Shown here: positions 1-64,000 of the stretch, piece by piece
How the letters are laid out: each line of letters begins with the position of its first letter
How positions within the stretch are numbered: the stretch's first letter is position 1
DNA from: Candidatus Kapaibacterium sp.
GTDB taxonomy: Bacteria; Bacteroidota; Ignavibacteria; Kapaibacteriales; UBA2268
Direction: 5' to 3'
DNA: 64,000 bases
Assembly: GCA_963665665.1 (NCBI GenBank)
Contig: OY762428.1
Location: forward strand, 3,616,001 to 3,680,000
The notes under the pieces: generated by a model
Seen by the model: only the letters and a program-made list of their open reading frames with translations
The model's database searches: none
Told to the model about the DNA's origin: nothing
Made by a program: the position numbers and the translations under genes

Positions 1-1055
1 TGGAAAAAGGACAAGAATTTTTACTCTCAAATGATGACATTTGTACTTTTTCAAGTAATTATGAAAATATTCTTTTCGATGGAGAACTGTTTTTCTGCCA
101 TTACCAGCTTGATGAAAATTGTAAGGCCACGATTTTTAACCATGACAGCAGCAGAGAGTTTACGTTCGAAATTCCCTATGATTTAATTGATAATGAATAT
201 CCTTGTGAAATTCAGGAAATACATAACCTGAGTTATACTAACGGCAAACTATTTTTTAATAATTATGCCAAAATTCTAATGTATGAATTCGATGGAAATA
301 ATTTCATCTTTAAGAAAATTTATGATGTAAATAAAATTTTTCCCAATACAAATATAAGTTATGTACCTTCGTTCAAGGTTATAAATAATGTCGTACACGG
401 CCTGATACTTGATTATAATTCCTCTAATGAATTTCATGAAAAGCCAGGGTATTTTTCTTTCGATTTGTCAAATACACTTAAAAACAAATGGGTTCAACCA
501 TTATCTATTGAAGGTTTCTATTGGACTCTGTTTCAACCACGTATTTGTATGGACGTAAATGAATCAAATCTCATCGTATCTGATATCACAAGCTACAGGA
601 TTAAAATATATGATACTAAGGGAAATATCCTGGATACCCTGACAAGAACAATTGATGATTGGCGTGCAGTAAAATATAAAAATGATGATTTCAAATATAA
701 AGAACCACGTTATTATATAAATAAATTACAGGGTGATTCGATCACAACATCGCTTATTCACCGCGTGGAATTTGTAAAGGAGGATCATATTTTAGTGTGT
801 TATTCAATTAATAGGGACAAAAAAAGCCAGGAGCTATATCAATTGTATTATGATTTATGGGAAAAGGATGGCAATTCGTGGATACTAAAATACCATGACA
901 TAAAGAATACTGATATTAATGAAGACAACTCTGATCCTGGTGCTCCAAGGCTTGATACTGGTTACTTCATTTATGGCGAAGATGTTTATAATATCCGAAA
1001 CGGATTTGATAATGATGGCAAAGCATATATTTTAAAAAGATCAATAATATTATGA
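1..1055 (+). CDS. 5'-truncated hypothetical protein, beta-propeller-like, probably secreted
   Basis: The frame of ORF 279..1055 is open from base 3, so the gene starts before the window. Motifs such as YRIKIYDTKGNILDTL are beta-propeller-like. Confidence 0.65.
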   Translation, partial: EKGQEFLLSNDDICTFSSNYENILFDGELFFCHYQLDENCKATIFNHDSSREFTFEIPYDLIDNEYPCEIQEIHNLSYTNGKLFFNNYAKILMYEFDGNNFIFKKIYDVNKIFPNTNISYVPSFKVINNVVHGLILDYNSSNEFHEKPGYFSFDLSNTLKNKWVQPLSIEGFYWTLFQPRICMDVNESNLIVSDITSYRIKIYDTKGNILDTLTRTIDDWRAVKYKNDDFKYKEPRYYINKLQGDSITTSLIHRVEFVKEDHILVCYSINRDKKSQELYQLYYDLWEKDGNSWILKYHDIKNTDINEDNSDPGAPRLDTGYFIYGEDVYNIRNGFDNDGKAYILKRSIIL

Positions 1056-1524
1056 CAATACATAGACTATATGTTTTGTTTTTTATCTTAATGGTTTGTT
1101 CAAATAACACATTGTTCGATCAAAATTTGAATGATGTTCAATTTAAAAATTACAATAACACTGTTTTCATTGTTTGTGATAATTTGTTTTGCAAGGATTG
1201 CTTGTATAATCTGAACAAAGTACAGCATATTTGGCGAAATAATTATAAAACAGTTCTAATTACCAAAGCCAAGAAGGATAAAAAAACGATATACGGAATA
1301 TCAAAATTTTTCAGAAAACAATTGCATTTTGACGAAATACTATTTATCGAAGGAGAAAGATATTTTGGATTCAGCACATTATGTATTGATAAATATGAAT
1401 TCAGGCAAACTCCGGGTTTAATCGTGAAAATAATGATACCTGCTTTTCGGTAGATTACGAAATGATTTTTGGTGGCAATTATGATACATTGTCTCTGAAG
1501 AAAAAACTTCAAAAATATTTTTAA
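1052..1524 (+). pseudogene. Thioredoxin-fold (CxxC) exported protein, apparently frameshifted near 1427-1430
   Basis: Signal-like N-terminus, CKDC motif and TP cis-Pro motif. ORF 1052..1453 ends early, while another frame continues NNDTCFSVDYEMIFGGNYDTLSLKKKLQKYF* to 1524. Confidence 0.5.
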
Positions 1525-1535
1525 ACCCCGATGAT

Positions 1536-1606
1536 GCGGCACTACCCTGAGCGGGAAGTTTGTGAAGGAGTGAGGATAGATAGAAAACATCCGATGGCTT
1601 GAAGCC
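1536..1606 (+). repeat. 71-bp direct repeat, copy 1 (orphan copy of a T9SS gene 3' end)
   Basis: Identical to 6645-6715 (gcggcactaccctgagcggg...catccgatggcttgaagcc). Confidence 0.95.
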
Positions 1607-1941
1607 GCTGGTTGGATACGGCTAAATCCAATTGCCCCATAGCAATATAGCATTAAAAAAAATAATAAAAAATCTATTTTTTTTTTGATTTTCAGATAAT
1701 TTTGTATATTGGGTTCATCGAATTAGAAGAACAAGACAAACAGGGAAATATACCAGTTGCCGGGTAGTATTCGTGTGCTAATTAATTGATATTAAAAGTT
1801 TAGAAATACTTTTGGGGAGGCTTATGTAAGAAGAAAAAAGAAAATAATAACCGACGGCCGGAAGCCGCCGGCTCATCGACGCGGAATAGCAGTTCCGCAT
1901 GATATTGTATTAGATATTTTAATTTAATGAAAGTTTTTGAA

Positions 1942-4326
1942 ATGAAAAAATTTAGTTTGTTAGTTCTATTTTGGATAGTATTTTTTATCACCAATTTAAA
2001 TGCTGAATACGCTTTGGATTCAACACTAATTTCTGTACAGCCAATTGAAATTTCAAGTCCCCCTAATCCTCAAATTGGAGATACAATTACAATTTCAGCA
2101 AAATTTAAATCTGAAAAATGCACAAATGCTCATAGTGTTTTTATTTTTTCTGAAAATATTAAGCCTGTATCATATCAGGGAGATTCATTGTTTTTATATG
2201 AAAATATTTATTTAGATTCAGGAGTAGTATATACAAAATCGTATGATGTAATCTTAAATAGCGTCGGAATTAGTAGTATTTCATTGGGAGCCAGTTTGCC
2301 AAGTACCTCATTTGCTCCTCACCAAAATGATATTCAAAACAGAATTATAAAAGCAGATATGTCAGGAATGTTTAGTTGGACTTTTAGTGATAATGATTTT
2401 TTAGGAGATACATATACTGAAGATATTGATCCAAATTGGCCGGGACTTACTGGAATTCCTAATAGAAGAATTGTTTACAGGGGGGCTGCAAAATTTATAG
2501 ATGTCAATGGGGATAATTACAGAAGACCATACTATCGATATAAATCAGCTTATACAATAGCCCGAATTTGGTTTAAATTACCAAATGACAATACTCTTTA
2601 TCATCCTGTACCACTAAGCAATGGAGAATATATTGAAGGGGTACATTATGCAAAATGTGACGATAATGGAAATTTTGAATTTGATATATCATTTGATAAA
2701 GATTTCCCAGTATCAGATGGAGTAAAAATTGTCATAATGATACAAAAAAACAATGAAGCTATTAACCTTGAAAGCGGAACAGGACATTATGAAGTTAATT
2801 TAGATGATGGATTATCAACAATTTTAAATTTAATGTATAACTTTCAGGAATTTGATGTTAATACTTATCAAAATGAACAATATTTTTTAAAGAATGATTG
2901 GCCGGATGTTGACCAAGACAACTCATTATTTAAAATACATTGGGCTGATGGACCAGCGTTGAGATATTGCACTTTGTCAAGAAGATTCGTAAAAGAAAGA
3001 TTTGATGTTCAAGATTATAGTCAACTTCCGTTCAGTTTACCGACTGAGGATGTAGTAATTTATAAGAATTATCCGTTTGCAGGTAAATATAATAATAGAA
3101 CTAATTGGAGTGGACCGATACATTTTAAATATAATAAACAGACAATTATGGTTGTTTCTCATGAATATGGACATTATGTTGATCATGCAATGGATGATTT
3201 TTATTTTGTGGGTAATCCTGAAAATACAGAGGGATTTGCTATGTTTTTCTCTGCGGCAGTTGCAGCTTATTGTAATAATAAGTTCGGTGATGATTTTGGA
3301 TTTATAGATAATTGTGAAATGGCTCCATTTTATTACGTTACGTGGGATTCTGATCCGTCAAATTCCGTAAGATTTGGCAATATGAATAAAACATTAAGTA
3401 ATGTTAATATGTCAAAATTCGCATCTTATCTTTGGCAAGTATATGATAGTAAAAATGATGGATATTTTATGGCAAATTCTTACTTTGGATGCCAAGATGA
3501 TATTAATGGTTATAATAATGACGATTTTGAAAATTTTGGGAAACAATTGTTTGAAATCTGGATAGATTATCCTAATGGGTATGCTATAAATTTTCATAAT
3601 TATTTAAAGAATAGATTACTTACACAAGATGAACAAGATGCGCTTGACAGGATATATGAATGTATGGATTTTGATAATGATGGTGTTTTTGGAAATATTT
3701 ATCCTACTCAACCAAAAGATATATCTTATCAAAATATTGATGTAAATAATTATCAAATAATGTGGGAAAGTGGATCTTATGAGAATGCCTCATATTCAAG
3801 AGTTGACAGAGGGATTTCCTCTGGTCAGGCTAATTTCAGAAATTTTGAAGATGGATATGTAATTGAAGAATTTGACAATGGAAATTATATTTTTAGTAGT
3901 TCATATTCTATTTTAGATAATAATTCAGTTGATTTAAACAAAAATTCGGCATACAGATTAAGTTCTATTTCATCTGTCAATTCTAATACTTCATTATTTC
4001 CAATTTCACTAGAATGTCCATTCCCAAAAACGAGATATTGTGATTTTTCTTTTGATGTAGCAAAGGATATTGTAAAACCAAACCCGGTAATTGATAATTG
4101 TAGCTTAATTTTAAATTTGAAATCAGTCAGTTATGTTCGGATTTTATTATATAACAATCAAGATTTTGTATCAGAAATTTATTCCGGAACACCGATACAA
4201 ATCAATAATGAAGTCAATATTAATTGTAATAAATTTGCCTCTGGATGTTATTTCTTTGTTATTGAGAAATATTATCAAAGCAATGATAAAAAGACTAATG
4301 ATATTATAAAGTTTGTTAAGTTATAA
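1942..4326 (+). CDS. Secreted zinc metallopeptidase-like protein with T9SS type A sorting domain
   Basis: Signal peptide MKKFSLLVLF...LNA; HEYGH followed by NTEGFA (gluzincin-like); C-terminal PNPV...SGCYFF...IIKFVKL. Confidence 0.75.
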   Translation: MKKFSLLVLFWIVFFITNLNAEYALDSTLISVQPIEISSPPNPQIGDTITISAKFKSEKCTNAHSVFIFSENIKPVSYQGDSLFLYENIYLDSGVVYTKSYDVILNSVGISSISLGASLPSTSFAPHQNDIQNRIIKADMSGMFSWTFSDNDFLGDTYTEDIDPNWPGLTGIPNRRIVYRGAAKFIDVNGDNYRRPYYRYKSAYTIARIWFKLPNDNTLYHPVPLSNGEYIEGVHYAKCDDNGNFEFDISFDKDFPVSDGVKIVIMIQKNNEAINLESGTGHYEVNLDDGLSTILNLMYNFQEFDVNTYQNEQYFLKNDWPDVDQDNSLFKIHWADGPALRYCTLSRRFVKERFDVQDYSQLPFSLPTEDVVIYKNYPFAGKYNNRTNWSGPIHFKYNKQTIMVVSHEYGHYVDHAMDDFYFVGNPENTEGFAMFFSAAVAAYCNNKFGDDFGFIDNCEMAPFYYVTWDSDPSNSVRFGNMNKTLSNVNMSKFASYLWQVYDSKNDGYFMANSYFGCQDDINGYNNDDFENFGKQLFEIWIDYPNGYAINFHNYLKNRLLTQDEQDALDRIYECMDFDNDGVFGNIYPTQPKDISYQNIDVNNYQIMWESGSYENASYSRVDRGISSGQANFRNFEDGYVIEEFDNGNYIFSSSYSILDNNSVDLNKNSAYRLSSISSVNSNTSLFPISLECPFPKTRYCDFSFDVAKDIVKPNPVIDNCSLILNLKSVSYVRILLYNNQDFVSEIYSGTPIQINNEVNINCNKFASGCYFFVIEKYYQSNDKKTNDIIKFVKL

Positions 4327-4342
4327 TTATTTGAGGATTTTT

Positions 4343-6682
4343 ATGAAAAAAATAATCATTTTTTTAATTTTAATTCAAATAAATCACCTTGCTGCCGGGA
4401 CATTCGTTCCCAACCGGGGGCAGTGGCCCGGAGAAGTTAGATTTATGGCTGAGACAAATGGCGCTAATGCCTGGTATACTGATGCAGGAGTTGTTTATGA
4501 TTTCCATACTGATATTATAACTGATGATAGCATAGTTGTAAGAAAAGGGCATGTTGTCGGAATGAGATTCATTGAAAATGAAAGAATTGTCAGTTTGGAG
4601 AAACATGAAGGAAGAATAGCAACCGGCTCCAAAAATAATTATTTCATTGGTTTTGACAGAACTAAATGGCAAACGAATGTGCCAGTTTATAAAGAATTGA
4701 ATTTTTCTATTTTTTCGGCCACTGCACGCTTTTATACAGAAGATGAATTTTTAAGATACGACATAGTTATTCCTGCCGGAGTATGCCCAGAAAATTACAG
4801 CCTTGAATTTTCCGGTCAAAAATCAATTGATCTTATCAATAACGAAATAATACTTGAAACATCAATTGGCAAAATAATCAACTCTAAAATGAAAACCTAC
4901 CAGTTAAAAGACGGTAGGAAAATTCCTGTTGACTGTCGAATTGTCTTTGATAAAAAAAACAGAATAAAATTTATTCCAGGAAATTATGACCCATCACGAG
5001 ATCTAATAATTGACCCTCTATTATTTTGCTCTTTTGTTGGTGGTTCTTCAAACGAGTATATGAGTAAAGGCTTTACCATGAATAACGATAGAAACGCCGT
5101 GTTTACCGGAATGACCAGTTCTTCAGATTTCCCGAGAAGCGAGGGAGCTTATCAAAGCGAATATAAAAACGGGAATAATTATTGTTTTATAACAAAAATT
5201 GATACAGATAATGAAAAACTATTATTTTCGACATTTTATGGTTCAGGTAAATATGAATGCGGAGAAGAAATTCAATTCGATGACGCAGGTAATATTATTG
5301 TAATTGGGACGACGCAAAATCTAATTCCAGTTACAGAAAATGCCTACCAAAAAGCATATGGTGGAAATATTGATAATTTCATTTGCAAATTCACTCCTTC
5401 CGGCGATAGCCTTATTTTTTCAACAATGCTCGGAGGTTGCGATGCAGATATAAGTTCCCCATTCTTTTGGATTGATGGAGACAATAGTATTACAATTATT
5501 GGAACCAGTAAATCTCATGATTATCCTGTAACAACTGATGCAATACAGAAAGTATGGCCTGAGAATGCAATTACTCAGGGAGTTATTACAAAAATTTCTG
5601 CCGATGGTTCAGAACTAATTTATTCTTCTTTCCTGGGTAATTGCCTGGAAACAGTAATCACTGGCGCTGATATAAATGAAAGCGGGGAAATATATATTGG
5701 CGGTTGGCAAAGAGGGGATGGTTTTCCGGTTACAAAAAATGCTATCCGGAATGAAATAGAATATGAAAATGAAAAATTCTTAGTAAAAATCAATTCAGAC
5801 CTTGATAGTATATTATATTCCACTTATTTATATAATGACCAAATCTATGGAATAGAACAAATTAAATGTTCTAAAAATAATGAAGTATATCAGATATTAA
5901 ATTCTGAAAAAAGTGGATATTCAGCTACGGATACTATTAGTGTAATGAGTTTGAATGGCCCAAGAAATACAAAACTATTAAATAAATTTATTGATATTCC
6001 AAATAATATGGAACGCGAGATTCTTCTTGGTATGATGGGAAGTGCTGATGTTACAGATATTGAAATTGATAGAAAGGGTAATTTATACTTATCTACAAAT
6101 AGTATAAATGATACCCGTGATTTTTCAACTTCAAATGCATTGCAAAATGGATATGAGGTTTGGGCAGGCGGAGGTTTATATATTATTGATAATGAGTTGA
6201 AATATTTTAGGCTGGCCTCATATTTTGGTAATGATACAGAGGATTGTTCCACAGACATTAGATGTATTAAAATTGTTGATGAATATGATTTCTATTTTGC
6301 AGGGCTAACCCAGGGTACATTACCAATTACTAGTGATGTAGGCGGGATAAATGGAAAAATGAAAAGTTCTGTTTTTTTAGCAAGAGCTGTAATTGAACCT
6401 TTGAAAGTTGAAGAAATAGGATTTAACGGAGTTCAAAATAATATTTCTTTATATCCAAATCCGGCAAAAAGTGAAATAACAATAAAGCCTGAAAAAGAAC
6501 TAAACGGCCTTGCTGAAATCAGCATCAATGATATGGAAGGGAAAATCGTTCTTAGCAAAACAGAATATATAATTTCCGGAAATGAAATAAACTTAGATGT
6601 TTCCATGATTCCAGCAGGTGCTTATGTTGTATCTGTCACCAGCGGCGGCACTACCCTGAGCGGGAAGTTTGTGAAGGAGTGA
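4343..6682 (+). CDS. SBBP beta-propeller repeat protein with T9SS type A sorting domain
   Basis: FVPNRGQW N-terminal domain, LIIDP hinge, repeated GxTxSxDFP and (Y/F)ST(F/Y)xG motifs, C-terminal LYPNPA...GAYVV...KFVKE. SD gagga lies before ATG 4343. Confidence 0.9.
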   Translation: MKKIIIFLILIQINHLAAGTFVPNRGQWPGEVRFMAETNGANAWYTDAGVVYDFHTDIITDDSIVVRKGHVVGMRFIENERIVSLEKHEGRIATGSKNNYFIGFDRTKWQTNVPVYKELNFSIFSATARFYTEDEFLRYDIVIPAGVCPENYSLEFSGQKSIDLINNEIILETSIGKIINSKMKTYQLKDGRKIPVDCRIVFDKKNRIKFIPGNYDPSRDLIIDPLLFCSFVGGSSNEYMSKGFTMNNDRNAVFTGMTSSSDFPRSEGAYQSEYKNGNNYCFITKIDTDNEKLLFSTFYGSGKYECGEEIQFDDAGNIIVIGTTQNLIPVTENAYQKAYGGNIDNFICKFTPSGDSLIFSTMLGGCDADISSPFFWIDGDNSITIIGTSKSHDYPVTTDAIQKVWPENAITQGVITKISADGSELIYSSFLGNCLETVITGADINESGEIYIGGWQRGDGFPVTKNAIRNEIEYENEKFLVKINSDLDSILYSTYLYNDQIYGIEQIKCSKNNEVYQILNSEKSGYSATDTISVMSLNGPRNTKLLNKFIDIPNNMEREILLGMMGSADVTDIEIDRKGNLYLSTNSINDTRDFSTSNALQNGYEVWAGGGLYIIDNELKYFRLASYFGNDTEDCSTDIRCIKIVDEYDFYFAGLTQGTLPITSDVGGINGKMKSSVFLARAVIEPLKVEEIGFNGVQNNISLYPNPAKSEITIKPEKELNGLAEISINDMEGKIVLSKTEYIISGNEINLDVSMIPAGAYVVSVTSGGTTLSGKFVKE

Positions 6683-6715
6683 GGATAGATAGAAAACATC
6701 CGATGGCTTGAAGCC
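6645..6715 (+). repeat. 71-bp direct repeat, copy 2, running into palindrome catccgatggctt-g-aagccatcggatg (6697-6723)
   Basis: Direct comparison with 1536-1606; perfect 13-bp inverted repeat between convergent genes. Confidence 0.95.
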
Positions 6716-6751
6716 ATCGGATGAATAAAAAATCAGGGAAAATTTGATTAT

Positions 6752-7654
6752 CTAAATCATTTTCATTGTGAAATCAACGAGGTTTTTATACATAATTTTT
6801 TCAACCTGTTCCTCGCTGAGTTTAAGGTCTTCGCGCAGGATGTTTTCAACATCAGGGTATTCGCTGACATCGCTGAAAGGCGTTTTATCCATTCCGTCGA
6901 AATCGGCGCCAAGGCCAAGAGTATTTTCAGCGCCCATCTCCATGAAATGCTCAACATGCCTTGCAAATGCTTTCCTAATTTCATTCCTGTCTTCAGAATC
7001 TGAAATAAATATAGAGTAAAAATTCAAGCCAATAAATCCGCCCCGGTTGATTATTTCTTTTGCCTGATCGTCATATAAATTTCGAGGGTGGTCAAATATC
7101 CGGCGGGAATTTGAATGGCTCGCTGCAAAGGGCACCCTGGCTGTTTTTACCACATCGTCGAACCCGGCATTATTAATATGGGAAACATCGATTATCATTC
7201 TGAGTTTTTCCATTTCCTCCACCACCTCCCTGCCGAAAGTAGTCAGCCCGAAGGGATTATCAACTCCGTCGGCTACGAAATTCCTGTGGTTCCAGGTAAG
7301 TGTCATGGCTCTGACGCCAAGCTGGTAAAAGGCATATAAGTTACTGATATTATCTATAATCGGCGTTGCGCCTTCGAGCGAAAGTATCACGTTAACTTTG
7401 TTTTCGTCAAAATCTTCAGGCCTGCCAAGATGCTGAATCCTTTCATCTTTCTTCCGCCAGAAATTACCAATGCAGGAGGCGGCTTCCCTGAATGCAGTAT
7501 CGCCGTGTGAAGGCGGCAACACGCATACGGCAAAATATTGCAAAATACCGTTAACTTTATTAAATTTTTCAAGGTTCCAATGAGCATCCTTTTTATCGAA
7601 AGGGGTGTCGATAAACTTTAAAATAGTATCGCAGTGAGCATCTGCAACTTTCAT
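6752..7654 (-). CDS. Membrane dipeptidase (peptidase family M19)
   Basis: DAHCD, LSLEG, LTWN, IIDVSH, ASHSN, HPRN and GADFDG motifs. Confidence 0.93.
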   Translation of the reverse strand: MKVADAHCDTILKFIDTPFDKKDAHWNLEKFNKVNGILQYFAVCVLPPSHGDTAFREAASCIGNFWRKKDERIQHLGRPEDFDENKVNVILSLEGATPIIDNISNLYAFYQLGVRAMTLTWNHRNFVADGVDNPFGLTTFGREVVEEMEKLRMIIDVSHINNAGFDDVVKTARVPFAASHSNSRRIFDHPRNLYDDQAKEIINRGGFIGLNFYSIFISDSEDRNEIRKAFARHVEHFMEMGAENTLGLGADFDGMDKTPFSDVSEYPDVENILREDLKLSEEQVEKIMYKNLVDFTMKMI

Positions 7655-7688
7655 AATTTTATTCTCTCCGTTGTTACGTTAATTTCAT

Positions 7689-8129
7689 TTACCATTCCCA
7701 TGTTGCGATCTTACCTTCAAAAACAGACGGGGTATTTCCGAAAGTATCGGTATATTCACAACTGATATTAATGAAACCCGGGGTTGGATCAACTGGAGGG
7801 ACGAATAACAATTTTTTTATTGAAATTTTTTGCTGGCCGGACTGAAAATCCCCTGCAAAATAATTATTCGATGAATTCAGGTGCAGGGTAACAAACTCGC
7901 CTGTGTTATTAGATATTATCAGGTCGGCCTGCCTGTTCCCTTCGCCCTTTATATGAACTTCGGTTTTAATATCATTTCCAATTTGCATAATTATAGGCGA
8001 TTCCAGCATGGTAGCGGCTGCATCAGAAATTTTGTTTTCTTCTGTATCATTTGTTTCCAACAAGAAAAACATAAAGAAAGCTATACCGATAATAACGAGA
8101 AGCAGGGCGATTAATCTTCTTGAATCCAT
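7689..8129 (-). CDS. Hypothetical membrane-anchored protein
   Basis: 146-aa ORF with an N-terminal transmembrane helix. Confidence 0.7.
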   Translation of the reverse strand: MDSRRLIALLLVIIGIAFFMFFLLETNDTEENKISDAAATMLESPIIMQIGNDIKTEVHIKGEGNRQADLIISNNTGEFVTLHLNSSNNYFAGDFQSGQQKISIKKLLFVPPVDPTPGFINISCEYTDTFGNTPSVFEGKIATWEW

Positions 8130-8321
8130 TTTTTACGTCTCATATTCTTTTAGAATCATATTCCATTCAGTAATATAGTAAAATATTTTTGCATGATAAA
8201 ATGCTTAAATTACAATTTTTCTATATTTGCTAATAATATGCCACGCTAATAATTATAATCACGTGAAAATTCATTAAATTTGTATAAAAGGAAATTATAC
8301 ATTGAATCTAAGGAATGAATA

Positions 8322-9407
8322 ATGCAGATAGGAATAATTGGACTTCCGTATTCAGGAAAAACAACACTTTTCCAGACTCTTACAGGAACGCTTCTCGGCC
8401 CCGATGCCGTTCAAAAAAGGGATGCCAACCAGGCTGTGGTGAAAGTACCTGATGCCAGGCTTGATGCACTGACGGAAATATTTAACCCCAAAAAGAAAGT
8501 TAATGCAGTTATAGATTTTGTTGATTTTGCCGGTGTACAAAAGGGCGACAGCGCCGGTTCGGCATTCAACAGCCAGTTCATGGCAAAAGTAAAAACCAAC
8601 GATGCCATCCTTCACGTGGCAAGGGGCTTCGAGGATGACGCAGTTCCGCATATCGAAGGAAATGTAAATCTGATCAGGGATATAAGAACCCTGGAAGAAG
8701 AGTTTATATTTGCCGATATGGCTTTCGTGGAATCAAGGCTGGAAAAGCTGGCAAAAGACCTTAAAAAACCTAAAGACAGGGATAAAGTACAGAAAGAAAT
8801 TGATATTATGAAACGCTGGCAGGCCGAACTTGAAAATGAAACACCCCTTAGGGAAGTTGAAATGAGTGATGAGGAGCAATTACTTATTAAAAACTATGCC
8901 CCTCTTTCTGCCAAGCCCCTGCTGATAGCGCTAAACCTGAGTGAAGACGATGTTGCTAAGGCAGAGGAAATTCAGAATAAAGTAAAAGAAGAGATTAAAG
9001 GCAAAAACGTTGCAGTTGAGCCTTTCTTTGCAAAAATTGAAATGGAACTTCTGCAGCTTTCCGATGATGAAAAAGAAATGTTCATGGAAGAATACGGCTT
9101 GACGGATTCGCCACTCAGCAGGCTGCTTCGCAGCGCTTATGCCCTTCTTGGCCTTCAGTCATTCTTTACCGTTGGCGAAGACGAGTGCCGCGCATGGACA
9201 ATCAGGAAAGGCATGAACGCTCAGGAATCTTCCGGGGTTATTCATACTGATTTTTATAACAAATTTATTCGTGCCGAAGTCGTCTCCTATAATGATTTCA
9301 TGGAACACAAATCCATGCAGGCTTGCAAAGAAAAGGGCCTTTTCAGGCTGGAAGGTAAAGAATATATTGTAAACGACGGAGATATTATAAATGTCAGACA
9401 CGGGTAA
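8322..9407 (+). CDS. ychF: Redox-regulated ATPase YchF (Obg family)
   Basis: GLPYSGKTT, DFAG, FFTVGEDECRAWTI, IHTDF and RLEGKEYIVNDGDI motifs. Confidence 0.97.
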   Translation: MQIGIIGLPYSGKTTLFQTLTGTLLGPDAVQKRDANQAVVKVPDARLDALTEIFNPKKKVNAVIDFVDFAGVQKGDSAGSAFNSQFMAKVKTNDAILHVARGFEDDAVPHIEGNVNLIRDIRTLEEEFIFADMAFVESRLEKLAKDLKKPKDRDKVQKEIDIMKRWQAELENETPLREVEMSDEEQLLIKNYAPLSAKPLLIALNLSEDDVAKAEEIQNKVKEEIKGKNVAVEPFFAKIEMELLQLSDDEKEMFMEEYGLTDSPLSRLLRSAYALLGLQSFFTVGEDECRAWTIRKGMNAQESSGVIHTDFYNKFIRAEVVSYNDFMEHKSMQACKEKGLFRLEGKEYIVNDGDIINVRHG

Positions 9408-9903
9408 ATTTTCGAAATATAGTTTAATAATTTCCTTTCTGTTTTTATTTTTATTATCCAATCTTCATTCAGAAGAAAAGGAAATAATTCCCGATGGTTT
9501 TACCGCCGATTTCCCGGGAAAGCTCCTTAGGTTCGACCGTGACGACGAACTTGATGAAACATCCGACCTTCTGATCTATACTACAAGGGATAAAGAAACT
9601 GCTGAATCTTATACCGTTACGGTAATAAATTTCAAAGATAAAATAGACAGCCTTGAGCAGTACAACAAAGCAATTGAAGAATACAAACTGAAATGGAAAC
9701 TATCCGGAACCATTACACCCGACAGGCCCGATATTTTATATTTCACCGGCAAGGGCAATATGTTCTTCTTCCTGAAAATTGTAATCACAGAAAAAACCTT
9801 ATATGAAATTAGCGTTTATGGCTATAGGAACGATTACGGCCCCGAAAGGAAGCTGAAATTTTTTGACTCATTTGAAATCATTGATAAAGACGACAAGGAA
9901 TGA
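9391..9903 (+). CDS. Hypothetical exported protein
   Basis: Signal peptide; coupled to both neighbours; C-terminal KFFDSFEI. Confidence 0.7.
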   Translation: MSDTGKFSKYSLIISFLFLFLLSNLHSEEKEIIPDGFTADFPGKLLRFDRDDELDETSDLLIYTTRDKETAESYTVTVINFKDKIDSLEQYNKAIEEYKLKWKLSGTITPDRPDILYFTGKGNMFFFLKIVITEKTLYEISVYGYRNDYGPERKLKFFDSFEIIDKDDKE

Positions 9904-11210
9904 AGAAAGTATTAATTGTAGCTTATTATTTCCCGCCGTCAGGCGGGCCGGGAGTTCAAAGAGTATTAAAGCATATTAAATATCTTCCCGAATTCGGGTG
10001 GCAGCCCGTGGTGCTTACCGTATCCAACGGACAATATCCTGCCATAGACGAATCCCTTTTGAAAGAGATACCTGATACAACTATTGTTGAAAGAGTGAAA
10101 ATCCACGAACCTTATGATATCTACCGAAAGCTTACCGGCAAGTCCAAAGGTACGGCCATTGATGTTAACGTGATTAAGAAAGATGGCCAGAAGCGTTCAT
10201 TCAAGGAAAAAATTGCCGAGTTTATCCGTGCAACTTTTTTCATTCCCGATGCCAGGATTGCCTGGACTTTAACAGCAGCAAAAGCAGCCCGAAAAATAAT
10301 GAGCGAACATAATATAAAAGCAGTTTATAGTTCATCGCCTCCTTATACGGCATCAATTATCGCACGAAATATCAAAAGGGAGTTCGACCTGCCATGGATA
10401 GCAGGCTTCCGCGATCCCTGGACGAAATTTCTTACTACTCCAAAGCGTTGGTTTATCCCGGCACTTATTGATACTCACATGGAGCGCACCTGCTTTGAAC
10501 AGGCAGACAGGGTTGAATCTGCCTGGCAAGGTATAACAAAAGATGCCATTGGAAAATATCCACTTCTTAAGAAGGAAAAGTTTGCCCATGTTCCAAACGG
10601 ATTTGATTCATCGGATTTTCCCGAAGTTGAAAAGGCAGACAACAAAAAATTCACAGTGACTTATACCGGGTCAATGTATGGCAGAAGAAATCCGGCAGCA
10701 TTTTTCGAAGCTCTTCAGAAATTGATAGATACCGGCAAGATTGATAAAAACGATCTGCATCTCCGGTTTGTAGGCCGTTTCGGCGCCGAGGTTGAGGAAA
10801 TGTTTGAAAAAGCTTCCTTCAGGGATTCAATCGAGTTAGTTTCTTATGTACCGCATTCCGAAAGCCTGAAATTCCTGATGAAGTCGGATGCCCTTCTTCT
10901 TGTTGTTGACGAGGCAAAGGAAAGCGAAGAGATAGTTCCCGGAAAAGTATATGAATACGTGGGAGTGCTCAGGCCGATAATTGCTGTAGGGCCGGAAAAA
11001 AGCGCCATAGCCGACCTTCTTGCCGAAACCAAATGCGGACGTATAGCCCACCAGGGCAAAGTTGATGATATTGCTGATATTATTCTGCTATATTATCATA
11101 ACTGGAAGAATAAAAATGAAGATTTTACACCAGTTATTAAAAATGTAAACAAGTACGAACGTCGCGAGGCAGCACGAACATTGGCTGCAATGCTCGACGA
11201 ACTGACATAA
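9900..11210 (+). CDS. Glycosyltransferase family 4
   Basis: YYFPPSGGPGVQR, FRDPW, VPNGFD and PGKVYEY motifs. Confidence 0.92.
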   Translation: MKKVLIVAYYFPPSGGPGVQRVLKHIKYLPEFGWQPVVLTVSNGQYPAIDESLLKEIPDTTIVERVKIHEPYDIYRKLTGKSKGTAIDVNVIKKDGQKRSFKEKIAEFIRATFFIPDARIAWTLTAAKAARKIMSEHNIKAVYSSSPPYTASIIARNIKREFDLPWIAGFRDPWTKFLTTPKRWFIPALIDTHMERTCFEQADRVESAWQGITKDAIGKYPLLKKEKFAHVPNGFDSSDFPEVEKADNKKFTVTYTGSMYGRRNPAAFFEALQKLIDTGKIDKNDLHLRFVGRFGAEVEEMFEKASFRDSIELVSYVPHSESLKFLMKSDALLLVVDEAKESEEIVPGKVYEYVGVLRPIIAVGPEKSAIADLLAETKCGRIAHQGKVDDIADIILLYYHNWKNKNEDFTPVIKNVNKYERREAARTLAAMLDELT

Positions 11211-11230
11211 TAATTTAATGAGGTTTTTTA

Positions 11231-13303
11231 ATGAAACGATTTTTTACAATTGTCCTGCTTCTTTCGCTGACTGCCGCCATCCCCGGTATTCATGCAGAGG
11301 AAGGTATGTGGACTTACGACAATTTACCCATCAAAGATATTAAAGAAAAATACGGTTTCGAACCTACTAAGGAATGGCTCGATCATGCCCGCCTGTCCAG
11401 TGTCAGGTTCAATGACGGTGGCTCGGGATCTTTTATCAGCCCGAATGGTTTGGTAATGACAAATCATCACGTCGCTGTTTTCCAGATACAAAAACTCTCA
11501 ACGCCTGAGAACAATTACGTAGATAAAGGCTTCCTCGCAAATTCTTATGATGAAGAATTGAAATGCGCCGACCTTGAACTGAACGTGCTTATGTCCATGG
11601 AAAACATCACCGACAGAGTCAGGTCTGCTGAAAAAGATGATATGAGCCCTTCTGAAAAGCTAAAAGCCGTAAAAGATGAAGTGGCAAAGATACAGAAAGA
11701 GGAAAAAGAAGCAACAGGCCTCCGTTGTGATGTTGTCAATCTTTATCAGGGCGGAGAATACTGGGTTTACAGATATAAAAAATATACCGACATCCGCCTG
11801 GTGATGGCTCCCGAAAGAATGGCTGCATATTTTGGCGGAGACTACGACAACTTTACATATCCCCGTTGGGATCTTGATATGACTTTTTTCAGAGTATATG
11901 AAGACGACAAGCCGATTAAATCCGAGAACTACTTTAAATGGAGTAAGAACGGCGCTAAAGAAAATGAACTTGTTTTCGTTACCGGGCATCCCGGCTCTAC
12001 AAGCAGGCTTTACACTCATGCCGAACTTCTGAACGATCGTGATGAATCCATGCCCAGAAATCTTGATTTAATTGATTATTTTATAAAAACACTTAAAGAT
12101 TATTCCGCAGGCGGCGAGGAGCAGGCAAGGCGTGCTCTGACAACATTGTTCTATCTTGCGAACAGTACAAAGGCACGCGGTGGTATGTACGAAGGGCTTC
12201 AGGACGAAGCTATCATGAAGAAACATCTTGATGAAGAAAAAGCACTTATCAGTAAGATTAAAGCTAATCCGGAATGGAATAAACTTTACGGCAATGCATG
12301 GGACAATATTGCAAAAATCATTAATGATAATAAAGAATTCTCGCTGAAGCATTTCTATCGTGGAATAATTGTTTACCGGGCAACATCTCTTCTCGGCAAA
12401 GCCTTATCTTTTGTTCGCTATGCCAAGGAAATTGAAAAACCCGACATGGAACGCAGGAATGGTTATCACGACACCCAGATAGAAGGACTGAAATTCTCAC
12501 TCCTTTCTCCCGCCCCGATATTCAAAGACCTTGAAGAAGCAAAACTTGCAGCCTTCCTTAAATTCGTAATTGAAAAATCAGGAAAAGACAATGTTGTTGA
12601 AATGTTCCTTCAGGGAAAAAGCCCGGATAAAGCAGCTCACGCACTTATAGCCAATACCAAGATGAATGACGTGAATTACAGGAAAGAACTATGGGATCTT
12701 GACCCCGATGAAATTCTTGAATCAGACGACCCTTTCATCAAGCTTGCTATCAAACTCGATCCTGTTCTTGAAGCAGACAAAGACTATTATGATAACAATA
12801 TTGCCGGACAGCTTAAAGAGGAATCTGTAAAAATTGCCAAAGCACGCTTTGCTGTTTATGGCAAAAGCATTTATCCCGATGCCAACTTCACGCTTAGGCT
12901 TTCCTACGGTTCAATTAAGGGCTACAAGATGAACGGAACCCTTGCCCCGTACAAAACCACTCTTTACGGCCTTTACGACAGAGCGCTCAGTTTTGATAAA
13001 GCAGAAGATTTTAATCCTCCGCAAAGATACTGGGATAAGCAAAACAAACTTGACCTGGCCACTCCGGTAAACCAGGTTTCTACAAATGATATTATTGGCG
13101 GAAACAGTGGCTCTCCGCTTATAAACAAAAACGCCGAAGTAGTCGGGCTTGTTTTTGACGGTAATATCGAAAGCCTGCCGGGAAGATATATCTATGATAT
13201 GGAAGCCAACAGGACAGTTTCCGTCCACAGCTCATATATCATCGAGGCACTGCGTAAACTTTATGATGCAAATAAACTTGCCGACGAGATACAGGGCAAA
13301 TAG
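11231..13303 (+). CDS. S46 family dipeptidyl-peptidase (DPP7/DPP11-like)
   Basis: AEEGMW, TNHHV, FGGDYDN, YPDANFTLRLSYG and DIIGGNSGSP motifs. Confidence 0.95.
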   Translation: MKRFFTIVLLLSLTAAIPGIHAEEGMWTYDNLPIKDIKEKYGFEPTKEWLDHARLSSVRFNDGGSGSFISPNGLVMTNHHVAVFQIQKLSTPENNYVDKGFLANSYDEELKCADLELNVLMSMENITDRVRSAEKDDMSPSEKLKAVKDEVAKIQKEEKEATGLRCDVVNLYQGGEYWVYRYKKYTDIRLVMAPERMAAYFGGDYDNFTYPRWDLDMTFFRVYEDDKPIKSENYFKWSKNGAKENELVFVTGHPGSTSRLYTHAELLNDRDESMPRNLDLIDYFIKTLKDYSAGGEEQARRALTTLFYLANSTKARGGMYEGLQDEAIMKKHLDEEKALISKIKANPEWNKLYGNAWDNIAKIINDNKEFSLKHFYRGIIVYRATSLLGKALSFVRYAKEIEKPDMERRNGYHDTQIEGLKFSLLSPAPIFKDLEEAKLAAFLKFVIEKSGKDNVVEMFLQGKSPDKAAHALIANTKMNDVNYRKELWDLDPDEILESDDPFIKLAIKLDPVLEADKDYYDNNIAGQLKEESVKIAKARFAVYGKSIYPDANFTLRLSYGSIKGYKMNGTLAPYKTTLYGLYDRALSFDKAEDFNPPQRYWDKQNKLDLATPVNQVSTNDIIGGNSGSPLINKNAEVVGLVFDGNIESLPGRYIYDMEANRTVSVHSSYIIEALRKLYDANKLADEIQGK

Positions 13304-13326
13304 TTTGCAATTACTATTAAAACTCA

Positions 13327-13359
13327 GGGGCAGGTTTTCCTAAACACCTGCCCTTTTTT
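13327..13359 (+). terminator. Rho-independent terminator
   Basis: gggcagg...cctgccc stem followed by a T-run, directly after the S46 gene. Confidence 0.8.
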
Positions 13360-13959
13360 ATTATGTGTTAGCAAAAGTGGTGAATTTCGGATCATTTCTT
13401 TCCATTGGAGGGGCAGCGGCATTTCACTAATGTTTGAAAGCAAAGAAAAAGAATCCACCCCGACTCGCTGCGCTCGCCACCCCTCCACTGGAGGGGAATT
13501 TTTAGAAAAATCAGCCATCCAGAAAGCGGCGTAGCCGCGACATTTTTGTAGTAAATCGATCCCTGTATGAACAACAGCCCCGTCGGGGCGGCATTTATAT
13601 ATCAGATGTCGCTCCTATGGAGCTTTGAATATTCGTTATGCAAATATTATCTACAAAAATTCCGCTCTTACGGAGCTTATTCCCTCCTTCCGAAGGAGGG
13701 GGGCGGGGTGAGGTAGGAAGGATCAGCTGCATTTCACCGATGTTCTAAGTCATTGCCGCCTTGTTTGAAGATAATGACGCCTTGTTCCAAATCAAAGCAA
13801 GAAAACCACCCCTGTATTCCCCTCCTACTTTAGGAGGGGATAAGAAGTTAAATATCATAAGATTAACTCCCCCTCCTTCCGAAGGAGGGGGCCGGGGGGA
13901 AGTAGGAAGGGTCTATGGTAATGCACCGATGGTCGACACTATTGAACCAAAGTTTTAAC

Positions 13960-14600
13960 CTATTGCTGCCTTGTTCGAATCAATACACCGAAGGTTCAAC
14001 CCATTGCTACCTTTTTCTTCTTCAAAGCCCTCTCCTTTGGGGAGGGTTTGGGAGGGGTCTAAGTTATTGCATAGATGTTTGAAACCATTGCTGCCTTGTT
14101 CCGAATCAATACACCGAAGGTTCAACCCATTGCTACCTTTTTCTTCTTCAAAGCCCTCTCCTTCGGGGAGGGTTTGGGAGGGGTCTAAGTTATTGCATAG
14201 ATGTTTGAAGCCATTGCTGCCTTGTTCGGAGATATTGCACCGATGTTTTGCTTTATTGCTACCTTGTTTTAAGTTAATGTCGCCTTGTTAGGAATTATTG
14301 TTGCCTTGTTTGAAGTTATTATCGCCTTGTTCGGAGTCATTGCTGCCTTGTTTGAAGCTATTGATGCTTTGTTCGAAGTCATTGCACCGATGTTCGGAGT
14401 CATTGATGCCTTGGTCGAAGTCATTGATGCCTTGGTCGGAGTTATTGCTGCCTTGTTTGTAGGCATTGCTGCCTTGTTTTGGGGTAATGATGCCTTGTTC
14501 CAAATCGATGCACCGATGTTTGAAGATAATGAACTCTTGGTTGAAGCTATTGCAGCAATGTTTTGCTTCATTGCTGCCTTGTTTGAAGGCATTGAACTCT
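13960..14600 (-). repeat. Degenerate 21-bp tandem repeat array (plus-strand unit ~ttgctgccttgtttgaagtca; encodes xNKAxxx heptads on minus)
   Basis: 21-bp periodicity; ORF 14269..14613 repeats SNKAAMT-like heptads. Confidence 0.85.
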
Positions 14601-14617
14601 TGGTCGGAGGCAAAGAA

Positions 14618-14900
14618 CATGTTCAGTAAGATCAACCAAGCGTTCAGTAAGGTCAAACAAGTGTTCAGTAAAGCCAACCAAGTGTTCAATAAGGTCAACC
14701 AAGTGTTCAATAAGGTCAACCAAGTGTTCAATAAGGTCAACCAAGTGTTCAATAAGGTCAACCAAGTGTTCAGTAAGATCAACCAAGTGTTCAGTAAAGC
14801 CAACCAAGTGTTCAGTAAGGTCAAACAAGTGTTCAGTAAGATCAACCAAGCGTTCAATGAGGCCAAATTTCACTACAATAAGGCCAAAGAATGCTTCAAT
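14618..14900 (+). repeat. 21-bp tandem repeat array (gtgttcaataaggtcaaccaa), 11 near-perfect units plus a degenerate tail
   Basis: Read directly; VFNKVNQ heptads on plus and LVDLIEH heptads on minus. Confidence 0.95.
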
Positions 14901-15604
14901 ACCTCCGGTCAAGGCAGTATAAAGCCCTGCCAACAAATCAATTAGCCCAAACATCATGGTTTTAATTATAAACAGTATTGAAATAAGGAAATTATTCGAT
15001 TCATTGAACCCGGAGGATGGGGAATTAAGGCCGGCGGCCTGTTCATTGGGGTGGAAAAACGGGTAAACTGAGCAAAAGAATGAGGTGTTATGTTGCCTTT
15101 CTGACGGAGCGAAGCGACGGAAGAATCCATCTTTGTTCGCCAGATAGTGCATAAAGAATGGATTCTTCGCTGGCGCTCAGAATGACATGCAGTTTTACCA
15201 TCGTCAAGTTCAATAGCCACGTGCTTTAGCTCGTGGGTAAAGATGCAAGGTGCGGAGGCAAAGAAAAAGAATCCACCCCAGCCTGTCCCGACGTGTCGGG
15301 AACTCGCTGCGCTCGCCACCCCTCAACGAGGGGAATTTTTCCGGAAGTCCACCCCCGGCCTTCGGGCATCCCCGCCGGTGGGGGACAGGTGATTTTCCCT
15401 CCTTCCCAAGTTGTACTTGGGAAGGAATATTTCCTGCAAAGTTCTACTTTGGAATTATGAAGCTCAGCTTCAAAAGAAAACTGCATTGCGAATTTCAACT
15501 TCGTAATGAGGGGGAATGTATAAAGAATGGATTCTTCGCTGTCGCTCAGAATGACCGCTTTATCAGATTCTTGAGACATTCCGATTTAAAATTTAAAGTT
15601 TTAC

Positions 15605-16411
15605 CTATCCCTGTTCTTTTGGTTTGTTCAGACGTTTTAAATTTAGCAGAATGATAAGCCCGATCAGTACAAATGGTATGCTAAGCAGCTGCCCCATATC
15701 AAAAGTCATAGTGGATTCGAAGCTTTCCTGTACTTCTTTGAAAAATTCAATTACAAACCGGGCGGTGAATACCAATACAAGGAACAGCCCGAAAAGCATT
15801 CCGTTGGGCGGTTTGTATTCGTGTTTCTTATACATGAAAAACAGGAATAGGAAAATGGCAAAATATGTAAATGCCTCGTACATCTGCGCCGGGTGGCGCG
15901 GAATAAGGTCAACATTTGCAAACACTACTGCCCAGGGCAGATCCGAGGGGGTGCCGATTATCTCGGAATTAAAGAAATTACCCGACCTGATGAACAGTCC
16001 TCCGAGAGCAACCGTAATTACAACTCTGTCAATTATCCACCAGTAGGTGAAGTAGGGGCGCTTGCGCACGAAAAGCCACAATACAAATGGTATTGAAATG
16101 GCCGCGCCGTGGCTGGCAAGGCCGCCTTCCCAGATTTTTAATATCTCGATGGGGTTGGACAGGTAGTAGTCCGGATTATAGAACAGGCAGTGCCCGAGCC
16201 TTGCGCCGATAATTACGGCGGCAATAACCATGAATGTAAGGGATTCAAGGTCTTTGAGTGGTTTGCCTTCTTTTTTAAAAAAGTATGACATCAACTGGTA
16301 GCCAACAACGAATGTTAGAGCGTAAAGCAGGCCGTACCAGCGAATATGTAAAAATCCTATGCTGAATATTTCGGGGGATGCGTCCCAGTAAATTGATGCT
16401 AAAATGTTCAT
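15605..16411 (-). CDS. lgt: Prolipoprotein diacylglyceryl transferase
   Basis: IRWYGL, GARLGH, IWEGGLASHG, RSGNFFNSE, RHPAQMYE and MGQLLS motifs. Confidence 0.97.
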   Translation of the reverse strand: MNILASIYWDASPEIFSIGFLHIRWYGLLYALTFVVGYQLMSYFFKKEGKPLKDLESLTFMVIAAVIIGARLGHCLFYNPDYYLSNPIEILKIWEGGLASHGAAISIPFVLWLFVRKRPYFTYWWIIDRVVITVALGGLFIRSGNFFNSEIIGTPSDLPWAVVFANVDLIPRHPAQMYEAFTYFAIFLFLFFMYKKHEYKPPNGMLFGLFLVLVFTARFVIEFFKEVQESFESTMTFDMGQLLSIPFVLIGLIILLNLKRLNKPKEQG

Positions 16412-16424
16412 TTTGCCTGATTAT

Positions 16425-17324
16425 TTATAATTTTACTTTTTTATTGTCGTTGCATTCATCGTTATCTCCCGCGCTTGCAGACCACAGAAGCTTGTTCCTT
16501 AACAGATCGTAATAAGACGAATCTATAGGCTTAATAAGTTTAATTTTTTCCTCGGAGCGTTTGAAGATGAGAGAGTCATCATGCTTAAGCGTTCTTTTAA
16601 TCTGTCCGTCGGCCACAAAGCTTACTTCGCCTGTAAGCGACATCACTTTAAGTGTTATCTCGTATCCGTCGTCAATAACAAGCGGGCGGAATGTAAGCGA
16701 GTGAGGACAAATAGGAGTTATACAGAAGACGTTGGTATCGGGTGCAAGGATAGGGCCGCCGCATGAAAGCGAATAAGCCGTCGATCCTGTGGGTGTTGTA
16801 AGTATAAGCCCGTCAGACCTGTATTCACCGATAAAGTTGTTATTTGCGAAGGCATGAATGGTTATCATTCGGGATGAATCTTTCTTTTCGATCACTGCGT
16901 CGTTCAGGGCATAAATTGTTTCGCCTTCGATTGTTGTTTCGATAACGGTTCTGTCCACAACCCTGTAGTTGCCAGCCAGAATATTGGTAAGTGATTCGGT
17001 AAGGTTATTTACGGAGAATTCTGCGAGGAATCCAAGCTTACCCACGTTAAAGCCCATAATGGGAATACCTGTATTTACAAGTTCTCTTGCAGCGCCAAGC
17101 ATAGTGCCGTCGCCTCCGAAGGAGATAACGGTATCAACCTGCTTTTCGAACATATCAGTAGTACAGGGTTTGATTTTTTCTTTCAGGCCATCGGGGAATA
17201 GATCAATAACATTCTGGCCGGCACAGCATTCGGCATCATTTTCGATTAGGAATCTTGCCGTTAGTTCAGCCGGTTTCACTGCTTCCGGTTTTCCGGGGCC
17301 AATAAATAGTCCAAAACTTTTCAT
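16425..17324 (-). CDS. nadK: NAD(+) kinase
   Basis: GGDGT, GKLGFL, ALND and DGLILTTPTGSTAYSLS motifs. Confidence 0.96.
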   Translation of the reverse strand: MKSFGLFIGPGKPEAVKPAELTARFLIENDAECCAGQNVIDLFPDGLKEKIKPCTTDMFEKQVDTVISFGGDGTMLGAARELVNTGIPIMGFNVGKLGFLAEFSVNNLTESLTNILAGNYRVVDRTVIETTIEGETIYALNDAVIEKKDSSRMITIHAFANNNFIGEYRSDGLILTTPTGSTAYSLSCGGPILAPDTNVFCITPICPHSLTFRPLVIDDGYEITLKVMSLTGEVSFVADGQIKRTLKHDDSLIFKRSEEKIKLIKPIDSSYYDLLRNKLLWSASAGDNDECNDNKKVKL

Positions 17325-17356
17325 AGTAATCTCGATATCATTATTAAAACCACGGA

Positions 17357-18316
17357 TCAGGCAAGTTCATCAGCCAGCCTGATAAGGTAATCGGGTAATT
17401 CTTTTTTAATATTCCAGGTATCGGGAAGAGCCGTGTATTCAATATTATGATGAGTTCTTCCTACCATCACGTCAGTTTTGCCATCAAGAAGTGCAAGTAT
17501 CGCAGCTTCCCCGAGATGACTTGCAAGTACTCTGTCCCTGACTGTAGGGCTGCCTCCGCGCTGAATATGGCCGAGTATCGTCACTTTGGAATTAATTTCA
17601 TATTTTTCATTTAGGAGTGTAGCTATACGTGTGGCATTACCAAGTTCGTCACCTTCGCCAACTATAACAATTGTACGACGCTTTTTACCCTGCTTCAATA
17701 TCCGCTGGTAAAGAATATCAAGGTTGGTAACGGTTTCGGGAACTGCCACGTATTCAGCGCCGGTAGATATACCGGTATCCATTGCGATAAAACCGGCATG
17801 ACGTCCCATCACCTCTACAATGAATACCCTGCCGTGAGAATCGGCAGTATCCCTGATACGGTCAATTGCTTCGGCCGCGGTATTTACGGCGGTGTCGTAT
17901 CCTATGGTATATAGTGTTCCGTATAAATCATTATCAATTGTTCCTGGAGTTCCGACGATAGGTATGCCATGTTCTTCCCACAAGGCATGAGCGCCATGGA
18001 AGGTACCGTCGCCGCCACAGGCAACAATGCCTTCAATTCCGTGATCCCGGAGTTGGTCCGCAGCGGCTGCCCTTCCGCCCGGATTCATGAACTCTTTGGA
18101 ACGGCTTGTTTTAAGGATTGTTCCGCCGCGGGAAATAATATTTGCTGTTTCCCGGCGTCCGAGTCTTTTAAAATCTCCTTCAATCATACCGGAATAACCG
18201 CCGATAACACCGAAAATTTCAATTCCTTTCCGGAGGGCTGTCCGTACAACCGCCCTGACATGTGCATTCATGCCGGGTGCATCGCCTCCGCTTGTAAATA
18301 CTGCTATTCTTTTCAT
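17357..18316 (-). CDS. pfkA: ATP-dependent 6-phosphofructokinase
   Basis: TSGGDAPGMN, GGDGT, PGTIDND, EVMGR and LGHIQRGG motifs. Confidence 0.97.
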   Translation of the reverse strand: MKRIAVFTSGGDAPGMNAHVRAVVRTALRKGIEIFGVIGGYSGMIEGDFKRLGRRETANIISRGGTILKTSRSKEFMNPGGRAAAADQLRDHGIEGIVACGGDGTFHGAHALWEEHGIPIVGTPGTIDNDLYGTLYTIGYDTAVNTAAEAIDRIRDTADSHGRVFIVEVMGRHAGFIAMDTGISTGAEYVAVPETVTNLDILYQRILKQGKKRRTIVIVGEGDELGNATRIATLLNEKYEINSKVTILGHIQRGGSPTVRDRVLASHLGEAAILALLDGKTDVMVGRTHHNIEYTALPDTWNIKKELPDYLIRLADELA

Positions 18317-18392
18317 TTCTTCCCCAAAGGGTTAGTAGCTAATTCAAGTTTTCAAATTTAACGAATATATAAAAAAAATCAGAAACGCAATT

Positions 18393-19334
18393 TTAATTAT
18401 TATCATGGATGAATAATCCTTCTGTTTCCGCGCGGTATCCGGCAAGAAAATCTTTGATCTTCATATTCTTTTTGCCAGGCATCTGGATTTCAAGGATCTC
18501 GATACATCCATTTCCGCAGGAGACTGTAAAACTACCATTATCTATCAGGAATGAACCGGGCATTCCTGTTTTTGCAGTTGACAGACCGGCACGTTTGATT
18601 TTAATTCTTTTATCGTTCCAGATTGTCCAGGCTCCGGGAACAGGGGACACTCCGTTGATATGATTTCTTATTTCTTTTGAAGGCTTATCCCAGTTAATTT
18701 CGCAGAAATCATTGAATATCTTAGGGGCCGGGCTTGCCATGCTGTTATCCTGTGGCTTTAGTTCATAGTTTCCGGATAGCAATAGTTCAATTGTTTGCAT
18801 AGACAAATCGGCAGCCATTGGCATAAGCATATCATGAAGGTCTCCGGCAGTACAATTTTCCGGGATTTTTATTTTGCTTTGCAGGAGCATATCTCCGGTG
18901 TCAACTTTTTCTTTGAGAACAAAAGAGGTAAGCCCGCTTTCTTTTTCCCCGTTCAGTATTGCCCAGTTTATCGGGGCCGCCCCACGGAATTTTGGCAGCA
19001 AACTTCCGTGAATGTTGAAGGTGGCAATTTTTGAAATATTGAATACTCTTGCCGGTAGTATCCGAAATGCGATAACAACCATTATATCTGGTTCGTATTG
19101 CTTCAGTTGCGGGGCAAAGTCCTCATCTTTTAATTTTTCGGGTTGAAGTACCGGGATACCAAGTTCCAAGGCTTTTTCCTTAACAGGCGATGGGAGAACT
19201 TTCTTACCTCGCCCTTTGGGTTTGTCCGGCACGGTTACAACGGCTTTTATATTATATTTTTCATGTATTGCTTCGAGCGATGGAACGGAAAATTCAGGCG
19301 TTCCCATAAAAATTATAGAAGGTTTGTCTTTCAT
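18393..19334 (-). CDS. fmt: Methionyl-tRNA formyltransferase
   Basis: FMGTPEF, PDKPKGRG and NIHGSLLPKFRGAAPI motifs. Confidence 0.97.
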   Translation of the reverse strand: MKDKPSIIFMGTPEFSVPSLEAIHEKYNIKAVVTVPDKPKGRGKKVLPSPVKEKALELGIPVLQPEKLKDEDFAPQLKQYEPDIMVVIAFRILPARVFNISKIATFNIHGSLLPKFRGAAPINWAILNGEKESGLTSFVLKEKVDTGDMLLQSKIKIPENCTAGDLHDMLMPMAADLSMQTIELLLSGNYELKPQDNSMASPAPKIFNDFCEINWDKPSKEIRNHINGVSPVPGAWTIWNDKRIKIKRAGLSTAKTGMPGSFLIDNGSFTVSCGNGCIEILEIQMPGKKNMKIKDFLAGYRAETEGLFIHDNN

Positions 19335-19340
19335 ATCTCC

Positions 19341-20099
19341 TTACCGGGATATAGTGTAAATAAAATAACTTGCAAAAATAATTAAAAATATGCCAAAAGC
19401 CTTTTCCAATGTGCTGTTTTTTAATTTTATAGCTGCTCTGGCGCCAAGTGATGAAAATGGTATAACGGTGACGGCAAGGATAAGTGTTGTAGCTATATCA
19501 ATATTGCCCATGCCATAATGAGCGATACTATTTGTCAGAGCCAGAATTCCGACACAGAAAAGCGAAGTTGCAACGGCTTCTTTCATCGTCAGTTTGTTAA
19601 TTCTTATAAATGCCGTAACAAGGACTATACCACCGCCAACTGCAATATATCCGGAAACCAGCCCTGTAAGAATTCCGGAAATTATTCCTGCTTTGATGTT
19701 TTGATTACTATTGCCGGATTGCTTTTTAAAAAGTTTTGACGCGAAGAAGAATTTAAGTCCAAGTAGCATCAAAAATACGGATTTCAGTATCAGCGGCAGA
19801 CTATCGTTAGTAAAATTATTTAGATAAGCCCCGAGGAATCCAAAAGGAATTGCCGAGAGTACGGCAGGCAGAGCTATATTATATTTGATAAGCCCGGCTT
19901 TTGCATATCTGACAGAGCCTGATACTGCGGACGGCATTGCTGCCGGCAGTGGTGTTGCCAAAGCAAGCATAGCGGACATTCCGGCCATGATTGTAAGCAG
20001 CGGGGTGGCAACCACCGATCCGCCGATACCAAACATACCGGAACTGAAGCCCATTGCTGCTCCGGTAAATATTCTGATAATAATATCTTCAATTGACAT
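19341..20099 (-). CDS. TauE/SafE family (sulfite exporter-like) membrane protein
   Basis: Duplicated GMFGIGG and AVGGG motifs, AVATSL, multiple TM helices. Confidence 0.88.
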   Translation of the reverse strand: MSIEDIIIRIFTGAAMGFSSGMFGIGGSVVATPLLTIMAGMSAMLALATPLPAAMPSAVSGSVRYAKAGLIKYNIALPAVLSAIPFGFLGAYLNNFTNDSLPLILKSVFLMLLGLKFFFASKLFKKQSGNSNQNIKAGIISGILTGLVSGYIAVGGGIVLVTAFIRINKLTMKEAVATSLFCVGILALTNSIAHYGMGNIDIATTLILAVTVIPFSSLGARAAIKLKNSTLEKAFGIFLIIFASYFIYTISR

Positions 20100-20283
20100 A
20101 TATAAATGATATTTCTTAAAAAACTAAAGATAACAATTAATAATTATTTGTCAAATTTGATTTTTTCTACAAAAGAAACTATCTTGAGTTGATTTTTACA
20201 AAAAACTTATATTATTGAATATCATTTTTTATATTGCATTCAGAGTAATTTAATTATTTCCATTGGGTAGTTACGGGGCATCA

Positions 20284-20844
20284 ATGAAAATATACTTATT
20301 CCTGATATTATTGTCATCTTTTATACTTCTGTCTTGCGATGAAAAGTCAGAATCAGAAAGAATTAAAAACAGGGCTGAGAAAAAGGAAAATATTACAATT
20401 CCGGGGGCTTATGATTCGCTCTTGCAAAATAGCAGATTTTCATCTCCGGAAAAATTAGTCATGGAGCTTTATAACTCTATAAGTTTCAAGAAAGATTCCC
20501 GCCCCCAACTTAATGAATTCAGGAAATTATTTCATGACGATGGAATTTTGAGAAGCTGCCGCAATAATAAAACTTTGACTCTTTCAGTTTCTGATTTCAT
20601 TAATAATTTTTACAAACAATCCAAATCAGGGAAATTATTATCATTTCAGGAATCTGAAGTAAAAACTGACTTTGAAGTATATGAATTTATAGCTTCTGCG
20701 AGTTCATCTTATACTACCACCGGTGAAACAGAAAAGGGTGAGTTTTGCAGGAAAGGAATAAACCTGATCCAGTTCACAAAATACAGGAACAGGTGGTACA
20801 TTAGCTCGATAATTTGGTCTGATGAAGATATTAAAAAGGATTGA
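20284..20844 (+). CDS. Lipoprotein with NTF2-like domain
   Basis: Lipobox LLSC; C-terminal GINLIQF...WYISSIIW typical of NTF2-like proteins. Confidence 0.75.
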   Translation: MKIYLFLILLSSFILLSCDEKSESERIKNRAEKKENITIPGAYDSLLQNSRFSSPEKLVMELYNSISFKKDSRPQLNEFRKLFHDDGILRSCRNNKTLTLSVSDFINNFYKQSKSGKLLSFQESEVKTDFEVYEFIASASSSYTTTGETEKGEFCRKGINLIQFTKYRNRWYISSIIWSDEDIKKD

Positions 20845-20848
20845 TTCT

Positions 20849-21523
20849 ATGCTAACTTTAACCGAAGAATTATTACTGCTCGGACTCCACGACGACAAAG
20901 GCAGCGTCGTATTCAATGCATCAACAGGATTGCCGTTCGGAATGGCCGGAACCATATTAATGGATCTGTTATTTCAAGACAAAATACTGCTTGAAAATGG
21001 TATTGTTAAGATCAAAAGCGAGTCACTTCCGGGAAATCCCATTCTTGACGATGCTTTGCTGGAGATGATTACATACAGAAAAGACAAAGATGTAAAATTC
21101 TGGGTAAACAGGATAAATTCCAAAGTTAAGAATATAAGGGAACGAACGGCTGAAATGCTGGTGCAAAAAGGAATCCTTAAAAAAGAAGAAAAGAAATTTC
21201 TTTTTGTTTTCACAACTGAAAGATACCCTACTTCAAATCCTGTTCCGGAAATTGAACTCCGCAAAAGGATAAAAGATATTGTGCTCGGCGGGGCTGCTGC
21301 AACCGAAAGAGAACTTACCCTGATTGGCCTGATTGAACCATGTGGCCTTGTGGAAGAAATCTTTGAAAAAAGTGAGAGGAAAACTGCCAAAGTAAACATG
21401 AAGAATCTTCAAAAGTCTAATGTTGGCAACGCTGTTAATAAGATAATACAGGAAATGACAACTGCTATCCTCGCAACGGTTATAGCAACCACTGCGGCAA
21501 CAACAGTTGTCACTTCAAGCTGA
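20849..21523 (+). CDS. GPP34/GOLPH3/Vps74 family protein
   Basis: MLTLTEELLLLGLHDDKG, LVQKGIL and FLFVF..RYP motifs. Confidence 0.9.
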   Translation: MLTLTEELLLLGLHDDKGSVVFNASTGLPFGMAGTILMDLLFQDKILLENGIVKIKSESLPGNPILDDALLEMITYRKDKDVKFWVNRINSKVKNIRERTAEMLVQKGILKKEEKKFLFVFTTERYPTSNPVPEIELRKRIKDIVLGGAAATERELTLIGLIEPCGLVEEIFEKSERKTAKVNMKNLQKSNVGNAVNKIIQEMTTAILATVIATTAATTVVTSS

Positions 21524-22126
21524 TCAACTAATTGGTTTTTCCCATCCGGAATCAAAAAATGTATTGCCGAGCGGCCTGCGGAAACGTTCCGCCGTTTCGG
21601 CTTTTTTATACCTGTCATCAAGGATATCCGGCTCGGCCTGGTATCCGATCGCTATCGCTACCATAGGTGTAAACCCATCCGGAACCTTGAAGTCACGAAT
21701 AATCTTATCACCGTCAAAACCTCCCATCGGATGTGCCATCAACCCAAGGCTGACAGCCTGAAGATAAATGTTTTCCGATGCTGCGCCTGTATCAAACTGC
21801 CCCCAGCGATTTGCCTCTCCGTTTTTACGGAATACTTCTGATGACAGCCCGAATAAGAGAACCGGTGCATTTTCAGCCCATCCCTGGTTCCACTCTCCCA
21901 GGCAGGCCATTGCCCGGTTGTATGCCTCTTCGTTATGATTCCTGTCGAACACCATGAACCGCCAGGGTTCATCACCAAAGCAGGAGGGAGCCCATCTTCC
22001 GGCTTCACAAACGGAGAGTATATCTTCCCTGCCAACTGTCCTTTTCTTGTCAAATGCACGGGGACTCCATCTTTTTGCTAAAATTTCTGCTAATTTGGAG
22101 TCAGTTATCGCCAATTTATCTTTCAT
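21524..22126 (-). CDS. Nitroreductase family protein
   Basis: RWSPRAF, WAPSCFGDEPWRF, DTGAA and HPMGGFD motifs. Confidence 0.93.
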   Translation of the reverse strand: MKDKLAITDSKLAEILAKRWSPRAFDKKRTVGREDILSVCEAGRWAPSCFGDEPWRFMVFDRNHNEEAYNRAMACLGEWNQGWAENAPVLLFGLSSEVFRKNGEANRWGQFDTGAASENIYLQAVSLGLMAHPMGGFDGDKIIRDFKVPDGFTPMVAIAIGYQAEPDILDDRYKKAETAERFRRPLGNTFFDSGWEKPIS

Positions 22127-22149
22127 ACAATTACCTTCTTTAATAGTGT

Positions 22150-22740
22150 ATAGAATAATTGAATGAGACGAATTTATTCTTAAATATTTTCCAATATTAG
22201 AATTGGAATATATTTTTGAGCTATTGTATTTTTAGAACTACACAATATTAAATGCTAATTATATAATTAGCTATGGCTAATTAGGATGGCTAAATATAAC
22301 CATAATTTTCCACAATGTTATCCACACAAGTTATTTAAATCACATCTGTATTATTTTGAAGGAATATTGTAGTAATATTCAGCCTCTTTTGTTAATTTCC
22401 TAAAAGCAGTTATTTATTATGAAAATATAATAATCTATGTAAATTATTGTAATATAAGGAAAAGTAAAATTGCAAGAATTATTTTTCCACAAAATTGCTT
22501 CTTAACACAATTTTAATCGTATCAAAACTATGGTTATGTCCTAAAACCCCATCAATAATAAGTTTCGAAGGGAATAATTCAAAAAAAGAAAGTTTTCCAC
22601 AGCCTGTGTGGAAAAAAATGAAGTTGTGTAGAGAAAAAATTGTTGACTTTTCTAACGCACAATATTTTCAAAACAGTTATTAATTTTCGTTAAAAACAAA
22701 TATAATTTTGATTAAAATTATATGTTTCTGCAATGTTTTG
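22150..22740. other. Candidate replication origin (DnaA-box cluster in AT-rich intergenic DNA)
   Basis: TTATCCACA at 22318-22326; TTTTCCACA at 22306-22314, 22483-22491 and 22593-22601; TGTGGAAAA at 22607-22615. Confidence 0.65.
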
Positions 22741-22763
22741 TAATTGAATATGTTGCTGAAAAT

Positions 22764-23123
22764 TTATATCCATTCACCTATACTGCCATCTGAATTATCA
22801 CCTGTATTAATAGTGCCCGCAGGTTCAATAAGCATTACGGAACATTCCTCTTTAGCAACGGGCTTGTGCTCGATACCTTTGGGAATAACCAGCATTTCTC
22901 CCTCGTTCAAACAAACAGTTCCGTTTCTGAATTCAATATCCAGTGTTCCTTTTATCACAAGAAACATTTCGTCAGCATCATTATGCACATGCCAGACGAA
23001 ATCGCCTTTGAGCTTTGCCAGTTTAACGTGATTATCATTAAGGGAAGCAATTATTCTCGGGCTGTAATGTTCTGTGAACAAAGATAGTTTCTCGTTGATA
23101 TTTATAGATTTTGGTATATCCAT
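22764..23123 (-). CDS. Cupin domain protein
   Basis: FVWHVHNDADEMF and IPKGIEHKP motifs. Confidence 0.9.
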   Translation of the reverse strand: MDIPKSININEKLSLFTEHYSPRIIASLNDNHVKLAKLKGDFVWHVHNDADEMFLVIKGTLDIEFRNGTVCLNEGEMLVIPKGIEHKPVAKEECSVMLIEPAGTINTGDNSDGSIGEWI

Positions 23124-23133
23124 ATTAATCAGT

Positions 23134-23865
23134 TTAAATTTTCTCAAAATTCAGTTTCGCTCTGAATGACTCATTATCGATTGTCAAGTTCCTGCCGCTG
23201 AAAAGAAAGCAATCACCGGATTGAAATTTTGATATTTCCAGAACGTCACCGGGTTTGGTTTCATGCATAAAATTAATTTTCGCACGTTTAAGCATCATTT
23301 TGTTCCAATACTCAATATCAATCATACTGCTAACCCATCTCAGGTATTTAGCATTATTCACGTGCCCGTTGATATCAAAATCCGGGTATGACGACTTTCG
23401 GATAATTTTAAGATCAGGGTTATTATCAGGAATATCAGGCCTTGAGAAATCAACTTCAAGTGAATTCTCGCTGACGATATCCTTATCAGCTATAAATTGT
23501 GCAGGTTTTACAGGCCTTTTTTTGATGCTGTCAACAAGAAGCCAGGAACTGGCAGCCCTGCATATAATATTTCCTTCGGAATTTAAAATCTGGTAATCCC
23601 TAAGCCCGTAAAATCTCTCAGCTCCGCGAGACCAGGTTTTCACTTCAATTTGATCTTTGAAAGTCGGATATTGTGTCATCTCAAATTCTATTGAATTCAA
23701 TACCCAGAATAATTTTCTTTCAGTCATGTCTTTATAGCCGAAACCAAGTTTCAAAGCATGTTGTTCGGCATTTTCCTGGAAATAATTTAAAATACCTTCG
23801 GGCATCAGCCTTCCAAGAAGGTCGGTATTCCATGTGTTTATCTTAAAATAATCCGAATGTTTCAT
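23134..23865 (-). CDS. Acyl-ACP thioesterase (FatA/FatB-like)
   Basis: Double hotdog fold; FQENA..HA and DINGHVNNAKYLRW motifs. Confidence 0.9.
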   Translation of the reverse strand: MKHSDYFKINTWNTDLLGRLMPEGILNYFQENAEQHALKLGFGYKDMTERKLFWVLNSIEFEMTQYPTFKDQIEVKTWSRGAERFYGLRDYQILNSEGNIICRAASSWLLVDSIKKRPVKPAQFIADKDIVSENSLEVDFSRPDIPDNNPDLKIIRKSSYPDFDINGHVNNAKYLRWVSSMIDIEYWNKMMLKRAKINFMHETKPGDVLEISKFQSGDCFLFSGRNLTIDNESFRAKLNFEKI

Positions 23866-24013
23866 TTTATCCCCGACATTACCAGTATTTTTTATTTTCA
23901 AAAAGCCTAAAATATTTATATGTTATTGTCGAAAACAAATGTAAGAGATTATTTTGATAAAATTCAATAAATTGTAATAATAATTGAATACAAAATTGAA
24001 ATTGAAGAAAAAT

Positions 24014-25942
24014 ATGAAAATATCGAAATACGGATTGTTCAGGGTTGCAGTAGCTACTCCGGAAACACGTGTAGCTGATGTTGAATTTAACACTGAAAAA
24101 ATAGTCAGGTTAGTTGAAAAATCTTCTGAAAAAGGAGCAGTGCTGCTTGTCACTCCTGAATTATCACTGAGTTCATATACCTGCGGTGATTTGTTTTTCG
24201 AGAAAAAACTTAGGTCGGAAGTATTAAAATCTTTAGAACTGATTGCGGCAAAAACAAAAGAAACATCAACAGCAGTTATTGTCGGTGCTCCGATCAGTTC
24301 CAACGGCAGATTGTATAATTGTGCCGTAATGATAAATAACGGAAATGTGGAAGGGATAGTTCCCAAAACATACCTGTGCAATACAAATGAATATTATGAG
24401 GAAAGATGGTTCTCGTCTGAAAAGGACAGGGTAGAGGATTTTATCAGCTTAGGCAGCAATGAAATTCCCTTTGGAGCCGATATTCTATTTGAAATTTCAG
24501 AATTAAATGTAAAAATTGGGATTGAAATCTGTGAAGACCTATGGGCTGTTATACCTCCGAGCCTCGGAATGGCATCGGCAGGAGCAAATATCATTTGCAA
24601 TTTGTCTGCCAGTGATGAAAAACTTGAAAAAATGCAATTGCGTAAAGATGTTGTAAAAATGCAGTCGGCAAGGTGTTTTGGCGCCTATCTGTATTCTGCA
24701 TGCGGCCCCGGTGAATCTACAGGCGACCTTGTTTATTCAGGCCATTCAATGATAGCCGAAAACGGGAATATTATTTCTGAAACAGAAAGATTCAGTTTTA
24801 AAGATCAACTGATAGTAAAAGATATTGATATTGATTACCTTGAAGATTCAAGGCTTAGAAATAACAGCTACGGGTTTTCAGCATTACCATTTGATTACAG
24901 AATAATACCCATCGCGTTCGATGAAAAGAATACAGATGAGATATATCTTAATATTGATTCCACACCTTTCATTCCCAAAGAGGACAGTAATGCATATTTC
25001 AGGGAAGTTATTGATATTCAAACAACAGGGCTTGCAAAAAGGATTATGCATATTGGCTGCAAAAATGTTGTAATTGGTATTTCAGGCGGGCTTGATTCTA
25101 CACTGGCACTTCTGATATGTGCTTCAGCATTCGAGAAATTAAATCTTGATAAAAAAGGTATTCATGCCATAACAATGCCCGGTTTCGGAACAACGGGCCG
25201 AACAAGGGGAAATGCTGAAAAGCTGGCTGATCTTTTAGAGATAAGTTTAAAAGAAATTCCAATATCGGATTCTGTTCTTCAGCATTTTAAGGATATTGGC
25301 CATAACCCTGAGACAAAAGATATTGTTTATGAAAATGCACAGGCCAGAGAAAGAACACAGATATTAATGGACTATGCCAATATTGTAAGTGGTATTGTTG
25401 TTGGTACGGGGGACCTTTCCGAGCTTGCGCTCGGCTGGGCGACTTATAATGGTGATCAGATGTCCATGTACGGGGTAAATGCCGGAATTCCAAAAACATT
25501 GTTAAAGGAAGTTGTCCGGTTTAAAGCTTCGAGTGAATCAAATAAGGATATATCTCAGGTGTTACTGGATATAATTGATACACCAATTTCCCCGGAATTA
25601 CTACCTGCTGATGAAGGTGGTAATATTAAGCAAAAAACAGAAGACAAACTGGGGCCTTATGAAGTTCATGATTTTATATTGTTTCATTTACTCAGAAGGC
25701 ATTTTTCCCCGGGGAAAATATTTTTACTGGCTGAAAGGGCATTTGCCGGGCAGTACGGGGGTGAACAACTTAAAAGCTGGTTCAAGTTGTTTTATTCCAG
25801 GTTCTTCAGCCAGCAATTCAAACGTTCGGCAATGCCCGACGGGGCAAAAATCGGTTTTTACGGTTTGTCTCCCCGTGGAGACTGGCGAATGCCAAGCGAT
25901 GCAACTGCGGTAATATGGCTAAAAGAAATAGATGAATTATAA
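24014..25942 (+). CDS. nadE: Glutamine-dependent NAD+ synthetase
   Basis: Nitrilase domain (PEL, PKTYL, EICEDLW) plus SGGLDST, ENAQARER and SQQFKRS. Confidence 0.96.
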   Translation: MKISKYGLFRVAVATPETRVADVEFNTEKIVRLVEKSSEKGAVLLVTPELSLSSYTCGDLFFEKKLRSEVLKSLELIAAKTKETSTAVIVGAPISSNGRLYNCAVMINNGNVEGIVPKTYLCNTNEYYEERWFSSEKDRVEDFISLGSNEIPFGADILFEISELNVKIGIEICEDLWAVIPPSLGMASAGANIICNLSASDEKLEKMQLRKDVVKMQSARCFGAYLYSACGPGESTGDLVYSGHSMIAENGNIISETERFSFKDQLIVKDIDIDYLEDSRLRNNSYGFSALPFDYRIIPIAFDEKNTDEIYLNIDSTPFIPKEDSNAYFREVIDIQTTGLAKRIMHIGCKNVVIGISGGLDSTLALLICASAFEKLNLDKKGIHAITMPGFGTTGRTRGNAEKLADLLEISLKEIPISDSVLQHFKDIGHNPETKDIVYENAQARERTQILMDYANIVSGIVVGTGDLSELALGWATYNGDQMSMYGVNAGIPKTLLKEVVRFKASSESNKDISQVLLDIIDTPISPELLPADEGGNIKQKTEDKLGPYEVHDFILFHLLRRHFSPGKIFLLAERAFAGQYGGEQLKSWFKLFYSRFFSQQFKRSAMPDGAKIGFYGLSPRGDWRMPSDATAVIWLKEIDEL

Positions 25943-26009
25943 ATAATTGGTCTGTTTTTTGATTATATGTATTTTTGTATTAACTATATTTCAGAATAAA
26001 GCAATTGTA

Positions 26010-26669
26010 ATGGCAGAAACAGGATATACAGGAAAAATCAGAGTAATATTGGCGGACGATCATGAAATAGTCAGAGCCGGAATGAAAAGGCTTATTTCTA
26101 TTGATAAAGATATAGAAATAGTTGACGAAGCCAAAAATGGCCAGGAAGCTGTTGAATTAGTAACGTATCATAAACCGGATATTGCCATTCTTGATATTCT
26201 TATGCCAAGAATGAATGGAATCGATGCTGCTGCAAAAATTAAAGAGAAGTTTCCGGAAATTCTTGTTATTATGCTTACTGCATTCGAGGATCATGATCAC
26301 GTGGAAAATGCTATTTCGGCAGGAGCGAATGGGTATCTGATAAAGGATATCAGCGCGAAAGAGCTAACCAAAGCTATACGGCAGGTAATGAATGGCGAAA
26401 GGGTTTTTACAAATTCAATTATTAAGTTGATGCAGAAGAAGTATGTGAAGGATAGTTCAGATTCAGAAAAATCTATTGTTATTACAAAAAGGGAGCAGGA
26501 GATACTGAACCTGGTGGCAAAGGGGAAGACCAGTCCGGAAATTGCAGAGGTATTGTTTATCAGTACCCGCACAGTTGAATCTCATCGCTATAACCTTATG
26601 CAAAAGCTTGGAGTTAAAAATGCTGCCGGCTTGGTTCGTTATGCTGTTTCACAAAGTAAGTCATTATAG
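26010..26669 (+). CDS. NarL/LuxR-family response regulator
   Basis: ADDHEIVR, LDILMP and HTH ITKREQEIL...STRTVESHRYNLMQKL. Confidence 0.95.
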   Translation: MAETGYTGKIRVILADDHEIVRAGMKRLISIDKDIEIVDEAKNGQEAVELVTYHKPDIAILDILMPRMNGIDAAAKIKEKFPEILVIMLTAFEDHDHVENAISAGANGYLIKDISAKELTKAIRQVMNGERVFTNSIIKLMQKKYVKDSSDSEKSIVITKREQEILNLVAKGKTSPEIAEVLFISTRTVESHRYNLMQKLGVKNAAGLVRYAVSQSKSL

Positions 26670-26836
26670 ATATATTTTTAGTTAATAGCTTGTTTGAATT
26701 TCTTTCTTCACCCCGAAAAGTTAAATGGTAAGAAAAAATTTGGTGTGTAATTATTAAGTATTATAATGTCAAATTATGATTAATATATTTTAATCATAAT
26801 TTAATATTATCGTCCTGGCTAATATTATTTGTACAT

Positions 26837-26881
26837 TCAGTAATTATACTGATTGATATTCGTTCAATAAAGATGTAATTT
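26837..26881 (+). promoter_or_regulatory. Putative activator-dependent promoter: palindrome TCAGTA-N4-TACTGA abutting TTGATA-17-TAATTT
   Basis: Same architecture and spacing as 43215-43259. Confidence 0.7.
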
Positions 26882-26939
26882 GAAACTACTATGATGAAAC
26901 TGATTTGAAAAATTGATAATTATATTTAACGGGGATCCT

Positions 26940-29900
26940 ATGAGAACTCTGCTACGACATGAAATAGATAGTAAAAAAATTCTAATATTTTTAATTGCTT
27001 TTATAGTTTTTGCTTCACCAGCCTTGGCCCAAACAGAGAATGTAGGGATAGGGACAACCTCACCTGATAATTCTGCGCTTCTTGATGTGGATGTATCATC
27101 AATGGCAACGAAAAGGGGTTTTTTAATTCCCAGGATGACAACTGCGGAAAGAAATTCAATAACCAGCCCGGCTACGGGCCTTGTTGTTTACAATACTGAT
27201 AATGGAAGATTTGAATATAATAACAATACTCCGGCAGCGCCAAACTGGGTTGGGCTGATCTCATCCGAAGCTACTGTGCCTTTTAACCTGATAACAGCTG
27301 GTACTAATTCCGGCCAGGCTTTATTGATTGGTGACGGTTCAACATTGGGGCCTACAGGAACCGGTACTATTACAGCAAATATTTTCACGGGTACAGGTTC
27401 TACATCTGATATGGTTGATCTTGCCACAGGCGAGGTTTCCGGTGTTTTGCCGATTGCAAATGGTGGAACTAATTCATCAGCAGCACTTATCAATGATCAG
27501 TTAATGATCTCATCCGGCGGAGCTATTGTTGAAGCCGGTGCGATGACTGACGGACAACTTGTAATTGGTTCTTCTGGTGCTGCTCCTGTTGTTACGACTT
27601 TAACCGAAGGGGCAAATATATCAATAACTAATGCTCCGGGTTCAATCACAATTGCTTCAGATTTACCGGCTTTAAATTCTGCTGAAATATGGATAGGTGA
27701 TGCCTCAAGCCAGGCTGTATCCCAGTCGATTGGCGGAGATGCCGGCCTTGCTCTTGATGGTACATTAACACTTGCCACTACGGCAGTATCGCCCGGGACT
27801 TATGGTAACGCCACGCAGGTGGCCACTTTCACGGTTGATACGAAAGGACGTTTAACAGCTGCAGGCAATCAGGATATCAGCGGTGTATCACCGGTTGGAA
27901 GTGCCTTGAACCAGACCCAGGTATGGATAGGCGATGCATCAAACCAGGCTGCGGCTCAAACTATTGGTGGCGATGCCACTATTGCTGCAAACGGGGACCT
28001 GACACTGGCTACTACGGCAGTATCTGCCGGGTCTTATGGTAACGCCACGCAGGTGGCCACTTTCACGGTTGATACGAAGGGACGTTTAACAGCTGCAGGC
28101 AATCAGGATATCAGCGGTGTATCACCGGTTGGAAGTGCCTTGAACCAGACCCAGGTATGGATTGGTGATGCATCTAACCAGGCAGCGGCTCAAACTATTG
28201 GTGGCGATGCCACTATTGCTGCAAACGGGGACCTGACACTGGCTACCACGTCAGTATCTGCCGGGACTTATGGTAACGCCACGCAGGTGGCCACTTTCAC
28301 GGTTGATACGAAGGGACGTTTAACAGCTGCAGGCAATCAGGATATCAGTGGTGTATCACCGGTTGGAAGTGCCTTGAACCAGGCCCAGGTATGGATAGGT
28401 GATGCATCTAACCAGGCAGCGGCTCAAACAATTGGTGGTGATGCCACTATTGCTGCAAACGGGGATTTAACTCTTGAACCTTCAGGAGTTACTGCTGCTA
28501 TTTATGGTGATGGCCTTAGTGTTCCGCAATTAACTGTAAATGCAAAAGGCCTTTTAACTTCAGTTACAAATACAACTATAACTTCAAATTCATCAACAAG
28601 CGCGGGTATAGTTGCATCCGGAGCCGGTCAGGCTAATCAGATATGGAAAACTGATGCAACAGGAAATCCTGCATGGAGGGATGATGCAACGGGTATTACA
28701 AGTATAACAGCAGGTACAGGCCTTGACGGCGGTACTATAACTACTACAGGAACGATTGACCTGGCTAATACTACTGTAACACCAGGTTCTTATGGCAGCG
28801 CAACTGAAGTAGCAACTTTTACTGTTGATGCACAGGGCAGGCTGACTGCTGCTGCTAATACAACAATAAGCGGTGTTGCTCCGGGCGGAGCTGCCGGAGG
28901 TGACCTGAGTGGCTCTTATCCCAATCCGGATATTGCCGCTGGGGTTATTATAAATGCTGATATTAATAACAGTGCTGAAATAGATGTATCAAAATTGGCA
29001 GAGGGCGGGACTACCGGTGAGCTTATCCGTACAAACGGTACGGATGTAGAATGGTGGTCCCCCGATTTTCCGACTGGATCAGGAGCAGCAAACCAGGTAA
29101 CATACTGGAGCGGTGTCGGAACTATTACTTCATCAGCCAATTATACTTATGATGGATCTGATCTGGGGCTGACAGGTAATGCCGGAATCACTGGTGACCT
29201 TGACGTAACCGGAACAATTGGTATTATAAACGGAACCGGCGGCGAAAATACTTTTACAACAATTGCCGGGCAGAGTGCTGTGATTAATTACAATCTGCCT
29301 TCAGCCTTACCGGTTTCCACGGGATTTCTTCAATCAAATTCAACAGGACAGTTATCCTGGGTTGATTTTACTTTTCCGACCGGAACAGAAGGACAGACAG
29401 TAAGGTTCGACAATGCCGGACAAATGGAAGCAAGCAGCGCAATTTATAATGACGGATCAAATATCGGTATGGGGCTGACTTCGGCAATAGGTTCCAGGCT
29501 TGTTGTGAAAGGAAGCGGTAATACCATTGCCACAAGCGCTTTGAATGTTACTAATAATGCAGACAATTCTTTGCTTTTCGTTCGGGATGACGGAAAAGTT
29601 GGAATTGGCAATAATACTCCTGGGGCTTTGCTTGATGTTGACGGAAGCGCAATATTCAATGAGAGCGGTACGGACGTAGATTTTCGTGTGGAATCTGATA
29701 ATCTTACTCACATGTTTTTTGTTGATGGTGAAGGAGACCAGATCGGGATAGGTACATCAAACCCTACTTCAACAGTTACTCTTGATATAATTGGTAATAC
29801 AAGAATTGAAGGTGACCTGGAAGTTACCGGCGAGATTGACCCTGTATCAGTTATTTACCAGCCTCAGGCCACAGCGCCGGCTGCATTAAAAGGAAAACTT

Positions 29901-31166
29901 TATTATGATAATTCAAGTGATGAACTCAGGGTATATACCGGTTCATCCTGGGAATCTGTAAGTACAGGCAGTGGCGGTGGTAGTACGGTATGGAGTGAGA
30001 ATGGTTCTGATATATATTATAATTCCGGTAATGTCGGGATTGGTATAAATCCACCCACAGCAACTTTAGATGTTGACGGAAGCGCAATATTCAATGAGAG
30101 CGGTACGGACGTAGATTTTCGTGTGGAATCTGATAATCTTACTCACATGTTTTTTGTTGATGGTGAAGGAGACCAGATCGGGATAGGTACATCAAACCCT
30201 ACTTCAACAGTTACTCTTGATATAATTGGTAATACAAGAATTGAAGGTGACCTGGAAGTAACCGGCGAGATTGATCCTGTTTCAATAACATTACAACCAC
30301 AGGCAGTTGCTCCAACAGGAGTAGAAGGGAAAGTTTATTACGATGCTACCAGCAGTGAATTGAAAGTTCATACAGGGTCTTCTTATGAGACTATTGCTAC
30401 CGGCTCAGGCGGCGGCGGTGGTGTGGGTGGAAGCGGAATAGCAAATCAGATTGCTTTCTGGTCTGACGGATCGACTATAACGTCAGAAAATGGTTCCGCA
30501 GGTTCTATGTACTGGGATGATACCAACAAGAGACTGGGAATCGGCAGAACTTCAACAACTAATACTCTTGAAGTATCGGATAATATCGGTATTTGGGGTA
30601 CAACGCCAACATTGAATTTAAACACGGATGCCAATAATTATTATAAAATAACTTTAGAATCAGGCGATCTTAATATTGATCAGGAAATACCCTCCGGAAA
30701 CACGGGTGGTAGTATTAATTTCAGGGATGATGCTGATAATATTGTTGCCGAAGTTGACCTCGAAAATCAGAATGTTCATATCCCTAACGGTAAGCTTGCC
30801 GTGGGCCACGATTCACCTGATGTGACTCTGGATGTTGACGGCGGGTTGGTTCTCCGGTCTATGGAAGTTACAATCTCGTCGAGTCCTCAGACAATAACAG
30901 TAGGAGATAATTCTTTTATTGTATGTACTCCCACAAGTGGAAATATGACGATTGTTTTAGGTGATGGAGTAAGGGTTGGTCAGATTTTATATCTAACTTC
31001 TACTACCACGAGTGTTAATATAACTACTGGTTCAAACGTAAAGAGAGTTTTAGATCCTAATAATGGAAATCCACTATCCTTTGTCTTAGATGCTAATGAT
31101 ATTTTACATTTGATTTGGAATGGTAACGACTGGCTTGAAGTTTCAAGGTCAAAAAATGAAAATTAA
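26940..31166 (+). CDS. Large secreted fibre-like (phage tail-fibre-like, probably trimeric) adhesin
   Basis: Signal peptide ending ALA-Q; N-terminal VGIGTTSP..ALLDV...GFLIPRMT domain; GTYG..TVDxKGRLT repeats; VGIG repeats; C-terminal L.WNG..W.EVSR domain; no T9SS CTD. Confidence 0.8.
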   Translation: MRTLLRHEIDSKKILIFLIAFIVFASPALAQTENVGIGTTSPDNSALLDVDVSSMATKRGFLIPRMTTAERNSITSPATGLVVYNTDNGRFEYNNNTPAAPNWVGLISSEATVPFNLITAGTNSGQALLIGDGSTLGPTGTGTITANIFTGTGSTSDMVDLATGEVSGVLPIANGGTNSSAALINDQLMISSGGAIVEAGAMTDGQLVIGSSGAAPVVTTLTEGANISITNAPGSITIASDLPALNSAEIWIGDASSQAVSQSIGGDAGLALDGTLTLATTAVSPGTYGNATQVATFTVDTKGRLTAAGNQDISGVSPVGSALNQTQVWIGDASNQAAAQTIGGDATIAANGDLTLATTAVSAGSYGNATQVATFTVDTKGRLTAAGNQDISGVSPVGSALNQTQVWIGDASNQAAAQTIGGDATIAANGDLTLATTSVSAGTYGNATQVATFTVDTKGRLTAAGNQDISGVSPVGSALNQAQVWIGDASNQAAAQTIGGDATIAANGDLTLEPSGVTAAIYGDGLSVPQLTVNAKGLLTSVTNTTITSNSSTSAGIVASGAGQANQIWKTDATGNPAWRDDATGITSITAGTGLDGGTITTTGTIDLANTTVTPGSYGSATEVATFTVDAQGRLTAAANTTISGVAPGGAAGGDLSGSYPNPDIAAGVIINADINNSAEIDVSKLAEGGTTGELIRTNGTDVEWWSPDFPTGSGAANQVTYWSGVGTITSSANYTYDGSDLGLTGNAGITGDLDVTGTIGIINGTGGENTFTTIAGQSAVINYNLPSALPVSTGFLQSNSTGQLSWVDFTFPTGTEGQTVRFDNAGQMEASSAIYNDGSNIGMGLTSAIGSRLVVKGSGNTIATSALNVTNNADNSLLFVRDDGKVGIGNNTPGALLDVDGSAIFNESGTDVDFRVESDNLTHMFFVDGEGDQIGIGTSNPTSTVTLDIIGNTRIEGDLEVTGEIDPVSVIYQPQATAPAALKGKLYYDNSSDELRVYTGSSWESVSTGSGGGSTVWSENGSDIYYNSGNVGIGINPPTATLDVDGSAIFNESGTDVDFRVESDNLTHMFFVDGEGDQIGIGTSNPTSTVTLDIIGNTRIEGDLEVTGEIDPVSITLQPQAVAPTGVEGKVYYDATSSELKVHTGSSYETIATGSGGGGGVGGSGIANQIAFWSDGSTITSENGSAGSMYWDDTNKRLGIGRTSTTNTLEVSDNIGIWGTTPTLNLNTDANNYYKITLESGDLNIDQEIPSGNTGGSINFRDDADNIVAEVDLENQNVHIPNGKLAVGHDSPDVTLDVDGGLVLRSMEVTISSSPQTITVGDNSFIVCTPTSGNMTIVLGDGVRVGQILYLTSTTTSVNITTGSNVKRVLDPNNGNPLSFVLDANDILHLIWNGNDWLEVSRSKNEN
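27670..28480 (+). repeat. ~3.5 near-identical 234-bp (78-aa) intragenic tandem repeats
   Basis: tatggtaacgccacgcaggt recurs at 27801, 28035 and 28269. Confidence 0.95.
29634..30279 (+). repeat. Intragenic ~210-bp near-identical duplication (29634-29844 and 30069-30279)
   Basis: DVDGSAIFNESGTDVDFRVESDN...GEIDPV occurs twice, offset by 435 bp. Confidence 0.95.
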
Positions 31167-31169
31167 AAT

Positions 31170-34100
31170 ATGAAAATAGTAAACAGATATACAAAATTAT
31201 ATATAATTCTTTCTGCTCTAATCCTACTTTTTACTGTTAAGTCGGAAGGGCAGATAATAACTTTAAGCCCAAATGCAACAGTATCTTTAAAAGACGGATC
31301 TGTTTTGCAGGTAAACGGCGGGTTGGAAATATCTTCTTCTGCCGGTCTAAGCCAGACCGGAAGCGGTAACATATATATCAGCGGTGACTGGACTAATAAC
31401 GGTGGTACTTTTACACCCGGCTCGGGAACCGTTACATTTCTGGGGAGCTCCAATGCTTCGATAAACGGAACTTCTCTTACGGAATTTTATTTTCTTCATA
31501 TTTTGAAAAACGGTGTTGCCGGCAGTGATATTCTAACTCTTATTCAGAATATTCAGGTTAATGATGATTTATTAGGTGAAGATGGTATTTTCAGAATTAA
31601 TAACGGGGCCGTCAGGAGTATTGAAATTTTCGGCGACCTGATTATCAATTCTGACGGAACTTTCGATCTTGCTTCAACAGGTTCTGCAACTCATAATCTT
31701 GATTTGCACGGAGATGTTAATAATTCAGGTATAATTGACTTGTTAGGTTCATCATCTGTAATAACTTCTTTTGTTGGTGTCGGTAATGCTGATGTATTCG
31801 GTAGCGGTCCAACTACTGAATTTTCAAGGATAACTCTTTCAAAAACAAACCCATCTGATATTGTTCATATCTATCCGGATAATTTCAATACTCAGGATCA
31901 GTTTCTGGTTCTGAATACAGGTGTTCTCAGATTTGGCGGAACATACAGCCTTACCAAATCATTTTTCTATTCTTATGCAAGTACTCCGCAAATACCTTCG
32001 AATGTAGATCTTTGGATTGATAATCCAAATGTGACAGTAACAGGGCAGAGCGGAGACCTGGAAATTCAGGGAGGATTAAGGCTTAGTAATGGTACTGTTA
32101 ATGTAGGCCTTGCATCTGAAACTGCAGGAGGGCTGATATATTCCAATGGAACAGGTACTCCTTCACTAACTGTTGAGAACGGTTATCTGAATATCAACTC
32201 TGAGTTAGCTAAATCAGCTGTGGCTTCGACTATCGATTTTAACCAGTCCGGCGGTGAAATAAATATTGGTGTTCGTGGATACCTGAATACCACTCATGGT
32301 ATGTTTGATATCAGTTCGGTCGGATCGGAATTTATCTGGACCGGCGGTATTATTGAGTTAAACAGGACTAACCGCAGCGTTACTTTTACAGACGGTGATT
32401 ATATTGTTGGTGCTTCAAGCGGAACCGTAACAGGTGGTACATTGAGGATTGATGCACAGGAATCCGGAAACAGGGTATACGAAATTAACACTACCCAGCC
32501 TGTCAATGAAATTTTTATGACCGGAACAAATGACCCTGTCGCACAGATAATTAATACCGACCTTACAATTCTTGATGACCTGACTATTGATGGTTCAGGT
32601 GCTGGAAGATTTGATGCAAATGATTATAATATTAATATCGGCGGTGACTGGTTTAATAATGCCAGTACATCATTTACTGCATTTGCTGCCGGCAGCGGAA
32701 CAGTTACATTCGACGGCTCGGCTGATCAGCTAATAGGCGGGACAAGGTCAACAACTTACAATCATGTTACCGTAAATAAGTCTGCCGGTGATGTTATTCT
32801 ATCCAATACCGACAGGGAAACTTTTATTGAAGGAACTTTGAAACTTGATCCCGGTAGCAGCGGCCTTGCTGTTATTGATTTGAACCAACGCGATCTGATA
32901 ATGGGAGAAAGTGCTTCTTATGTTTCGAATTCAGGCACAAGTGTATTTAACTTTGATACTACAAAATATATTAAAAATTCTGAAAGTGGCGGAAATTATA
33001 ATGGGCGTCTGATAAAACAAACAACTTCAGGAATAACTGCTCGAACAGAAATGATGTTTCCCGTTGGTACAGATACTGTTTATTCACCTGCTGAGATTGT
33101 TTACCTTGCAGGGCAGGCAACTTTCGGAGCTGATGCTTATACTGCTTGTAAAGTGATTCCGATTGAGCATCCCCGGGTTGAGGAACCTGATATTTCCTTG
33201 ATGAGATACTGGCAGATGGCCACGAATGATATTACGCTTGATTCAGATCTTGACGGTGATGTAGATGTAATTTTTCATTATGTAGGTACTGATGTTGCAG
33301 GTAACGAAGGTGAATACAGGGTATTGTTCTTCTCGCCAAGTTATCCTGATCCGCTTGGATTCTGGACTGTGGATCCGGGCGGTATAGGTAATGATATTGT
33401 TGACTTTAATAACAGGATGTTTTATTCTCTTGCCGTTAAAAAGGTAGATGGTGACTGGCTTTGTGGCGAGGAAGATGCTGCCCAGGCTACATATTTTAGT
33501 CGTCAGAACGGTGATTACAATGATCCTGATACATGGTCAAAAATTACTTTTGGCGGAGCTGCTTCTTCAACTGCCCCGAATAAAGCATCGGACAGGGTTT
33601 TGATTGCTGATAATGATACGGTTACTGTTACTGCTAATCCTGCAGAAGTAGATGTTTGTGCCGTGATGGAAGACGGTACATTAAAAATTGCCGGTGATTA
33701 TGTCTTTACGGGAGATACACTAAGGGTAGATGCTAACGGAAGCCTGATAATCGGAAACTCTGATGGTGTTTATCTTTCACCGACTGCACAGGGTTGTGTG
33801 CAGACTGATTTCAGGATATTTAATTCGAATGTTATTTATACATTTATAGATGCTCCTGTGACAAAGTCCGGAACCGGTAATGCTCTGCCAACCCAGTTGC
33901 GTTCCATTGTTGTGGATAAATCTTCCGGCGATACACTTTTGCTTGAGAAACAGTTTGCCATTACCGATTCACTTGTGTTGATAGACGGAGCACTGGATGT
34001 TGGTTCATATTCCATCAACGGCAACAGTGCCGGAAGAACATTTTCAATGTATGACGGTGAACTAATCATAAGGAATCAGTATCCTACAAACTATCTGGAT

Positions 34101-37100
34101 AATACTTTTACAGCCGGAAGAATTACATTTGACGGTACGGGTAATGCTACAATTCCCAGTTCCGGCTCAACTCCGGGTGTTGATCAGTATTATGACCTGA
34201 AAATAAGCGGCCAGAGGGATTCAACAGTTATTACCTTCCAGTCTGCCGGGCAGATAAATATTATTAATGATTTTGATATTTCCACGATTGTATTTACCGG
34301 CGGCTTGTCTGAAAGATTTCAGACTGACGGATCGACAGTGAACTTTGCCAAATCAGGAGGAGTACAGGATATACAATGTCGTCCTGCATCGCCACCGGAT
34401 TCTATAGTAAACCTTGAATATTTTAATTTACTGATTACAGGCACCGGAACAAAGCAATTATACACAGCAGCCGGAACTCCGACATTTGTGGTTAGAAATG
34501 ACCTGACATTATCCAGTTCTACATTTTCTTCGAATGGCTATAATCTTGAAGTAAACGGTGACTGGGTTAATACCGGATCTTTATTCGATCCCGGAACTGA
34601 CGGAGTAATAATGCGTTCACCGGTATTCAGCCTGACAAATACAATTTCAAGCAGAGATACTTCGGAAAATCCATTTTATAATTTATTGATTGGCGGCGAA
34701 GGAATTGTAGAGCCGAACGATGACCTGTATGTTATGAATGATTTTGCGATAGAAGCAAATTCTAATTTCTCGCTTTCGACTACTACTTTCACACTTGAAG
34801 GAGACTGGACGAATTACGGCGGATCATTCAGTTCCGCTTCTTTTTCGACAGTTCATTTTAATGGCAGCTCTACTCAGAATATGACGAAATCTGATGCCGG
34901 AAATGAAGAATTCTGGGATGTATTTATTTCTAATCCGAATCATGTTGATGCTACAGGTATTGGCACAAGCAGTGATAACGGGTTTGTAATCAATAATTAT
35001 ATCGAGCTGGATGGTGGTAATCTTATTACACGTGGCCGCCATGCAACATCCTATGGCGCTATTGGCCGGCCGGGCGCAAATCCGGGACACATAGACGGTG
35101 AATTAAGAAAAATCATGGATACTGCTACGACCTCGGAAATATTTGAAGTTGGCTATGGCAGTCAGTACACTCCTGCCAGGCTCTCTTTTAACGGCAGTGG
35201 CGGATCTTCAGGTCTTGTTGGTGTTGCCAGTGATACTATAACTACAGCTACTTCACCAATCAGCTGGGATAATCTGAATCCTGATAATATTCTTCCTGCC
35301 GGCAGTGAGATGAGCCTTGACAAACATGTTGCAAGGCAATGGACTTTATCGAATCCGGGGGGAATATTCGCAATTGGTTCTAACAGAAATTATGATTTCA
35401 CAGGCTATTTTATTAATCCCGGCGACTTTCGTAATGGAGCTGATCCGGATTATTTTGAACTAAGGCTTTGGAACGGTTCTGTATGGACAGCTCCCGACAG
35501 GTTTGCTAACCCGCTTACCGGAACAAGGAACAGTGATAACTCTACATACAGAATGCTTGAAGAATTCGGTACTATCATTCTCGGAGAACCCGACAAATAC
35601 TCCTTCTACAGCATATATGATGCAAATTGGGGAGTAAATACCAGTTGGTCAACACAGTCATACGGTGGCCCTGCAAGTGATATTCCTCCCAATACTGATT
35701 GTAAGGTATATATTGGTGATTCTAAAGTAATTACTATGGAGGCCAATAAAACCAATAATGGTATAGTTACTATTGATACAAGTGGTACATTACTTTGTGA
35801 AACTTATGTGCTTAGCGGCGGCGTTGGAAGCGAATTTATTCTCGGCAGGGAAGGGGCACTTGGTATTGGAAGCGCCGATGGTATCAGGGCAAGCGGTGCT
35901 TTTGGTAATATACAGACTGATTCCAGAGATTTCAATGAAAATACTCACAACCGTGGCCACTTTATTTATACTTCCGGTTTGAACCAGACTCAGGCCGATG
36001 AGGCTCTTCCTATAACCATAGCTACTCTTCGGGTTAATAAAACTTCGAATACAGTAACCAATAACAGGTCTGCTATAATTATTACAGACAGTCTTCATCT
36101 TGAGAATGGTACTTATGAAGCCGGAGCCAATATAAGCCTGCTTGGTAATTTTTACAGGGAAGATGGTTCAACTTTCGATCCGTCAACAAATTCGTTTACC
36201 GTTGAAGGAACAAGCGGCCAATTTTTCACAAACAGTTCCACATCCCTGACGATAGATTTTTATAATCTTCAGATTGAAAAAGAAGCTGGCGAAGGCATCC
36301 TGACATTAAATGATAATACCCCGATAAAAATTGAAAATAATCTTTTATTTGCTCCTGCGAATGAATCAATAATTGACGGTCAGGGGCATTCCTGGAACTA
36401 TGTTGAATTGCCTAATGGCGCTACATTGACCAGGGCTGGTAGTGGCCATATATTTGGTGAATTAAGAAAATATATTCCTGCGGGAAATACCAGTGATATT
36501 GATTTTGAAGTTGGCGATACAACTTTCTTTACTCCGCTTCGATTTAATTTCGACGATACCGGAGGTACTGCCGGTCTGATCGGCGTTAATAGTATTCAGG
36601 GGGCGCATCCGAACATGACTGATACCGACTGCCCGATTGATCCTGCAAGATATATACCAAGATATTGGAGAACCACCCGGCCAGGCGGTTCCGGCTTTGC
36701 CGTTGGAACAAGATCGTACACTCTCAGGTCAACATTCATTGATCCGGACGATCTGGGTACAATTGACCATCCGACATGTACTGAAACCGGATACTGGCGT
36801 GGAACAACAGAAAGCTGGCAGGCTTTGAGGCCGAATACAACAAACGGCAATTTTGCTTATGCTTGTAGCGATACAAGGTTTATACTTGGTGATATCGATT
36901 ATGATGGCAGCATGACGACAAACCTGGCAAACGATATTCCTTCTGATTCTACGCTGGGTTCAACATATACATTTGCAGACGGTTCCCTTCTTTTAGCAGA
37001 TTACGTAGTCGGAAACCAGAATTCAGGCAGAACTACAATATTTTATAGCCGCCAGGACGGAGACTGGACAGATCCCAATACCTGGTCGGAAGATAGTTAT

Positions 37101-40100
37101 ATCGGCACTGCATCCAGCAGGTATCCCATAACACAGTATGATGTTGCTTATATCGGAAATAACCGCTACGTTGATCTTGATGCAAATCTTGGTACCAATT
37201 ATCTTTATTCAGGTGTATCTAATGATTATTTTGGTCCGGCTATAAATGTTGAAAATACCGGGGAACTTTATCTTCACAATCATGTAATACGCGGAGTAGG
37301 TTTTACAGCAAAGAAGGGATCGAAAGTTGTTATTGGCTCAAGGGACGGCATTACTCTGAGTAATACTCGCGGCAATATAATGTCTCTTACAAGGACTTTC
37401 GAAGACAGTATTAATGTTGTGTATACTGCCGAGGGTTATACCCCAAGGTGCAAGTATGGCGATCAAACTGGCAGAAACACTCAGTATTATGATGTCAGGG
37501 ACTGGTATGCCGATAGTAGATATACTGAAAGAGTTACAATGCAGGATGCCAGTTCGGATACAATAATGGATAACCAGAGCGGTTCTGATTTCAGGACGAG
37601 AGGGTATTTCTATTTTGCTGATATTACCGCAACAGTTACTTCGGGTAGCCAATATAGATTTTTCCTTGAGCCGGATGACAATGGATCAAGAAGGTGGAAA
37701 ATTTATGTTGACTGGAACTATGATGGTGATTTTTCTGATTCGAATGAAGAATGGTATGATTCCTACGGTAGCGGGACAAGAAATACGGGATTGCTTACTG
37801 TACCGGCAAGTACTAATCCGGGAGTAACCCGGATTAGAGTTATGAACCGTTATGGATCCAGTGACTATAACTGGTACAGCAGGAGTTTAACTGGAGAAGT
37901 TGAAGATTATACTCTTGTTATTATTAATAACACTCCTGCCATTACACAGGTAACAGGAGACAATTTACCTGATGACTTGTGGTCATTCGAAGCCCGTGCT
38001 GTAAGAACAGCCGGTGGTACAATCGAACTTGGAAATGATCTGCGTATAAGAGATTCTTTGTTATTAACCAGTGGCGTCTTTACAGTGAACGGCCATGATA
38101 TTTCACTTCAGGGTGATTTTATAAATGACTCAACAAATAATTTTATTCATGACAGCCAGACTATAACTTTCTATGGTTCTGATAATGACACAATCAGGGG
38201 AACAAATCCTACCGATTTCTATAATATAGTAATTGATAAAGACAGTGCTGATGTTGTTCTTACTCATTCAACACCTGATACTGATTTTTACACTACAATT
38301 GAAAATAATCTTACTTTTGATTCTGATACTGATTTTTATCTTTCAAATAGTTCTACTATTACTTTATTGTCATCATCGAATTTGAATGCCGGTTCCGGCA
38401 GTTTTGGCAGATACAGGAAATTTGAAGTAAGCGGCGATACTGATGCAGGAATCATTGAAAAACAATTTACAACTGCCGCAGGAGCCAAGGCTTTTGTATT
38501 CCCGGTAGGAATAGATACATTATATAATCCTGCCGACCTGACTTTAACGGGTTCTTATAGCGGAACTCCCACAATAAACCTTCAGCTCCATTACGGACTT
38601 CACCCGGCAAGGCTTGATGACAACATGCTTTTGAAATACTGGACCGTTGACCTTGAAGATATCAGCTCTATCACAGCTAATGATTTTAAGTTTTACTGGG
38701 AAGATTTGGATACTAATGGTGTTAAGGATGATTATATTCCTGCACTTCATTATTCAGGTGGATGGGAAATAAATCTTGGTATCGGCCCCAAAGCACTACC
38801 TTCGCCAATTGAAATAACAAACAGTCCGCTATTTGAAGGAGACTGGACTGCCGGCGATGCTAACGGTTTCTTTAATGGCCGACCCTTCTATTCCATAAAT
38901 ACAGGCGACTGGGATGTTCCTTCAAACTGGTCAAATATTAGTCATGTCGGCCCCCCTTCTTCATATTATCCCAATCAGCTCTATGATCATGATTCTGTTT
39001 ATGTTGACGGTTATACTATTACTTTCAATGTTGATAGTTCTCTTGTTGACCTTGTTGATGTAGGTGGTACATTTGGCACAAATGGTGAACTTACTTTCGG
39101 TAGCAGCCCAACGGAGAAAAAACTTACGTCAAGTTCTACATTTACTGTATATGAAGATGGCATATTGAATGGCACTACCGGTAGTAACAGAATAGATACT
39201 CTTGTGCTTCACGGAGATTTTTATAATTATGCGCAGTCTGCTTCCTCGGGTATAGTTGAACTTTATTCCGGCGCTAATGACTATACAGTATTGAAATTTG
39301 ATTCTCCTGATTCTGTGTCCGCTTCTGGCAATACATACATTGGTGGTGAAGGAGTATGGGGAGACATCGGTTCATATATTCTTGATAAGAATGGCGGGCT
39401 TGCCGATACTCTTATTGTCAATTCGGGTACGTTTGCCGATGCTACAGTTGCTTCGCCAGGTGACCTTGTTTACTACCCGGAACAGGGTGTTTTAAAGCTT
39501 AATGTAAATAATACATTGTCTGTAAGTAACGGAAATAACCCCGTACAAATGTCTCCTTTCACCGGTTTTGATGTTGCGGCAGGTGTAGTATCTTCATCAT
39601 CAACCCTGACAACCGATGTTAACACAACTATTCATGTTGACGGTGGTGATTTCCTTGTTGGTGATGCTGCCGGAGAATCCCTAATCTATAAAACCGGGAC
39701 ACATTTTGAACTTATCGACGGGACGCTTGATATTGCCGGCGCTTTCAAGAAATTTAATACCAATTCCCTTATAGATTTTTCCATGACATCAGTTGGTGCG
39801 GTCCGGGTTCTTAACCAGGGAGTATTGAGTTCTTCCGAGATTGGATTTGATATAACAAACGCATCATCATCATTTTCTATGGATGGCGGAAGGATAATTA
39901 TTGCCAATGGTACTGTTGGCGCTAATGCCGACTTTGAAGTTAATGCCCAGAACGGCACTGGTATGCTCGGTGGAGAAATTCAATCCGGCGACGGCACAAC
40001 TCCCGGCGCAGCGATAATAAAAATTGCAGGATCAATGCCCGTTTGGGACCTTCACGCCGTTGGAAATGCAAGTACAGATGTTGTAACCCAGATCACTGAA

Positions 40101-43070
40101 GAGACTTTTTATATTAATAATGACCTGATAATTGATAATATTAATACCTTTGAAACAAGAGGTAATACAATCGACCTGTCCGGAGACCTGTTAAATTCCG
40201 GTGTTTTCGATGCAATCAATTCTGCCGATGCAACAAGCCCCAGAATGCTTATACTTAGCGGTTCAAGCAATACTCAGACCCTATATAATGCTCAGGCAGG
40301 CGGCCTTGAGCTTTATAACCTCAGGGTAGATAAATTGGGGGGAGACGTTCTTCTTGGCCAGGCTCCCGGTGATAATTCTAATCTGCTAATAAGGAATATT
40401 CTTGAATTTACGAATGATAACTATTCTGTAATTGATTCAAGAACAAACGGGCTTTACGTGGAAATGGAACCCGATGCGGGTTCGGTTCCCCAGATAATCA
40501 GAAACGGACTGGGGCATATTTCCGGCAGGCTGTACAGGTATGTTGATACTGATGAACAAAGTGTTGCCTTTGCTGTTGGATCATCAACGGTAACCGAGTA
40601 CAGGCCTGTAGAATTTGAAACTGTTGGAAGCGGTGGAACAGCAGGTTTGGTGGGTGTTATAATGCATGATTTTGATCACCCGCGCCTTGGCGATGCTCTT
40701 GCCAAAACTGATAATAATATTCAGGTGTACTGGAATATTTCCGAAGGAACAGGCTTTGATCTTGATACAAGAACCTTTGATTTAAAAACTTATTTCCTGA
40801 ACCCGGAAGATATTCGCGGCGCTCAGTCTGATACACTGTTCTTCGGACATTTCCTTTACGAACCGCCATGCCCTGACCCTCCGGCAGTATGTCCGGGTGG
40901 CGGAACCTGGCATGAATTAATTTCAATTGATAAGGGGGCAAACTATGTGCGTTCCACTATCAATGACACATTCGGCGATGTAATGATAGCTGAAGCTGAC
41001 GGTGTAACATTTTACAGCATTAATGATGGTAACTGGAATAATGCAGCCAATTGGTCAACAGTCGGGTATGAAAGTGCTTCCAATCCTTACGGACGTTACC
41101 CCGGAGAGGCCGGTAATACAAGTGATAAGGCAAGGGTTGGTAACGATAAAAAGATTACAGTTCCTGTAGGTATACTTCCGAATGTAAGGACGTTGATTGT
41201 AGAAATGTATAACTCACAACCCGGAAAATTATATATTGAAGGTAATGTCGGGGCTGTAAGGGGAATATCCTTTGCTCTCAGGGACAGTTGTACTCTTGGC
41301 ATTATGCATCTGAACGGTATTGCTCAGAACGGGGTTACAGGTGGCGCCATTCTTATGGATACTCGTGAATATGGTGTTAGTAACTATGTATTTAATTCTA
41401 CTTTTGGTTCCCAGAACTCCGGTAAAGGCCTGCCCGATTCTGTTGCGGCAATAATTGTTGATAATCCGTCAGCGCCGACTAATAATGTTTTTGTTACAGC
41501 TTTCAATGCAGGTTATGACATTCGTGTAAGGGATTCGCTTTCCGTTTTGCAGGGAACTCTTAACTGTGGTAACAGGGACTTCCATCTTTATGGTGATTTC
41601 TCAATATTTGGAAACGGACTTTTTGAGCCTTTGGCTTCGAGTTTCGAGTTCAGCGGCCCCAACTCACATACAATCACTCTTGGGAATAACCAGGGCCTTT
41701 CTTTCTGGAATTGCAATGTCCGCTCGGATGCTGATGTTATTGTTGATCCTGTAACCGGATATGACACAACAACAGCACATATATATATGGAAAACAATCT
41801 GACATTCTCAGGTGATAATATATTTTACGTTCGCGATCAGTGGCGCAAGATTATTATGAGCAACACAGCAAATGTTGTTCAGTCAGTTGCCGATCAGGGC
41901 TATGTTGACGGTACTCTTCTGAAATATCTTGGCCCTAATGCTCTCACAGAATTTTTTGAGATAGGTAACGGAACGGCTTATACGCCTGTTCTTCTTACAC
42001 TCGATAATACCAGCGGAAATGGCACTGCCGGGCAGGTAGAAGCAATAAATATTGCACCCCTGCCTAATGACCCGTCCAATTACCCGGCTGTCGGGCACAG
42101 GATGGATACCGGGCGTTCCATTCCGCGCTACTGGCGCGTGATGCCGACTCCCGGTGGTTCATTTGCTATTGGTGGCCGTACAGCAAATGCACGCCTTCAC
42201 TTCCCCAATTCCGAACTTGGAATTATAAGTGTTCCGAATGCCGTTATCAGGCGGAGGTCGATTCCCACCGAGACGCCTGAATGGCATCAGCGCTCATATA
42301 CAACGCAGATAAACTGGGATGTTGTCAGCCCGACTTCCTGGGCGGAACTTCTTCCGGCAACACCGCCATGGGAAGGTATCGGCGAATTTTATATCGGCGA
42401 GAAATTTGACAGGACATTCTATAGTATAGCGGATGGTGTCTGGGCTGATAATAATACCTGGTCATTGGAATCTCATGACGGTATAGCGCCTCCTCCTGGT
42501 GTATATCCCAACCATGATGAAAACGAACAGGCTGATAACGTTGAAATAGGACTTACAAGCGCTTCCTATACTCACGTGGTTACTCTGGATGTTGACTCTC
42601 CTGATATTGATACGCTCAGGGTGCTTGGCAATTCTGAATTATATATGGATGCCAATACGATTAATTGTTACGATTGCCTGGCACTTAGCAAAGGACTTTT
42701 CCGATTCAGGGATAACGCCACGCTCAGCATTGGTGGTACGAACAATCCTAATGAACTTGTTTTGAAAAATTTCACTGCTTACGACTGGACGGATGCTGAG
42801 GGCAGCAACACAACAATAAAATTTACCGGTACAAATACAATTACTCAAAACCCTTTCGGTAATGCCACGGATATAGGGTATTTCGGCCATGTGGAAGTGG
42901 CCGAGCCGGGCGAGAAAGTTATTAACCAGGCTTTGCGTATTCAGGGGAACCTGCTGATAACAACCGGAGCAACTTTGAATGTTCAAAATATTGATGCATT
43001 GAAGGTAAATCGAAACGTTATCAACTCTGCCAGTTTGAATAATAACGGGGTGATCGAAATAGGCGAATAG
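31170..43070 (+). CDS. Giant (3966 aa) secreted beta-helix/Ig-like repeat protein with an inserted GEVED domain
   Basis: Signal peptide ending SEG-Q; six FYS..GxW..xW modules and six RYW-type beta-sandwich modules; WKIYVDWNYDGDFSD...GEVEDY; ends NNNGVIEIGE; no T9SS CTD. Confidence 0.85.
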   Translation: MKIVNRYTKLYIILSALILLFTVKSEGQIITLSPNATVSLKDGSVLQVNGGLEISSSAGLSQTGSGNIYISGDWTNNGGTFTPGSGTVTFLGSSNASINGTSLTEFYFLHILKNGVAGSDILTLIQNIQVNDDLLGEDGIFRINNGAVRSIEIFGDLIINSDGTFDLASTGSATHNLDLHGDVNNSGIIDLLGSSSVITSFVGVGNADVFGSGPTTEFSRITLSKTNPSDIVHIYPDNFNTQDQFLVLNTGVLRFGGTYSLTKSFFYSYASTPQIPSNVDLWIDNPNVTVTGQSGDLEIQGGLRLSNGTVNVGLASETAGGLIYSNGTGTPSLTVENGYLNINSELAKSAVASTIDFNQSGGEINIGVRGYLNTTHGMFDISSVGSEFIWTGGIIELNRTNRSVTFTDGDYIVGASSGTVTGGTLRIDAQESGNRVYEINTTQPVNEIFMTGTNDPVAQIINTDLTILDDLTIDGSGAGRFDANDYNINIGGDWFNNASTSFTAFAAGSGTVTFDGSADQLIGGTRSTTYNHVTVNKSAGDVILSNTDRETFIEGTLKLDPGSSGLAVIDLNQRDLIMGESASYVSNSGTSVFNFDTTKYIKNSESGGNYNGRLIKQTTSGITARTEMMFPVGTDTVYSPAEIVYLAGQATFGADAYTACKVIPIEHPRVEEPDISLMRYWQMATNDITLDSDLDGDVDVIFHYVGTDVAGNEGEYRVLFFSPSYPDPLGFWTVDPGGIGNDIVDFNNRMFYSLAVKKVDGDWLCGEEDAAQATYFSRQNGDYNDPDTWSKITFGGAASSTAPNKASDRVLIADNDTVTVTANPAEVDVCAVMEDGTLKIAGDYVFTGDTLRVDANGSLIIGNSDGVYLSPTAQGCVQTDFRIFNSNVIYTFIDAPVTKSGTGNALPTQLRSIVVDKSSGDTLLLEKQFAITDSLVLIDGALDVGSYSINGNSAGRTFSMYDGELIIRNQYPTNYLDNTFTAGRITFDGTGNATIPSSGSTPGVDQYYDLKISGQRDSTVITFQSAGQINIINDFDISTIVFTGGLSERFQTDGSTVNFAKSGGVQDIQCRPASPPDSIVNLEYFNLLITGTGTKQLYTAAGTPTFVVRNDLTLSSSTFSSNGYNLEVNGDWVNTGSLFDPGTDGVIMRSPVFSLTNTISSRDTSENPFYNLLIGGEGIVEPNDDLYVMNDFAIEANSNFSLSTTTFTLEGDWTNYGGSFSSASFSTVHFNGSSTQNMTKSDAGNEEFWDVFISNPNHVDATGIGTSSDNGFVINNYIELDGGNLITRGRHATSYGAIGRPGANPGHIDGELRKIMDTATTSEIFEVGYGSQYTPARLSFNGSGGSSGLVGVASDTITTATSPISWDNLNPDNILPAGSEMSLDKHVARQWTLSNPGGIFAIGSNRNYDFTGYFINPGDFRNGADPDYFELRLWNGSVWTAPDRFANPLTGTRNSDNSTYRMLEEFGTIILGEPDKYSFYSIYDANWGVNTSWSTQSYGGPASDIPPNTDCKVYIGDSKVITMEANKTNNGIVTIDTSGTLLCETYVLSGGVGSEFILGREGALGIGSADGIRASGAFGNIQTDSRDFNENTHNRGHFIYTSGLNQTQADEALPITIATLRVNKTSNTVTNNRSAIIITDSLHLENGTYEAGANISLLGNFYREDGSTFDPSTNSFTVEGTSGQFFTNSSTSLTIDFYNLQIEKEAGEGILTLNDNTPIKIENNLLFAPANESIIDGQGHSWNYVELPNGATLTRAGSGHIFGELRKYIPAGNTSDIDFEVGDTTFFTPLRFNFDDTGGTAGLIGVNSIQGAHPNMTDTDCPIDPARYIPRYWRTTRPGGSGFAVGTRSYTLRSTFIDPDDLGTIDHPTCTETGYWRGTTESWQALRPNTTNGNFAYACSDTRFILGDIDYDGSMTTNLANDIPSDSTLGSTYTFADGSLLLADYVVGNQNSGRTTIFYSRQDGDWTDPNTWSEDSYIGTASSRYPITQYDVAYIGNNRYVDLDANLGTNYLYSGVSNDYFGPAINVENTGELYLHNHVIRGVGFTAKKGSKVVIGSRDGITLSNTRGNIMSLTRTFEDSINVVYTAEGYTPRCKYGDQTGRNTQYYDVRDWYADSRYTERVTMQDASSDTIMDNQSGSDFRTRGYFYFADITATVTSGSQYRFFLEPDDNGSRRWKIYVDWNYDGDFSDSNEEWYDSYGSGTRNTGLLTVPASTNPGVTRIRVMNRYGSSDYNWYSRSLTGEVEDYTLVIINNTPAITQVTGDNLPDDLWSFEARAVRTAGGTIELGNDLRIRDSLLLTSGVFTVNGHDISLQGDFINDSTNNFIHDSQTITFYGSDNDTIRGTNPTDFYNIVIDKDSADVVLTHSTPDTDFYTTIENNLTFDSDTDFYLSNSSTITLLSSSNLNAGSGSFGRYRKFEVSGDTDAGIIEKQFTTAAGAKAFVFPVGIDTLYNPADLTLTGSYSGTPTINLQLHYGLHPARLDDNMLLKYWTVDLEDISSITANDFKFYWEDLDTNGVKDDYIPALHYSGGWEINLGIGPKALPSPIEITNSPLFEGDWTAGDANGFFNGRPFYSINTGDWDVPSNWSNISHVGPPSSYYPNQLYDHDSVYVDGYTITFNVDSSLVDLVDVGGTFGTNGELTFGSSPTEKKLTSSSTFTVYEDGILNGTTGSNRIDTLVLHGDFYNYAQSASSGIVELYSGANDYTVLKFDSPDSVSASGNTYIGGEGVWGDIGSYILDKNGGLADTLIVNSGTFADATVASPGDLVYYPEQGVLKLNVNNTLSVSNGNNPVQMSPFTGFDVAAGVVSSSSTLTTDVNTTIHVDGGDFLVGDAAGESLIYKTGTHFELIDGTLDIAGAFKKFNTNSLIDFSMTSVGAVRVLNQGVLSSSEIGFDITNASSSFSMDGGRIIIANGTVGANADFEVNAQNGTGMLGGEIQSGDGTTPGAAIIKIAGSMPVWDLHAVGNASTDVVTQITEETFYINNDLIIDNINTFETRGNTIDLSGDLLNSGVFDAINSADATSPRMLILSGSSNTQTLYNAQAGGLELYNLRVDKLGGDVLLGQAPGDNSNLLIRNILEFTNDNYSVIDSRTNGLYVEMEPDAGSVPQIIRNGLGHISGRLYRYVDTDEQSVAFAVGSSTVTEYRPVEFETVGSGGTAGLVGVIMHDFDHPRLGDALAKTDNNIQVYWNISEGTGFDLDTRTFDLKTYFLNPEDIRGAQSDTLFFGHFLYEPPCPDPPAVCPGGGTWHELISIDKGANYVRSTINDTFGDVMIAEADGVTFYSINDGNWNNAANWSTVGYESASNPYGRYPGEAGNTSDKARVGNDKKITVPVGILPNVRTLIVEMYNSQPGKLYIEGNVGAVRGISFALRDSCTLGIMHLNGIAQNGVTGGAILMDTREYGVSNYVFNSTFGSQNSGKGLPDSVAAIIVDNPSAPTNNVFVTAFNAGYDIRVRDSLSVLQGTLNCGNRDFHLYGDFSIFGNGLFEPLASSFEFSGPNSHTITLGNNQGLSFWNCNVRSDADVIVDPVTGYDTTTAHIYMENNLTFSGDNIFYVRDQWRKIIMSNTANVVQSVADQGYVDGTLLKYLGPNALTEFFEIGNGTAYTPVLLTLDNTSGNGTAGQVEAINIAPLPNDPSNYPAVGHRMDTGRSIPRYWRVMPTPGGSFAIGGRTANARLHFPNSELGIISVPNAVIRRRSIPTETPEWHQRSYTTQINWDVVSPTSWAELLPATPPWEGIGEFYIGEKFDRTFYSIADGVWADNNTWSLESHDGIAPPPGVYPNHDENEQADNVEIGLTSASYTHVVTLDVDSPDIDTLRVLGNSELYMDANTINCYDCLALSKGLFRFRDNATLSIGGTNNPNELVLKNFTAYDWTDAEGSNTTIKFTGTNTITQNPFGNATDIGYFGHVEVAEPGEKVINQALRIQGNLLITTGATLNVQNIDALKVNRNVINSASLNNNGVIEIGE

Positions 43071-43214
43071 CCTAACTTTATAGTATTAGTAGGAATATGA
43101 AAAAGAATTAATTGATAATTAGGTAGTATTACTGAAAAAGAATATAATAATATTGTCGTCTATTAATGTGAAGGAGTAGAAAATTTTTGATAAATTAAAA
43201 AGTTTTAATAAATT

Positions 43215-43259
43215 TAAGTAGTTATACTTATTGATGCTCAGGTTGCAATTGTGTAACTT
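43215..43259 (+). promoter_or_regulatory. Putative activator-dependent promoter: palindrome TAAGTA-N4-TACTTA abutting TTGATG-17-TAACTT
   Basis: Matches 26837-26881. A second, weaker box TAGGTA-N4-TACTGA lies at 43120-43135. Confidence 0.7.
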
Positions 43260-43340
43260 GCAGGGCAAACTGAAAGAAGCTATTGAAAAAATAAGTATTT
43301 ATAATAAATAAATAAAATTACTCATCTACGGAGGTTTATA

Positions 43341-45938
43341 ATGAAAAAACGGTATTTTTACAATTCTATGTTGTCCGCACTGGCAATGCTCATATTAGTT
43401 GGCATGAGCAGCGAGGCTTTCGGGCAGACATTTATTAACCAGGGATCTGGTCAGGTTACTAACAGCGGATGTTTTAAGTTCAACACCGCCAGTGGTGAAC
43501 TGCAGAACAATGTCGGGACTGGCGATGATACCCAGACGATAATCAATAACAGCAGCGGTACAATTACTTTCATGGGGCAGGTGGTTACACCAGTGTTCAC
43601 TGGAACCAACCCAATTGGTACGGATAACAACCTTGATCGTATTCAAGGTTCTGTTCGCTATATAAATGATGATGCCGGTGGAAATGTTTATCTTTATGGT
43701 TATGGTGGCGCGGCCGATGCCACATACTACACAAATTTGACTCTTGATGGCCAATCAGCCAAATGGATTCCTGATAATGTGTACGTTGGTGGTGCTTATG
43801 AAAACAACTATCTTACTTCAGGAAGTCGTTCTTATACTGGAACTTTCTACTATGATGGTTCAATTGCTCAGACAATTGCCCCTGAAAATTCTAATTCAGG
43901 TAATTTAAACAGATATAATAATATGGATTTGTCCGGTGGCGGTACAAAAACTATTGCTTATGATGGAACAAATCTTCAGGGTGAAGTATATGTGATTAAT
44001 GAAGTTAATCAGGATGCCACATCCGCATTAAATGTATATGATGACTTCTATGTTGGTCATGCAAGTGGTACCGGCGGTACTTTTGCAGGAAATGTAACAG
44101 TTGGACAGGGTGGCCAGGCTGGTAATATTGACATGGGATTTGGTGACTATGGATTTACCGGTACTAATGTAACAATTGCAAATGGTACCTTTGAACTTGT
44201 TGGAACAGGTAGTTCCTCCTTCAGCGCTGCTGTAGCAATTAACAGCGGTTCATTTACTGTTACTAATACAACCTCCGGCGATCCTTATGCGCTATTTGCC
44301 AGCACAGTTAATGTAGCTGACGGTGGTACGCTTGGTACACAGGATGGAGCAAATGGTGATATCGCTATTGGCACAGCAGGAAGTTTAACTTTAGCTAATG
44401 CTGCCGGTGCTGTTTTAAATCTTGGTACAGGTACTGATATGATAGTTACAGGTAGCTTTACTAACGGTTTGGCTGCCCGTACCAATATGACTTTCGGTGA
44501 CGGATCCAACATGATCTATAATGCTGCCGGAGCTCAGACTGTTGTAAGTACTGCTTCTACAAATCCTTATTCAAACTTGTTTGTTGAAGGTGGGGGTACC
44601 AAAACTCTGGATGCAAATACTAATCCGATGGCTTATGTTGATGATAACTTTGGTATTGGTACATCAACTTATGCCGGTAATGTTGCATTTACTTCAAATC
44701 AGTCCGGTACTTTCACATTTGATGATCTTACTGACTTTACATATAATGCACTTGTAATGAATACGGGAACTGCAACATACCAGGGAACTTCTGAAGTTGA
44801 AGGTAACTTCCGCCGTGGTTCTATAACCGGTAAATTAATGGCTGATGACCAGTTATATACATATAACAATACTGAAACACAGTTGGCATTTGCAAATGCA
44901 CCGGCATTAAATGATTATATGCAGCTTCATGTTGAAGGTGGGCAGTATCCGTCAACAACATATATTGATGCTCCTGATTTAGTCAATGATCCTAACGAAG
45001 ACGATGTCAATAGGCTTTGGGTAACTCATACTGGTTCAAGTGATGGTTCAGTAGAAATTAATACACTCCGCCTTGCATTCCTTGCTTCCGAAGCAACAGA
45101 TGTTGACAGAACAGTAATGCGCGCCCTTGAGGGTACTAATGTTTCTGACGGTAATGCCAATCGTGAGGAAAAACTTAACATGCATTATGCTGCCGGCCAA
45201 ACTAATGGTACAAGTGGCTCTTGGGAATATTTTCAGTTGACAACAACCGGTGATGCTACGCCTTCTCCTTTAGCAATGGTGGGAACAGGTGCATCTGCTG
45301 CTGCCTTGCAGCCAAGATATAGCTTCCAGAATCTTGGTCAGGGTTCAGCTATAGCTCTTACAGATATGGAAAACTATCTAATCACAATTGCAAACGGTCG
45401 TTGGTCTTCAGACGATACATGGGATGAAGGTCGTCCACCGATGTCAACAGAACATGCAATCGTCCGTCACCTCGTATTTACAGGTATGCAGGGTGCTAAC
45501 ATTCTCGGTTCTACCGGTGTGACGACGTCTGAGGCTGAGGTCAATGGTGTTACCACTGTTGGTGATGTTGTTTACCTTGCCAAGAGCGTTGAGATCACGA
45601 ACACTTCTTATTCTGGTGCCAATCCTAATAACGTAGCACTCGTGTTCAACAATATTGATACAGATGCTGATGCTGGTGCGGTTAACCCGGCAAATGCAGT
45701 CTTCGCATTTGGTCAGGGTACACAGACGAATCCTGGTATGGTTAATAATAACGATGATCCCGGAACTCTTTGGGGTAATAATATTGCTAACTTAACATCT
45801 TATAATGGATTACAGGGTGTTTATACTATGGAATCAGAGTCTCCTGGTTCAAGGACAAATGCCGTCAGAGGTTACCAGATTACTAATAATGGTCGCTTCG
45901 TAATCGGTGCAAATTCTTGTGCTGAGGTTGGCGAGTAA
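43341..45938 (+). CDS. Secreted beta-helix protein, candidate major filament subunit
   Basis: Strong SD ggaggt; signal peptide ending AFG-Q; one RYW-like module (VNRLW) and one GRW..TW module; ends ANSCAEVGE; only two Cys. Confidence 0.8.
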   Translation: MKKRYFYNSMLSALAMLILVGMSSEAFGQTFINQGSGQVTNSGCFKFNTASGELQNNVGTGDDTQTIINNSSGTITFMGQVVTPVFTGTNPIGTDNNLDRIQGSVRYINDDAGGNVYLYGYGGAADATYYTNLTLDGQSAKWIPDNVYVGGAYENNYLTSGSRSYTGTFYYDGSIAQTIAPENSNSGNLNRYNNMDLSGGGTKTIAYDGTNLQGEVYVINEVNQDATSALNVYDDFYVGHASGTGGTFAGNVTVGQGGQAGNIDMGFGDYGFTGTNVTIANGTFELVGTGSSSFSAAVAINSGSFTVTNTTSGDPYALFASTVNVADGGTLGTQDGANGDIAIGTAGSLTLANAAGAVLNLGTGTDMIVTGSFTNGLAARTNMTFGDGSNMIYNAAGAQTVVSTASTNPYSNLFVEGGGTKTLDANTNPMAYVDDNFGIGTSTYAGNVAFTSNQSGTFTFDDLTDFTYNALVMNTGTATYQGTSEVEGNFRRGSITGKLMADDQLYTYNNTETQLAFANAPALNDYMQLHVEGGQYPSTTYIDAPDLVNDPNEDDVNRLWVTHTGSSDGSVEINTLRLAFLASEATDVDRTVMRALEGTNVSDGNANREEKLNMHYAAGQTNGTSGSWEYFQLTTTGDATPSPLAMVGTGASAAALQPRYSFQNLGQGSAIALTDMENYLITIANGRWSSDDTWDEGRPPMSTEHAIVRHLVFTGMQGANILGSTGVTTSEAEVNGVTTVGDVVYLAKSVEITNTSYSGANPNNVALVFNNIDTDADAGAVNPANAVFAFGQGTQTNPGMVNNNDDPGTLWGNNIANLTSYNGLQGVYTMESESPGSRTNAVRGYQITNNGRFVIGANSCAEVGE

Positions 45939-45954
45939 ATCCAATTTGTTTTAT

Positions 45955-46023
45955 TCAGGAGGAGGTTCTCCTCCTCCTGATATTATTAAATTTTAAAAAA
46001 GGAAAACGAGTTGTTTTCCTTTT
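45955..46023 (+). terminator. Intergenic hairpins (terminator or mRNA-stabilising)
   Basis: tcaggaggagg-ttct-cctcctcctga (45955-45980) and aaggaaaac...gttttcctt (~45999-46021). Confidence 0.7.
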
Positions 46024-46093
46024 ACTCGGAAAAGTAAACATGTAGGTTAATAAACATTAATGATAATATCATTTAGAGTAAATATAAAATAAC

Positions 46094-48169
46094 ATGAAAT
46101 ACACGAGAAACATACTACTAATTAGTCTTATTCTAATCATTTCCGCATCTGCTGTTGATAGTCAGGTATTGCTTAGAAATGATAAGAAAAATGCTAAGAT
46201 AGTTAATAACGGTACTTTCCGTGTATTGAAAACAGGTTCGATCGTAGGTATGCCCGATACAATTGGTGGAAGGGTAGAATTCATTAGTGATGAAAGAACA
46301 ATGACTCAGGCAGTTCCGAATTCGACTTACAATCAGTTACTAATAACAGGTTCAACGAAAAAATATATTGATTCAGCATGGAATCATAAAACCTTCAACC
46401 CGCTTCGCACCAGGGATTCTCTGATAGTTGATGGCGAAACGGAATTTAATCTTGATTCTGTTGAAGTACATGCACAGGGGCCAATTGCAAATGAAGCCAG
46501 AATCAAGGGACGGAATGACCTTAGAGCAATAAATGAAGTTAATTCTCAGACGATTCAGGGAAAGGGGCTTATCAGAAGGCTTAATATCGATAATCCCCAG
46601 GGCGTTGATGTAGTTAAAGGTGGTGGCTTTAAAATAACCGGGAAATTAGAACTTACCCGCGGGGAGCTTCGCAATGACGCTGATAATAATTTCCATATCG
46701 AGGATTCGGTAAGGATTATCCGCCATACGGGCGCTTCGCTTGCTAATGATCCTGAATTTGACGGCAGGGATATTGCCGTGGAATATGTTGGTGGCGGTTC
46801 TCTTAGTACAGGTCCGGAATTGCCAAATGATTCAACGTTACTTGCCAGCCTGTATAACAAGACATCAGGCGGTGTTTACCTGACTAAATCCGTAACTGTT
46901 AATGATTCGCTGCTTCTTGTTTCCGACATTACTACAAGCCCGAACAGTACTACTTTTAATGATGATATTGTACTTACATATACAAATGACAAATCTCCGA
47001 TATTTACTAATCATGAAGCGGAGATCATCGGTGCTTTCCGAAGAACTAAGATCAGTTTCGACAGCACAAGGGTAATCTTCAATAATCCATATACCTGGGC
47101 TCTCTTTCTAAAGCCGGAGGATGCGAATGGTTCATCTGATATTACATTTCGCGTAAAACCAAAAACATTCCCTCCGTTTTATAAAGGCGAACTTAAGGTG
47201 CGCAGGAGTTTTGAAATCCGTGCCATGGATAGTAACTATGCCAGCATTGAAGAAGGCATAAACATGAAGGTTGGTTACGGCTGGCGTGTTTCAAAAGATA
47301 CGGCTAAGGACGAAAATCACGGGATGCCCTTGCCTGAATTACTATTCCAGCGATGGACAGGCTCGGATTGGTTTGATTACGATAATTCTAAAAAACCGAT
47401 TCTTGATACTCTTCCGGAATGGGCTTATGCCTCGGCCGATATTTCACAATATGGTGATTTTGCAATCGGTTTGCCGGGTGGAATTCAGTTGACACTTGAT
47501 TCCAGAGTTTTGCTTGAAGGGCCTTATCGATATGGATCAATGGCACAGGACCTGAGATTAAAAAATCTTGTTCCTAAAACTCCACCGGATATCTATCCAT
47601 ATAATCTGGATCCTAACCGAAATCTGATTTTCGTGAATCAAATTCCTGATTCCGTTGTTGATTGGATAGTTATGGAATTCAGGCCTTCCTTTACATCAAC
47701 CGACAGGTTCTATCGTACTGCTTTCCTTAGGTTTGACGGCCGGGTAGTTGACCTTGACGGTATATCCCCGGTACTGCTGTCTAAGGGCGGAATTGACTCG
47801 GGTGAGTACTATGTGGCTATTCACCACAGGAATCACCTTGCAGTAATAACTGAAAAGAAAGTTGGCATATATCCTGAAACTGTTCAGAGGGTACTTGATT
47901 TCACCAATCCAAATATACTTATGGGGCGTTTTAGTGCTCTTAAGCCGATCGATGTTACAGAAGAAGGCCGGGCGATATTCGGTATGATAGGCGGTGATAT
48001 AAATGGTGACGGTATTGTTGATGAAAATGATATGATAGGTGTTTGGAGCGATCGGGATTATGAAGGCCAATATCTTAATACCGATACCCGGATGAACGGT
48101 ATTATTCATACCCGGGATTTCAACGTGAGCTGGAACAACCGGGGCCGGGTCAGCAATCTTCCTAAATAA
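46094..48169 (+). CDS. Secreted beta-helix/Ig-like protein with C-terminal LEGPY domain and dockerin-like double Ca-binding loop
   Basis: VLLEGPY, HRNHL, GGDINGDGIVDEND...DTRMNGIIHTRD; the N-terminal half resembles the 865-aa protein. Confidence 0.8.
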   Translation: MKYTRNILLISLILIISASAVDSQVLLRNDKKNAKIVNNGTFRVLKTGSIVGMPDTIGGRVEFISDERTMTQAVPNSTYNQLLITGSTKKYIDSAWNHKTFNPLRTRDSLIVDGETEFNLDSVEVHAQGPIANEARIKGRNDLRAINEVNSQTIQGKGLIRRLNIDNPQGVDVVKGGGFKITGKLELTRGELRNDADNNFHIEDSVRIIRHTGASLANDPEFDGRDIAVEYVGGGSLSTGPELPNDSTLLASLYNKTSGGVYLTKSVTVNDSLLLVSDITTSPNSTTFNDDIVLTYTNDKSPIFTNHEAEIIGAFRRTKISFDSTRVIFNNPYTWALFLKPEDANGSSDITFRVKPKTFPPFYKGELKVRRSFEIRAMDSNYASIEEGINMKVGYGWRVSKDTAKDENHGMPLPELLFQRWTGSDWFDYDNSKKPILDTLPEWAYASADISQYGDFAIGLPGGIQLTLDSRVLLEGPYRYGSMAQDLRLKNLVPKTPPDIYPYNLDPNRNLIFVNQIPDSVVDWIVMEFRPSFTSTDRFYRTAFLRFDGRVVDLDGISPVLLSKGGIDSGEYYVAIHHRNHLAVITEKKVGIYPETVQRVLDFTNPNILMGRFSALKPIDVTEEGRAIFGMIGGDINGDGIVDENDMIGVWSDRDYEGQYLNTDTRMNGIIHTRDFNVSWNNRGRVSNLPK

Positions 48170-48213
48170 ACTCTGATTGAATCCCGGTAAAGGATAAACT
48201 TGAAAAAATAAAT

Positions 48214-49548
48214 ATGAAAAAATATTCATACATACTGGTTTTTATTTTTCTCCTCTGTTCTTCAATAGTGTATTCACAGAACAGGGAGATTCTTGGTATT
48301 GTACAGATCGATGAAGTTAACCTGGTGCAGCCTGATACACTGGAATTTGATATTCTTCTGAAAAGAACATCAGACCGATGGGACAGATGGGCTAACGGCA
48401 CATTCCAATTGGAATTTACTGATACAAACTTCAAGCTGGGCCCTTCTGATATGCAGATTGAATACATTTTTAACAGTTCCGATCTGCCGACTCCGCCACT
48501 ATCAGGTGGTGTACTTCCTGTTGATAGTTATATTATAACACCAAGGATTTTAACTGACAGAATCAGTATTACAATAGCCGGACCGGAACTGTATCCTGAT
48601 GCATCTTATGTTCCCATGGATGATAATGGAATAAAGATCGGCACATTCAGAATTTTTTCCAATTTGGGCCAGAAATTATCTGAGTCACTTGGATGGAAAA
48701 TGCCATCGGATTATTACCAGGCATGTGCATATAAACTGAAAAATGATACTATCAGGCCGATAAATATTCCCTGGGCATTTGAAAATGATAATATCGAAAT
48801 GGATAACCTGCGCTCAACCGGCGTTACTTATGAAAGGATTGATACTATTCCACCGCAGATGGTTCTGAAGTATTTTCATGGTGAATATGTCGGCCTTCGA
48901 AAAGTAAGGTTGTGGTGGGAAACTGAAAGAGAGGCTTACAACAAGGGTTTTGTTCTTACCCGTGGAATTAAGCCGCCTTTCGGAGATGACGATGATACTC
49001 AGTTCAATACTCTGATAGCCAGGTTTGACGATGGAATACAGTGGCACAGGGATTCACTTACCGGGCTTGGAACCAAACGCTATGGCCGTGAATATATTTA
49101 TCCTTTCGATACCGTACCATACAGGGGTGAGGAATATTGCTACCTGCTTCAGTATATTGATTTCAATGATTCACTCAGGCATATTCCTTATACTGACGAG
49201 TATGGTGTATATCATGAAAAAGCTATCAGGTGCATACCTATTCCCAATGCTGTTATTTCTGCTGCAGAAGCCCAGCCAAATCCTTTCCGTGAACAAACCA
49301 CCGTGAAATATCTTTTGGATGATAATGTTTTACTGACTGTATCGGTATTCGACCTTCTTGGCAAGGAAGTCAAGAGGCTTATTGATAAGCAGGAGGTTGA
49401 ACTTGGTTGGCATGAGGTTATTTTTAATGCTCCAGTCGAGGAACTAGCCTCGCAGGGCCTTTACCAGATTGTTTTTATTGCTAATCCTATTGACGATCCG
49501 AACGTGGAAATTTCAAAAGCTATCGTTAAAGTGCAGTTGATAAGATAA
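48214..49548 (+). CDS. T9SS type A sorted protein with N-terminal cohesin-like beta-sandwich
   Basis: LEFDILL...ANGTFQLEF, IKIGTFRI; LWWETERE..NKGF Ig domain; QPNPF...VFDLLGKEV CTD. Confidence 0.7.
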   Translation: MKKYSYILVFIFLLCSSIVYSQNREILGIVQIDEVNLVQPDTLEFDILLKRTSDRWDRWANGTFQLEFTDTNFKLGPSDMQIEYIFNSSDLPTPPLSGGVLPVDSYIITPRILTDRISITIAGPELYPDASYVPMDDNGIKIGTFRIFSNLGQKLSESLGWKMPSDYYQACAYKLKNDTIRPINIPWAFENDNIEMDNLRSTGVTYERIDTIPPQMVLKYFHGEYVGLRKVRLWWETEREAYNKGFVLTRGIKPPFGDDDDTQFNTLIARFDDGIQWHRDSLTGLGTKRYGREYIYPFDTVPYRGEEYCYLLQYIDFNDSLRHIPYTDEYGVYHEKAIRCIPIPNAVISAAEAQPNPFREQTTVKYLLDDNVLLTVSVFDLLGKEVKRLIDKQEVELGWHEVIFNAPVEELASQGLYQIVFIANPIDDPNVEISKAIVKVQLIR

Positions 49549-49609
49549 ACTCTTGATAATATTCAATTTCTAATAAATTCCGGTATTTTATAAATTTTCC
49601 GGAGAAATC

Positions 49610-51535
49610 ATGATCCTGAAACGACACTCCTTTTTCTTAATCATTGTATTATATTCTGCATCCTTTACAGGAGCTTTTAGCAAGTTACAGCTCGTATCGC
49701 CTGCAGTAACTGATACGGTTTTTATTGGCGAGAATATTCTGATACAGTGGGAAGGAGATGAAGGCAGGCCGGTTAACCTGGATTATTCAACTGACATGGG
49801 CGCCGAATGGATTAATATTATTCAGGGATATCAGGGTAGTTCTTATTCCTGGGAAGCTCCATTTCTGGAATCAGTTGACATACGCTTCAGGATTACACTT
49901 GATGAACTGATTAAACCATATATTATCTGGGATACTACAGGCTGCCATAACGCAGAAGTAAGAAGCGCCAGAATAAGCGATGACGATGCATTAGTTGTTA
50001 CATCATCCGATGATGATATAATCAAAATATGGGATATTAACTCCAGAACATTGATAGATTCATATACTCTGAGTATGTCGTTAAATCTTTATAATGCACG
50101 TTTCCACCATGGAACAGATTCAATAATTGCTGCAACAAGCAGCGGATTATTTATTTGGGACAGGAATGCCGGCAGCTTTGAATTATTATCCGGAAGTTCA
50201 TTTACTGACCACGTAAGATCCTGTGCGAGCAGTATATATCAGGATATTGCATTTGGCGCAAGCTATGACGGCAGCGTTAAAGGATTTTCTACTTTTGATA
50301 AATCGGAAATCTATAATTTTCCCGAGCCTTCGAATACCGAGCAATATTGTGTGAATTATTCTCCTGACGGTAGTGCGGTAATTCATTCCGGTTACAATGG
50401 CCTGGTATATTTCCGGTATCTGGATTCACCCGATCCTCCTGTTGTTTTAACGGGGCACGGGGTAAACGGCCAGCGGCTGTTGGTTTGGACGGCCTGTGTA
50501 TCACCGGACAACAGCCTTGCAGCTTCAGGTGGGGTAGATAAAACAGTCAGATTATGGGACCTGCAAACAGGCAATGAGATTATTACCCTTGGAAATCACA
50601 GTGGGCAACTCCGCTCTGTTATGTTTCACCCGAATTCACAATATTTATTATCAGCCGGGCTTGGCGACACACTCAGGCAGTGGAGAATGAGCGATTACTC
50701 GGAATTTACCGATGTGGTTATCGATCACAAGGGACAAATACTGGATGCAGCATATACTCTTACCGGCGATTCGATTATCACAGCCGGAAGGGACAATGGT
50801 TTTAAAATCTGGAAAAACTTTGAATTTACAAATGATGCCGACTCCAGTGAACACCAGTTGAGGTACAGGCTCAGGTTTAAAATACCTCACATATATTCTT
50901 CAGTTCTTTCCCTGGAAGAAATACCAATGATTTGCGAAAGAAAAAAGGGCTATCCGGAGATATTATCGCGTCTTCCTGAGATTGATTTCAGAATACTTAT
51001 ACCCAACAGACTTCTGTTTGTGGATATACCAGGAAAGGTTAAATTTTCTCAGTCCAGGAATGATACCCTGATTGATAAACGGGCAGTAGTGCTAAACGAT
51101 ACGGTCTATACATTTGAAGGGCTGGTATTGCAGGGAGACAGAACATCCGAAGAAATAATAATTGAAAGTATTAATATTCCGAACGACAGCATATTTTATA
51201 TTGAAACTGAAGACGGATCCATAAATATAAGAGAAGAGTGTATAGGAGAATCGGGCAGAGCTGTTTCCTTCATGTCCTATGTCCCCGGTATTAATATACG
51301 TCCCAATCCTGTTGGTAATATTCTGCAGCTTGATTTCAAAACTGTTGCCGACGGTATGGTTACAATTGAGTTGTATGATGAAAGAGGTGCAGCAGTTCTT
51401 GAATTATTCAATAGAAACCTAAAGGGTGGAATTTATAGTATTACACGTGAATTGGACTGTTTGATTTCAGGAGTGTATAATGTCCGTATGGTATGCCCTT
51501 CCGGAATATTTAATCAAAAAATGGTAAAATATTAG
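49610..51535 (+). CDS. WD40-repeat protein with T9SS type A sorting domain
   Basis: LDYSTDMGAEW Ig-like domain; GH...SGGVDKTVRLWD WD40 repeats; RPNPV...GVYNVRM CTD. Confidence 0.88.
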   Translation: MILKRHSFFLIIVLYSASFTGAFSKLQLVSPAVTDTVFIGENILIQWEGDEGRPVNLDYSTDMGAEWINIIQGYQGSSYSWEAPFLESVDIRFRITLDELIKPYIIWDTTGCHNAEVRSARISDDDALVVTSSDDDIIKIWDINSRTLIDSYTLSMSLNLYNARFHHGTDSIIAATSSGLFIWDRNAGSFELLSGSSFTDHVRSCASSIYQDIAFGASYDGSVKGFSTFDKSEIYNFPEPSNTEQYCVNYSPDGSAVIHSGYNGLVYFRYLDSPDPPVVLTGHGVNGQRLLVWTACVSPDNSLAASGGVDKTVRLWDLQTGNEIITLGNHSGQLRSVMFHPNSQYLLSAGLGDTLRQWRMSDYSEFTDVVIDHKGQILDAAYTLTGDSIITAGRDNGFKIWKNFEFTNDADSSEHQLRYRLRFKIPHIYSSVLSLEEIPMICERKKGYPEILSRLPEIDFRILIPNRLLFVDIPGKVKFSQSRNDTLIDKRAVVLNDTVYTFEGLVLQGDRTSEEIIIESINIPNDSIFYIETEDGSINIREECIGESGRAVSFMSYVPGINIRPNPVGNILQLDFKTVADGMVTIELYDERGAAVLELFNRNLKGGIYSITRELDCLISGVYNVRMVCPSGIFNQKMVKY

Positions 51536-51678
51536 GAACTCTTTTTTAGTATAAACATTAGAAACTTTCTGAGCAGTTGGTTGTGTGTGTAAGCCCATAT
51601 TTTTTCGTGCATCTTAATATGAATAATTACCTGAGTAAGGAATTTTAGGACGATCTGTCGAATTTACTTAAAATAATC

Positions 51679-51836
51679 AAAGCCGCCGGAATTCCGACGG
51701 CTTTACTGATTACTACTAATCAGGTAATCCCCTTGGTCAAAACCAAATTTAAACCAAATTACAGGCTCAAAACCACTATCACCTGCAAAATTTTTAATGT
51801 GTGGCGACAGCTTGTGATTATACTAAACTGCCGCCA
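51679..51836. terminator. Hairpins between convergent genes
   Basis: aaagccgccgga/tccgacggcttt (51679-51704) and tggcgacag/ctgccgcca (51802-51836). Confidence 0.6.
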
Positions 51837-51842
51837 TCACGA

Positions 51843-53612
51843 TTATACTCTCTGGCGTTTTATATATGTAGTATGCAGCAATTCGTGTGAACGATGGCTG
51901 AGCGGAGTACCGAGAAACTCTTCGTATATCTGTGTTATTTCAGGGTTCTCGTGTGATTTCCTGAGTGCTTTGCCTTCGTCTTCTTTATAAATTGCTTCGA
52001 TCCTTTTCTTCCTGATTTCGTCGGTTGTAAACCTTGGCTGGCCACCGCCGCCAATACAGCCGCCGGGGCATGTCATTACTTCAACGAAATGGAAAGGTTC
52101 GCCTTTCTTTGACATCTGGATAACTTTCTCGGCGTTGGCAAGGCCGTGGGCCACAGCAACTTTGGCTTCAACTCCTTCAAGGAAGTCCCAGTCGGGTTTG
52201 CAATTTTCAAAGGTAAGGGCTGCTTTTTTAACACCTTCAAGGCCCATGATAGGCTCAACGTGAAGGCCTTCTGTCGGGAGTTCCCTGCCTGTTACCAGTT
52301 CGTAAGCCGTTCTGAGGGCAGCTTCCATAACACCGCCTGTGTTTGCAAAGATGTCGGCTGCGCCGGTTGATGCACCAATGGGAGAATCCATCTTGCTGTC
52401 TGGAAGAAGATTGAAATCGATACCTGTTTGCTTGATCATTTTTGCAAGCTCGCGGGTAGTAATAACATAATCAACGTCGCGGATACCGCTGTCGTTCATT
52501 TCGTCACGCTGATTTTCGTATTTTTTGGCGGTACATGGCATAACAGAAACAACAATGATCTCTTCGATATCCTTAGCAACTTTTTCTCTGAAGTATGTTT
52601 TAGCAACAGCGCCGAACATCTGCTGTGGAGATTTACAGGATGAAAGATTATCAAGCATTTCCGGATGATAATATTCAGCGTATTTAATCCATGCCGGACA
52701 GCAGCTTGTATATTGCGGAAGGGCAACATCTTCTTTTTCTTTCAAAGCTTTTTTCAGCCTCATGAGAAGTTCAGTACCTTCTTCCATAATAGTAAGGTCA
52801 GCCGCAAAGTTTGTATCGAAAATTTTATCGAAACCAAGATGCCTGAGTGCAGTTGTCATTTTTCCGGTTACGAGCGTGCCGGGGGCATAGCCGAATTCTT
52901 CGCCAAGGGCTGCCCTGATTGCCGGAGCTGTCTGGACGAGAACCAATTTTTTAGGATCGTCTATTGCTTCCCATACTTTTTCGACCTGGCTTTTCTCGCT
53001 GATGGCACCAACCGGGCAAACAGCAGCGCACTGGCCACACTGTACGCAGGCCACGTCATCAAGATTACTGGCAAAAGCCGGTCCTATTGTAGAGCTGAAT
53101 CCGCGTCCCTGTGCAAACAAAGCTCCAACGCCCTGAATTTCAACACAAACCGATACGCAACGGCGGCATTTGATACATTTTCCATTGTCGCGAACCAGAG
53201 CGGGAGTTGAATCGTCAATGAATGAAGAAGCTCTTTCGCCTTCATATCTTACATTTTCGATACCGAGTTCGTTTGCAATAGTCTGAAGCTCGCAGTCGTT
53301 GTTGCGGTCGCAAGTCTGGCAGTCGCCGCAATGCTCGCTGAGCATAAGTTCAACAACAGTTCTGCGCGCTTCGCGAACTCTTTTAGTATTAGTTTTAACT
53401 TTCATTCCTTCATTAACAAGCGTAGCGCATGAAGCTGCCAGAGCTTTGCCGCCTTCTATCTCCACAAGGCAAACCCTGCAGGCGCCTTTTGGTGGCATAT
53501 TCGGTATATGGCAAAGAGTAGGAATCCTTACGCCGGCCTGTTTGGCTGCATCGAGTACAGTAGTTCCTTCGGGAACCTGTATTTCGACGTTATTTATATT
53601 TACGTTTACCAT
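51843..53612 (-). CDS. hydA: [FeFe]-hydrogenase catalytic subunit (group A, M3 architecture)
   Basis: H-cluster motifs TSCCPAW, MPCTAKKYE and EVMTCPGGCIGGGGQP; N-terminal 2Fe-2S, His-ligated 4Fe-4S and 2x4Fe-4S domains. Confidence 0.96.
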   Translation of the reverse strand: MVNVNINNVEIQVPEGTTVLDAAKQAGVRIPTLCHIPNMPPKGACRVCLVEIEGGKALAASCATLVNEGMKVKTNTKRVREARRTVVELMLSEHCGDCQTCDRNNDCELQTIANELGIENVRYEGERASSFIDDSTPALVRDNGKCIKCRRCVSVCVEIQGVGALFAQGRGFSSTIGPAFASNLDDVACVQCGQCAAVCPVGAISEKSQVEKVWEAIDDPKKLVLVQTAPAIRAALGEEFGYAPGTLVTGKMTTALRHLGFDKIFDTNFAADLTIMEEGTELLMRLKKALKEKEDVALPQYTSCCPAWIKYAEYYHPEMLDNLSSCKSPQQMFGAVAKTYFREKVAKDIEEIIVVSVMPCTAKKYENQRDEMNDSGIRDVDYVITTRELAKMIKQTGIDFNLLPDSKMDSPIGASTGAADIFANTGGVMEAALRTAYELVTGRELPTEGLHVEPIMGLEGVKKAALTFENCKPDWDFLEGVEAKVAVAHGLANAEKVIQMSKKGEPFHFVEVMTCPGGCIGGGGQPRFTTDEIRKKRIEAIYKEDEGKALRKSHENPEITQIYEEFLGTPLSHRSHELLHTTYIKRQRV

Positions 53613-53635
53613 TTATCTGACTCCTGAATTATATA

Positions 53636-56600
53636 TTAACATTTTCCGTAATCGCAACGAAGACATCTGTGTGCCTGCCTGACTGCTTCAGCTTCTGTCC
53701 ATGGCTGTTCAACTTCTGCGAAGTTATTCCTGCGCCTGTCAACCGAAAGAAGAACCATTTTTCTTCTCGGGTATGGAACAGGATCTGCGTCCGGATCGAA
53801 TGATGTGTCAAGCGGTTTATCTTCGCGCCAGAAGGCATGTTCTTCGCCTGTAAGGTATTTGTCAATACCAACGGCTGCCCTTTCGCCTGCTGCAACAGCT
53901 TCAATAACTGTGCGTTCGGCTTTACCAGCACAGTCACCGCCTGCAAATACCCACGGAATTGATGTTTGGCCTGTCATCTCGTCCACAACGATACTGCTTT
54001 CCCAGAACATGTCAAGTTTAGTTCCGGCTGAGATGAGAGAAACGTCGAAGCTCTGGCCAAGTGCCTGTATAACCTGGTCGCAAGGGATAATAAATGTCTC
54101 ACCCTCTGTAACCGGCCTGCGCCTTCCGGATTTGTCAAATTCACCGAGTTTCATAGAGTTGCATCTCAGGCCTGTAACCTTACCGTCTTCAACAACTATT
54201 TCACGCGGGTTGGTAAGAGGCATAAGTTTGATGCCTTCCTGCAGTGCTTCTTCAATCTCTTCAGCATAAGCAGGCATTTCCTCCTGTGTCCTGCGGTAAA
54301 CAAGAGTTACATTTTCAGCGCCGAGCCTGATAGCAGTTCTTGCTGCATCAGCAGCTGCATTGCCACCGCCCACGACAACAATATTTTTCTTAACAGGTAC
54401 GGAACCTCTCAGGTTATAAGTTTTCAGGAAGTCCATGGCGTTTGTTACATTTTCATTATCGCTTCCGGGCAGGTCAAGGCTGACGCCTCTCGGAGTACCG
54501 ATTCCAAGGAATACAGCTTCGTATCCCTGCTCGCGAAGGTCTTTAATAAGGAAGTCGCGTCCGAGTTTCTTTCCACATTCGATATCAACGCCCATGTTTT
54601 CAATCATACGTATCTCTCGTGCAAGAACTTCACGAGGCAAACGGTATGAAGGAATAGTCTGAACAAGCATACCACCCGGACGATGTTCTGATTCAAATAC
54701 TTTTGGTTTGTAGCCAAGCCTTGCAAGGAAGTAAGCTGCAGACAAACCTGAAGGGCCTGCACCTATTATAGCAATTTTACGGCTGGAATTATTTTCATTT
54801 TCCCTGATTTCGGGAACCTGAACAGTAATTTCCTGGTCTACCATGAAACGTTTTATCGAACGGATTGCAACAGCATCATCAAGAGCAGCGCGGCGGCATT
54901 TCTCTTCACATGCATGGAAGCAGACCCTGGCGCAAACTGCTGCGAAAGGATTGCGTTCCCTGTGAAGCCTGAGAGCTTCTGCATAACGTTTTTCACCAAC
55001 AAGTGAAACAAATCCAGGAACGTCAACATGAGCAGGACATGCGCTTTGGCAGGGTGAGCGTACAAGGCTGGCACAAACGCCTGCTTCACAATGTTTCCTG
55101 CGGATATGATCTTCATATTCTTTACGAAAGTGCCTGATAGTGGAAAGTACAGGGTTCGGAGCTGTCTGGCCTAAGCCGCAGAGAGCAGTATCCCTGATCT
55201 GTTCGCCAAGTTCTATAAGTTTTTCAATGTCGCCTTCTTCGCCTTCGCCTCTTGTAATCCTTTCAAGGATTTCGAGCATACGCTTGGTACCAACACGGCA
55301 TGGAACGCATTTGCCACAGGATTCTTCCTGAACGAATTCAAGGAAGAAACGGGCAACGTCAACCATACATGTATCTTCGTCCATAACGATAAGGCCGCCG
55401 GAACCCATTATAGCGCCGAGTTCATCAAGTGATTCATAGTCAAGCTGAACATTAAGGTTAGCCCTTGGAATACAACCACCTGACGGCCCGCCGATCTGTG
55501 CGGCTTTAAATCTTTTACCACCCGGGATACCTTTACCGATATCATAAACCAGTTCGCCAAGTGTTGTGCCTACAGGTACTTCTACCAGGCCAGAGTTGTT
55601 GATAGCGCCGGCAAGCGCGAATACTTTTGTTCCCTTGCTTTTATCTGTTCCGAATGATGCGAACCATTCGCCGCCATTAAGAAGAATTGCTGAAACGTTT
55701 GCGTAGGATTCAACATTGTTGAGAACAGTCGGTTTGCCCCAAAGGCCCTGGTCTGCCGGGAATGGCGGACGTGGACGTGGTTCACCGCGTTTACCTTCTA
55801 TTGAATGTATGAGGGCTGTTTCTTCACCGCAAACAAATGCGCCGGAGCCCATTCTGATCTCAAGGTCGAAGTCAAAGCCTGAACCAAGGATATTATTTCC
55901 AAGCAGTCCGATTTCCCTTGCGCGGTCGATTGCGAACTGAAGCCTTTCTACTGCCAGCGGGTATTCAGCACGGACGTAAACGTAACCCTGATTTGCACCA
56001 ATAGCAAAAGCGCCGATGGCCATACCTTCAATTACGCTATGGGGGTCGCCTTCAAGAACAGACCTGTCCATGAATGCACCGGGATCTCCTTCATCGGCGT
56101 TACATAATATATATTTCTGATCACTTTCTTTTTTCTTGGCAAATGACCATTTCAGGAATGTGGGGAAACCAGCGCCGCCACGTCCGCGAAGCCCTGATTT
56201 TTTCATTTCCTCGATAACGTCGTCGGGAGTCATTGAAGTAAGTACTTTACCAAGAGCTTTGTATCCGTCGCGTCCAACATAATCTTCAATCCTCAGAGGA
56301 TCAACAATTCCTGAATTCCTGAGAACTATCTTTGTTTGCTTTTTGAAGAAATCAATATCCATCTGAACCGGAACAGGTTTGCCTGTACCTTCTTCTTTCC
56401 ATGTAAGTTCTTCAATAATTTCACCGCCAAGAACATGCTTTTCAATGATATCCCTGGCATTTTCGGGTTGTACGTTCTGGTAGAAAACTTTGTCCTGCCC
56501 CATAACGACAACCGGGCCGCGAACACATGGCCCGAGGCATCCTGTTTCAACAACAGTTACCCTGTTACCGATCTCTTTTTCCTCGATAACTTTTTTGAGT

Positions 56601-56761
56601 TCGCTGATTACTTTAAGTGCGCCTGAAGCAATACAACCACCGCCGGCGCACACAAATATTTTTTGCCTGAAACCGGAGTTCAGCTCCTGGTTCTCTGAAA
56701 TAGCTTTTTCCCTGAGGGATTTTAATTCATCAATCGTATTAATTCTTTCTGCCTTAATCAT
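53636..56761 (-). CDS. hydB: HydB/NuoF-like diaphorase subunit fused to a GltD/NfnB-like FAD/NADPH module
   Basis: Trx-like 2Fe-2S (CAGGGC..CLGPC), GRGGAGFP, NADEGDPGAFMDR, CGEETAL, SCGKCVPCR; then PCQSACP, CARVC, GAGPSG, GGGNAAAD, YRRT and CLRCD. Confidence 0.92.
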   Translation of the reverse strand: MIKAERINTIDELKSLREKAISENQELNSGFRQKIFVCAGGGCIASGALKVISELKKVIEEKEIGNRVTVVETGCLGPCVRGPVVVMGQDKVFYQNVQPENARDIIEKHVLGGEIIEELTWKEEGTGKPVPVQMDIDFFKKQTKIVLRNSGIVDPLRIEDYVGRDGYKALGKVLTSMTPDDVIEEMKKSGLRGRGGAGFPTFLKWSFAKKKESDQKYILCNADEGDPGAFMDRSVLEGDPHSVIEGMAIGAFAIGANQGYVYVRAEYPLAVERLQFAIDRAREIGLLGNNILGSGFDFDLEIRMGSGAFVCGEETALIHSIEGKRGEPRPRPPFPADQGLWGKPTVLNNVESYANVSAILLNGGEWFASFGTDKSKGTKVFALAGAINNSGLVEVPVGTTLGELVYDIGKGIPGGKRFKAAQIGGPSGGCIPRANLNVQLDYESLDELGAIMGSGGLIVMDEDTCMVDVARFFLEFVQEESCGKCVPCRVGTKRMLEILERITRGEGEEGDIEKLIELGEQIRDTALCGLGQTAPNPVLSTIRHFRKEYEDHIRRKHCEAGVCASLVRSPCQSACPAHVDVPGFVSLVGEKRYAEALRLHRERNPFAAVCARVCFHACEEKCRRAALDDAVAIRSIKRFMVDQEITVQVPEIRENENNSSRKIAIIGAGPSGLSAAYFLARLGYKPKVFESEHRPGGMLVQTIPSYRLPREVLAREIRMIENMGVDIECGKKLGRDFLIKDLREQGYEAVFLGIGTPRGVSLDLPGSDNENVTNAMDFLKTYNLRGSVPVKKNIVVVGGGNAAADAARTAIRLGAENVTLVYRRTQEEMPAYAEEIEEALQEGIKLMPLTNPREIVVEDGKVTGLRCNSMKLGEFDKSGRRRPVTEGETFIIPCDQVIQALGQSFDVSLISAGTKLDMFWESSIVVDEMTGQTSIPWVFAGGDCAGKAERTVIEAVAAGERAAVGIDKYLTGEEHAFWREDKPLDTSFDPDADPVPYPRRKMVLLSVDRRRNNFAEVEQPWTEAEAVRQAHRCLRCDYGKC

Positions 56762-57294
56762 TAGTTGCCCTCCGGTATAGTTTCTTGTTCCATGGCTTTA
56801 TAATAATTAATAATGTCTCCCACTTTTTCGGGTTTTACCCTTTGGTGAGTATCATCGTTTACCATGATAACCGGTGCCAGGCCGCAAGCGCCAAAGCAGC
56901 GCCCGACATCTAAGGAGAAAAGCCTGTCGGCTGTTGTCTGCCCAACATCAATATCAAGTTCTTTACTGAAGGCGTTCAATACTTCTTTACCACCACGAAC
57001 GTAGCATGCCGTACCAAGGCATATCCTGATAACATATTTGCCACGCGGGACGGTTGAAAAGAATGAATAGAAGCTTACCACACCGGCAACTTCACTGTAT
57101 GATTTATCAAGTTTGAAACTGATTTTTCTGAGGGCCGATTCCGGCAGGTAGCCGAACATATTCTGTGCTATCTGCAATACCGGGATCAAAGCGCCCTGCT
57201 TGTCCTTGTACTGTTCCAATACATCGTCAAGAATAGCGAGCTGTTCCTCTTCGGAAACTTCGCTTTGACAATTGCATGTTTGAATCTCTGACAT
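56761..57294 (-). CDS. hydC: HydC/NuoE-like 2Fe-2S subunit
   Basis: LIPVLQ, FYSFF, CLGTACYVRG and CFGACGLAP motifs. Confidence 0.93.
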   Translation of the reverse strand: MSEIQTCNCQSEVSEEEQLAILDDVLEQYKDKQGALIPVLQIAQNMFGYLPESALRKISFKLDKSYSEVAGVVSFYSFFSTVPRGKYVIRICLGTACYVRGGKEVLNAFSKELDIDVGQTTADRLFSLDVGRCFGACGLAPVIMVNDDTHQRVKPEKVGDIINYYKAMEQETIPEGN

Positions 57295-57363
57295 ATTATT
57301 TCCCTTTATAAGAAAACCCAAAAATTTTTTTCCAGAACTATTCGTCGTTTGTAATCTTTTAAA

Positions 57364-57744
57364 TCAGGCAAGGCTGAATTTGCAGCGATCCCTGATAAGA
57401 TTAATAATGCTGTCAATATCACCTGTTTTATCAAAAAAGTACATGGCACCGTTGGAAAGGCATCTTCCCCTTACGTTTTCATCCTTGTAGTCAGTGAAAA
57501 CAATTGATACCGGCCTTTTAGCCATGCCCTGCATTTTCCTTAATAGCCTTAACCCGTTTAATTCCGCAGGGCTGATATTAACATCAAGAATTACAAAATC
57601 CGGCTGTTCCCTGTCAATAATATTGGAAGCATCAATACCATTGTCCGATTCATATATTTCACCTACATTTGGAATAAATTCCTGAAAGAGGCTCCTGATG
57701 CGTTTCCGGACCGGTTTTGATTTGTTTACTAATAATGTTTTCAT
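57364..57744 (-). CDS. Stand-alone receiver (REC) domain protein
   Basis: PDFVILDV, VFT and FFDK motifs; the acidic N-terminal pair is replaced (LVNKS). Confidence 0.85.
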   Translation of the reverse strand: MKTLLVNKSKPVRKRIRSLFQEFIPNVGEIYESDNGIDASNIIDREQPDFVILDVNISPAELNGLRLLRKMQGMAKRPVSIVFTDYKDENVRGRCLSNGAMYFFDKTGDIDSIINLIRDRCKFSLA

Positions 57745-57869
57745 CTATTCCAATACTCTTGTTATTGTTTCCGGGGAAACAGCCCCGTTACTGAAGTAAA
57801 AATAAGTCTAAGTATCAATGGTTGGTATCAGAGATTTTCCGATAATGGTGGTAATAAATTCCGATAGGC

Positions 57870-57890
57870 TTGTAAGAGCTACTCCTACAA
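57870..57890 (-). promoter_or_regulatory. Palindromic TTGTAG-N9-YTACAA box upstream of the REC-hydCBA unit
   Basis: ttgtagg-agtagct-cttacaa on minus; related boxes at 62639-62659 and 63009-63029. Confidence 0.55.
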
Positions 57891-57936
57891 GAATATAAAA
57901 AGCAGTTGTTTCTTGAAGTGTTGGAATGCCTGAAAA

Positions 57937-57964
57937 TAAAAAAACCGCCCTTTCAAGGCGGTTT
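57937..57964 (-). terminator. Rho-independent terminator of the OmpA gene
   Basis: aaaccgcc-ttgaaag-ggcggttt followed by a T-run on the minus strand. Confidence 0.8.
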
Positions 57965-57987
57965 CGGTTATGTGTGTTTTCCCCCTG

Positions 57988-59070
57988 TTATTCGGAAATC
58001 ACCCGGACTTCACTGCGCCTGTTTTTTGCCCTGCCTGCTGCTGTTTCATTAGTTGCAATAGGGTAAAGTTCCCCGTAGCCGCGCGGAGTAAGCCGGTTTC
58101 CGTCTATTCCTTTGCTGATAAGCCATTTAACGATTGTTTCAGCTCTTCTTTCGGACAATATCTGATTATCTTTTTCTTTACCAACATTATCAGTATGCCC
58201 TGCAATCTCTATTACCATATTGGGTTTTGAAGTAAGTTCGCCAAGTAATTCATTCAGTGCATGGAATGATTCAGGTTTCAGGTTCCATTTTCCACTTTCA
58301 AAATTTACGTTCTCAAGAATATAAGTACGGCGATAGCCTGAATTCTTCAGCTCATCAGGTTCAAAATTGTCTTTTCTTTGCTTACCAAAGGAGATATTAT
58401 CAACAAAATCTCCGTCGCCCGGTGGCTGATGGCCCTGGGAAGGGAAAGGAAGAATAAGCCTGTAATTATATATTTTTGCCTCCGGGTCGATTATAAAATG
58501 ATCATAGTATTCAATACCATAAACCATGGTTACAACAAAATACAGGTTGCCGTCAACTAATTTTGTCCTGAATTTTCCTGTGCCATCGGTTTGGCCTTCC
58601 CCGATTTTAACGCTGTCCGAGTTGAAAAGTAAAAATTTGTGATTATTAAGTGTTCTTCTGTCTTTATTTTGGAGTGTAATGGTAATATCAATTTTTTTTC
58701 CGGTTGAGGAAAATTTTTTGTTATCCTTAACATTATCGGCTATTACAACCGGAAGACGACATACAAGACGATATTGTTTGTATTTAATATCAGCCGGTAT
58801 TGAAATATTATAGGCAGGCTTTTCTTCTATCGATTCAAAGGATAATACGATATTATCTCCTTTATGGAGCTTGGTTTTCAATAAGCCTTCACTGTCTGTT
58901 GTAACATTTTCAGTGCTGGATTTTGCTTTGTTGATTAGCAAAAAATTCAAATTCGGAATATTGTTTCCGTCCAGATCCTTGATCGTAATTTCCACATCAA
59001 TTTCATAAGAGTATGAAAATAATGGTGTTAAGAGAATACATGCTGCAATTATTAATAATATTTTTTTCAT
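57988..59070 (-). CDS. OmpA-family peptidoglycan-binding protein
   Basis: VNFESGK, IAGHTD, NQILSERRA, GYGE and GRAKNRR motifs; signal peptide. Confidence 0.93.
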   Translation of the reverse strand: MKKILLIIAACILLTPLFSYSYEIDVEITIKDLDGNNIPNLNFLLINKAKSSTENVTTDSEGLLKTKLHKGDNIVLSFESIEEKPAYNISIPADIKYKQYRLVCRLPVVIADNVKDNKKFSSTGKKIDITITLQNKDRRTLNNHKFLLFNSDSVKIGEGQTDGTGKFRTKLVDGNLYFVVTMVYGIEYYDHFIIDPEAKIYNYRLILPFPSQGHQPPGDGDFVDNISFGKQRKDNFEPDELKNSGYRRTYILENVNFESGKWNLKPESFHALNELLGELTSKPNMVIEIAGHTDNVGKEKDNQILSERRAETIVKWLISKGIDGNRLTPRGYGELYPIATNETAAGRAKNRRSEVRVISE

Positions 59071-59358
59071 AATAGTCAATTAATGTCTTTAACAATTAAA
59101 ATAATTTAATAAAATATTAATTAACAATCAATCAAAATTTTAAAATTTCGATGATTTATTTCATTTTCTATCAATTATTATTCCCAATTTTTAAGAAAAA
59201 GTTGTAACTTTCCGTCTATAATTGTTTATCAATGTTATAAGAACAGACGATATTAATTTTTTAAAGATATTTAATTTCAATGGAAACGTATTTAATAATC
59301 CCGATATTATCTTTGACAATCCTTTTGTTTTTTAATAATTATCTATCAGTTATTCAAA

Positions 59359-61959
59359 TTGAAAAAATTTCATAAAAATCAAATCTATTATGATTTGCCA
59401 AACGGCAATAATAATGCAGCGCAAATATCAGCAAACGAATCAGAATGTTTGCTGTTATGCCTTGACAAAGACGGTAGAATTCTTTATTACAATAAAAAGG
59501 TAGAAAATATTACCGGAATGAACTATGAATGCTGCAAAGGAAAGTCATGGTTTGATGAGTTCGTCGCCGAAGAAGAAAGGAAAGAAGAAAAAAAACTTTT
59601 TCAAAAAACTATACAGGCCGGTGGATCAAAAGCTAATGCAACTAAAATCATCTCAAAAAGCGGAAAAGTTTTTAAAATTCAATGGTTTTACAAAGTAATA
59701 AAGCCTGATGACAGCAGTATAAATATTCTTGCATCCGGTTATGATACAAGTACTTTTGTGCGTTCTGATAAAATAATCGAAATGGTTTCAAATATTCTGG
59801 AGGGGTCGGAGGATGCAGTTTTTGTTGCTGACAAGAACGGATTAATTGAGAAATGGAACATAAGTGCAGAGAAATTGTTCGGGATAGGCCACAAAGATGT
59901 TTTGGGTTCTTCCCTGAATTTTATTTCTCTTTCTGGAAGGAAAATTTCTTTGAAGGAAATAACCAGAAAAAGCAGCTACAATGGTGAAACTTTTATATTC
60001 GATTCAAAATTCAGAAAGCAGGACGGAAACTTTATACGAATACGGAAGCATGTTTTTTCGCTTAAGGATTCAGATGGAAATAAAGAATCTTTCGGCTTTA
60101 TCGTAAAAAACCTGACAGGCATGGTTGTTAACGAACAGAAATTCCGTGAATCAAAATTGTTCAATTTATCGGTTATTCAATCAATTCAGGAAGGTATTTT
60201 AGTTCTTGACAGGTCAAAAAAAGTTAAAATATGGAATAAATCCCTTGAAAGATGGACAGGGGTGAATTCTTCTGAAATTACCGGCCATAAATTTACTGAA
60301 TTTTTCGACAGCAAGATTGGAAGTGTATTCGACGAATATTTTAAAAAAGGTATTACAGGCGAACTGTTTTACGATAATCATGACTTTGATGAAATGTCCT
60401 TCCTGAACATCAAAGGCTGGTATTCGATAATTGTTGCTCCGCATTTTAGTGTTGACGGCGAGATAATTGGGGTAATCTTTACAATCAGGGACATGACAAG
60501 CCAGAAAGAATCCGAATCGAAACTTGAAGAAAGTGAGAACCGTTTCAGGGAATTGTTTAATAATATGAGTAACGGGGTTGCAGTTTATACTGCCGTGGAA
60601 GGCGGAAGGAATTTTGTTGTACAAAACATTAACGAGGCAGGACTTAAAATCGAGAAAAAGAAATCCTGCGATATAATTGGCAAAAGTGCTAAAGAAGCAT
60701 TTCCTGAAATGTTGCATACCGGAATTTTTGATATTTTCAAAGAAGTGTACAGAACAGGGATACCCGGAGATATGATGTTTACATCTATGTCTGACGACGA
60801 AATAATCGGTTGGAGACAGTATTATATATACAAATTGCCGACAACTGAAATTGTTTCAATATTTGATGATGTTACAGAAACAAAACTTGCAGTGGAAGCC
60901 CTGCAGAAGAGCGAGGACAATTTCAGAACTCTTGTAACGGCTGCTCCTGACGGAATAGCCCTGATAAAAATGCCCGGAACCATTAAGGAAATGAATTCTG
61001 CCTTTGCCAGGCTGCTCGGATTATCAAGAATTGAAATGATTGGCACAAATATTATGGACCTGATTCGTGACGACAAAGGCAATAAAGTGCTTGATGAACT
61101 ATTGGATATTCTTCAGAAAAAAAGATATATAACGGCCAAAAGGGTTAATATTATTTCTAAAAACTCATCTGTTGTTCCTGTGGAACTCAGCGCTAAAGCT
61201 ATATACAAATCAAAAAGAAAAATTGATAAGATAATTTTAGTTATCAGGGATATAACCTACAGGCTTATGGCAGAAAATGAACTGAAAGAATCAAGAGAGG
61301 AAATGAGAAAATTAGCTACATATATCAGCAATGTGCGTGAAGATGAAAAAAAGAAAATTGCATTTGAAATTCATGATGATCTTGGTTATGCTCTTACCGC
61401 TATGAAAATGGATTTGAAATGGCTTCAAAAAAAAATGGATTCCTGCAATCAAAATGTGGAGGATAAGCTGGTTGATATGACAACATTACTTGATGAAACT
61501 ATTCAGAAAGTAAGAGATTTATCTACCAGGCTAAGGCCATCGGTTCTCGATCATTTTGGGATAATTGCGGCTATCGAGTGGCAGGCCGCTGAATTTCAGA
61601 AACATTTTTCCGTCAGATGTCGTATTCATTCAGAAATATCAGATCTTGATCTTGATGATCAGACATCTACGGCATTATTCAGAATTGTGCAGGAATCGCT
61701 AACAAATATCGGAAAACATGCCAATGCAAGAAGAGTAGATCTGAATATTTATATCAGGTCGGGAAAATTATTCATGAAGATTATTGATAACGGTATAGGT
61801 ATGATTAAGGGATCGGAAAGTGGAAGCCATTCACTTGGTGTTCTTGGTATGAAAGAAAAAGCCAGGTCAATAGGTGCTGACCTTTCTATCAGTAATAATC
61901 CGGAAGGTGGAACTTGCGTAAAGATCCAACTGCCGGTTTCCATTAACAAAAAGAATTAA
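59359..61959 (+). CDS. Cytoplasmic multi-PAS histidine kinase (HisKA_3, NarX/UhpB type)
   Basis: About five PAS domains; EIHDDLG, QESLTNIGKHA, DNGIG and GVLGMKEKA motifs; no TM helix seen. Confidence 0.93.
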   Translation: MKKFHKNQIYYDLPNGNNNAAQISANESECLLLCLDKDGRILYYNKKVENITGMNYECCKGKSWFDEFVAEEERKEEKKLFQKTIQAGGSKANATKIISKSGKVFKIQWFYKVIKPDDSSINILASGYDTSTFVRSDKIIEMVSNILEGSEDAVFVADKNGLIEKWNISAEKLFGIGHKDVLGSSLNFISLSGRKISLKEITRKSSYNGETFIFDSKFRKQDGNFIRIRKHVFSLKDSDGNKESFGFIVKNLTGMVVNEQKFRESKLFNLSVIQSIQEGILVLDRSKKVKIWNKSLERWTGVNSSEITGHKFTEFFDSKIGSVFDEYFKKGITGELFYDNHDFDEMSFLNIKGWYSIIVAPHFSVDGEIIGVIFTIRDMTSQKESESKLEESENRFRELFNNMSNGVAVYTAVEGGRNFVVQNINEAGLKIEKKKSCDIIGKSAKEAFPEMLHTGIFDIFKEVYRTGIPGDMMFTSMSDDEIIGWRQYYIYKLPTTEIVSIFDDVTETKLAVEALQKSEDNFRTLVTAAPDGIALIKMPGTIKEMNSAFARLLGLSRIEMIGTNIMDLIRDDKGNKVLDELLDILQKKRYITAKRVNIISKNSSVVPVELSAKAIYKSKRKIDKIILVIRDITYRLMAENELKESREEMRKLATYISNVREDEKKKIAFEIHDDLGYALTAMKMDLKWLQKKMDSCNQNVEDKLVDMTTLLDETIQKVRDLSTRLRPSVLDHFGIIAAIEWQAAEFQKHFSVRCRIHSEISDLDLDDQTSTALFRIVQESLTNIGKHANARRVDLNIYIRSGKLFMKIIDNGIGMIKGSESGSHSLGVLGMKEKARSIGADLSISNNPEGGTCVKIQLPVSINKKN

Positions 61960-62006
61960 CTTATGGCATTTTTTTTTAAATTGCCAGAAAATTCAGTGAG
62001 AGAAAT

Positions 62007-62636
62007 ATGATTAAAGTTATTATTGCAGATGATCATGCTGTTGTAAGAAAAGGGATAAATCAAATATTGGATGATGTCCAGGATATTAATATTACCGGCG
62101 AAGCTTCAAACGGCAATGAATTGATCAGTAAAATCATCAGGGAAGATTATGATGTGGTTATTCTTGACATTTCTATGCCCGGCAGGGACGGGCTGGATGT
62201 TCTGAAAGAAATTAAATCGATAAAGCCAAAATTGCCGGTACTGATTTTTACTATATATCCCGAAGATCAGTTTGCACTCAGGATATTGAAAGCCGGTGCA
62301 AGTGGTTATATTAATAAAGAAGAAGAACCTGAAATAATTATCGAAGCTATCAGAAGGCTGAATGAAGGACGCAGGTTTATTTCAGATGATGTTGCCGAAA
62401 TGTTAGCTTCAAAGCTTGGAAAACGTCAGGATAAACTTATACACGAAACACTTTCTGACCGCGAATTCCAGGTTATGAGCCTTATAGCTTCAGGCCTTAC
62501 GGTTTCGCAAATAGCACGAAAGCTGTCATTGAGTACCAATACTGTTAGTACATACAGGAACAGAATCCTTGAAAAAATGCGAATGAAAACCAATGCTGAA
62601 GTTACGCATTACGCTATTAAAAACAATCTTGTTTAA
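62007..62636 (+). CDS. NarL/UvrY-type response regulator
   Basis: ADDHAVVR, LDISMP, LSDREFQV and TVSTYRNRILEKM motifs. Confidence 0.95.
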   Translation: MIKVIIADDHAVVRKGINQILDDVQDINITGEASNGNELISKIIREDYDVVILDISMPGRDGLDVLKEIKSIKPKLPVLIFTIYPEDQFALRILKAGASGYINKEEEPEIIIEAIRRLNEGRRFISDDVAEMLASKLGKRQDKLIHETLSDREFQVMSLIASGLTVSQIARKLSLSTNTVSTYRNRILEKMRMKTNAEVTHYAIKNNLV

Positions 62637-62638
62637 TA

Positions 62639-62925
62639 TTGTAGTATAAAGGGTTACAATTAATTTCAAGATTATGCTACACGAATTTAGTAGTAATTGC
62701 TATTTCAATTTGGAATTATTTTGTTTTCTTATAGTGTAGTTTGTATTGGATACTTTTGGCAATTTTAAGACAGCTTTTGCCGGCAATCAGAGTTCTTCAT
62801 TGCTGCCAGGCAAATTCATTGTGAACCTGAAATACTCCGATTTTGAAAAGCGAACACCAAAAACGGCAGAAGTTGTCTGATAATTCCGAAGCTCAAAAAA
62901 TAATTAAGTTTTTTGGGCTTTTTTT
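62639..62925 (+). ncRNA. Putative regulated small transcript 1 (sRNA or 44-aa peptide 62746-62880)
   Basis: Palindromic box, second box 28 nt later, terminator at 62889-62925. Confidence 0.35.
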
Positions 62926-63008
62926 ATTAAAATTATTTTAAATTTTACCACCCGTATCCCATGAAATTGAATAATTAATGATGTCAATATACTGTCCAAT
63001 CCTTGATA

Positions 63009-63273
63009 TTGTAGTAAATACAACTACAAGACAGTAGTTAAAACAATGATGCAAAATTAGTATTAACTACTATTTTTTCTTTGATTTTTTTATTGTTTCT
63101 TTGTAATGTGTGTATGGGATTTAATTGGAATTTGGTTACTATATATTTTGATTGTATAATCAGGTATAATATAGTTATACTAATATTCAAAAATTTAACA
63201 GATAAGAAATTCAAAATATTTGTTGATTTTGAATCAAAAAGCTCAAAAGGATGATTCTTTTTGAGCTTTTTTT
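63009..63273 (+). ncRNA. Putative regulated small transcript 2
   Basis: Same box architecture; similar terminator at 63236-63273. Confidence 0.35.
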
Positions 63274-63555
63274 ATTGATTACAAACTATGAATGTGGCGG
63301 TATAATATTAATTCTATGGTGGTATAAATATACAAAACGTTTGCACGTTTTTTTGTAACATTTTATTAAATTTATTGTTATTGTTTTAGAAACTTTGGAA
63401 ATTTAACAAAATATGATAATTTTAACATTGGCGAAATAGAGTAGAAATTCTATTATGAAAAAAAATATTATGTTTTTAGATTTTAAATGAAAATTATTCA
63501 ATATTAGTTTAATCATACAAAATTTCTTTTTTTAACTTAATCGGAGAACTAATTA

Positions 63556-64000
63556 ATGATTTCTACAAAATTCCTAAAGGTTCTAATAGCAATAGCTGTA
63601 ATAGCTTTTATTGCTGTTAGCGGCGCAAAAGCGCAGCTCTTAACGGAATACACGGTAAATGAGTACGACGGTGTTTATACTCCTATTTCAGGTACTTATG
63701 TTGGTACGGGTGATGACCGTTCTTTCCGTGTAAACCTGCCCTTTACATTTATCTATGACGAGCAGGAAATTACTTATGTTTACTGCGGTACAAACGGCTG
63801 GATGTCTCTTAACAGAAATTATGGCACATGGTATCCCTACTACGCAAACTACACACCAAATATCATTGCCTTTTACGCAGCCGACCTTTATACTGTTGGT
63901 GAAATTTCCTATGAAATCCAGGGTTCAGCTCCTAACAGGGTTGCTGTTTTCCAGTGGAGAGAACAGTACAACTATTCTCCCAGGCTTCATGCCTGTGATG
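63556..64000 (+). CDS. 3'-truncated secreted protein with nidogen-like N-terminal domain (not in the ORF track)
   Basis: SD ggag, then MISTKFLKVLIAIAVIAFIAVSGAKA-QLL...LPFTFIYD...GTNGW...IAFYAADL...GSAPNRVAVFQW, open to the window end. Confidence 0.85.
   Translation, partial: MISTKFLKVLIAIAVIAFIAVSGAKAQLLTEYTVNEYDGVYTPISGTYVGTGDDRSFRVNLPFTFIYDEQEITYVYCGTNGWMSLNRNYGTWYPYYANYTPNIIAFYAADLYTVGEISYEIQGSAPNRVAVFQWREQYNYSPRLHACD

Follow-up and report, generated by a model that had tools for sequence, protein, structure and literature searches.

A gene cluster of Candidatus Kapaibacterium sp. for a probable beta-helix fibre joined end to end, apparently a new kind of appendage

In the assembly of type V pili (FimA/Mfa1), the C-terminal strand of one subunit completes the next; in curli and other stacked beta-solenoids, head-to-tail stacking of the units follows the helix axis; and the T4 long tail fibres (gp34-gp37) consist of different elongated proteins joined end to end in a fixed order and encoded by adjacent genes. 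Large beta-helix proteins commonly act alone. The window analyzed here, a stretch of 64,000 nucleotides from Candidatus Kapaibacterium sp., contains at positions 26940-49548 five co-oriented plus-strand genes for signal-peptide proteins of 1417, 3966, 865, 691, and 444 aa (P0001 to P0005), separated, in order, by 3, 270, 155, and 44 nt. A sequence-only reading of this DNA had described five co-oriented secreted-protein genes and proposed that they encode a surface filament; open reading frames, translations, and signal peptides bear out the gene set, and we find the locus to be real, mostly as proposed, and apparently a new kind of appendage. We consider it fairly probable that these genes specify a modular beta-helix fibre in which several polypeptides are linked end to end, with the 865-aa protein also joining to itself and the whole standing on a cohesin-like anchor. 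This reading is based on folds, conserved termini, synteny, natural fusions, and an interface predicted between P0003 and P0004. Searches of the literature turned up no account of such an end-docking fibre, and the assembly of an appendage from end-docking rods is apparently undescribed.

The locus resembles type V pili in belonging to the same broad bacterial group and in forming an operon with candidate tip, shaft, and anchor-like parts. However, its subunits are beta-helices of 691-3966 aa rather than two-domain pilins, their SPI-type signal peptides leave a mature Gln and no lipobox cysteine (the first Cys in P0003 comes at residue 44), we see no sign of a proteolytic priming step, and the predicted joint continues a helix instead of filling a groove. 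No pilin was found among the matches listed for the P0003 model, in which the beta-helix dominates. With curli (CsgA/CsgB) the locus shares beta-solenoid units stacked head to tail, but the units here are large, folded, and multi-domain, have specialized, non-identical termini, and come from several proteins in a set order; by Pfam, neither a Curlin repeat nor csgEFG- or CsgG-type secretion genes occur in P0001-P0005 or the neighbouring genes. As for chaperone-usher pili, a Pfam scan of the six cluster proteins and 12 neighbours found no usher or periplasmic chaperone gene.

The proposed base recalls cellulosome anchoring: the N-terminal domain of P0005 matches cohesins from cohesin-dockerin complexes (Z 9.6), and P0004 ends in a duplicated calcium-loop segment, a putative dockerin. 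In contrast to the cellulosome, the anchor is T9SS cargo of a diderm and not an S-layer-homology or sortase-anchored scaffoldin, and its load is a predicted fibre, not enzymes. Phage long tail fibres are likewise built of several elongated proteins joined end to end and encoded by adjacent genes, but they are trimers, chaperone-dependent, and not Sec-exported. A Pfam scan of the neighbours revealed no phage genes flanking the locus, and none of its proteins has a PHROG match. Tapirins, Ag43, and TPS/autotransporter passengers are single chains with their own export domains, whereas the fibre proposed here would be divided among several genes whose products have matching ends and lack a translocator domain.

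Table 1. Positions of the genes and features discussed in the text, numbered from the first nucleotide of the window
Feature	Position	Strand	Basis or remark
LuxR-type response regulator	25947..26669	+	Response_reg E 6.8e-30, GerE E 1.2e-20; directly upstream
P0001, 1417 aa from TTG 26913; secreted repetitive protein	26940..31166	+	ORF and translation
P0002, 3966 aa, giant	31170..43070	+	ORF, translation, motifs
GEVED domain in module 4 of the giant (aa 2176-2249)	37695..37916	+	Pfam PF20009
P0002 tail, last ~27 aa, ends IEIGE	42987..43067	+	tail alignment, profile
P0003, 865 aa	43341..45938	+	ORF, AF2 model
P0003 head, mature aa 29-60, starts with Q, contains C44	43425..43520	+	alignment, profile
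P0003 tail, aa 846-865, contains C860	45876..45935	+	predicted interface, conserved terminus
Terminator-like hairpin	45955..45980	+	17 nt past P0003 stop; 11 pairs, 7 G-C
P0004, 691 aa	46094..48169	+	ORF, alignment, hhalign
P0004 head, mature aa 24-46	46163..46231	+	predicted interface with P0003 tail
LEGPY domain (aa ~466-620) and dockerin-like double calcium-loop segment (aa ~625-691)	47489..48166	+	
P0005, 444 aa	48214..49548	+	AF2 pLDDT 84.7, pTM 0.58
P0006, 641 aa, WD40 propeller and T9SS CTD	49610..51535	+	sixth co-oriented gene

P0003 comprises a signal peptide (residues 1-28), a beta-helix (about 30-480), an RK motif (486-492), a sandwich (about 488-680), a cap (680-697, with its motif at 680-694), and a partial helix to residue 865. 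Its AF2 model (pLDDT 88.5, pTM 0.83, 90-row alignment) predicts a right-handed parallel beta-helix followed by the sandwich and the capped partial helix. Residues 92-444 of the model match the beta-helix 7jvi_B with a VIA Z of 16.0 (rmsd 3.6 A, 270 aligned), which supports the proposal of a beta-helix shaft; 165 chains reach Z>=8, those listed being almost all beta-helix proteins, among them tapirins (4wa0_A, Z 15.3; 6n2c_B, Z 15.0), TPS domains (13.4-13.7), and Ag43b (12.9). Foldseek alone returned nothing for this model at E<=1e-3. The P0003 family has no relative in Pfam, NCBIfam, or PDB and is large (761 clusters at 50% identity in metagenomes, E<=1e-3), and thus marks an annotation blind spot in Ignavibacteria/Kapabacteria-type bacteria.

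The giant P0002 contains, in order, a signal peptide, a capless first helix, about six modules of cap, beta-helix, RK motif, and sandwich, and a terminal cap with a partial helix. The cap motif (FYS..G.W.....W) occurs at about 775, 1485, 1958, 2573, 3281, and 3750, and the (I/V)xGxxR(R/K)-type motif at 1308, 1761, 3117, and 3579, with variants at 611 and 2427; the GEVED domain has an E value of 2.5e-13 (51.1 bits against a cut-off of 24.4). Related loci have homologues of P0002, 3583-4369 aa long, at the corresponding place. P0004 is composed of a signal peptide (1-23), a capless helix, an RK motif (311), a sandwich, a LEGPY stretch starting at residue 473, and a dockerin-like C-terminal module, and has no cysteine. 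In P0002, P0003, and P0004 every RK-type motif is followed by YW motifs; the cap motif is missing at the starts of all three and throughout P0004. The common module set claimed for these proteins is thus borne out by the motif positions, as are their capless starts, and also by profiles, though it is invisible to BLASTP, which found no pair of locus proteins under E 0.1. By hhalign, the 865 and 691 families match with a probability of 97.9% (E 5e-13, 202 columns), and the six giant segments match the 865 family at 65% (E 6e-5) and the 691 family at 86% (E 5e-6). Several longer relatives are flagged with a CTD of their own (PF18962). Examination by eye of six of them revealed a cap-like motif directly past the signal peptide in P0164, P0170, and P0180 and a variant cap in P0169, while P0158 has its N-terminus cut and P0174 gave no clear reading. 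Such capped starts in three of the six fit the interpretation of the capless heads of P0002-P0004 as open ends.

The translations confirm that the giant and P0003 both end in a cap and a partial helix with near-identical termini, NNNGVIEIGE* and GANSCAEVGE*, as quoted in the sequence-only reading. In the tail alignment, the seven giants and the 18 aligned members of the 865 family share one tail without exception, finishing 0-3 residues ahead of the stop; across 134 representatives of the 865 family, 113 have [IVL]G followed by 0-3 residues as their terminus. A profile of the 865 tail, built without the giant, gave two significant matches among the 4502 frames of at least 150 aa in the genome: P0003, itself in the profile (E 1.8e-8), and P0002 (E 1.6e-4), the next best having an E value of 0.31. 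At the other end, the 865 and 691 families start, directly past the signal peptide, with Q and an N.G.I-type strand. The 865-head profile without P0003, run against the same 4502 frames, ranked P0003 first (E 1.8e-5), P0004 second (E 1.2, not significant), and P0002 third (E 2.2), so that this profile links the 865 and 691 heads through rank only. Apart from the cap motif, nothing supported the idea that a tail piece and the next head rebuild an internal module of the giant.

Natural 865-691 fusions were found among the best 150 matches in six cases (P0102, P0122, P0132, P0142, P0144, and P0153; 1451-1581 aa), in which the tail motif runs into the head motif with no hydrophobic signal peptide between them. 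The six look like one lineage and probably reflect one evolutionary event; P0150, a short piece ending in the tail motif and fused to an 865-type head, would be a second. These fusions bear on a different explanation of the tail, as a signal for sorting or secretion that an export machine recognizes, in the manner of a CTD, and not as a joint. Its extreme C-terminal position is that of sorting signals, and the proteins carry no known outer-membrane export signal. However, in the fusion proteins the motif is internal yet conserved, the head motif is conserved in step with the tail, the tail is predicted to pair with the head of the protein that follows, and the locus encodes no candidate machine; we regard a sorting function of the tail as very improbable.

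Prediction of the complex between P0003 residues 480-865 and P0004 residues 24-310, a pairing for which such a model had been suggested, gave a score of 0.80 (runs 0.79, 0.80, and 0.80), and the best of three controls scored 0.00. Of solved complexes, 116 of 157 attain the mark used for this score, as do 2 of 215 mismatched pairs; these counts apply only roughly here because our own alignments were used. At least 95% of contacts agree between runs, and the partner pLDDT is at least 87. Since a PDB profile search found no similar structure, it is unlikely that the predictor merely reproduced a known one. The predicted interface includes all residues of 846-865 plus 805, 807, 810, 831, 838, and 843 on the P0003 side, and residues 24-29, 31, 33-46, and 59 on the P0004 side, in a parallel register that places 847 with 27, 855 with 38, and 862 with 44; from this register in the contact lists, the helix would continue across the joint.

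Cysteines point to the same register. In ten of 134 members of the 865 family, the only cysteines left unpaired are one in the head and one in the tail (pattern HT in seven, HiiT in three). The position pairs 858/42, 860/44, and 864/48-49 (P0003 numbering, by eye) share one offset of about 816, which coincides with the predicted joint, as residue 860 touches the P0004 equivalents of P0003 residues 44-45. Four of the five strongest head-tail MI pairs lie on offsets 815-818, and the maximum of 0.173, compared with 0.110-0.120 in control regions, was reached in 4 of 200 shuffles; these covariation counts come from related, non-independent sequences. A head Cys alone proves nothing, since 33 members (pattern Hiii) have one that must pair inside the protein.

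The conserved termini, fusions, predicted complex, and covariation together argue for the proposed docking of C-terminus onto N-terminus. They also bear on the possibility that these are independent secreted beta-helix adhesins or enzymes of one operon, whose conserved ends are ordinary helix termini without contact. The solitary action common among large beta-helix proteins and the lack of significant BLASTP similarity among the locus proteins would agree with independence. Against it stand a tail whose conservation in two families reaches to 0-3 residues from the stop, fusions that put tail and head in direct sequence, the complex score relative to controls, the co-varying head and tail cysteines, and the cap-like starts of three of the six CTD-bearing relatives, unlike those of P0002-P0004. 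We therefore find independent proteins improbable.

A closer competitor is a fixed rod, in which a single copy each of the giant, the 865-aa protein, and the 691-aa protein docks on one anchor in the order of the genes and the 865-aa protein does not polymerize. All the docking evidence applies equally to such a rod, the fusions among the best 150 matches and 30 longer relatives are all 865-691 and never 865-865, and cysteine is entirely absent from 43 of 134 family members. However, P0003 and P0007 have exactly two cysteines each, one in the head and one in the tail, which meet in the predicted joint, and in this genome neither the tail of the giant nor the 691 head has any, so that in a 1:1:1 rod both P0003 cysteines would stay unpaired. 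The head-plus-tail pattern, moreover, recurs at several different position pairs. We consider the fixed rod unlikely and favour the fibre in which the 865-aa protein probably also joins to itself in this genome, an 865-865 joint possibly being locked by a Cys44-Cys860 disulfide; the shaft may then hold more than one copy. Only tentatively can a whole new filament class be suggested, in which the 865-aa protein polymerizes as a shaft by its open ends with the giant distal and the 691-aa protein at the base, the joints are locked by disulfides in some lineages, and a chain devoid of CTDs rides the T9SS on the single cohesin-like anchor that bears a CTD.

The dockerin-like nature of the base had been proposed previously and gains support from the P0004 family, where Dockerin_1 (PF00404) is the commonest Pfam match (5 of 10 members, best E 0.0065; none in P0004 itself). 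Two D.N.DG..D-type loops about 30 residues apart are conserved in the family alignment A2, as read directly; the P0004 profile matches the dockerin 5lxv_B in PDB at E 0.39, and Dockerin_1 is present in 15% of members of the neighbouring Atlas cluster. These observations weakly suggest that the C-terminal module of P0004 is dockerin-like. P0005 consists of a signal peptide, a cohesin-like domain (24-210), an Fn3-like domain (214-345), and a T9SS CTD (345-444), and fold matches of its model bear out the cohesin-like domain and CTD ascribed to the gene that follows P0004. The similarity of residues 24-210 to cohesins is moderate (Z 9.6-8.8; 10 cohesin entries among the 50 matches shown), the best being 5nrk_A, 4uyp_A, and 2vn5_A (Z 9.6, rmsd 3.3-3.5 A, 129-133 of 142-144 aligned; for 5nrk_A, 3.3 A and 130 of 143); Pfam has no cohesin family for P0005 at E<=0.1, and a profile search of PDB sequences found nothing relevant. 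Residues 345-444 match the PorU CTD (6za2_B 1055-1157; Z 9.8, rmsd 2.7 A, 92 aligned) and the PorZ CTD (5m11_A, Z 9.1), with TIGR04183 at 19.9 bits against a cut-off of 23 (E 5.3e-4) and PF18962 at 15.4 bits against 27. The genome has a T9SS and makes heavy use of it, as SprA (TIGR04189) scores 956.6 bits with a cut-off of 200, and at least 150 CTD matches exceed their cut-off. P0001-P0004 match neither Por_Secre_tail nor any other CTD model at E<=0.1 in Pfam and NCBIfam, and we identified no other export route for these four proteins, in which Pfam detects no translocator domain.

The cohesin-like domain on its own occurs in 14 of 151 genomes, in every case immediately behind a gene whose product ends with the LEGPY/dockerin-like module; two of these genomes, G068 and G182, belong to another family. 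This adjacency in 14 of 14 genomes suggests that the dockerin-like module of P0004 likely pairs with the cohesin-like domain of P0005. The LEGPY/dockerin-like domain is found in 46 of the 151 genomes of the class, on many large proteins, and therefore either the pair is not obligate or the partner has diverged.

Assembly of the fibre might proceed as follows. After Sec export and cleavage, which would leave Gln as the first residue, the giant and the 865-aa protein would each use their final ~20 residues as a tail that settles in parallel strands on the uncapped head of whichever protein follows (865 or 691 aa), and the helix would thereby run on from one chain into the next. The chain order would be giant, 865, 691, the same as the gene order. 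The dockerin-like end of the 691-aa base would be held by the cohesin-like domain of the 444-aa protein, whose T9SS sorting domain would fix the fibre to the cell surface, where it may act in adhesion. If confirmed, such joining would be a new principle of surface-fibre assembly in bacteria beside the few now listed, namely donor-strand exchange, type IV assembly, sortase linkage, and amyloid stacking. It would also point to a way for proteins that lack a sorting domain to exploit the T9SS, and the short matching ends might offer a natural means of linking proteins in a defined order.

Synteny in related genomes, proposed as a check, was observed: the order giant-865-691-444 or 865-691-444 is kept in the related loci fetched, and the full-length 444-type gene, present in 12 of 151 genomes, adjoins a 691-type gene in 12 of 12. 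Judged by this synteny, P0001 is a candidate distal fibre or tip bound to the giant. Its signal peptide comes from the ATG at 26940, and its gene carries a tandem array at 27768-28465 (period 234 nt, 3.0 copies, 96% matches). No family of Pfam, NCBIfam, or PHROG matches P0001 above threshold. Proteins encoded at the corresponding place in related loci share conserved N-terminal and C-terminal parts with it, the tails of its relatives vary, and ESM Atlas offers, as a lead only, a PTL_trimer cluster (0.91) and phage fibre families (0.84-0.89). The hairpin after P0003 is a pattern match only, with nine such sites in 9.1 kb compared with 6.5 +/- 2.7 in shuffles. Directly upstream of the cluster, the LuxR-type response regulator is a possible regulator of the locus. 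At the opposite end, P0006 matches Pfam WD40 (E 1.6e-24) and TIGR04183 (25.5 bits, cut-off 23), and its homologues are located 3' of the 444-type gene in loci L012/L021, L016, L017, L018, L020, and L024.

Six genes of the complete 5.46-Mb source genome, all in the same orientation, are flanked on one side by a LuxR-type response regulator and on the other by an [FeFe]-hydrogenase cluster that runs the opposite way. Each of their products, P0001 to P0006, has an N-terminal basic-hydrophobic leader and then Gln, as read from the translations (a Gln rule has been described for Bacteroidetes signal peptidase I substrates; PMC5837995). Little is recognized in them by Pfam and NCBIfam besides a GEVED domain inside the giant protein P0002, a below-threshold T9SS C-terminal sorting domain (CTD) in P0005, and WD40 repeats with an above-threshold sorting domain in P0006; the same models detected no sorting domain in P0001-P0004. 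The sole PHROGs match is a weak one of P0001 (E 0.0057).

Features of the surface-protein locus and its neighbourhood (positions in the window)
Feature	Position	Strand	Remarks
LuxR-type response regulator	25947-26669	+	receiver and GerE; directly upstream of P0001
P0001	26913/26940-31166	+	1417 aa
Tandem array in P0001	27768-28465		234-nt units (78 aa), 3.0 copies, 96% matches
P0002 (giant)	31170-43070	+	3966 aa
P0003	43341-45938	+	865 aa
Terminator-like hairpin	45955-45980		11 pairs, 7 G-C; 17 nt past P0003 stop; pattern match only
P0004	46094-48169	+	691 aa
LEGPY/dockerin-like module of P0004	47489-48166		
P0005	48214-49548	+	444 aa
P0006	49610-51535	+	641 aa
[FeFe]-hydrogenase cluster	51843-57321	-	large subunit, NuoF-like/pyridine-nucleotide oxidoreductase and thioredoxin-like ferredoxin genes
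PAS histidine kinase	59359-61959		
Second LuxR-type response regulator	62007-62636		

The sequence-only reading had assigned a common module set to the giant, 865-aa, and 691-aa proteins. The motifs it named, including the cap motif FYS..G.W.....W and the RK motif (I/V)xGxxR(R/K), were found in the translations where it had placed them, and the giant and 865-aa termini are as it quoted them. The module set itself is invisible to BLASTP, which gave no pair below E 0.1 among the six proteins, and was recovered by profile-profile comparison (hhalign). The 865 and 691 families align with a probability of 97.9% (E 5e-13) across the helix end, the RK motif, and the sandwich, and for an alignment of six giant segments the probability is 65% (E 6e-5) with the 865 family and 86% (E 5e-6) with the 691 family.

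The AlphaFold2 model of P0003, obtained from a 90-row alignment, is confident (pLDDT 88.5, pTM 0.83) and shows a long series of short strands over residues 30 to about 480, then a sandwich (488-680), the cap motif (686-694), and further short strands up to the C-terminus. Its region 92-444 matches a right-handed beta-helix (7jvi_B, Z 16.0, rmsd 3.6 A, 270 residues aligned), followed by tapirins (Z 15.0-15.3) and by TPS domains, Ag43, and tailspikes (Z 12-14); a Foldseek search of the model against PDB gave nothing at E<=1e-3.

The C-terminus-on-N-terminus docking proposed earlier for the 865:691 pair is supported by complex prediction. We consider here the tail, i.e. the conserved last ~20 residues of the giant and 865 families (P0003 846-865), and the head, i.e. 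the mature N-terminus of the 865 and 691 proteins, which starts without the cap motif. Prediction for P0003 480-865 with P0004 24-310 scored 0.80 (0.79, 0.80, and 0.80 in three runs) against 0.00 for the best of three controls; the mark used for this score is reached by 116 of 157 solved complexes and by 2 of 215 mismatched pairs, counts that are only approximate here, since our own alignments served as input. At least 95% of contacts are common to the runs, and the partner has a pLDDT of at least 87. In the predicted interface, residues 846-865 of P0003 and six residues of the preceding rungs face the N-terminal 23 residues of mature P0004, and the numbers of paired residues increase in parallel, like those of stacked parallel strands. 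No PDB sequence matched the profiles of the 865, 691, and 444 families or P0001 itself below E 0.2. With no solved relative of the two partners found by sequence, it is unlikely that this prediction merely reproduces a known structure. It supports binding of the P0003 tail to the P0004 head, as far as modelling can speak to it.

The distribution of the two termini was analyzed at the level of families. The same C-terminal motif, 0-3 residues from the stop, ends all 25 aligned sequences of the giant and 865 families, and a simple pattern finds it in 113 of 134 representatives of the 865 family. The tail is an uncommon ending: in a set of 4502 frames from this genome, its profile retrieves P0003 (E 1.8e-8), the giant (E 1.6e-4), and no others, with E 0.31 for the best of the rest. 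The mature starts of the 865 and 691 families share a related Q...N.G.I strand; the link between these heads is weak, P0004 being second of the 4502 frames for the 865-head profile (E 1.2), and the head profile matched nothing at E<=0.01 in whole frames of the genome.

Of the 761 clusters that an exhaustive profile search for the 865 family returned at E<=1e-3 (216 of them at E<=1e-30), nearly all are of 700-870 aa and match through the last profile position. Six of the best 150 matches are about twice as long and consist of an 865-like protein continued directly by a 691-like one; at the junction the tail motif abuts the head motif, with no signal peptide in between. Judged by their mutual resemblance, the six probably derive from a single fusion event. 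A different fusion, P0150, has a 129-residue piece with the tail motif at its end, followed by an 865-type head. Fusions of two 865-type proteins were not seen among the best 150 family matches and the longer relatives.

A separate idea, that a tail piece and the next head together correspond to one internal module of the giant, was not supported: between post-cap segments of the giant and the 865 family, the alignment extends over no more than the 20 columns of the cap motif, with a probability of 31%. The tail profile found no internal tail copies in the giants, and a loose tail pattern retrieved the true tails and scattered internal sites, none of which, by eye, ends in IE[IV]G.

Most members of the 865 family have an even number of cysteines (0 in 43, 2 in 19, and 4 in 52 of 134), and in 10 of the 134 one head Cys and one tail Cys are the sole cysteines without an internal partner. 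Inspection of heads and tails by eye places such pairs at 858/42, 860/44, and 864/48-49 (P0003 numbering), all with a common offset of ~816, which is that of the predicted joint. Head-tail mutual information, calculated on the 96 of 134 sequences that could be anchored, peaks at 0.173 against 0.110-0.120 in control regions, a level reached by 4 of 200 shuffles, and offsets 815-818 hold four of the five best pairs; owing to the kinship of the sequences, neither these nor the cysteine figures can serve as probabilities.

The only cysteines of P0003 are C44 and C860. Residue 860 contacts, in the predicted joint, the P0004 residues equivalent to P0003 44-45, and the giant tail and the whole of P0004 have no Cys at the matching places. 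Therefore, a disulfide would be plausible only if it joined the tail of one P0003 molecule to the head of another; an intramolecular C44-C860 link seems unlikely in a protein modelled as an elongated helix-sandwich-helix. This cysteine arrangement gives indirect support to a shaft with more than one P0003 copy. Among the members whose tail Gly is replaced by Cys, P0088 lacks close relatives in 301 genomes of the phylum (only 5 matched at E<=1e-30, the best with 34% identity), and a metagenome scan gave no confirmed locus of such members.

The hairpin downstream of P0003 would fit higher expression of this gene, and together with a 270-nt gap on its 5' side forms a layout that would allow expression both separate and higher. 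In two related loci (L022 and L023), the giant and 865-type tails are both extended by a Cys-containing dipeptide (G.C[QE]), so that the two tails change together within a genome. In six family members of the iiiT pattern, a tail Cys of this type is accompanied by three internal cysteines.

The P0005 model (pLDDT 84.7, pTM 0.58) has three sandwich domains. Residues 24-210 resemble cohesins (10 cohesin entries among the 50 matches listed; best Z 9.6; 129-133 of 142-144 residues aligned), 214-345 resemble Fn3 domains, and 345-444 the sorting domains of PorU (Z 9.8) and PorZ (Z 9.1); Foldseek retrieved only generic Fn3 chains and PorU. Among 151 sampled genomes of the class, 12 have a full-length relative, all from the taxonomic order of this genome, and in every case it adjoins a 691-type gene. 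When only the cohesin-like domain is considered, the number rises to 14 of the 151; in the two extra cases (G068 and G182, of another family), too, it immediately follows a gene with a C-terminal LEGPY/dockerin-like module. This module, for which Pfam has no model, is present in 46 of the 151 genomes, in many large proteins (open frames up to 5289 aa), and seems to be a widespread module of surface proteins that lacks annotation. The P0004 C-terminus is dockerin-like, judging by two conserved calcium-loop motifs, weak Dockerin_1 matches in 5 of 10 relatives, and an Atlas neighbour cluster. Three paralogues of ~1850-1880 aa share the Fn3-like and CTD end of P0005 (source contig G000:C1, 1329767-1330384, 3049062-3049679, and 3684458-3685075), one of them ~4.5 kb past the window end.

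Nine related loci were fetched with P0004, from Ignavibacteria, Kapabacteria, and Bacteroidota MAGs, two being labelled otherwise. In one family, the locus comprises a P0001-like gene followed by the giant, 865, 691, and 444 genes, often with the WD40 gene next; loci of a second family have no giant and two to five short P0001-like genes 5' of the 865-type gene. In one genome, a 691-type gene immediately follows that of a 3583-aa P0001-like protein. This variation defines 865/691/444 as the core, and the order proposed earlier is kept in it. The P0001-like proteins look like candidates for exchangeable distal parts, but their tails vary, and there may be several kinds of docking tail. In giant-less loci (L013/L014, L025-L027), their termini are of the W.E[VL][SG]R..N type, one is IEVG plus five residues, faintly like the IE[IV]G tail, and others end in DF[YF]ITVI[KQ]. 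P0001 itself contains, besides the tandem array, another ~145-aa segment occurring twice; the high similarity of its repeats suggests that this candidate distal protein has recently expanded or varied in length.

SprA is encoded in the source genome, along with at least 150 proteins that have a sorting domain. A sorting domain is also flagged in several of the longer relatives of the helix module, and a cap-like motif was seen by eye right after the signal peptide in three of six CTD-bearing relatives inspected; thus, the module family is carried elsewhere on T9SS cargo, and the capless starts observed here are unusual. The CTD-less P0001-P0004 might be exported by riding on P0005. We know of no precedent for export of CTD-less proteins on a CTD-bearing partner. 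Full-text literature searches listed no description of such a system.

Downstream of the six genes, the hydrogenase cluster looks like an electron-bifurcating one, and beyond it lie the PAS histidine kinase and the second LuxR-type response regulator.

Follow-up and report, generated by a model that had tools for sequence, protein, structure and literature searches.

Two terminal cysteines of a secreted beta-helix protein from a Kapaibacterium and a predicted head-to-tail joint between its copies

The locus and its products

The window, by which we mean the whole stretch of 64,000 nucleotides of a Candidatus Kapaibacterium genome that was analysed, carries a row of genes on its forward strand, among them the gene for an 865-residue protein called MID here. 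The features on which the analysis is built are the following.

26913..31166, + strand: secreted protein of 1417 aa, head of the gene row (ORF list)
31170..43070, + strand: giant secreted protein of 3966 aa, directly upstream of the MID gene, with a GEVED domain and 18 cysteines, none of them in its tail
43005..43067, + strand: C-module of the giant, its last ~21 residues, ...NSASLNNNGVIEIGE (read directly)
43341..45938, + strand: MID gene (P0001), secreted beta-helix subunit of 865 aa (ORF list and translation; stop codon included)
43341..43424, + strand: signal peptide of MID, residues 1-28 (MKKRYF...SEAFG; hydrophobic N-terminus read directly, probable cleavage site)
43425..43487, + strand: N-module of MID, residues 29-49, QTFINQGSGQVTNSGCFKFNT (strands 30-33, 38-41 and 44-47; DSSP on the AF2 model)
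43470..43472, + strand: codon of C44 (arithmetic from the start codon), within the interface range 29-49 of the complex model
43722..44702, + strand: right-handed parallel beta-helix core of MID, residues ~128-454 (VIA-align)
44802..45356, + strand: middle domain of MID with longer strands, residues ~488-672, with EVxGxxRR...NN...TDVxR motifs (DSSP; hhalign)
45378..45935, + strand: C-terminal beta-helix-like domain of MID, residues ~680-865, from the invariant GRWSxxxTWDxGxxP motif (DSSP)
45873..45935, + strand: C-module of MID, residues 845-865, YQITNNGRFVIGANSCAEVGE (strands 846-849, 852-855 and 860-863)
45918..45920, + strand: codon of C860 (arithmetic from the start codon), whose register is fixed by the flanking pairs 861:45 and 863:47
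46094..48169, + strand: downstream protein of 691 aa (D691 type), with an N-module, no C-module, a dockerin-like tail (...NGIIHTRDFNVSWNNRG...) and no cysteine
46163..46234, + strand: N-module of the 691-aa protein, residues 24-47, QVLLRNDKKNAKIVNNGTFRVLKT (read directly; a motif-level match only)
48214..51535, + strand: conserved downstream pair, a 444-aa protein and a 641-aa WD40 beta-propeller with a T9SS type A sorting domain

The MID reading frame (43341-45938, + strand) is translated into 865 amino acids followed by a stop codon. An earlier note on this DNA had singled the protein out for possessing exactly two cysteines, one near each end, and the residue count bears this out (C44 and C860). 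Their contexts, VTNSG-C-FKF and IGANS-C-AEVGE, agree with the translation, as does the placing of C44 at residue 16 of the mature chain, given a probable cleavage after SEAFG and before Q29, an aligned residue in 119 of 121 homologues. The peptides bearing the two cysteines are QTFINQGSGQVTNSGC*FK (C44) and ...GANSC*AEVGE (C860), the star following the cysteine. That the corresponding positions hold Thr at the N-terminus of the 691-aa protein and Val at the C-terminus of the 3966-aa protein was likewise confirmed: these are T41, in KIVNNG-T41-FRV, and V3961, in NNNG-V3961-IEIGE, with which the giant ends.

MID has 146 homologues at E<=1e-3. It matches no Pfam family (scan, 0 at E<=0.1) or NCBIfam model, no paralogue was found among the ORFs of the same genome (phmmer, E<=1), and its matches in the ESM Atlas are Bacteroidota clusters only. 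The closest homologue, P0002, which is 48-52% identical, shares both cysteine columns with MID, and neither of these cysteines is present in the next four (P0003-P0006).

The gene row is conserved to different extents on its two sides. Of the 64 loci with enough downstream DNA, 60 have a D691-type gene immediately after the MID gene, while a giant-type gene immediately precedes it in 26 of the 55 loci with enough upstream DNA and is absent from this place in the other 29. The order of the 444-aa and 641-aa genes recurs in the loci listed. TIGR04183 matches the 641-aa protein with 25.5 bits (cut-off 23), and the 444-aa protein gives a weak T9SS tail match below the cut-off. BLASTP finds no significant similarity between MID and either the 691-aa or the 3966-aa neighbour. 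With hhalign, the MID family profile aligns with the 691-aa protein across the region of the middle domain (probability 87%), and with the last 299 residues of the giant over a GxW...TW motif alone (probability 20%). Relatives with a D691-type tail matched residues 9-257 of the MID query (P0067).

An elongated beta-helical subunit

The AF2 model of MID has a pLDDT of 84.1 and a pTM of 0.70. When residues ~128-454 were compared with 48,161 chains by VIA-align, the best matches, which define the fold class only, had Z-scores of 9.7 to 8.0 with an rmsd of 3.8-5.9 A over 177-254 aligned residues. The best rows are pectate lyases, tapirin, tailspikes and TPS domains; the best 20 are mostly beta-helices, the remainder being LRR effectors and other solenoids. 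Foldseek gave no match of MID in the PDB at E<=0.001, weak structural matches being to Ag43, SPATE passengers, tapirins and TPS domains, and the MID family profile had no match to PDB sequences below E 0.03. Since the core resembles right-handed parallel beta-helices (Z up to 9.7), the subunit is expected to be elongated, which fits the shape that the earlier note had assumed. According to DSSP on the AF2 model, the two beta-helical parts are separated by ~190 residues of middle domain; in the C-terminal part, G686, W688 and P700 are invariant.

One rung motif at both ends

One rung motif, (F/L)-x-N...N-x-G-x-I-(R/K or E)-(F/V), recurs at both ends of MID. The conserved columns are N33, G37, N41, G43, I45, K/R46 and F47 in the N-module, and L847, N849, G851, I855, N857, G859, I861, E862, V863 and G864 in the C-module. 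Over 121 rows, N33 (90) matches N849 (107), N41 (86) matches N857 (109), G43 (99) matches G859 (99) and I45 (94) matches I/L861 (96). The earlier note had aligned an acidic strand at the C-terminus with a basic one at the N-terminus; in the shared motif this position holds E at the C-terminal end and R/K at the N-terminal one. Giants in other genomes also show the C-module tail motif.

Reading the C-terminal IEVGE as a T9SS or other sorting signal was considered and rejected, because it has no sorting-domain match and because it mirrors the N-terminal rung. In searches of all genome ORFs, a short N-module HMM matched MID alone and a short C-module HMM missed even MID; a regular-expression scan of the genome for the tail motif returned the giant, MID and two ORFs elsewhere (168 and 263 aa), which were taken for chance matches.

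A predicted joint between copies

In the complex model, chain 1 was mature MID (29-865) and chain 2 an extra copy of residues 29-190. The ipSAE was 0.76, 0.79 and 0.74, against 0.00 for the best of three controls, with 88-92 contacts and a partner pLDDT of 86-88; such a pass supports binding without proving it, and with user-made alignments the calibration is only rough. The predicted interface comprises residues 802, 805, 807, 810, 831, 843 and 845-865 of chain 1 and residues 29-49, 52 and 72-73 of chain 2. The pairs of lowest error are 849:33, 848:32, 854:40, 853:39, 863:47 and 861:45, so that the strands across the predicted joint run parallel and in register. The register 861:45 and 863:47 sets C860 opposite C44 and E862 opposite K46; the pair 860:44 is itself absent from the 25 best pairs listed, where its neighbours are present.

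The earlier note had argued for a head-to-tail joint between copies, closed by these two cysteines, and the model favours it, docking residues 29-49 on 845-865 with C860 facing C44 (ipSAE 0.76). It had also named an outcome that would speak against the joint, a monomer folding back on itself. In the model, the C-terminal end of the full chain binds the extra fragment and not its own N-terminus, which left that end free.

Co-variation of the cysteines and of the charged pair

Cysteine positions were read as columns of an alignment of 121 homologue rows. A tail cysteine (column 856 or later) occurs in 15 of them, and 11 of these 15 also have a cysteine in columns 29-52. The remaining four comprise three with a spare cysteine near column 109-110 and one without any. 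The pairs occupy columns 44/860 (2 rows), 42/858 (P0041, P0060), 40/858 (P0025), 48/864 (P0045) and 49/864 (P0029, P0047, P0139), that is, at least four different positions, with offsets that all fall between 815 and 818; the complex model gives 816. The expectation that the two cysteines would co-vary in homologues is therefore upheld by these 11 rows and by the constancy of the offset, with the following statistical weight. Fisher's test gives p 9e-7 when the N-module cysteines that have an internal partner in column 542/543 are removed and 0.003 when they are kept, both values ignoring the relatedness of the rows. In a tree computed with the terminal columns excluded, the tail cysteine was gained or lost at least 10 times; among 9-10 independent pairs, the N-module cysteine goes the same way in ~5, the opposite way in none and is unchanged in ~4, and the tree-corrected sign test is borderline (median p 0.03-0.06).

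Agreement of cysteine positions between different proteins also speaks for the joint: in several other genomes, the giant encoded upstream or the D691-type protein encoded downstream has a cysteine at the module position that MID uses. The number of mature cysteines is even in 63 and odd in 17 of the 80 rows that have any. Lone cysteines are found at end-11 in the tail of the L047/L055/L074/L077/L078 group and ~150 residues before the end in many D691-type proteins, which indicates that free thiols are tolerated in the family.

The charged pair behaves similarly. Position 46 is K/R together with D/E at 862 in 68 of the 121 rows. Of the 28 rows that lack a basic residue at 46, only 7 are acidic at 862; a single row of the 121 carries the swapped charges (E with K). 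The salt bridge that had been proposed to aid the joint is supported by the aligned sequences and by the model, which places E862 opposite K46.

The proposed joint and its alternatives

We propose that MID forms a polar head-to-tail fibre by rung stacking, with C44 and C860 as an inter-subunit pair that is most likely a disulfide, a reading to which we give a probability of about 0.6. MID would be a secreted, elongated right-handed beta-helix in which one rung motif occurs twice, as the first three strands (29-49) and as the last three (845-865). Each subunit would stack its C-terminal rung on the N-terminal rung of its neighbour, with parallel strands in register, aligning N33/N41 with N849/N857, G43 with G859, K46 with E862 and C44 with C860, and the beta-helix would continue from subunit to subunit. 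The predicted stacking register is what makes the two cysteines an inter-subunit pair, and a C44-C860 disulfide would most likely add a covalent bond to a joint that is otherwise non-covalent. What was computed here comprises the motif common to both ends, the predicted joint with its register, the co-variation of the cysteines and of the charged pair and the conserved gene row; that MID polymerises in the cell and that both thiols become oxidised is what we infer.

The best surviving alternative, though an unlikely one, keeps the joint and dispenses with the disulfide: the cysteines would stay reduced, bind a metal ion across the joint, or oxidise only upon exposure to oxidants. The genome, 99.5% complete, gave no match to DsbA, Thioredoxin_4, DsbB or VKOR, and an FeFe hydrogenase is encoded beside the operon, so that the organism appears to be anaerobic and to lack any recognisable oxidising pathway. 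Lone cysteines are tolerated in the family, as seen above, and a disulfide between in-register residues of neighbouring parallel strands is an uncommon, strained geometry. Against this stand the strongly even cysteine counts (63 versus 17) and the fact that pairs arise together at several in-register positions, which a direct Cys-Cys interaction fits better; moreover, a fibre outside the cell presumably need not rely on periplasmic Dsb enzymes.

An intramolecular closure, in which the N- and C-modules of one chain stack and C44-C860 staples a folded-back monomer, appears improbable. Co-variation within one protein cannot by itself separate contacts within a chain from contacts between chains, and the middle domain of ~190 residues could in principle permit the fold-back. 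However, the extra fragment contacts residues 802-865 of chain 1 only, and in the window the giant carries a C-module and the 691-type protein an N-module, each without the matching other end. The cysteines of such one-ended proteins in other loci argue in the same direction. The giants of L023 and L046 (L089 and L090) end in ...VIQLCN, where the MID of these loci has C51 and ...VCD, and they have no cysteine in the mature N-terminal region before residue 347/351. In L026, L033 and L076, the D691-type protein, of 701 aa, has one single cysteine, at the N-module position of C45 of MID (NNGVICNQG vs NNGHVCNNATG). The cysteine parity of full-length giants is mixed, with 10 mature cysteines in L089 and L090, 19 in L091 and L092 and 18 in the window.

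Slightly less probable still is that MID serves as a single-copy adaptor in a giant-MID-691 chain, its cysteine pair being without a partner in the genome. The set in the window is indeed balanced, with two C-modules (giant and MID) and two N-modules (MID and 691), and giants have the tail cysteine position of MID both in L023/L046 and in L037/L072, where they end in NNCGVIEIGQ and MID has C57 and NNCGTV.IGD. Yet the partner positions in the window are occupied by Val in the giant and by Thr in the 691-aa protein, which leaves C44 and C860 no cysteine to meet but one another; L020, L022 and L048 show the same situation. Furthermore, at the 29 loci without a giant directly upstream, the sole C-module seen is that of MID, and the only C-module available there would be that of another MID, unless a C-module protein is encoded elsewhere.

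That two cysteines of a cysteine-poor protein lie near its ends by coincidence, with no role in a joint, is very improbable: the exact pair is found in one close homologue only (P0002) and represents one evolutionary event by the tree, but with C44 fixed the chance of a second cysteine within +/-1 of the in-register partner is ~0.4% (~3 of 836 mature positions), independent pairs occur at other in-register positions in the family, and the predicted joint sets the two cysteines opposite each other.

Relation to known systems

By analogy, the closest counterpart of the putative MID joint is the curli-type head-to-tail stacking of beta-solenoid subunits: the C-terminal rung of MID is predicted to dock on the next N-terminal rung (ipSAE 0.76 vs 0.00). 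Curlin is a small protein of few repeats, whereas MID has 865 aa, a pectate-lyase-like beta-helix, a middle domain, dedicated end rungs and natural cysteines at the joint. The curlin repeat (Pfam Curlin_rpt) was not detected in MID (Pfam scan, E<=0.1), and a scan of 15 window proteins revealed no Csg-type genes (CsgG/E/F secretion, nucleator; E<=0.1 and E<=1e-5). The hosts differ as well, MID occurring in Ignavibacteria, Kapabacteria and Chlorobiota and CsgA/CsgB in Proteobacteria. In curli, engineered disulfide cross-links were used to distinguish N/C from N/N and C/C interfaces (PMC12345197). Natural cysteine pairs fill that role in MID.

In bactofilins, for example BacM, beta-helical cores join end to end into polymers (PMC4372379). 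Bactofilins are small and cytoplasmic, unlike MID with its signal peptide and polar N/C pairing, and no Bactofilin domain was detected in MID (Pfam scan, E<=0.1). Bactofilin filaments are non-polar. Ag43 and other beta-helix adhesins are, like MID, right-handed beta-helix surface proteins; Ag43 associates laterally from cell to cell, in contrast to the end-on rung stacking that the model suggests for MID. No beta-barrel translocator, TPS domain or TpsB family of type V secretion (Pfam/NCBIfam) was matched by MID or its neighbours, and no T9SS sorting domain (TIGR04183 / PF18962 or type B) by MID, the giant or the 691-aa protein.

In chaperone-usher, type V/FimA and sortase pili, secreted subunits are linked N-end to C-end into polar fibres, and sortase pili add a covalent lock. 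The MID joint, as modelled, differs in stacking complete rungs, with no donor strand inserted into an incomplete fold, and pilin, usher and sortase families were not found in MID or the scanned neighbours (Pfam/NCBIfam). Full-text literature searches found no description of the MID family or its gene row, for which there is no Pfam or NCBIfam model either. The matching end pieces of MID point to a type of bacterial surface fibre that has not been described before.

A possible three-part fibre

More tentatively, and with somewhat less than even odds, the gene row may encode a surface fibre of a new kind in Ignavibacteria, Kapabacteria and Chlorobiota, polar and made of three parts. Its shaft would consist of MID subunits joined rung on rung, the joints being bolted by disulfides in some lineages. 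One end would be closed by the giant (3000-4300 aa, C-module only), perhaps as a tip adhesin, and the other by the 691-type protein (N-module only, with a dockerin-like tail), perhaps as an anchor to the conserved ~440-aa and OmpA-like partners. Cysteines that come and go at in-register positions could then be regarded as natural cross-linking experiments mapping every joint of the fibre.

If this is true, these members of the FCB group build an extracellular fibre by continuing a beta-solenoid end-on from subunit to subunit, a principle for which curli are the example known to date; new relative to curli would be large folded beta-helix bricks, dedicated end partners and a covalent lock in some lineages. 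The recurrent cysteine pairs provide a testable map of the subunit joints and suggest a simple rule for designing beta-helix nanofibres with covalent stabilisation. In two loci, L010 and L016, the place of the giant is taken by smaller paralogues of the 1417-aa protein, which share its C-terminal W-x-G-x-x-W motif.

Sequence and predicted fold of the 865-aa subunit

The genes of the window referred to here are the following:

26913-51535, plus strand: gene row containing the next three genes
31170-43070, plus strand: 3966-aa protein ("giant")
43341-45938, plus strand: 865-aa secreted protein ("MID"; P0001 among its homologues)
46094-48169, plus strand: 691-aa protein (giving its name to the 691-type)
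51843-57321, minus strand: FeFe hydrogenase cluster (HydA-like, 589 aa; NuoF-like/pyridine-nucleotide-oxidoreductase fusion, 1041 aa; thioredoxin-like 2Fe-2S, 186 aa)
57988-59079, minus strand: OmpA-family gene
59359-62636, plus strand: PAS/HisKA_3 kinase and LuxR-type regulator

Translation of MID yields 865 residues with cysteines only at C44 (VTNSG-C-FKF) and C860 (IGANS-C-AEVGE), as the earlier note had read in every detail; it had also rightly placed Thr at the matching position of the 691-aa protein (KIVNNG-T-FRV) and Val at that of the giant (NNNG-V-IEIGE). The 691-aa neighbour is devoid of cysteine. Since the signal peptide ends in ...SEAFG and Gln aligns with Q29 in 119 of 121 homologues, C44 is residue 16 of the mature chain. 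Q29 (43425-43427), the first mature residue, lies inside the joint predicted below; N-terminal glutamine is often cyclised to pyroglutamate in Bacteroidota.

Neither Pfam nor NCBIfam has a model that MID matches. Among 1.84 billion representative proteins scanned, 146 are relatives at E<=1e-3, mostly of 700-860 aa; in genomes sampled at one per prokaryote species, the scan returned 125 encoding stretches. The records of the 80 loci kept (L001-L080) are mostly titled Kapaibacteria, Ignavibacteria, Chlorobiota or Bacteroidota MAGs, with some other labels; matches in the ESM Atlas are confined to unnamed Bacteroidota clusters, and no paralogue was found in MID's own genome. Between MID and its homologue P0002 the signal peptide is mostly identical and the first 40-residue block 82% identical (43341-43433), with only 25-65% identity per 40-residue block in the mature chain. 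On this comparison, MID appears to be a surface protein that evolves rapidly downstream of its conserved leader.

AlphaFold2, given 121 homologues, predicts the fold with confidence (pLDDT 84.1, pTM 0.70): short-strand rungs (30-480), a longer-strand domain (488-672) and resumed short-strand rungs (705-863). Foldseek alone found nothing for this model at E<=0.001. In structure comparison, residues ~128-454 group with right-handed parallel beta-helices, namely pectate lyases, tapirin, tailspikes and TPS domains (Z up to 9.7, rmsd about 3.9-5.9 A over about 177-223 residues).

A predicted head-to-tail joint

Column counts in the 121-row alignment, numbered as in MID, match the N-terminal rungs (N-module, 29-49) with the C-terminal rungs (C-module, 845-865).

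Matching positions of the two terminal modules (rows in brackets)
F/L31 with L/I847
N33 (90) with N849 (107)
I39 with I855
N41 (86) with N857 (109)
G43 (99) with G859 (99)
I45 (94) with I/L861 (96)
K/R46 (93) with E862 (70)
F/M47 with V/I863

Read from these columns, the two ends are one motif. C44 and C860 occupy the identical place in it, directly after the glycine, so the equivalence of strand positions proposed for the two cysteines holds family-wide.

Contacts within and between chains were separated by modelling the complete mature chain (29-865) with an extra copy of residues 29-190, a design in which a self-closed full chain should leave the fragment without a site. The fragment docked on the full chain with ipSAE of 0.76, 0.79 and 0.74, against 0.00 in 3/3 controls, with 88-92 contacts and a partner pLDDT of 86-88. 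The tool's mark, which is rough with user-supplied alignments, is reached by 58/80 solved complexes versus 2/110 mismatched pairs. Residues 802, 805, 807, 810, 831, 843 and 845-865 of the full chain face 29-49, 52 and 72-73 of the fragment; the lowest-error pairs are 849:33, 848:32, 854:40, 853:39, 863:47 and 861:45. These pairs correspond to three strands stacked parallel and in register on three others, offset by 816 at the last strand. In this register C860 would therefore face C44, and E862 face K46; 860:44 itself is absent from the top 25 pairs, both residues lying within the interface ranges. The model thus supports, without showing, end-on binding, and it agrees with the earlier proposal that the ends meet between chains. 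We put the probability of the head-to-tail joint at about 0.7.

Co-variation of the cysteines and of the charge pair

Tail cysteines (column 856 or later) occur in 15 of 121 rows, 11 of which also carry a cysteine in columns 29-52. By alignment position the pairs are 44/860 (MID and P0002), 42/858 (P0041, P0060), 40/858 (P0025), 48/864 (P0045) and 49/864 (P0029, P0047, P0139); in P0094 and P0100 a duplicated N-module is mis-aligned, and the motif as we read it also gives 49/864-865. Their offsets, 815-818, compare with 816 in the complex model, and the pairs do not go back to a single inherited state. The exceptions are P0118, P0123 and P0131, which end in ...GVC/GIC and have a spare cysteine near column 109-110, and P0068, whose N-terminal region lacks cysteine. 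The other 106 rows, which lack a tail cysteine, include 33 with one in the N-module; 21 of these have an internal partner in column 542/543, leaving 12. The association gives a Fisher p of 9e-7 after removal of the 542/543-partnered rows and 0.003 without removal, uncorrected for relatedness. A tree from which the terminal columns were withheld shows at least 10 changes of the tail cysteine; in 9-10 independent pairs the N-module cysteine differed in the same direction in ~5, in the opposite direction in 0 and not at all in ~4 (sign test, median p 0.03-0.06). The predicted co-variation is found, and the tree-based test is consistent with it but only borderline. The cysteines of the family mostly occur as pairs: among the 80 rows with cysteine in the mature chain, the number is even 63 times and odd 17 times (p 2e-7).

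The charge pair behind the salt bridge proposed to aid the joint co-varies too: positions 46/862 are basic/acidic in 68/121 rows, an acidic 862 accompanies a non-basic 46 in only 7 of 28 cases, and one row of 121 has the charges swapped (E with K).

Two other cysteine pairs, both absent from MID, were seen in alignment A2: columns 387 and 434 of the beta-helix (both present in ~25/121), and the N-module just before column 43 with an insert near column 152 (~19-21/121).

Does the disulfide form?

The locking of subunits head-to-tail through C44 and C860 was supported in every computational test run; for the inter-subunit bond itself we consider the odds slightly better than even. The joint is held more firmly than the bond for four reasons. 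DsbA, Thioredoxin_4, DsbB and VKOR had no match in the 99.5% complete genome of the window, although its secreted fibre proteins carry paired cysteines; control genomes matched. The organism is an anaerobe, as the FeFe hydrogenase cluster adjoining the MID operon indicates. Lone cysteines are present in the MID family and in 691-type proteins. Finally, a disulfide between in-register neighbours on parallel strands is strained.

Lone cysteines were noted in L006, L010, L016, L028, L031, L037, L040, L042, L044, L061, L063, L068, L072 and the L047 group (L047, L055, L074, L077 and L078). Many 691-type proteins have one ~145-165 residues from the C-terminus, and the MIDs of the L047 group have one at end-11 (NNGC[IVL]N[IV]GG).

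Relation to known systems

The predicted assembly principle is that of curli, but unlike curlin MID has no curlin repeat and is quite different in size and fold; no Csg genes were found among the scanned neighbours. Nor does MID show, in Pfam or NCBIfam, any of the domains that define autotransporters, T9SS cargo, pilins or bactofilins. A full-text literature search found no published description of the family or its gene row. The analysis supports placing MID with head-to-tail beta-solenoid polymers, an already known principle in a new form.

The gene row and its proteins

The row is conserved. Excluding from neighbour counts the 7/80 loci without a complete MID ORF, a 691-type gene lies directly downstream in 60 of the 64 loci with enough DNA, and a giant of >1000 aa with a MID-like C-terminal tail directly upstream in 26/55. 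The 691-type protein combines an N-module with a dockerin-like tail (...D-x-N-x-D-G-I-x-T-T-x-D-x-N-x-x-W-N-N-R).

Cysteines also match across neighbouring proteins. The giant of L023 and L046 has the terminus ...VIQLCN, next to a MID with C51 and ...VCD; that of L037 and L072 terminates in NNCGVIEIGQ, next to a MID with C57 and NNCGTV.IGD. In L026, L033 and L076 the giant is absent, MID has cysteines at 45, 328, 370 and 675, and the sole cysteine of the 701-aa 691-type protein takes the N-module position of MID C45. These matches, three events only, are easier to account for if C-modules meet the N-modules of other chains. Concerted evolution of giant and MID tails could mimic the L023/L046 and L037/L072 matches. 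In L023 and L046 the mature N-terminal region of the full-length giant is free of cysteine before residue 347/351; cysteine parity in mature full-length giants (10, 10, 19, 19) is equivocal. A three-part polar fibre, with a giant, a MID shaft and a 691-type terminator, is a tentative reading that we hold at somewhat under even odds.

The row order is an optional giant (3000-4300 aa), MID, the 691-type protein, a ~440-aa protein ending in ..QLIR and a ~640-aa protein. Elsewhere than in the window genome, OmpA-like ~460-aa and ~730-aa proteins follow, their genes directly adjoining the fibre genes; in the window the hydrogenase cluster separates the fibre genes from the OmpA-family and kinase/regulator genes. 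The C-terminal ~45 residues of the 691-aa protein and its relatives carry a dockerin/EF-hand-like motif without Pfam match (D-x-N-x-D/N-G-I-I-T-T-R-D-F-N-V-S-W-N-N-R-G), and then a short basic tail. Proteins of 1450-1580 aa have the 691-type tail and N-terminal ~200 residues (P0072, P0087, P0092, P0098, P0107, P0108). The giant contains a GEVED domain (PF20009, residues 2176-2249, E 2.5e-13) and repeats of G-x-W-x-x-x-x-T-W (e.g. residues 1963 and 3752), the motif that starts the C-terminal domain of MID. In L010 and L016 the giant's place is taken by a tandem array of five paralogues (420-550 aa) of the 1417-aa protein encoded in the window.
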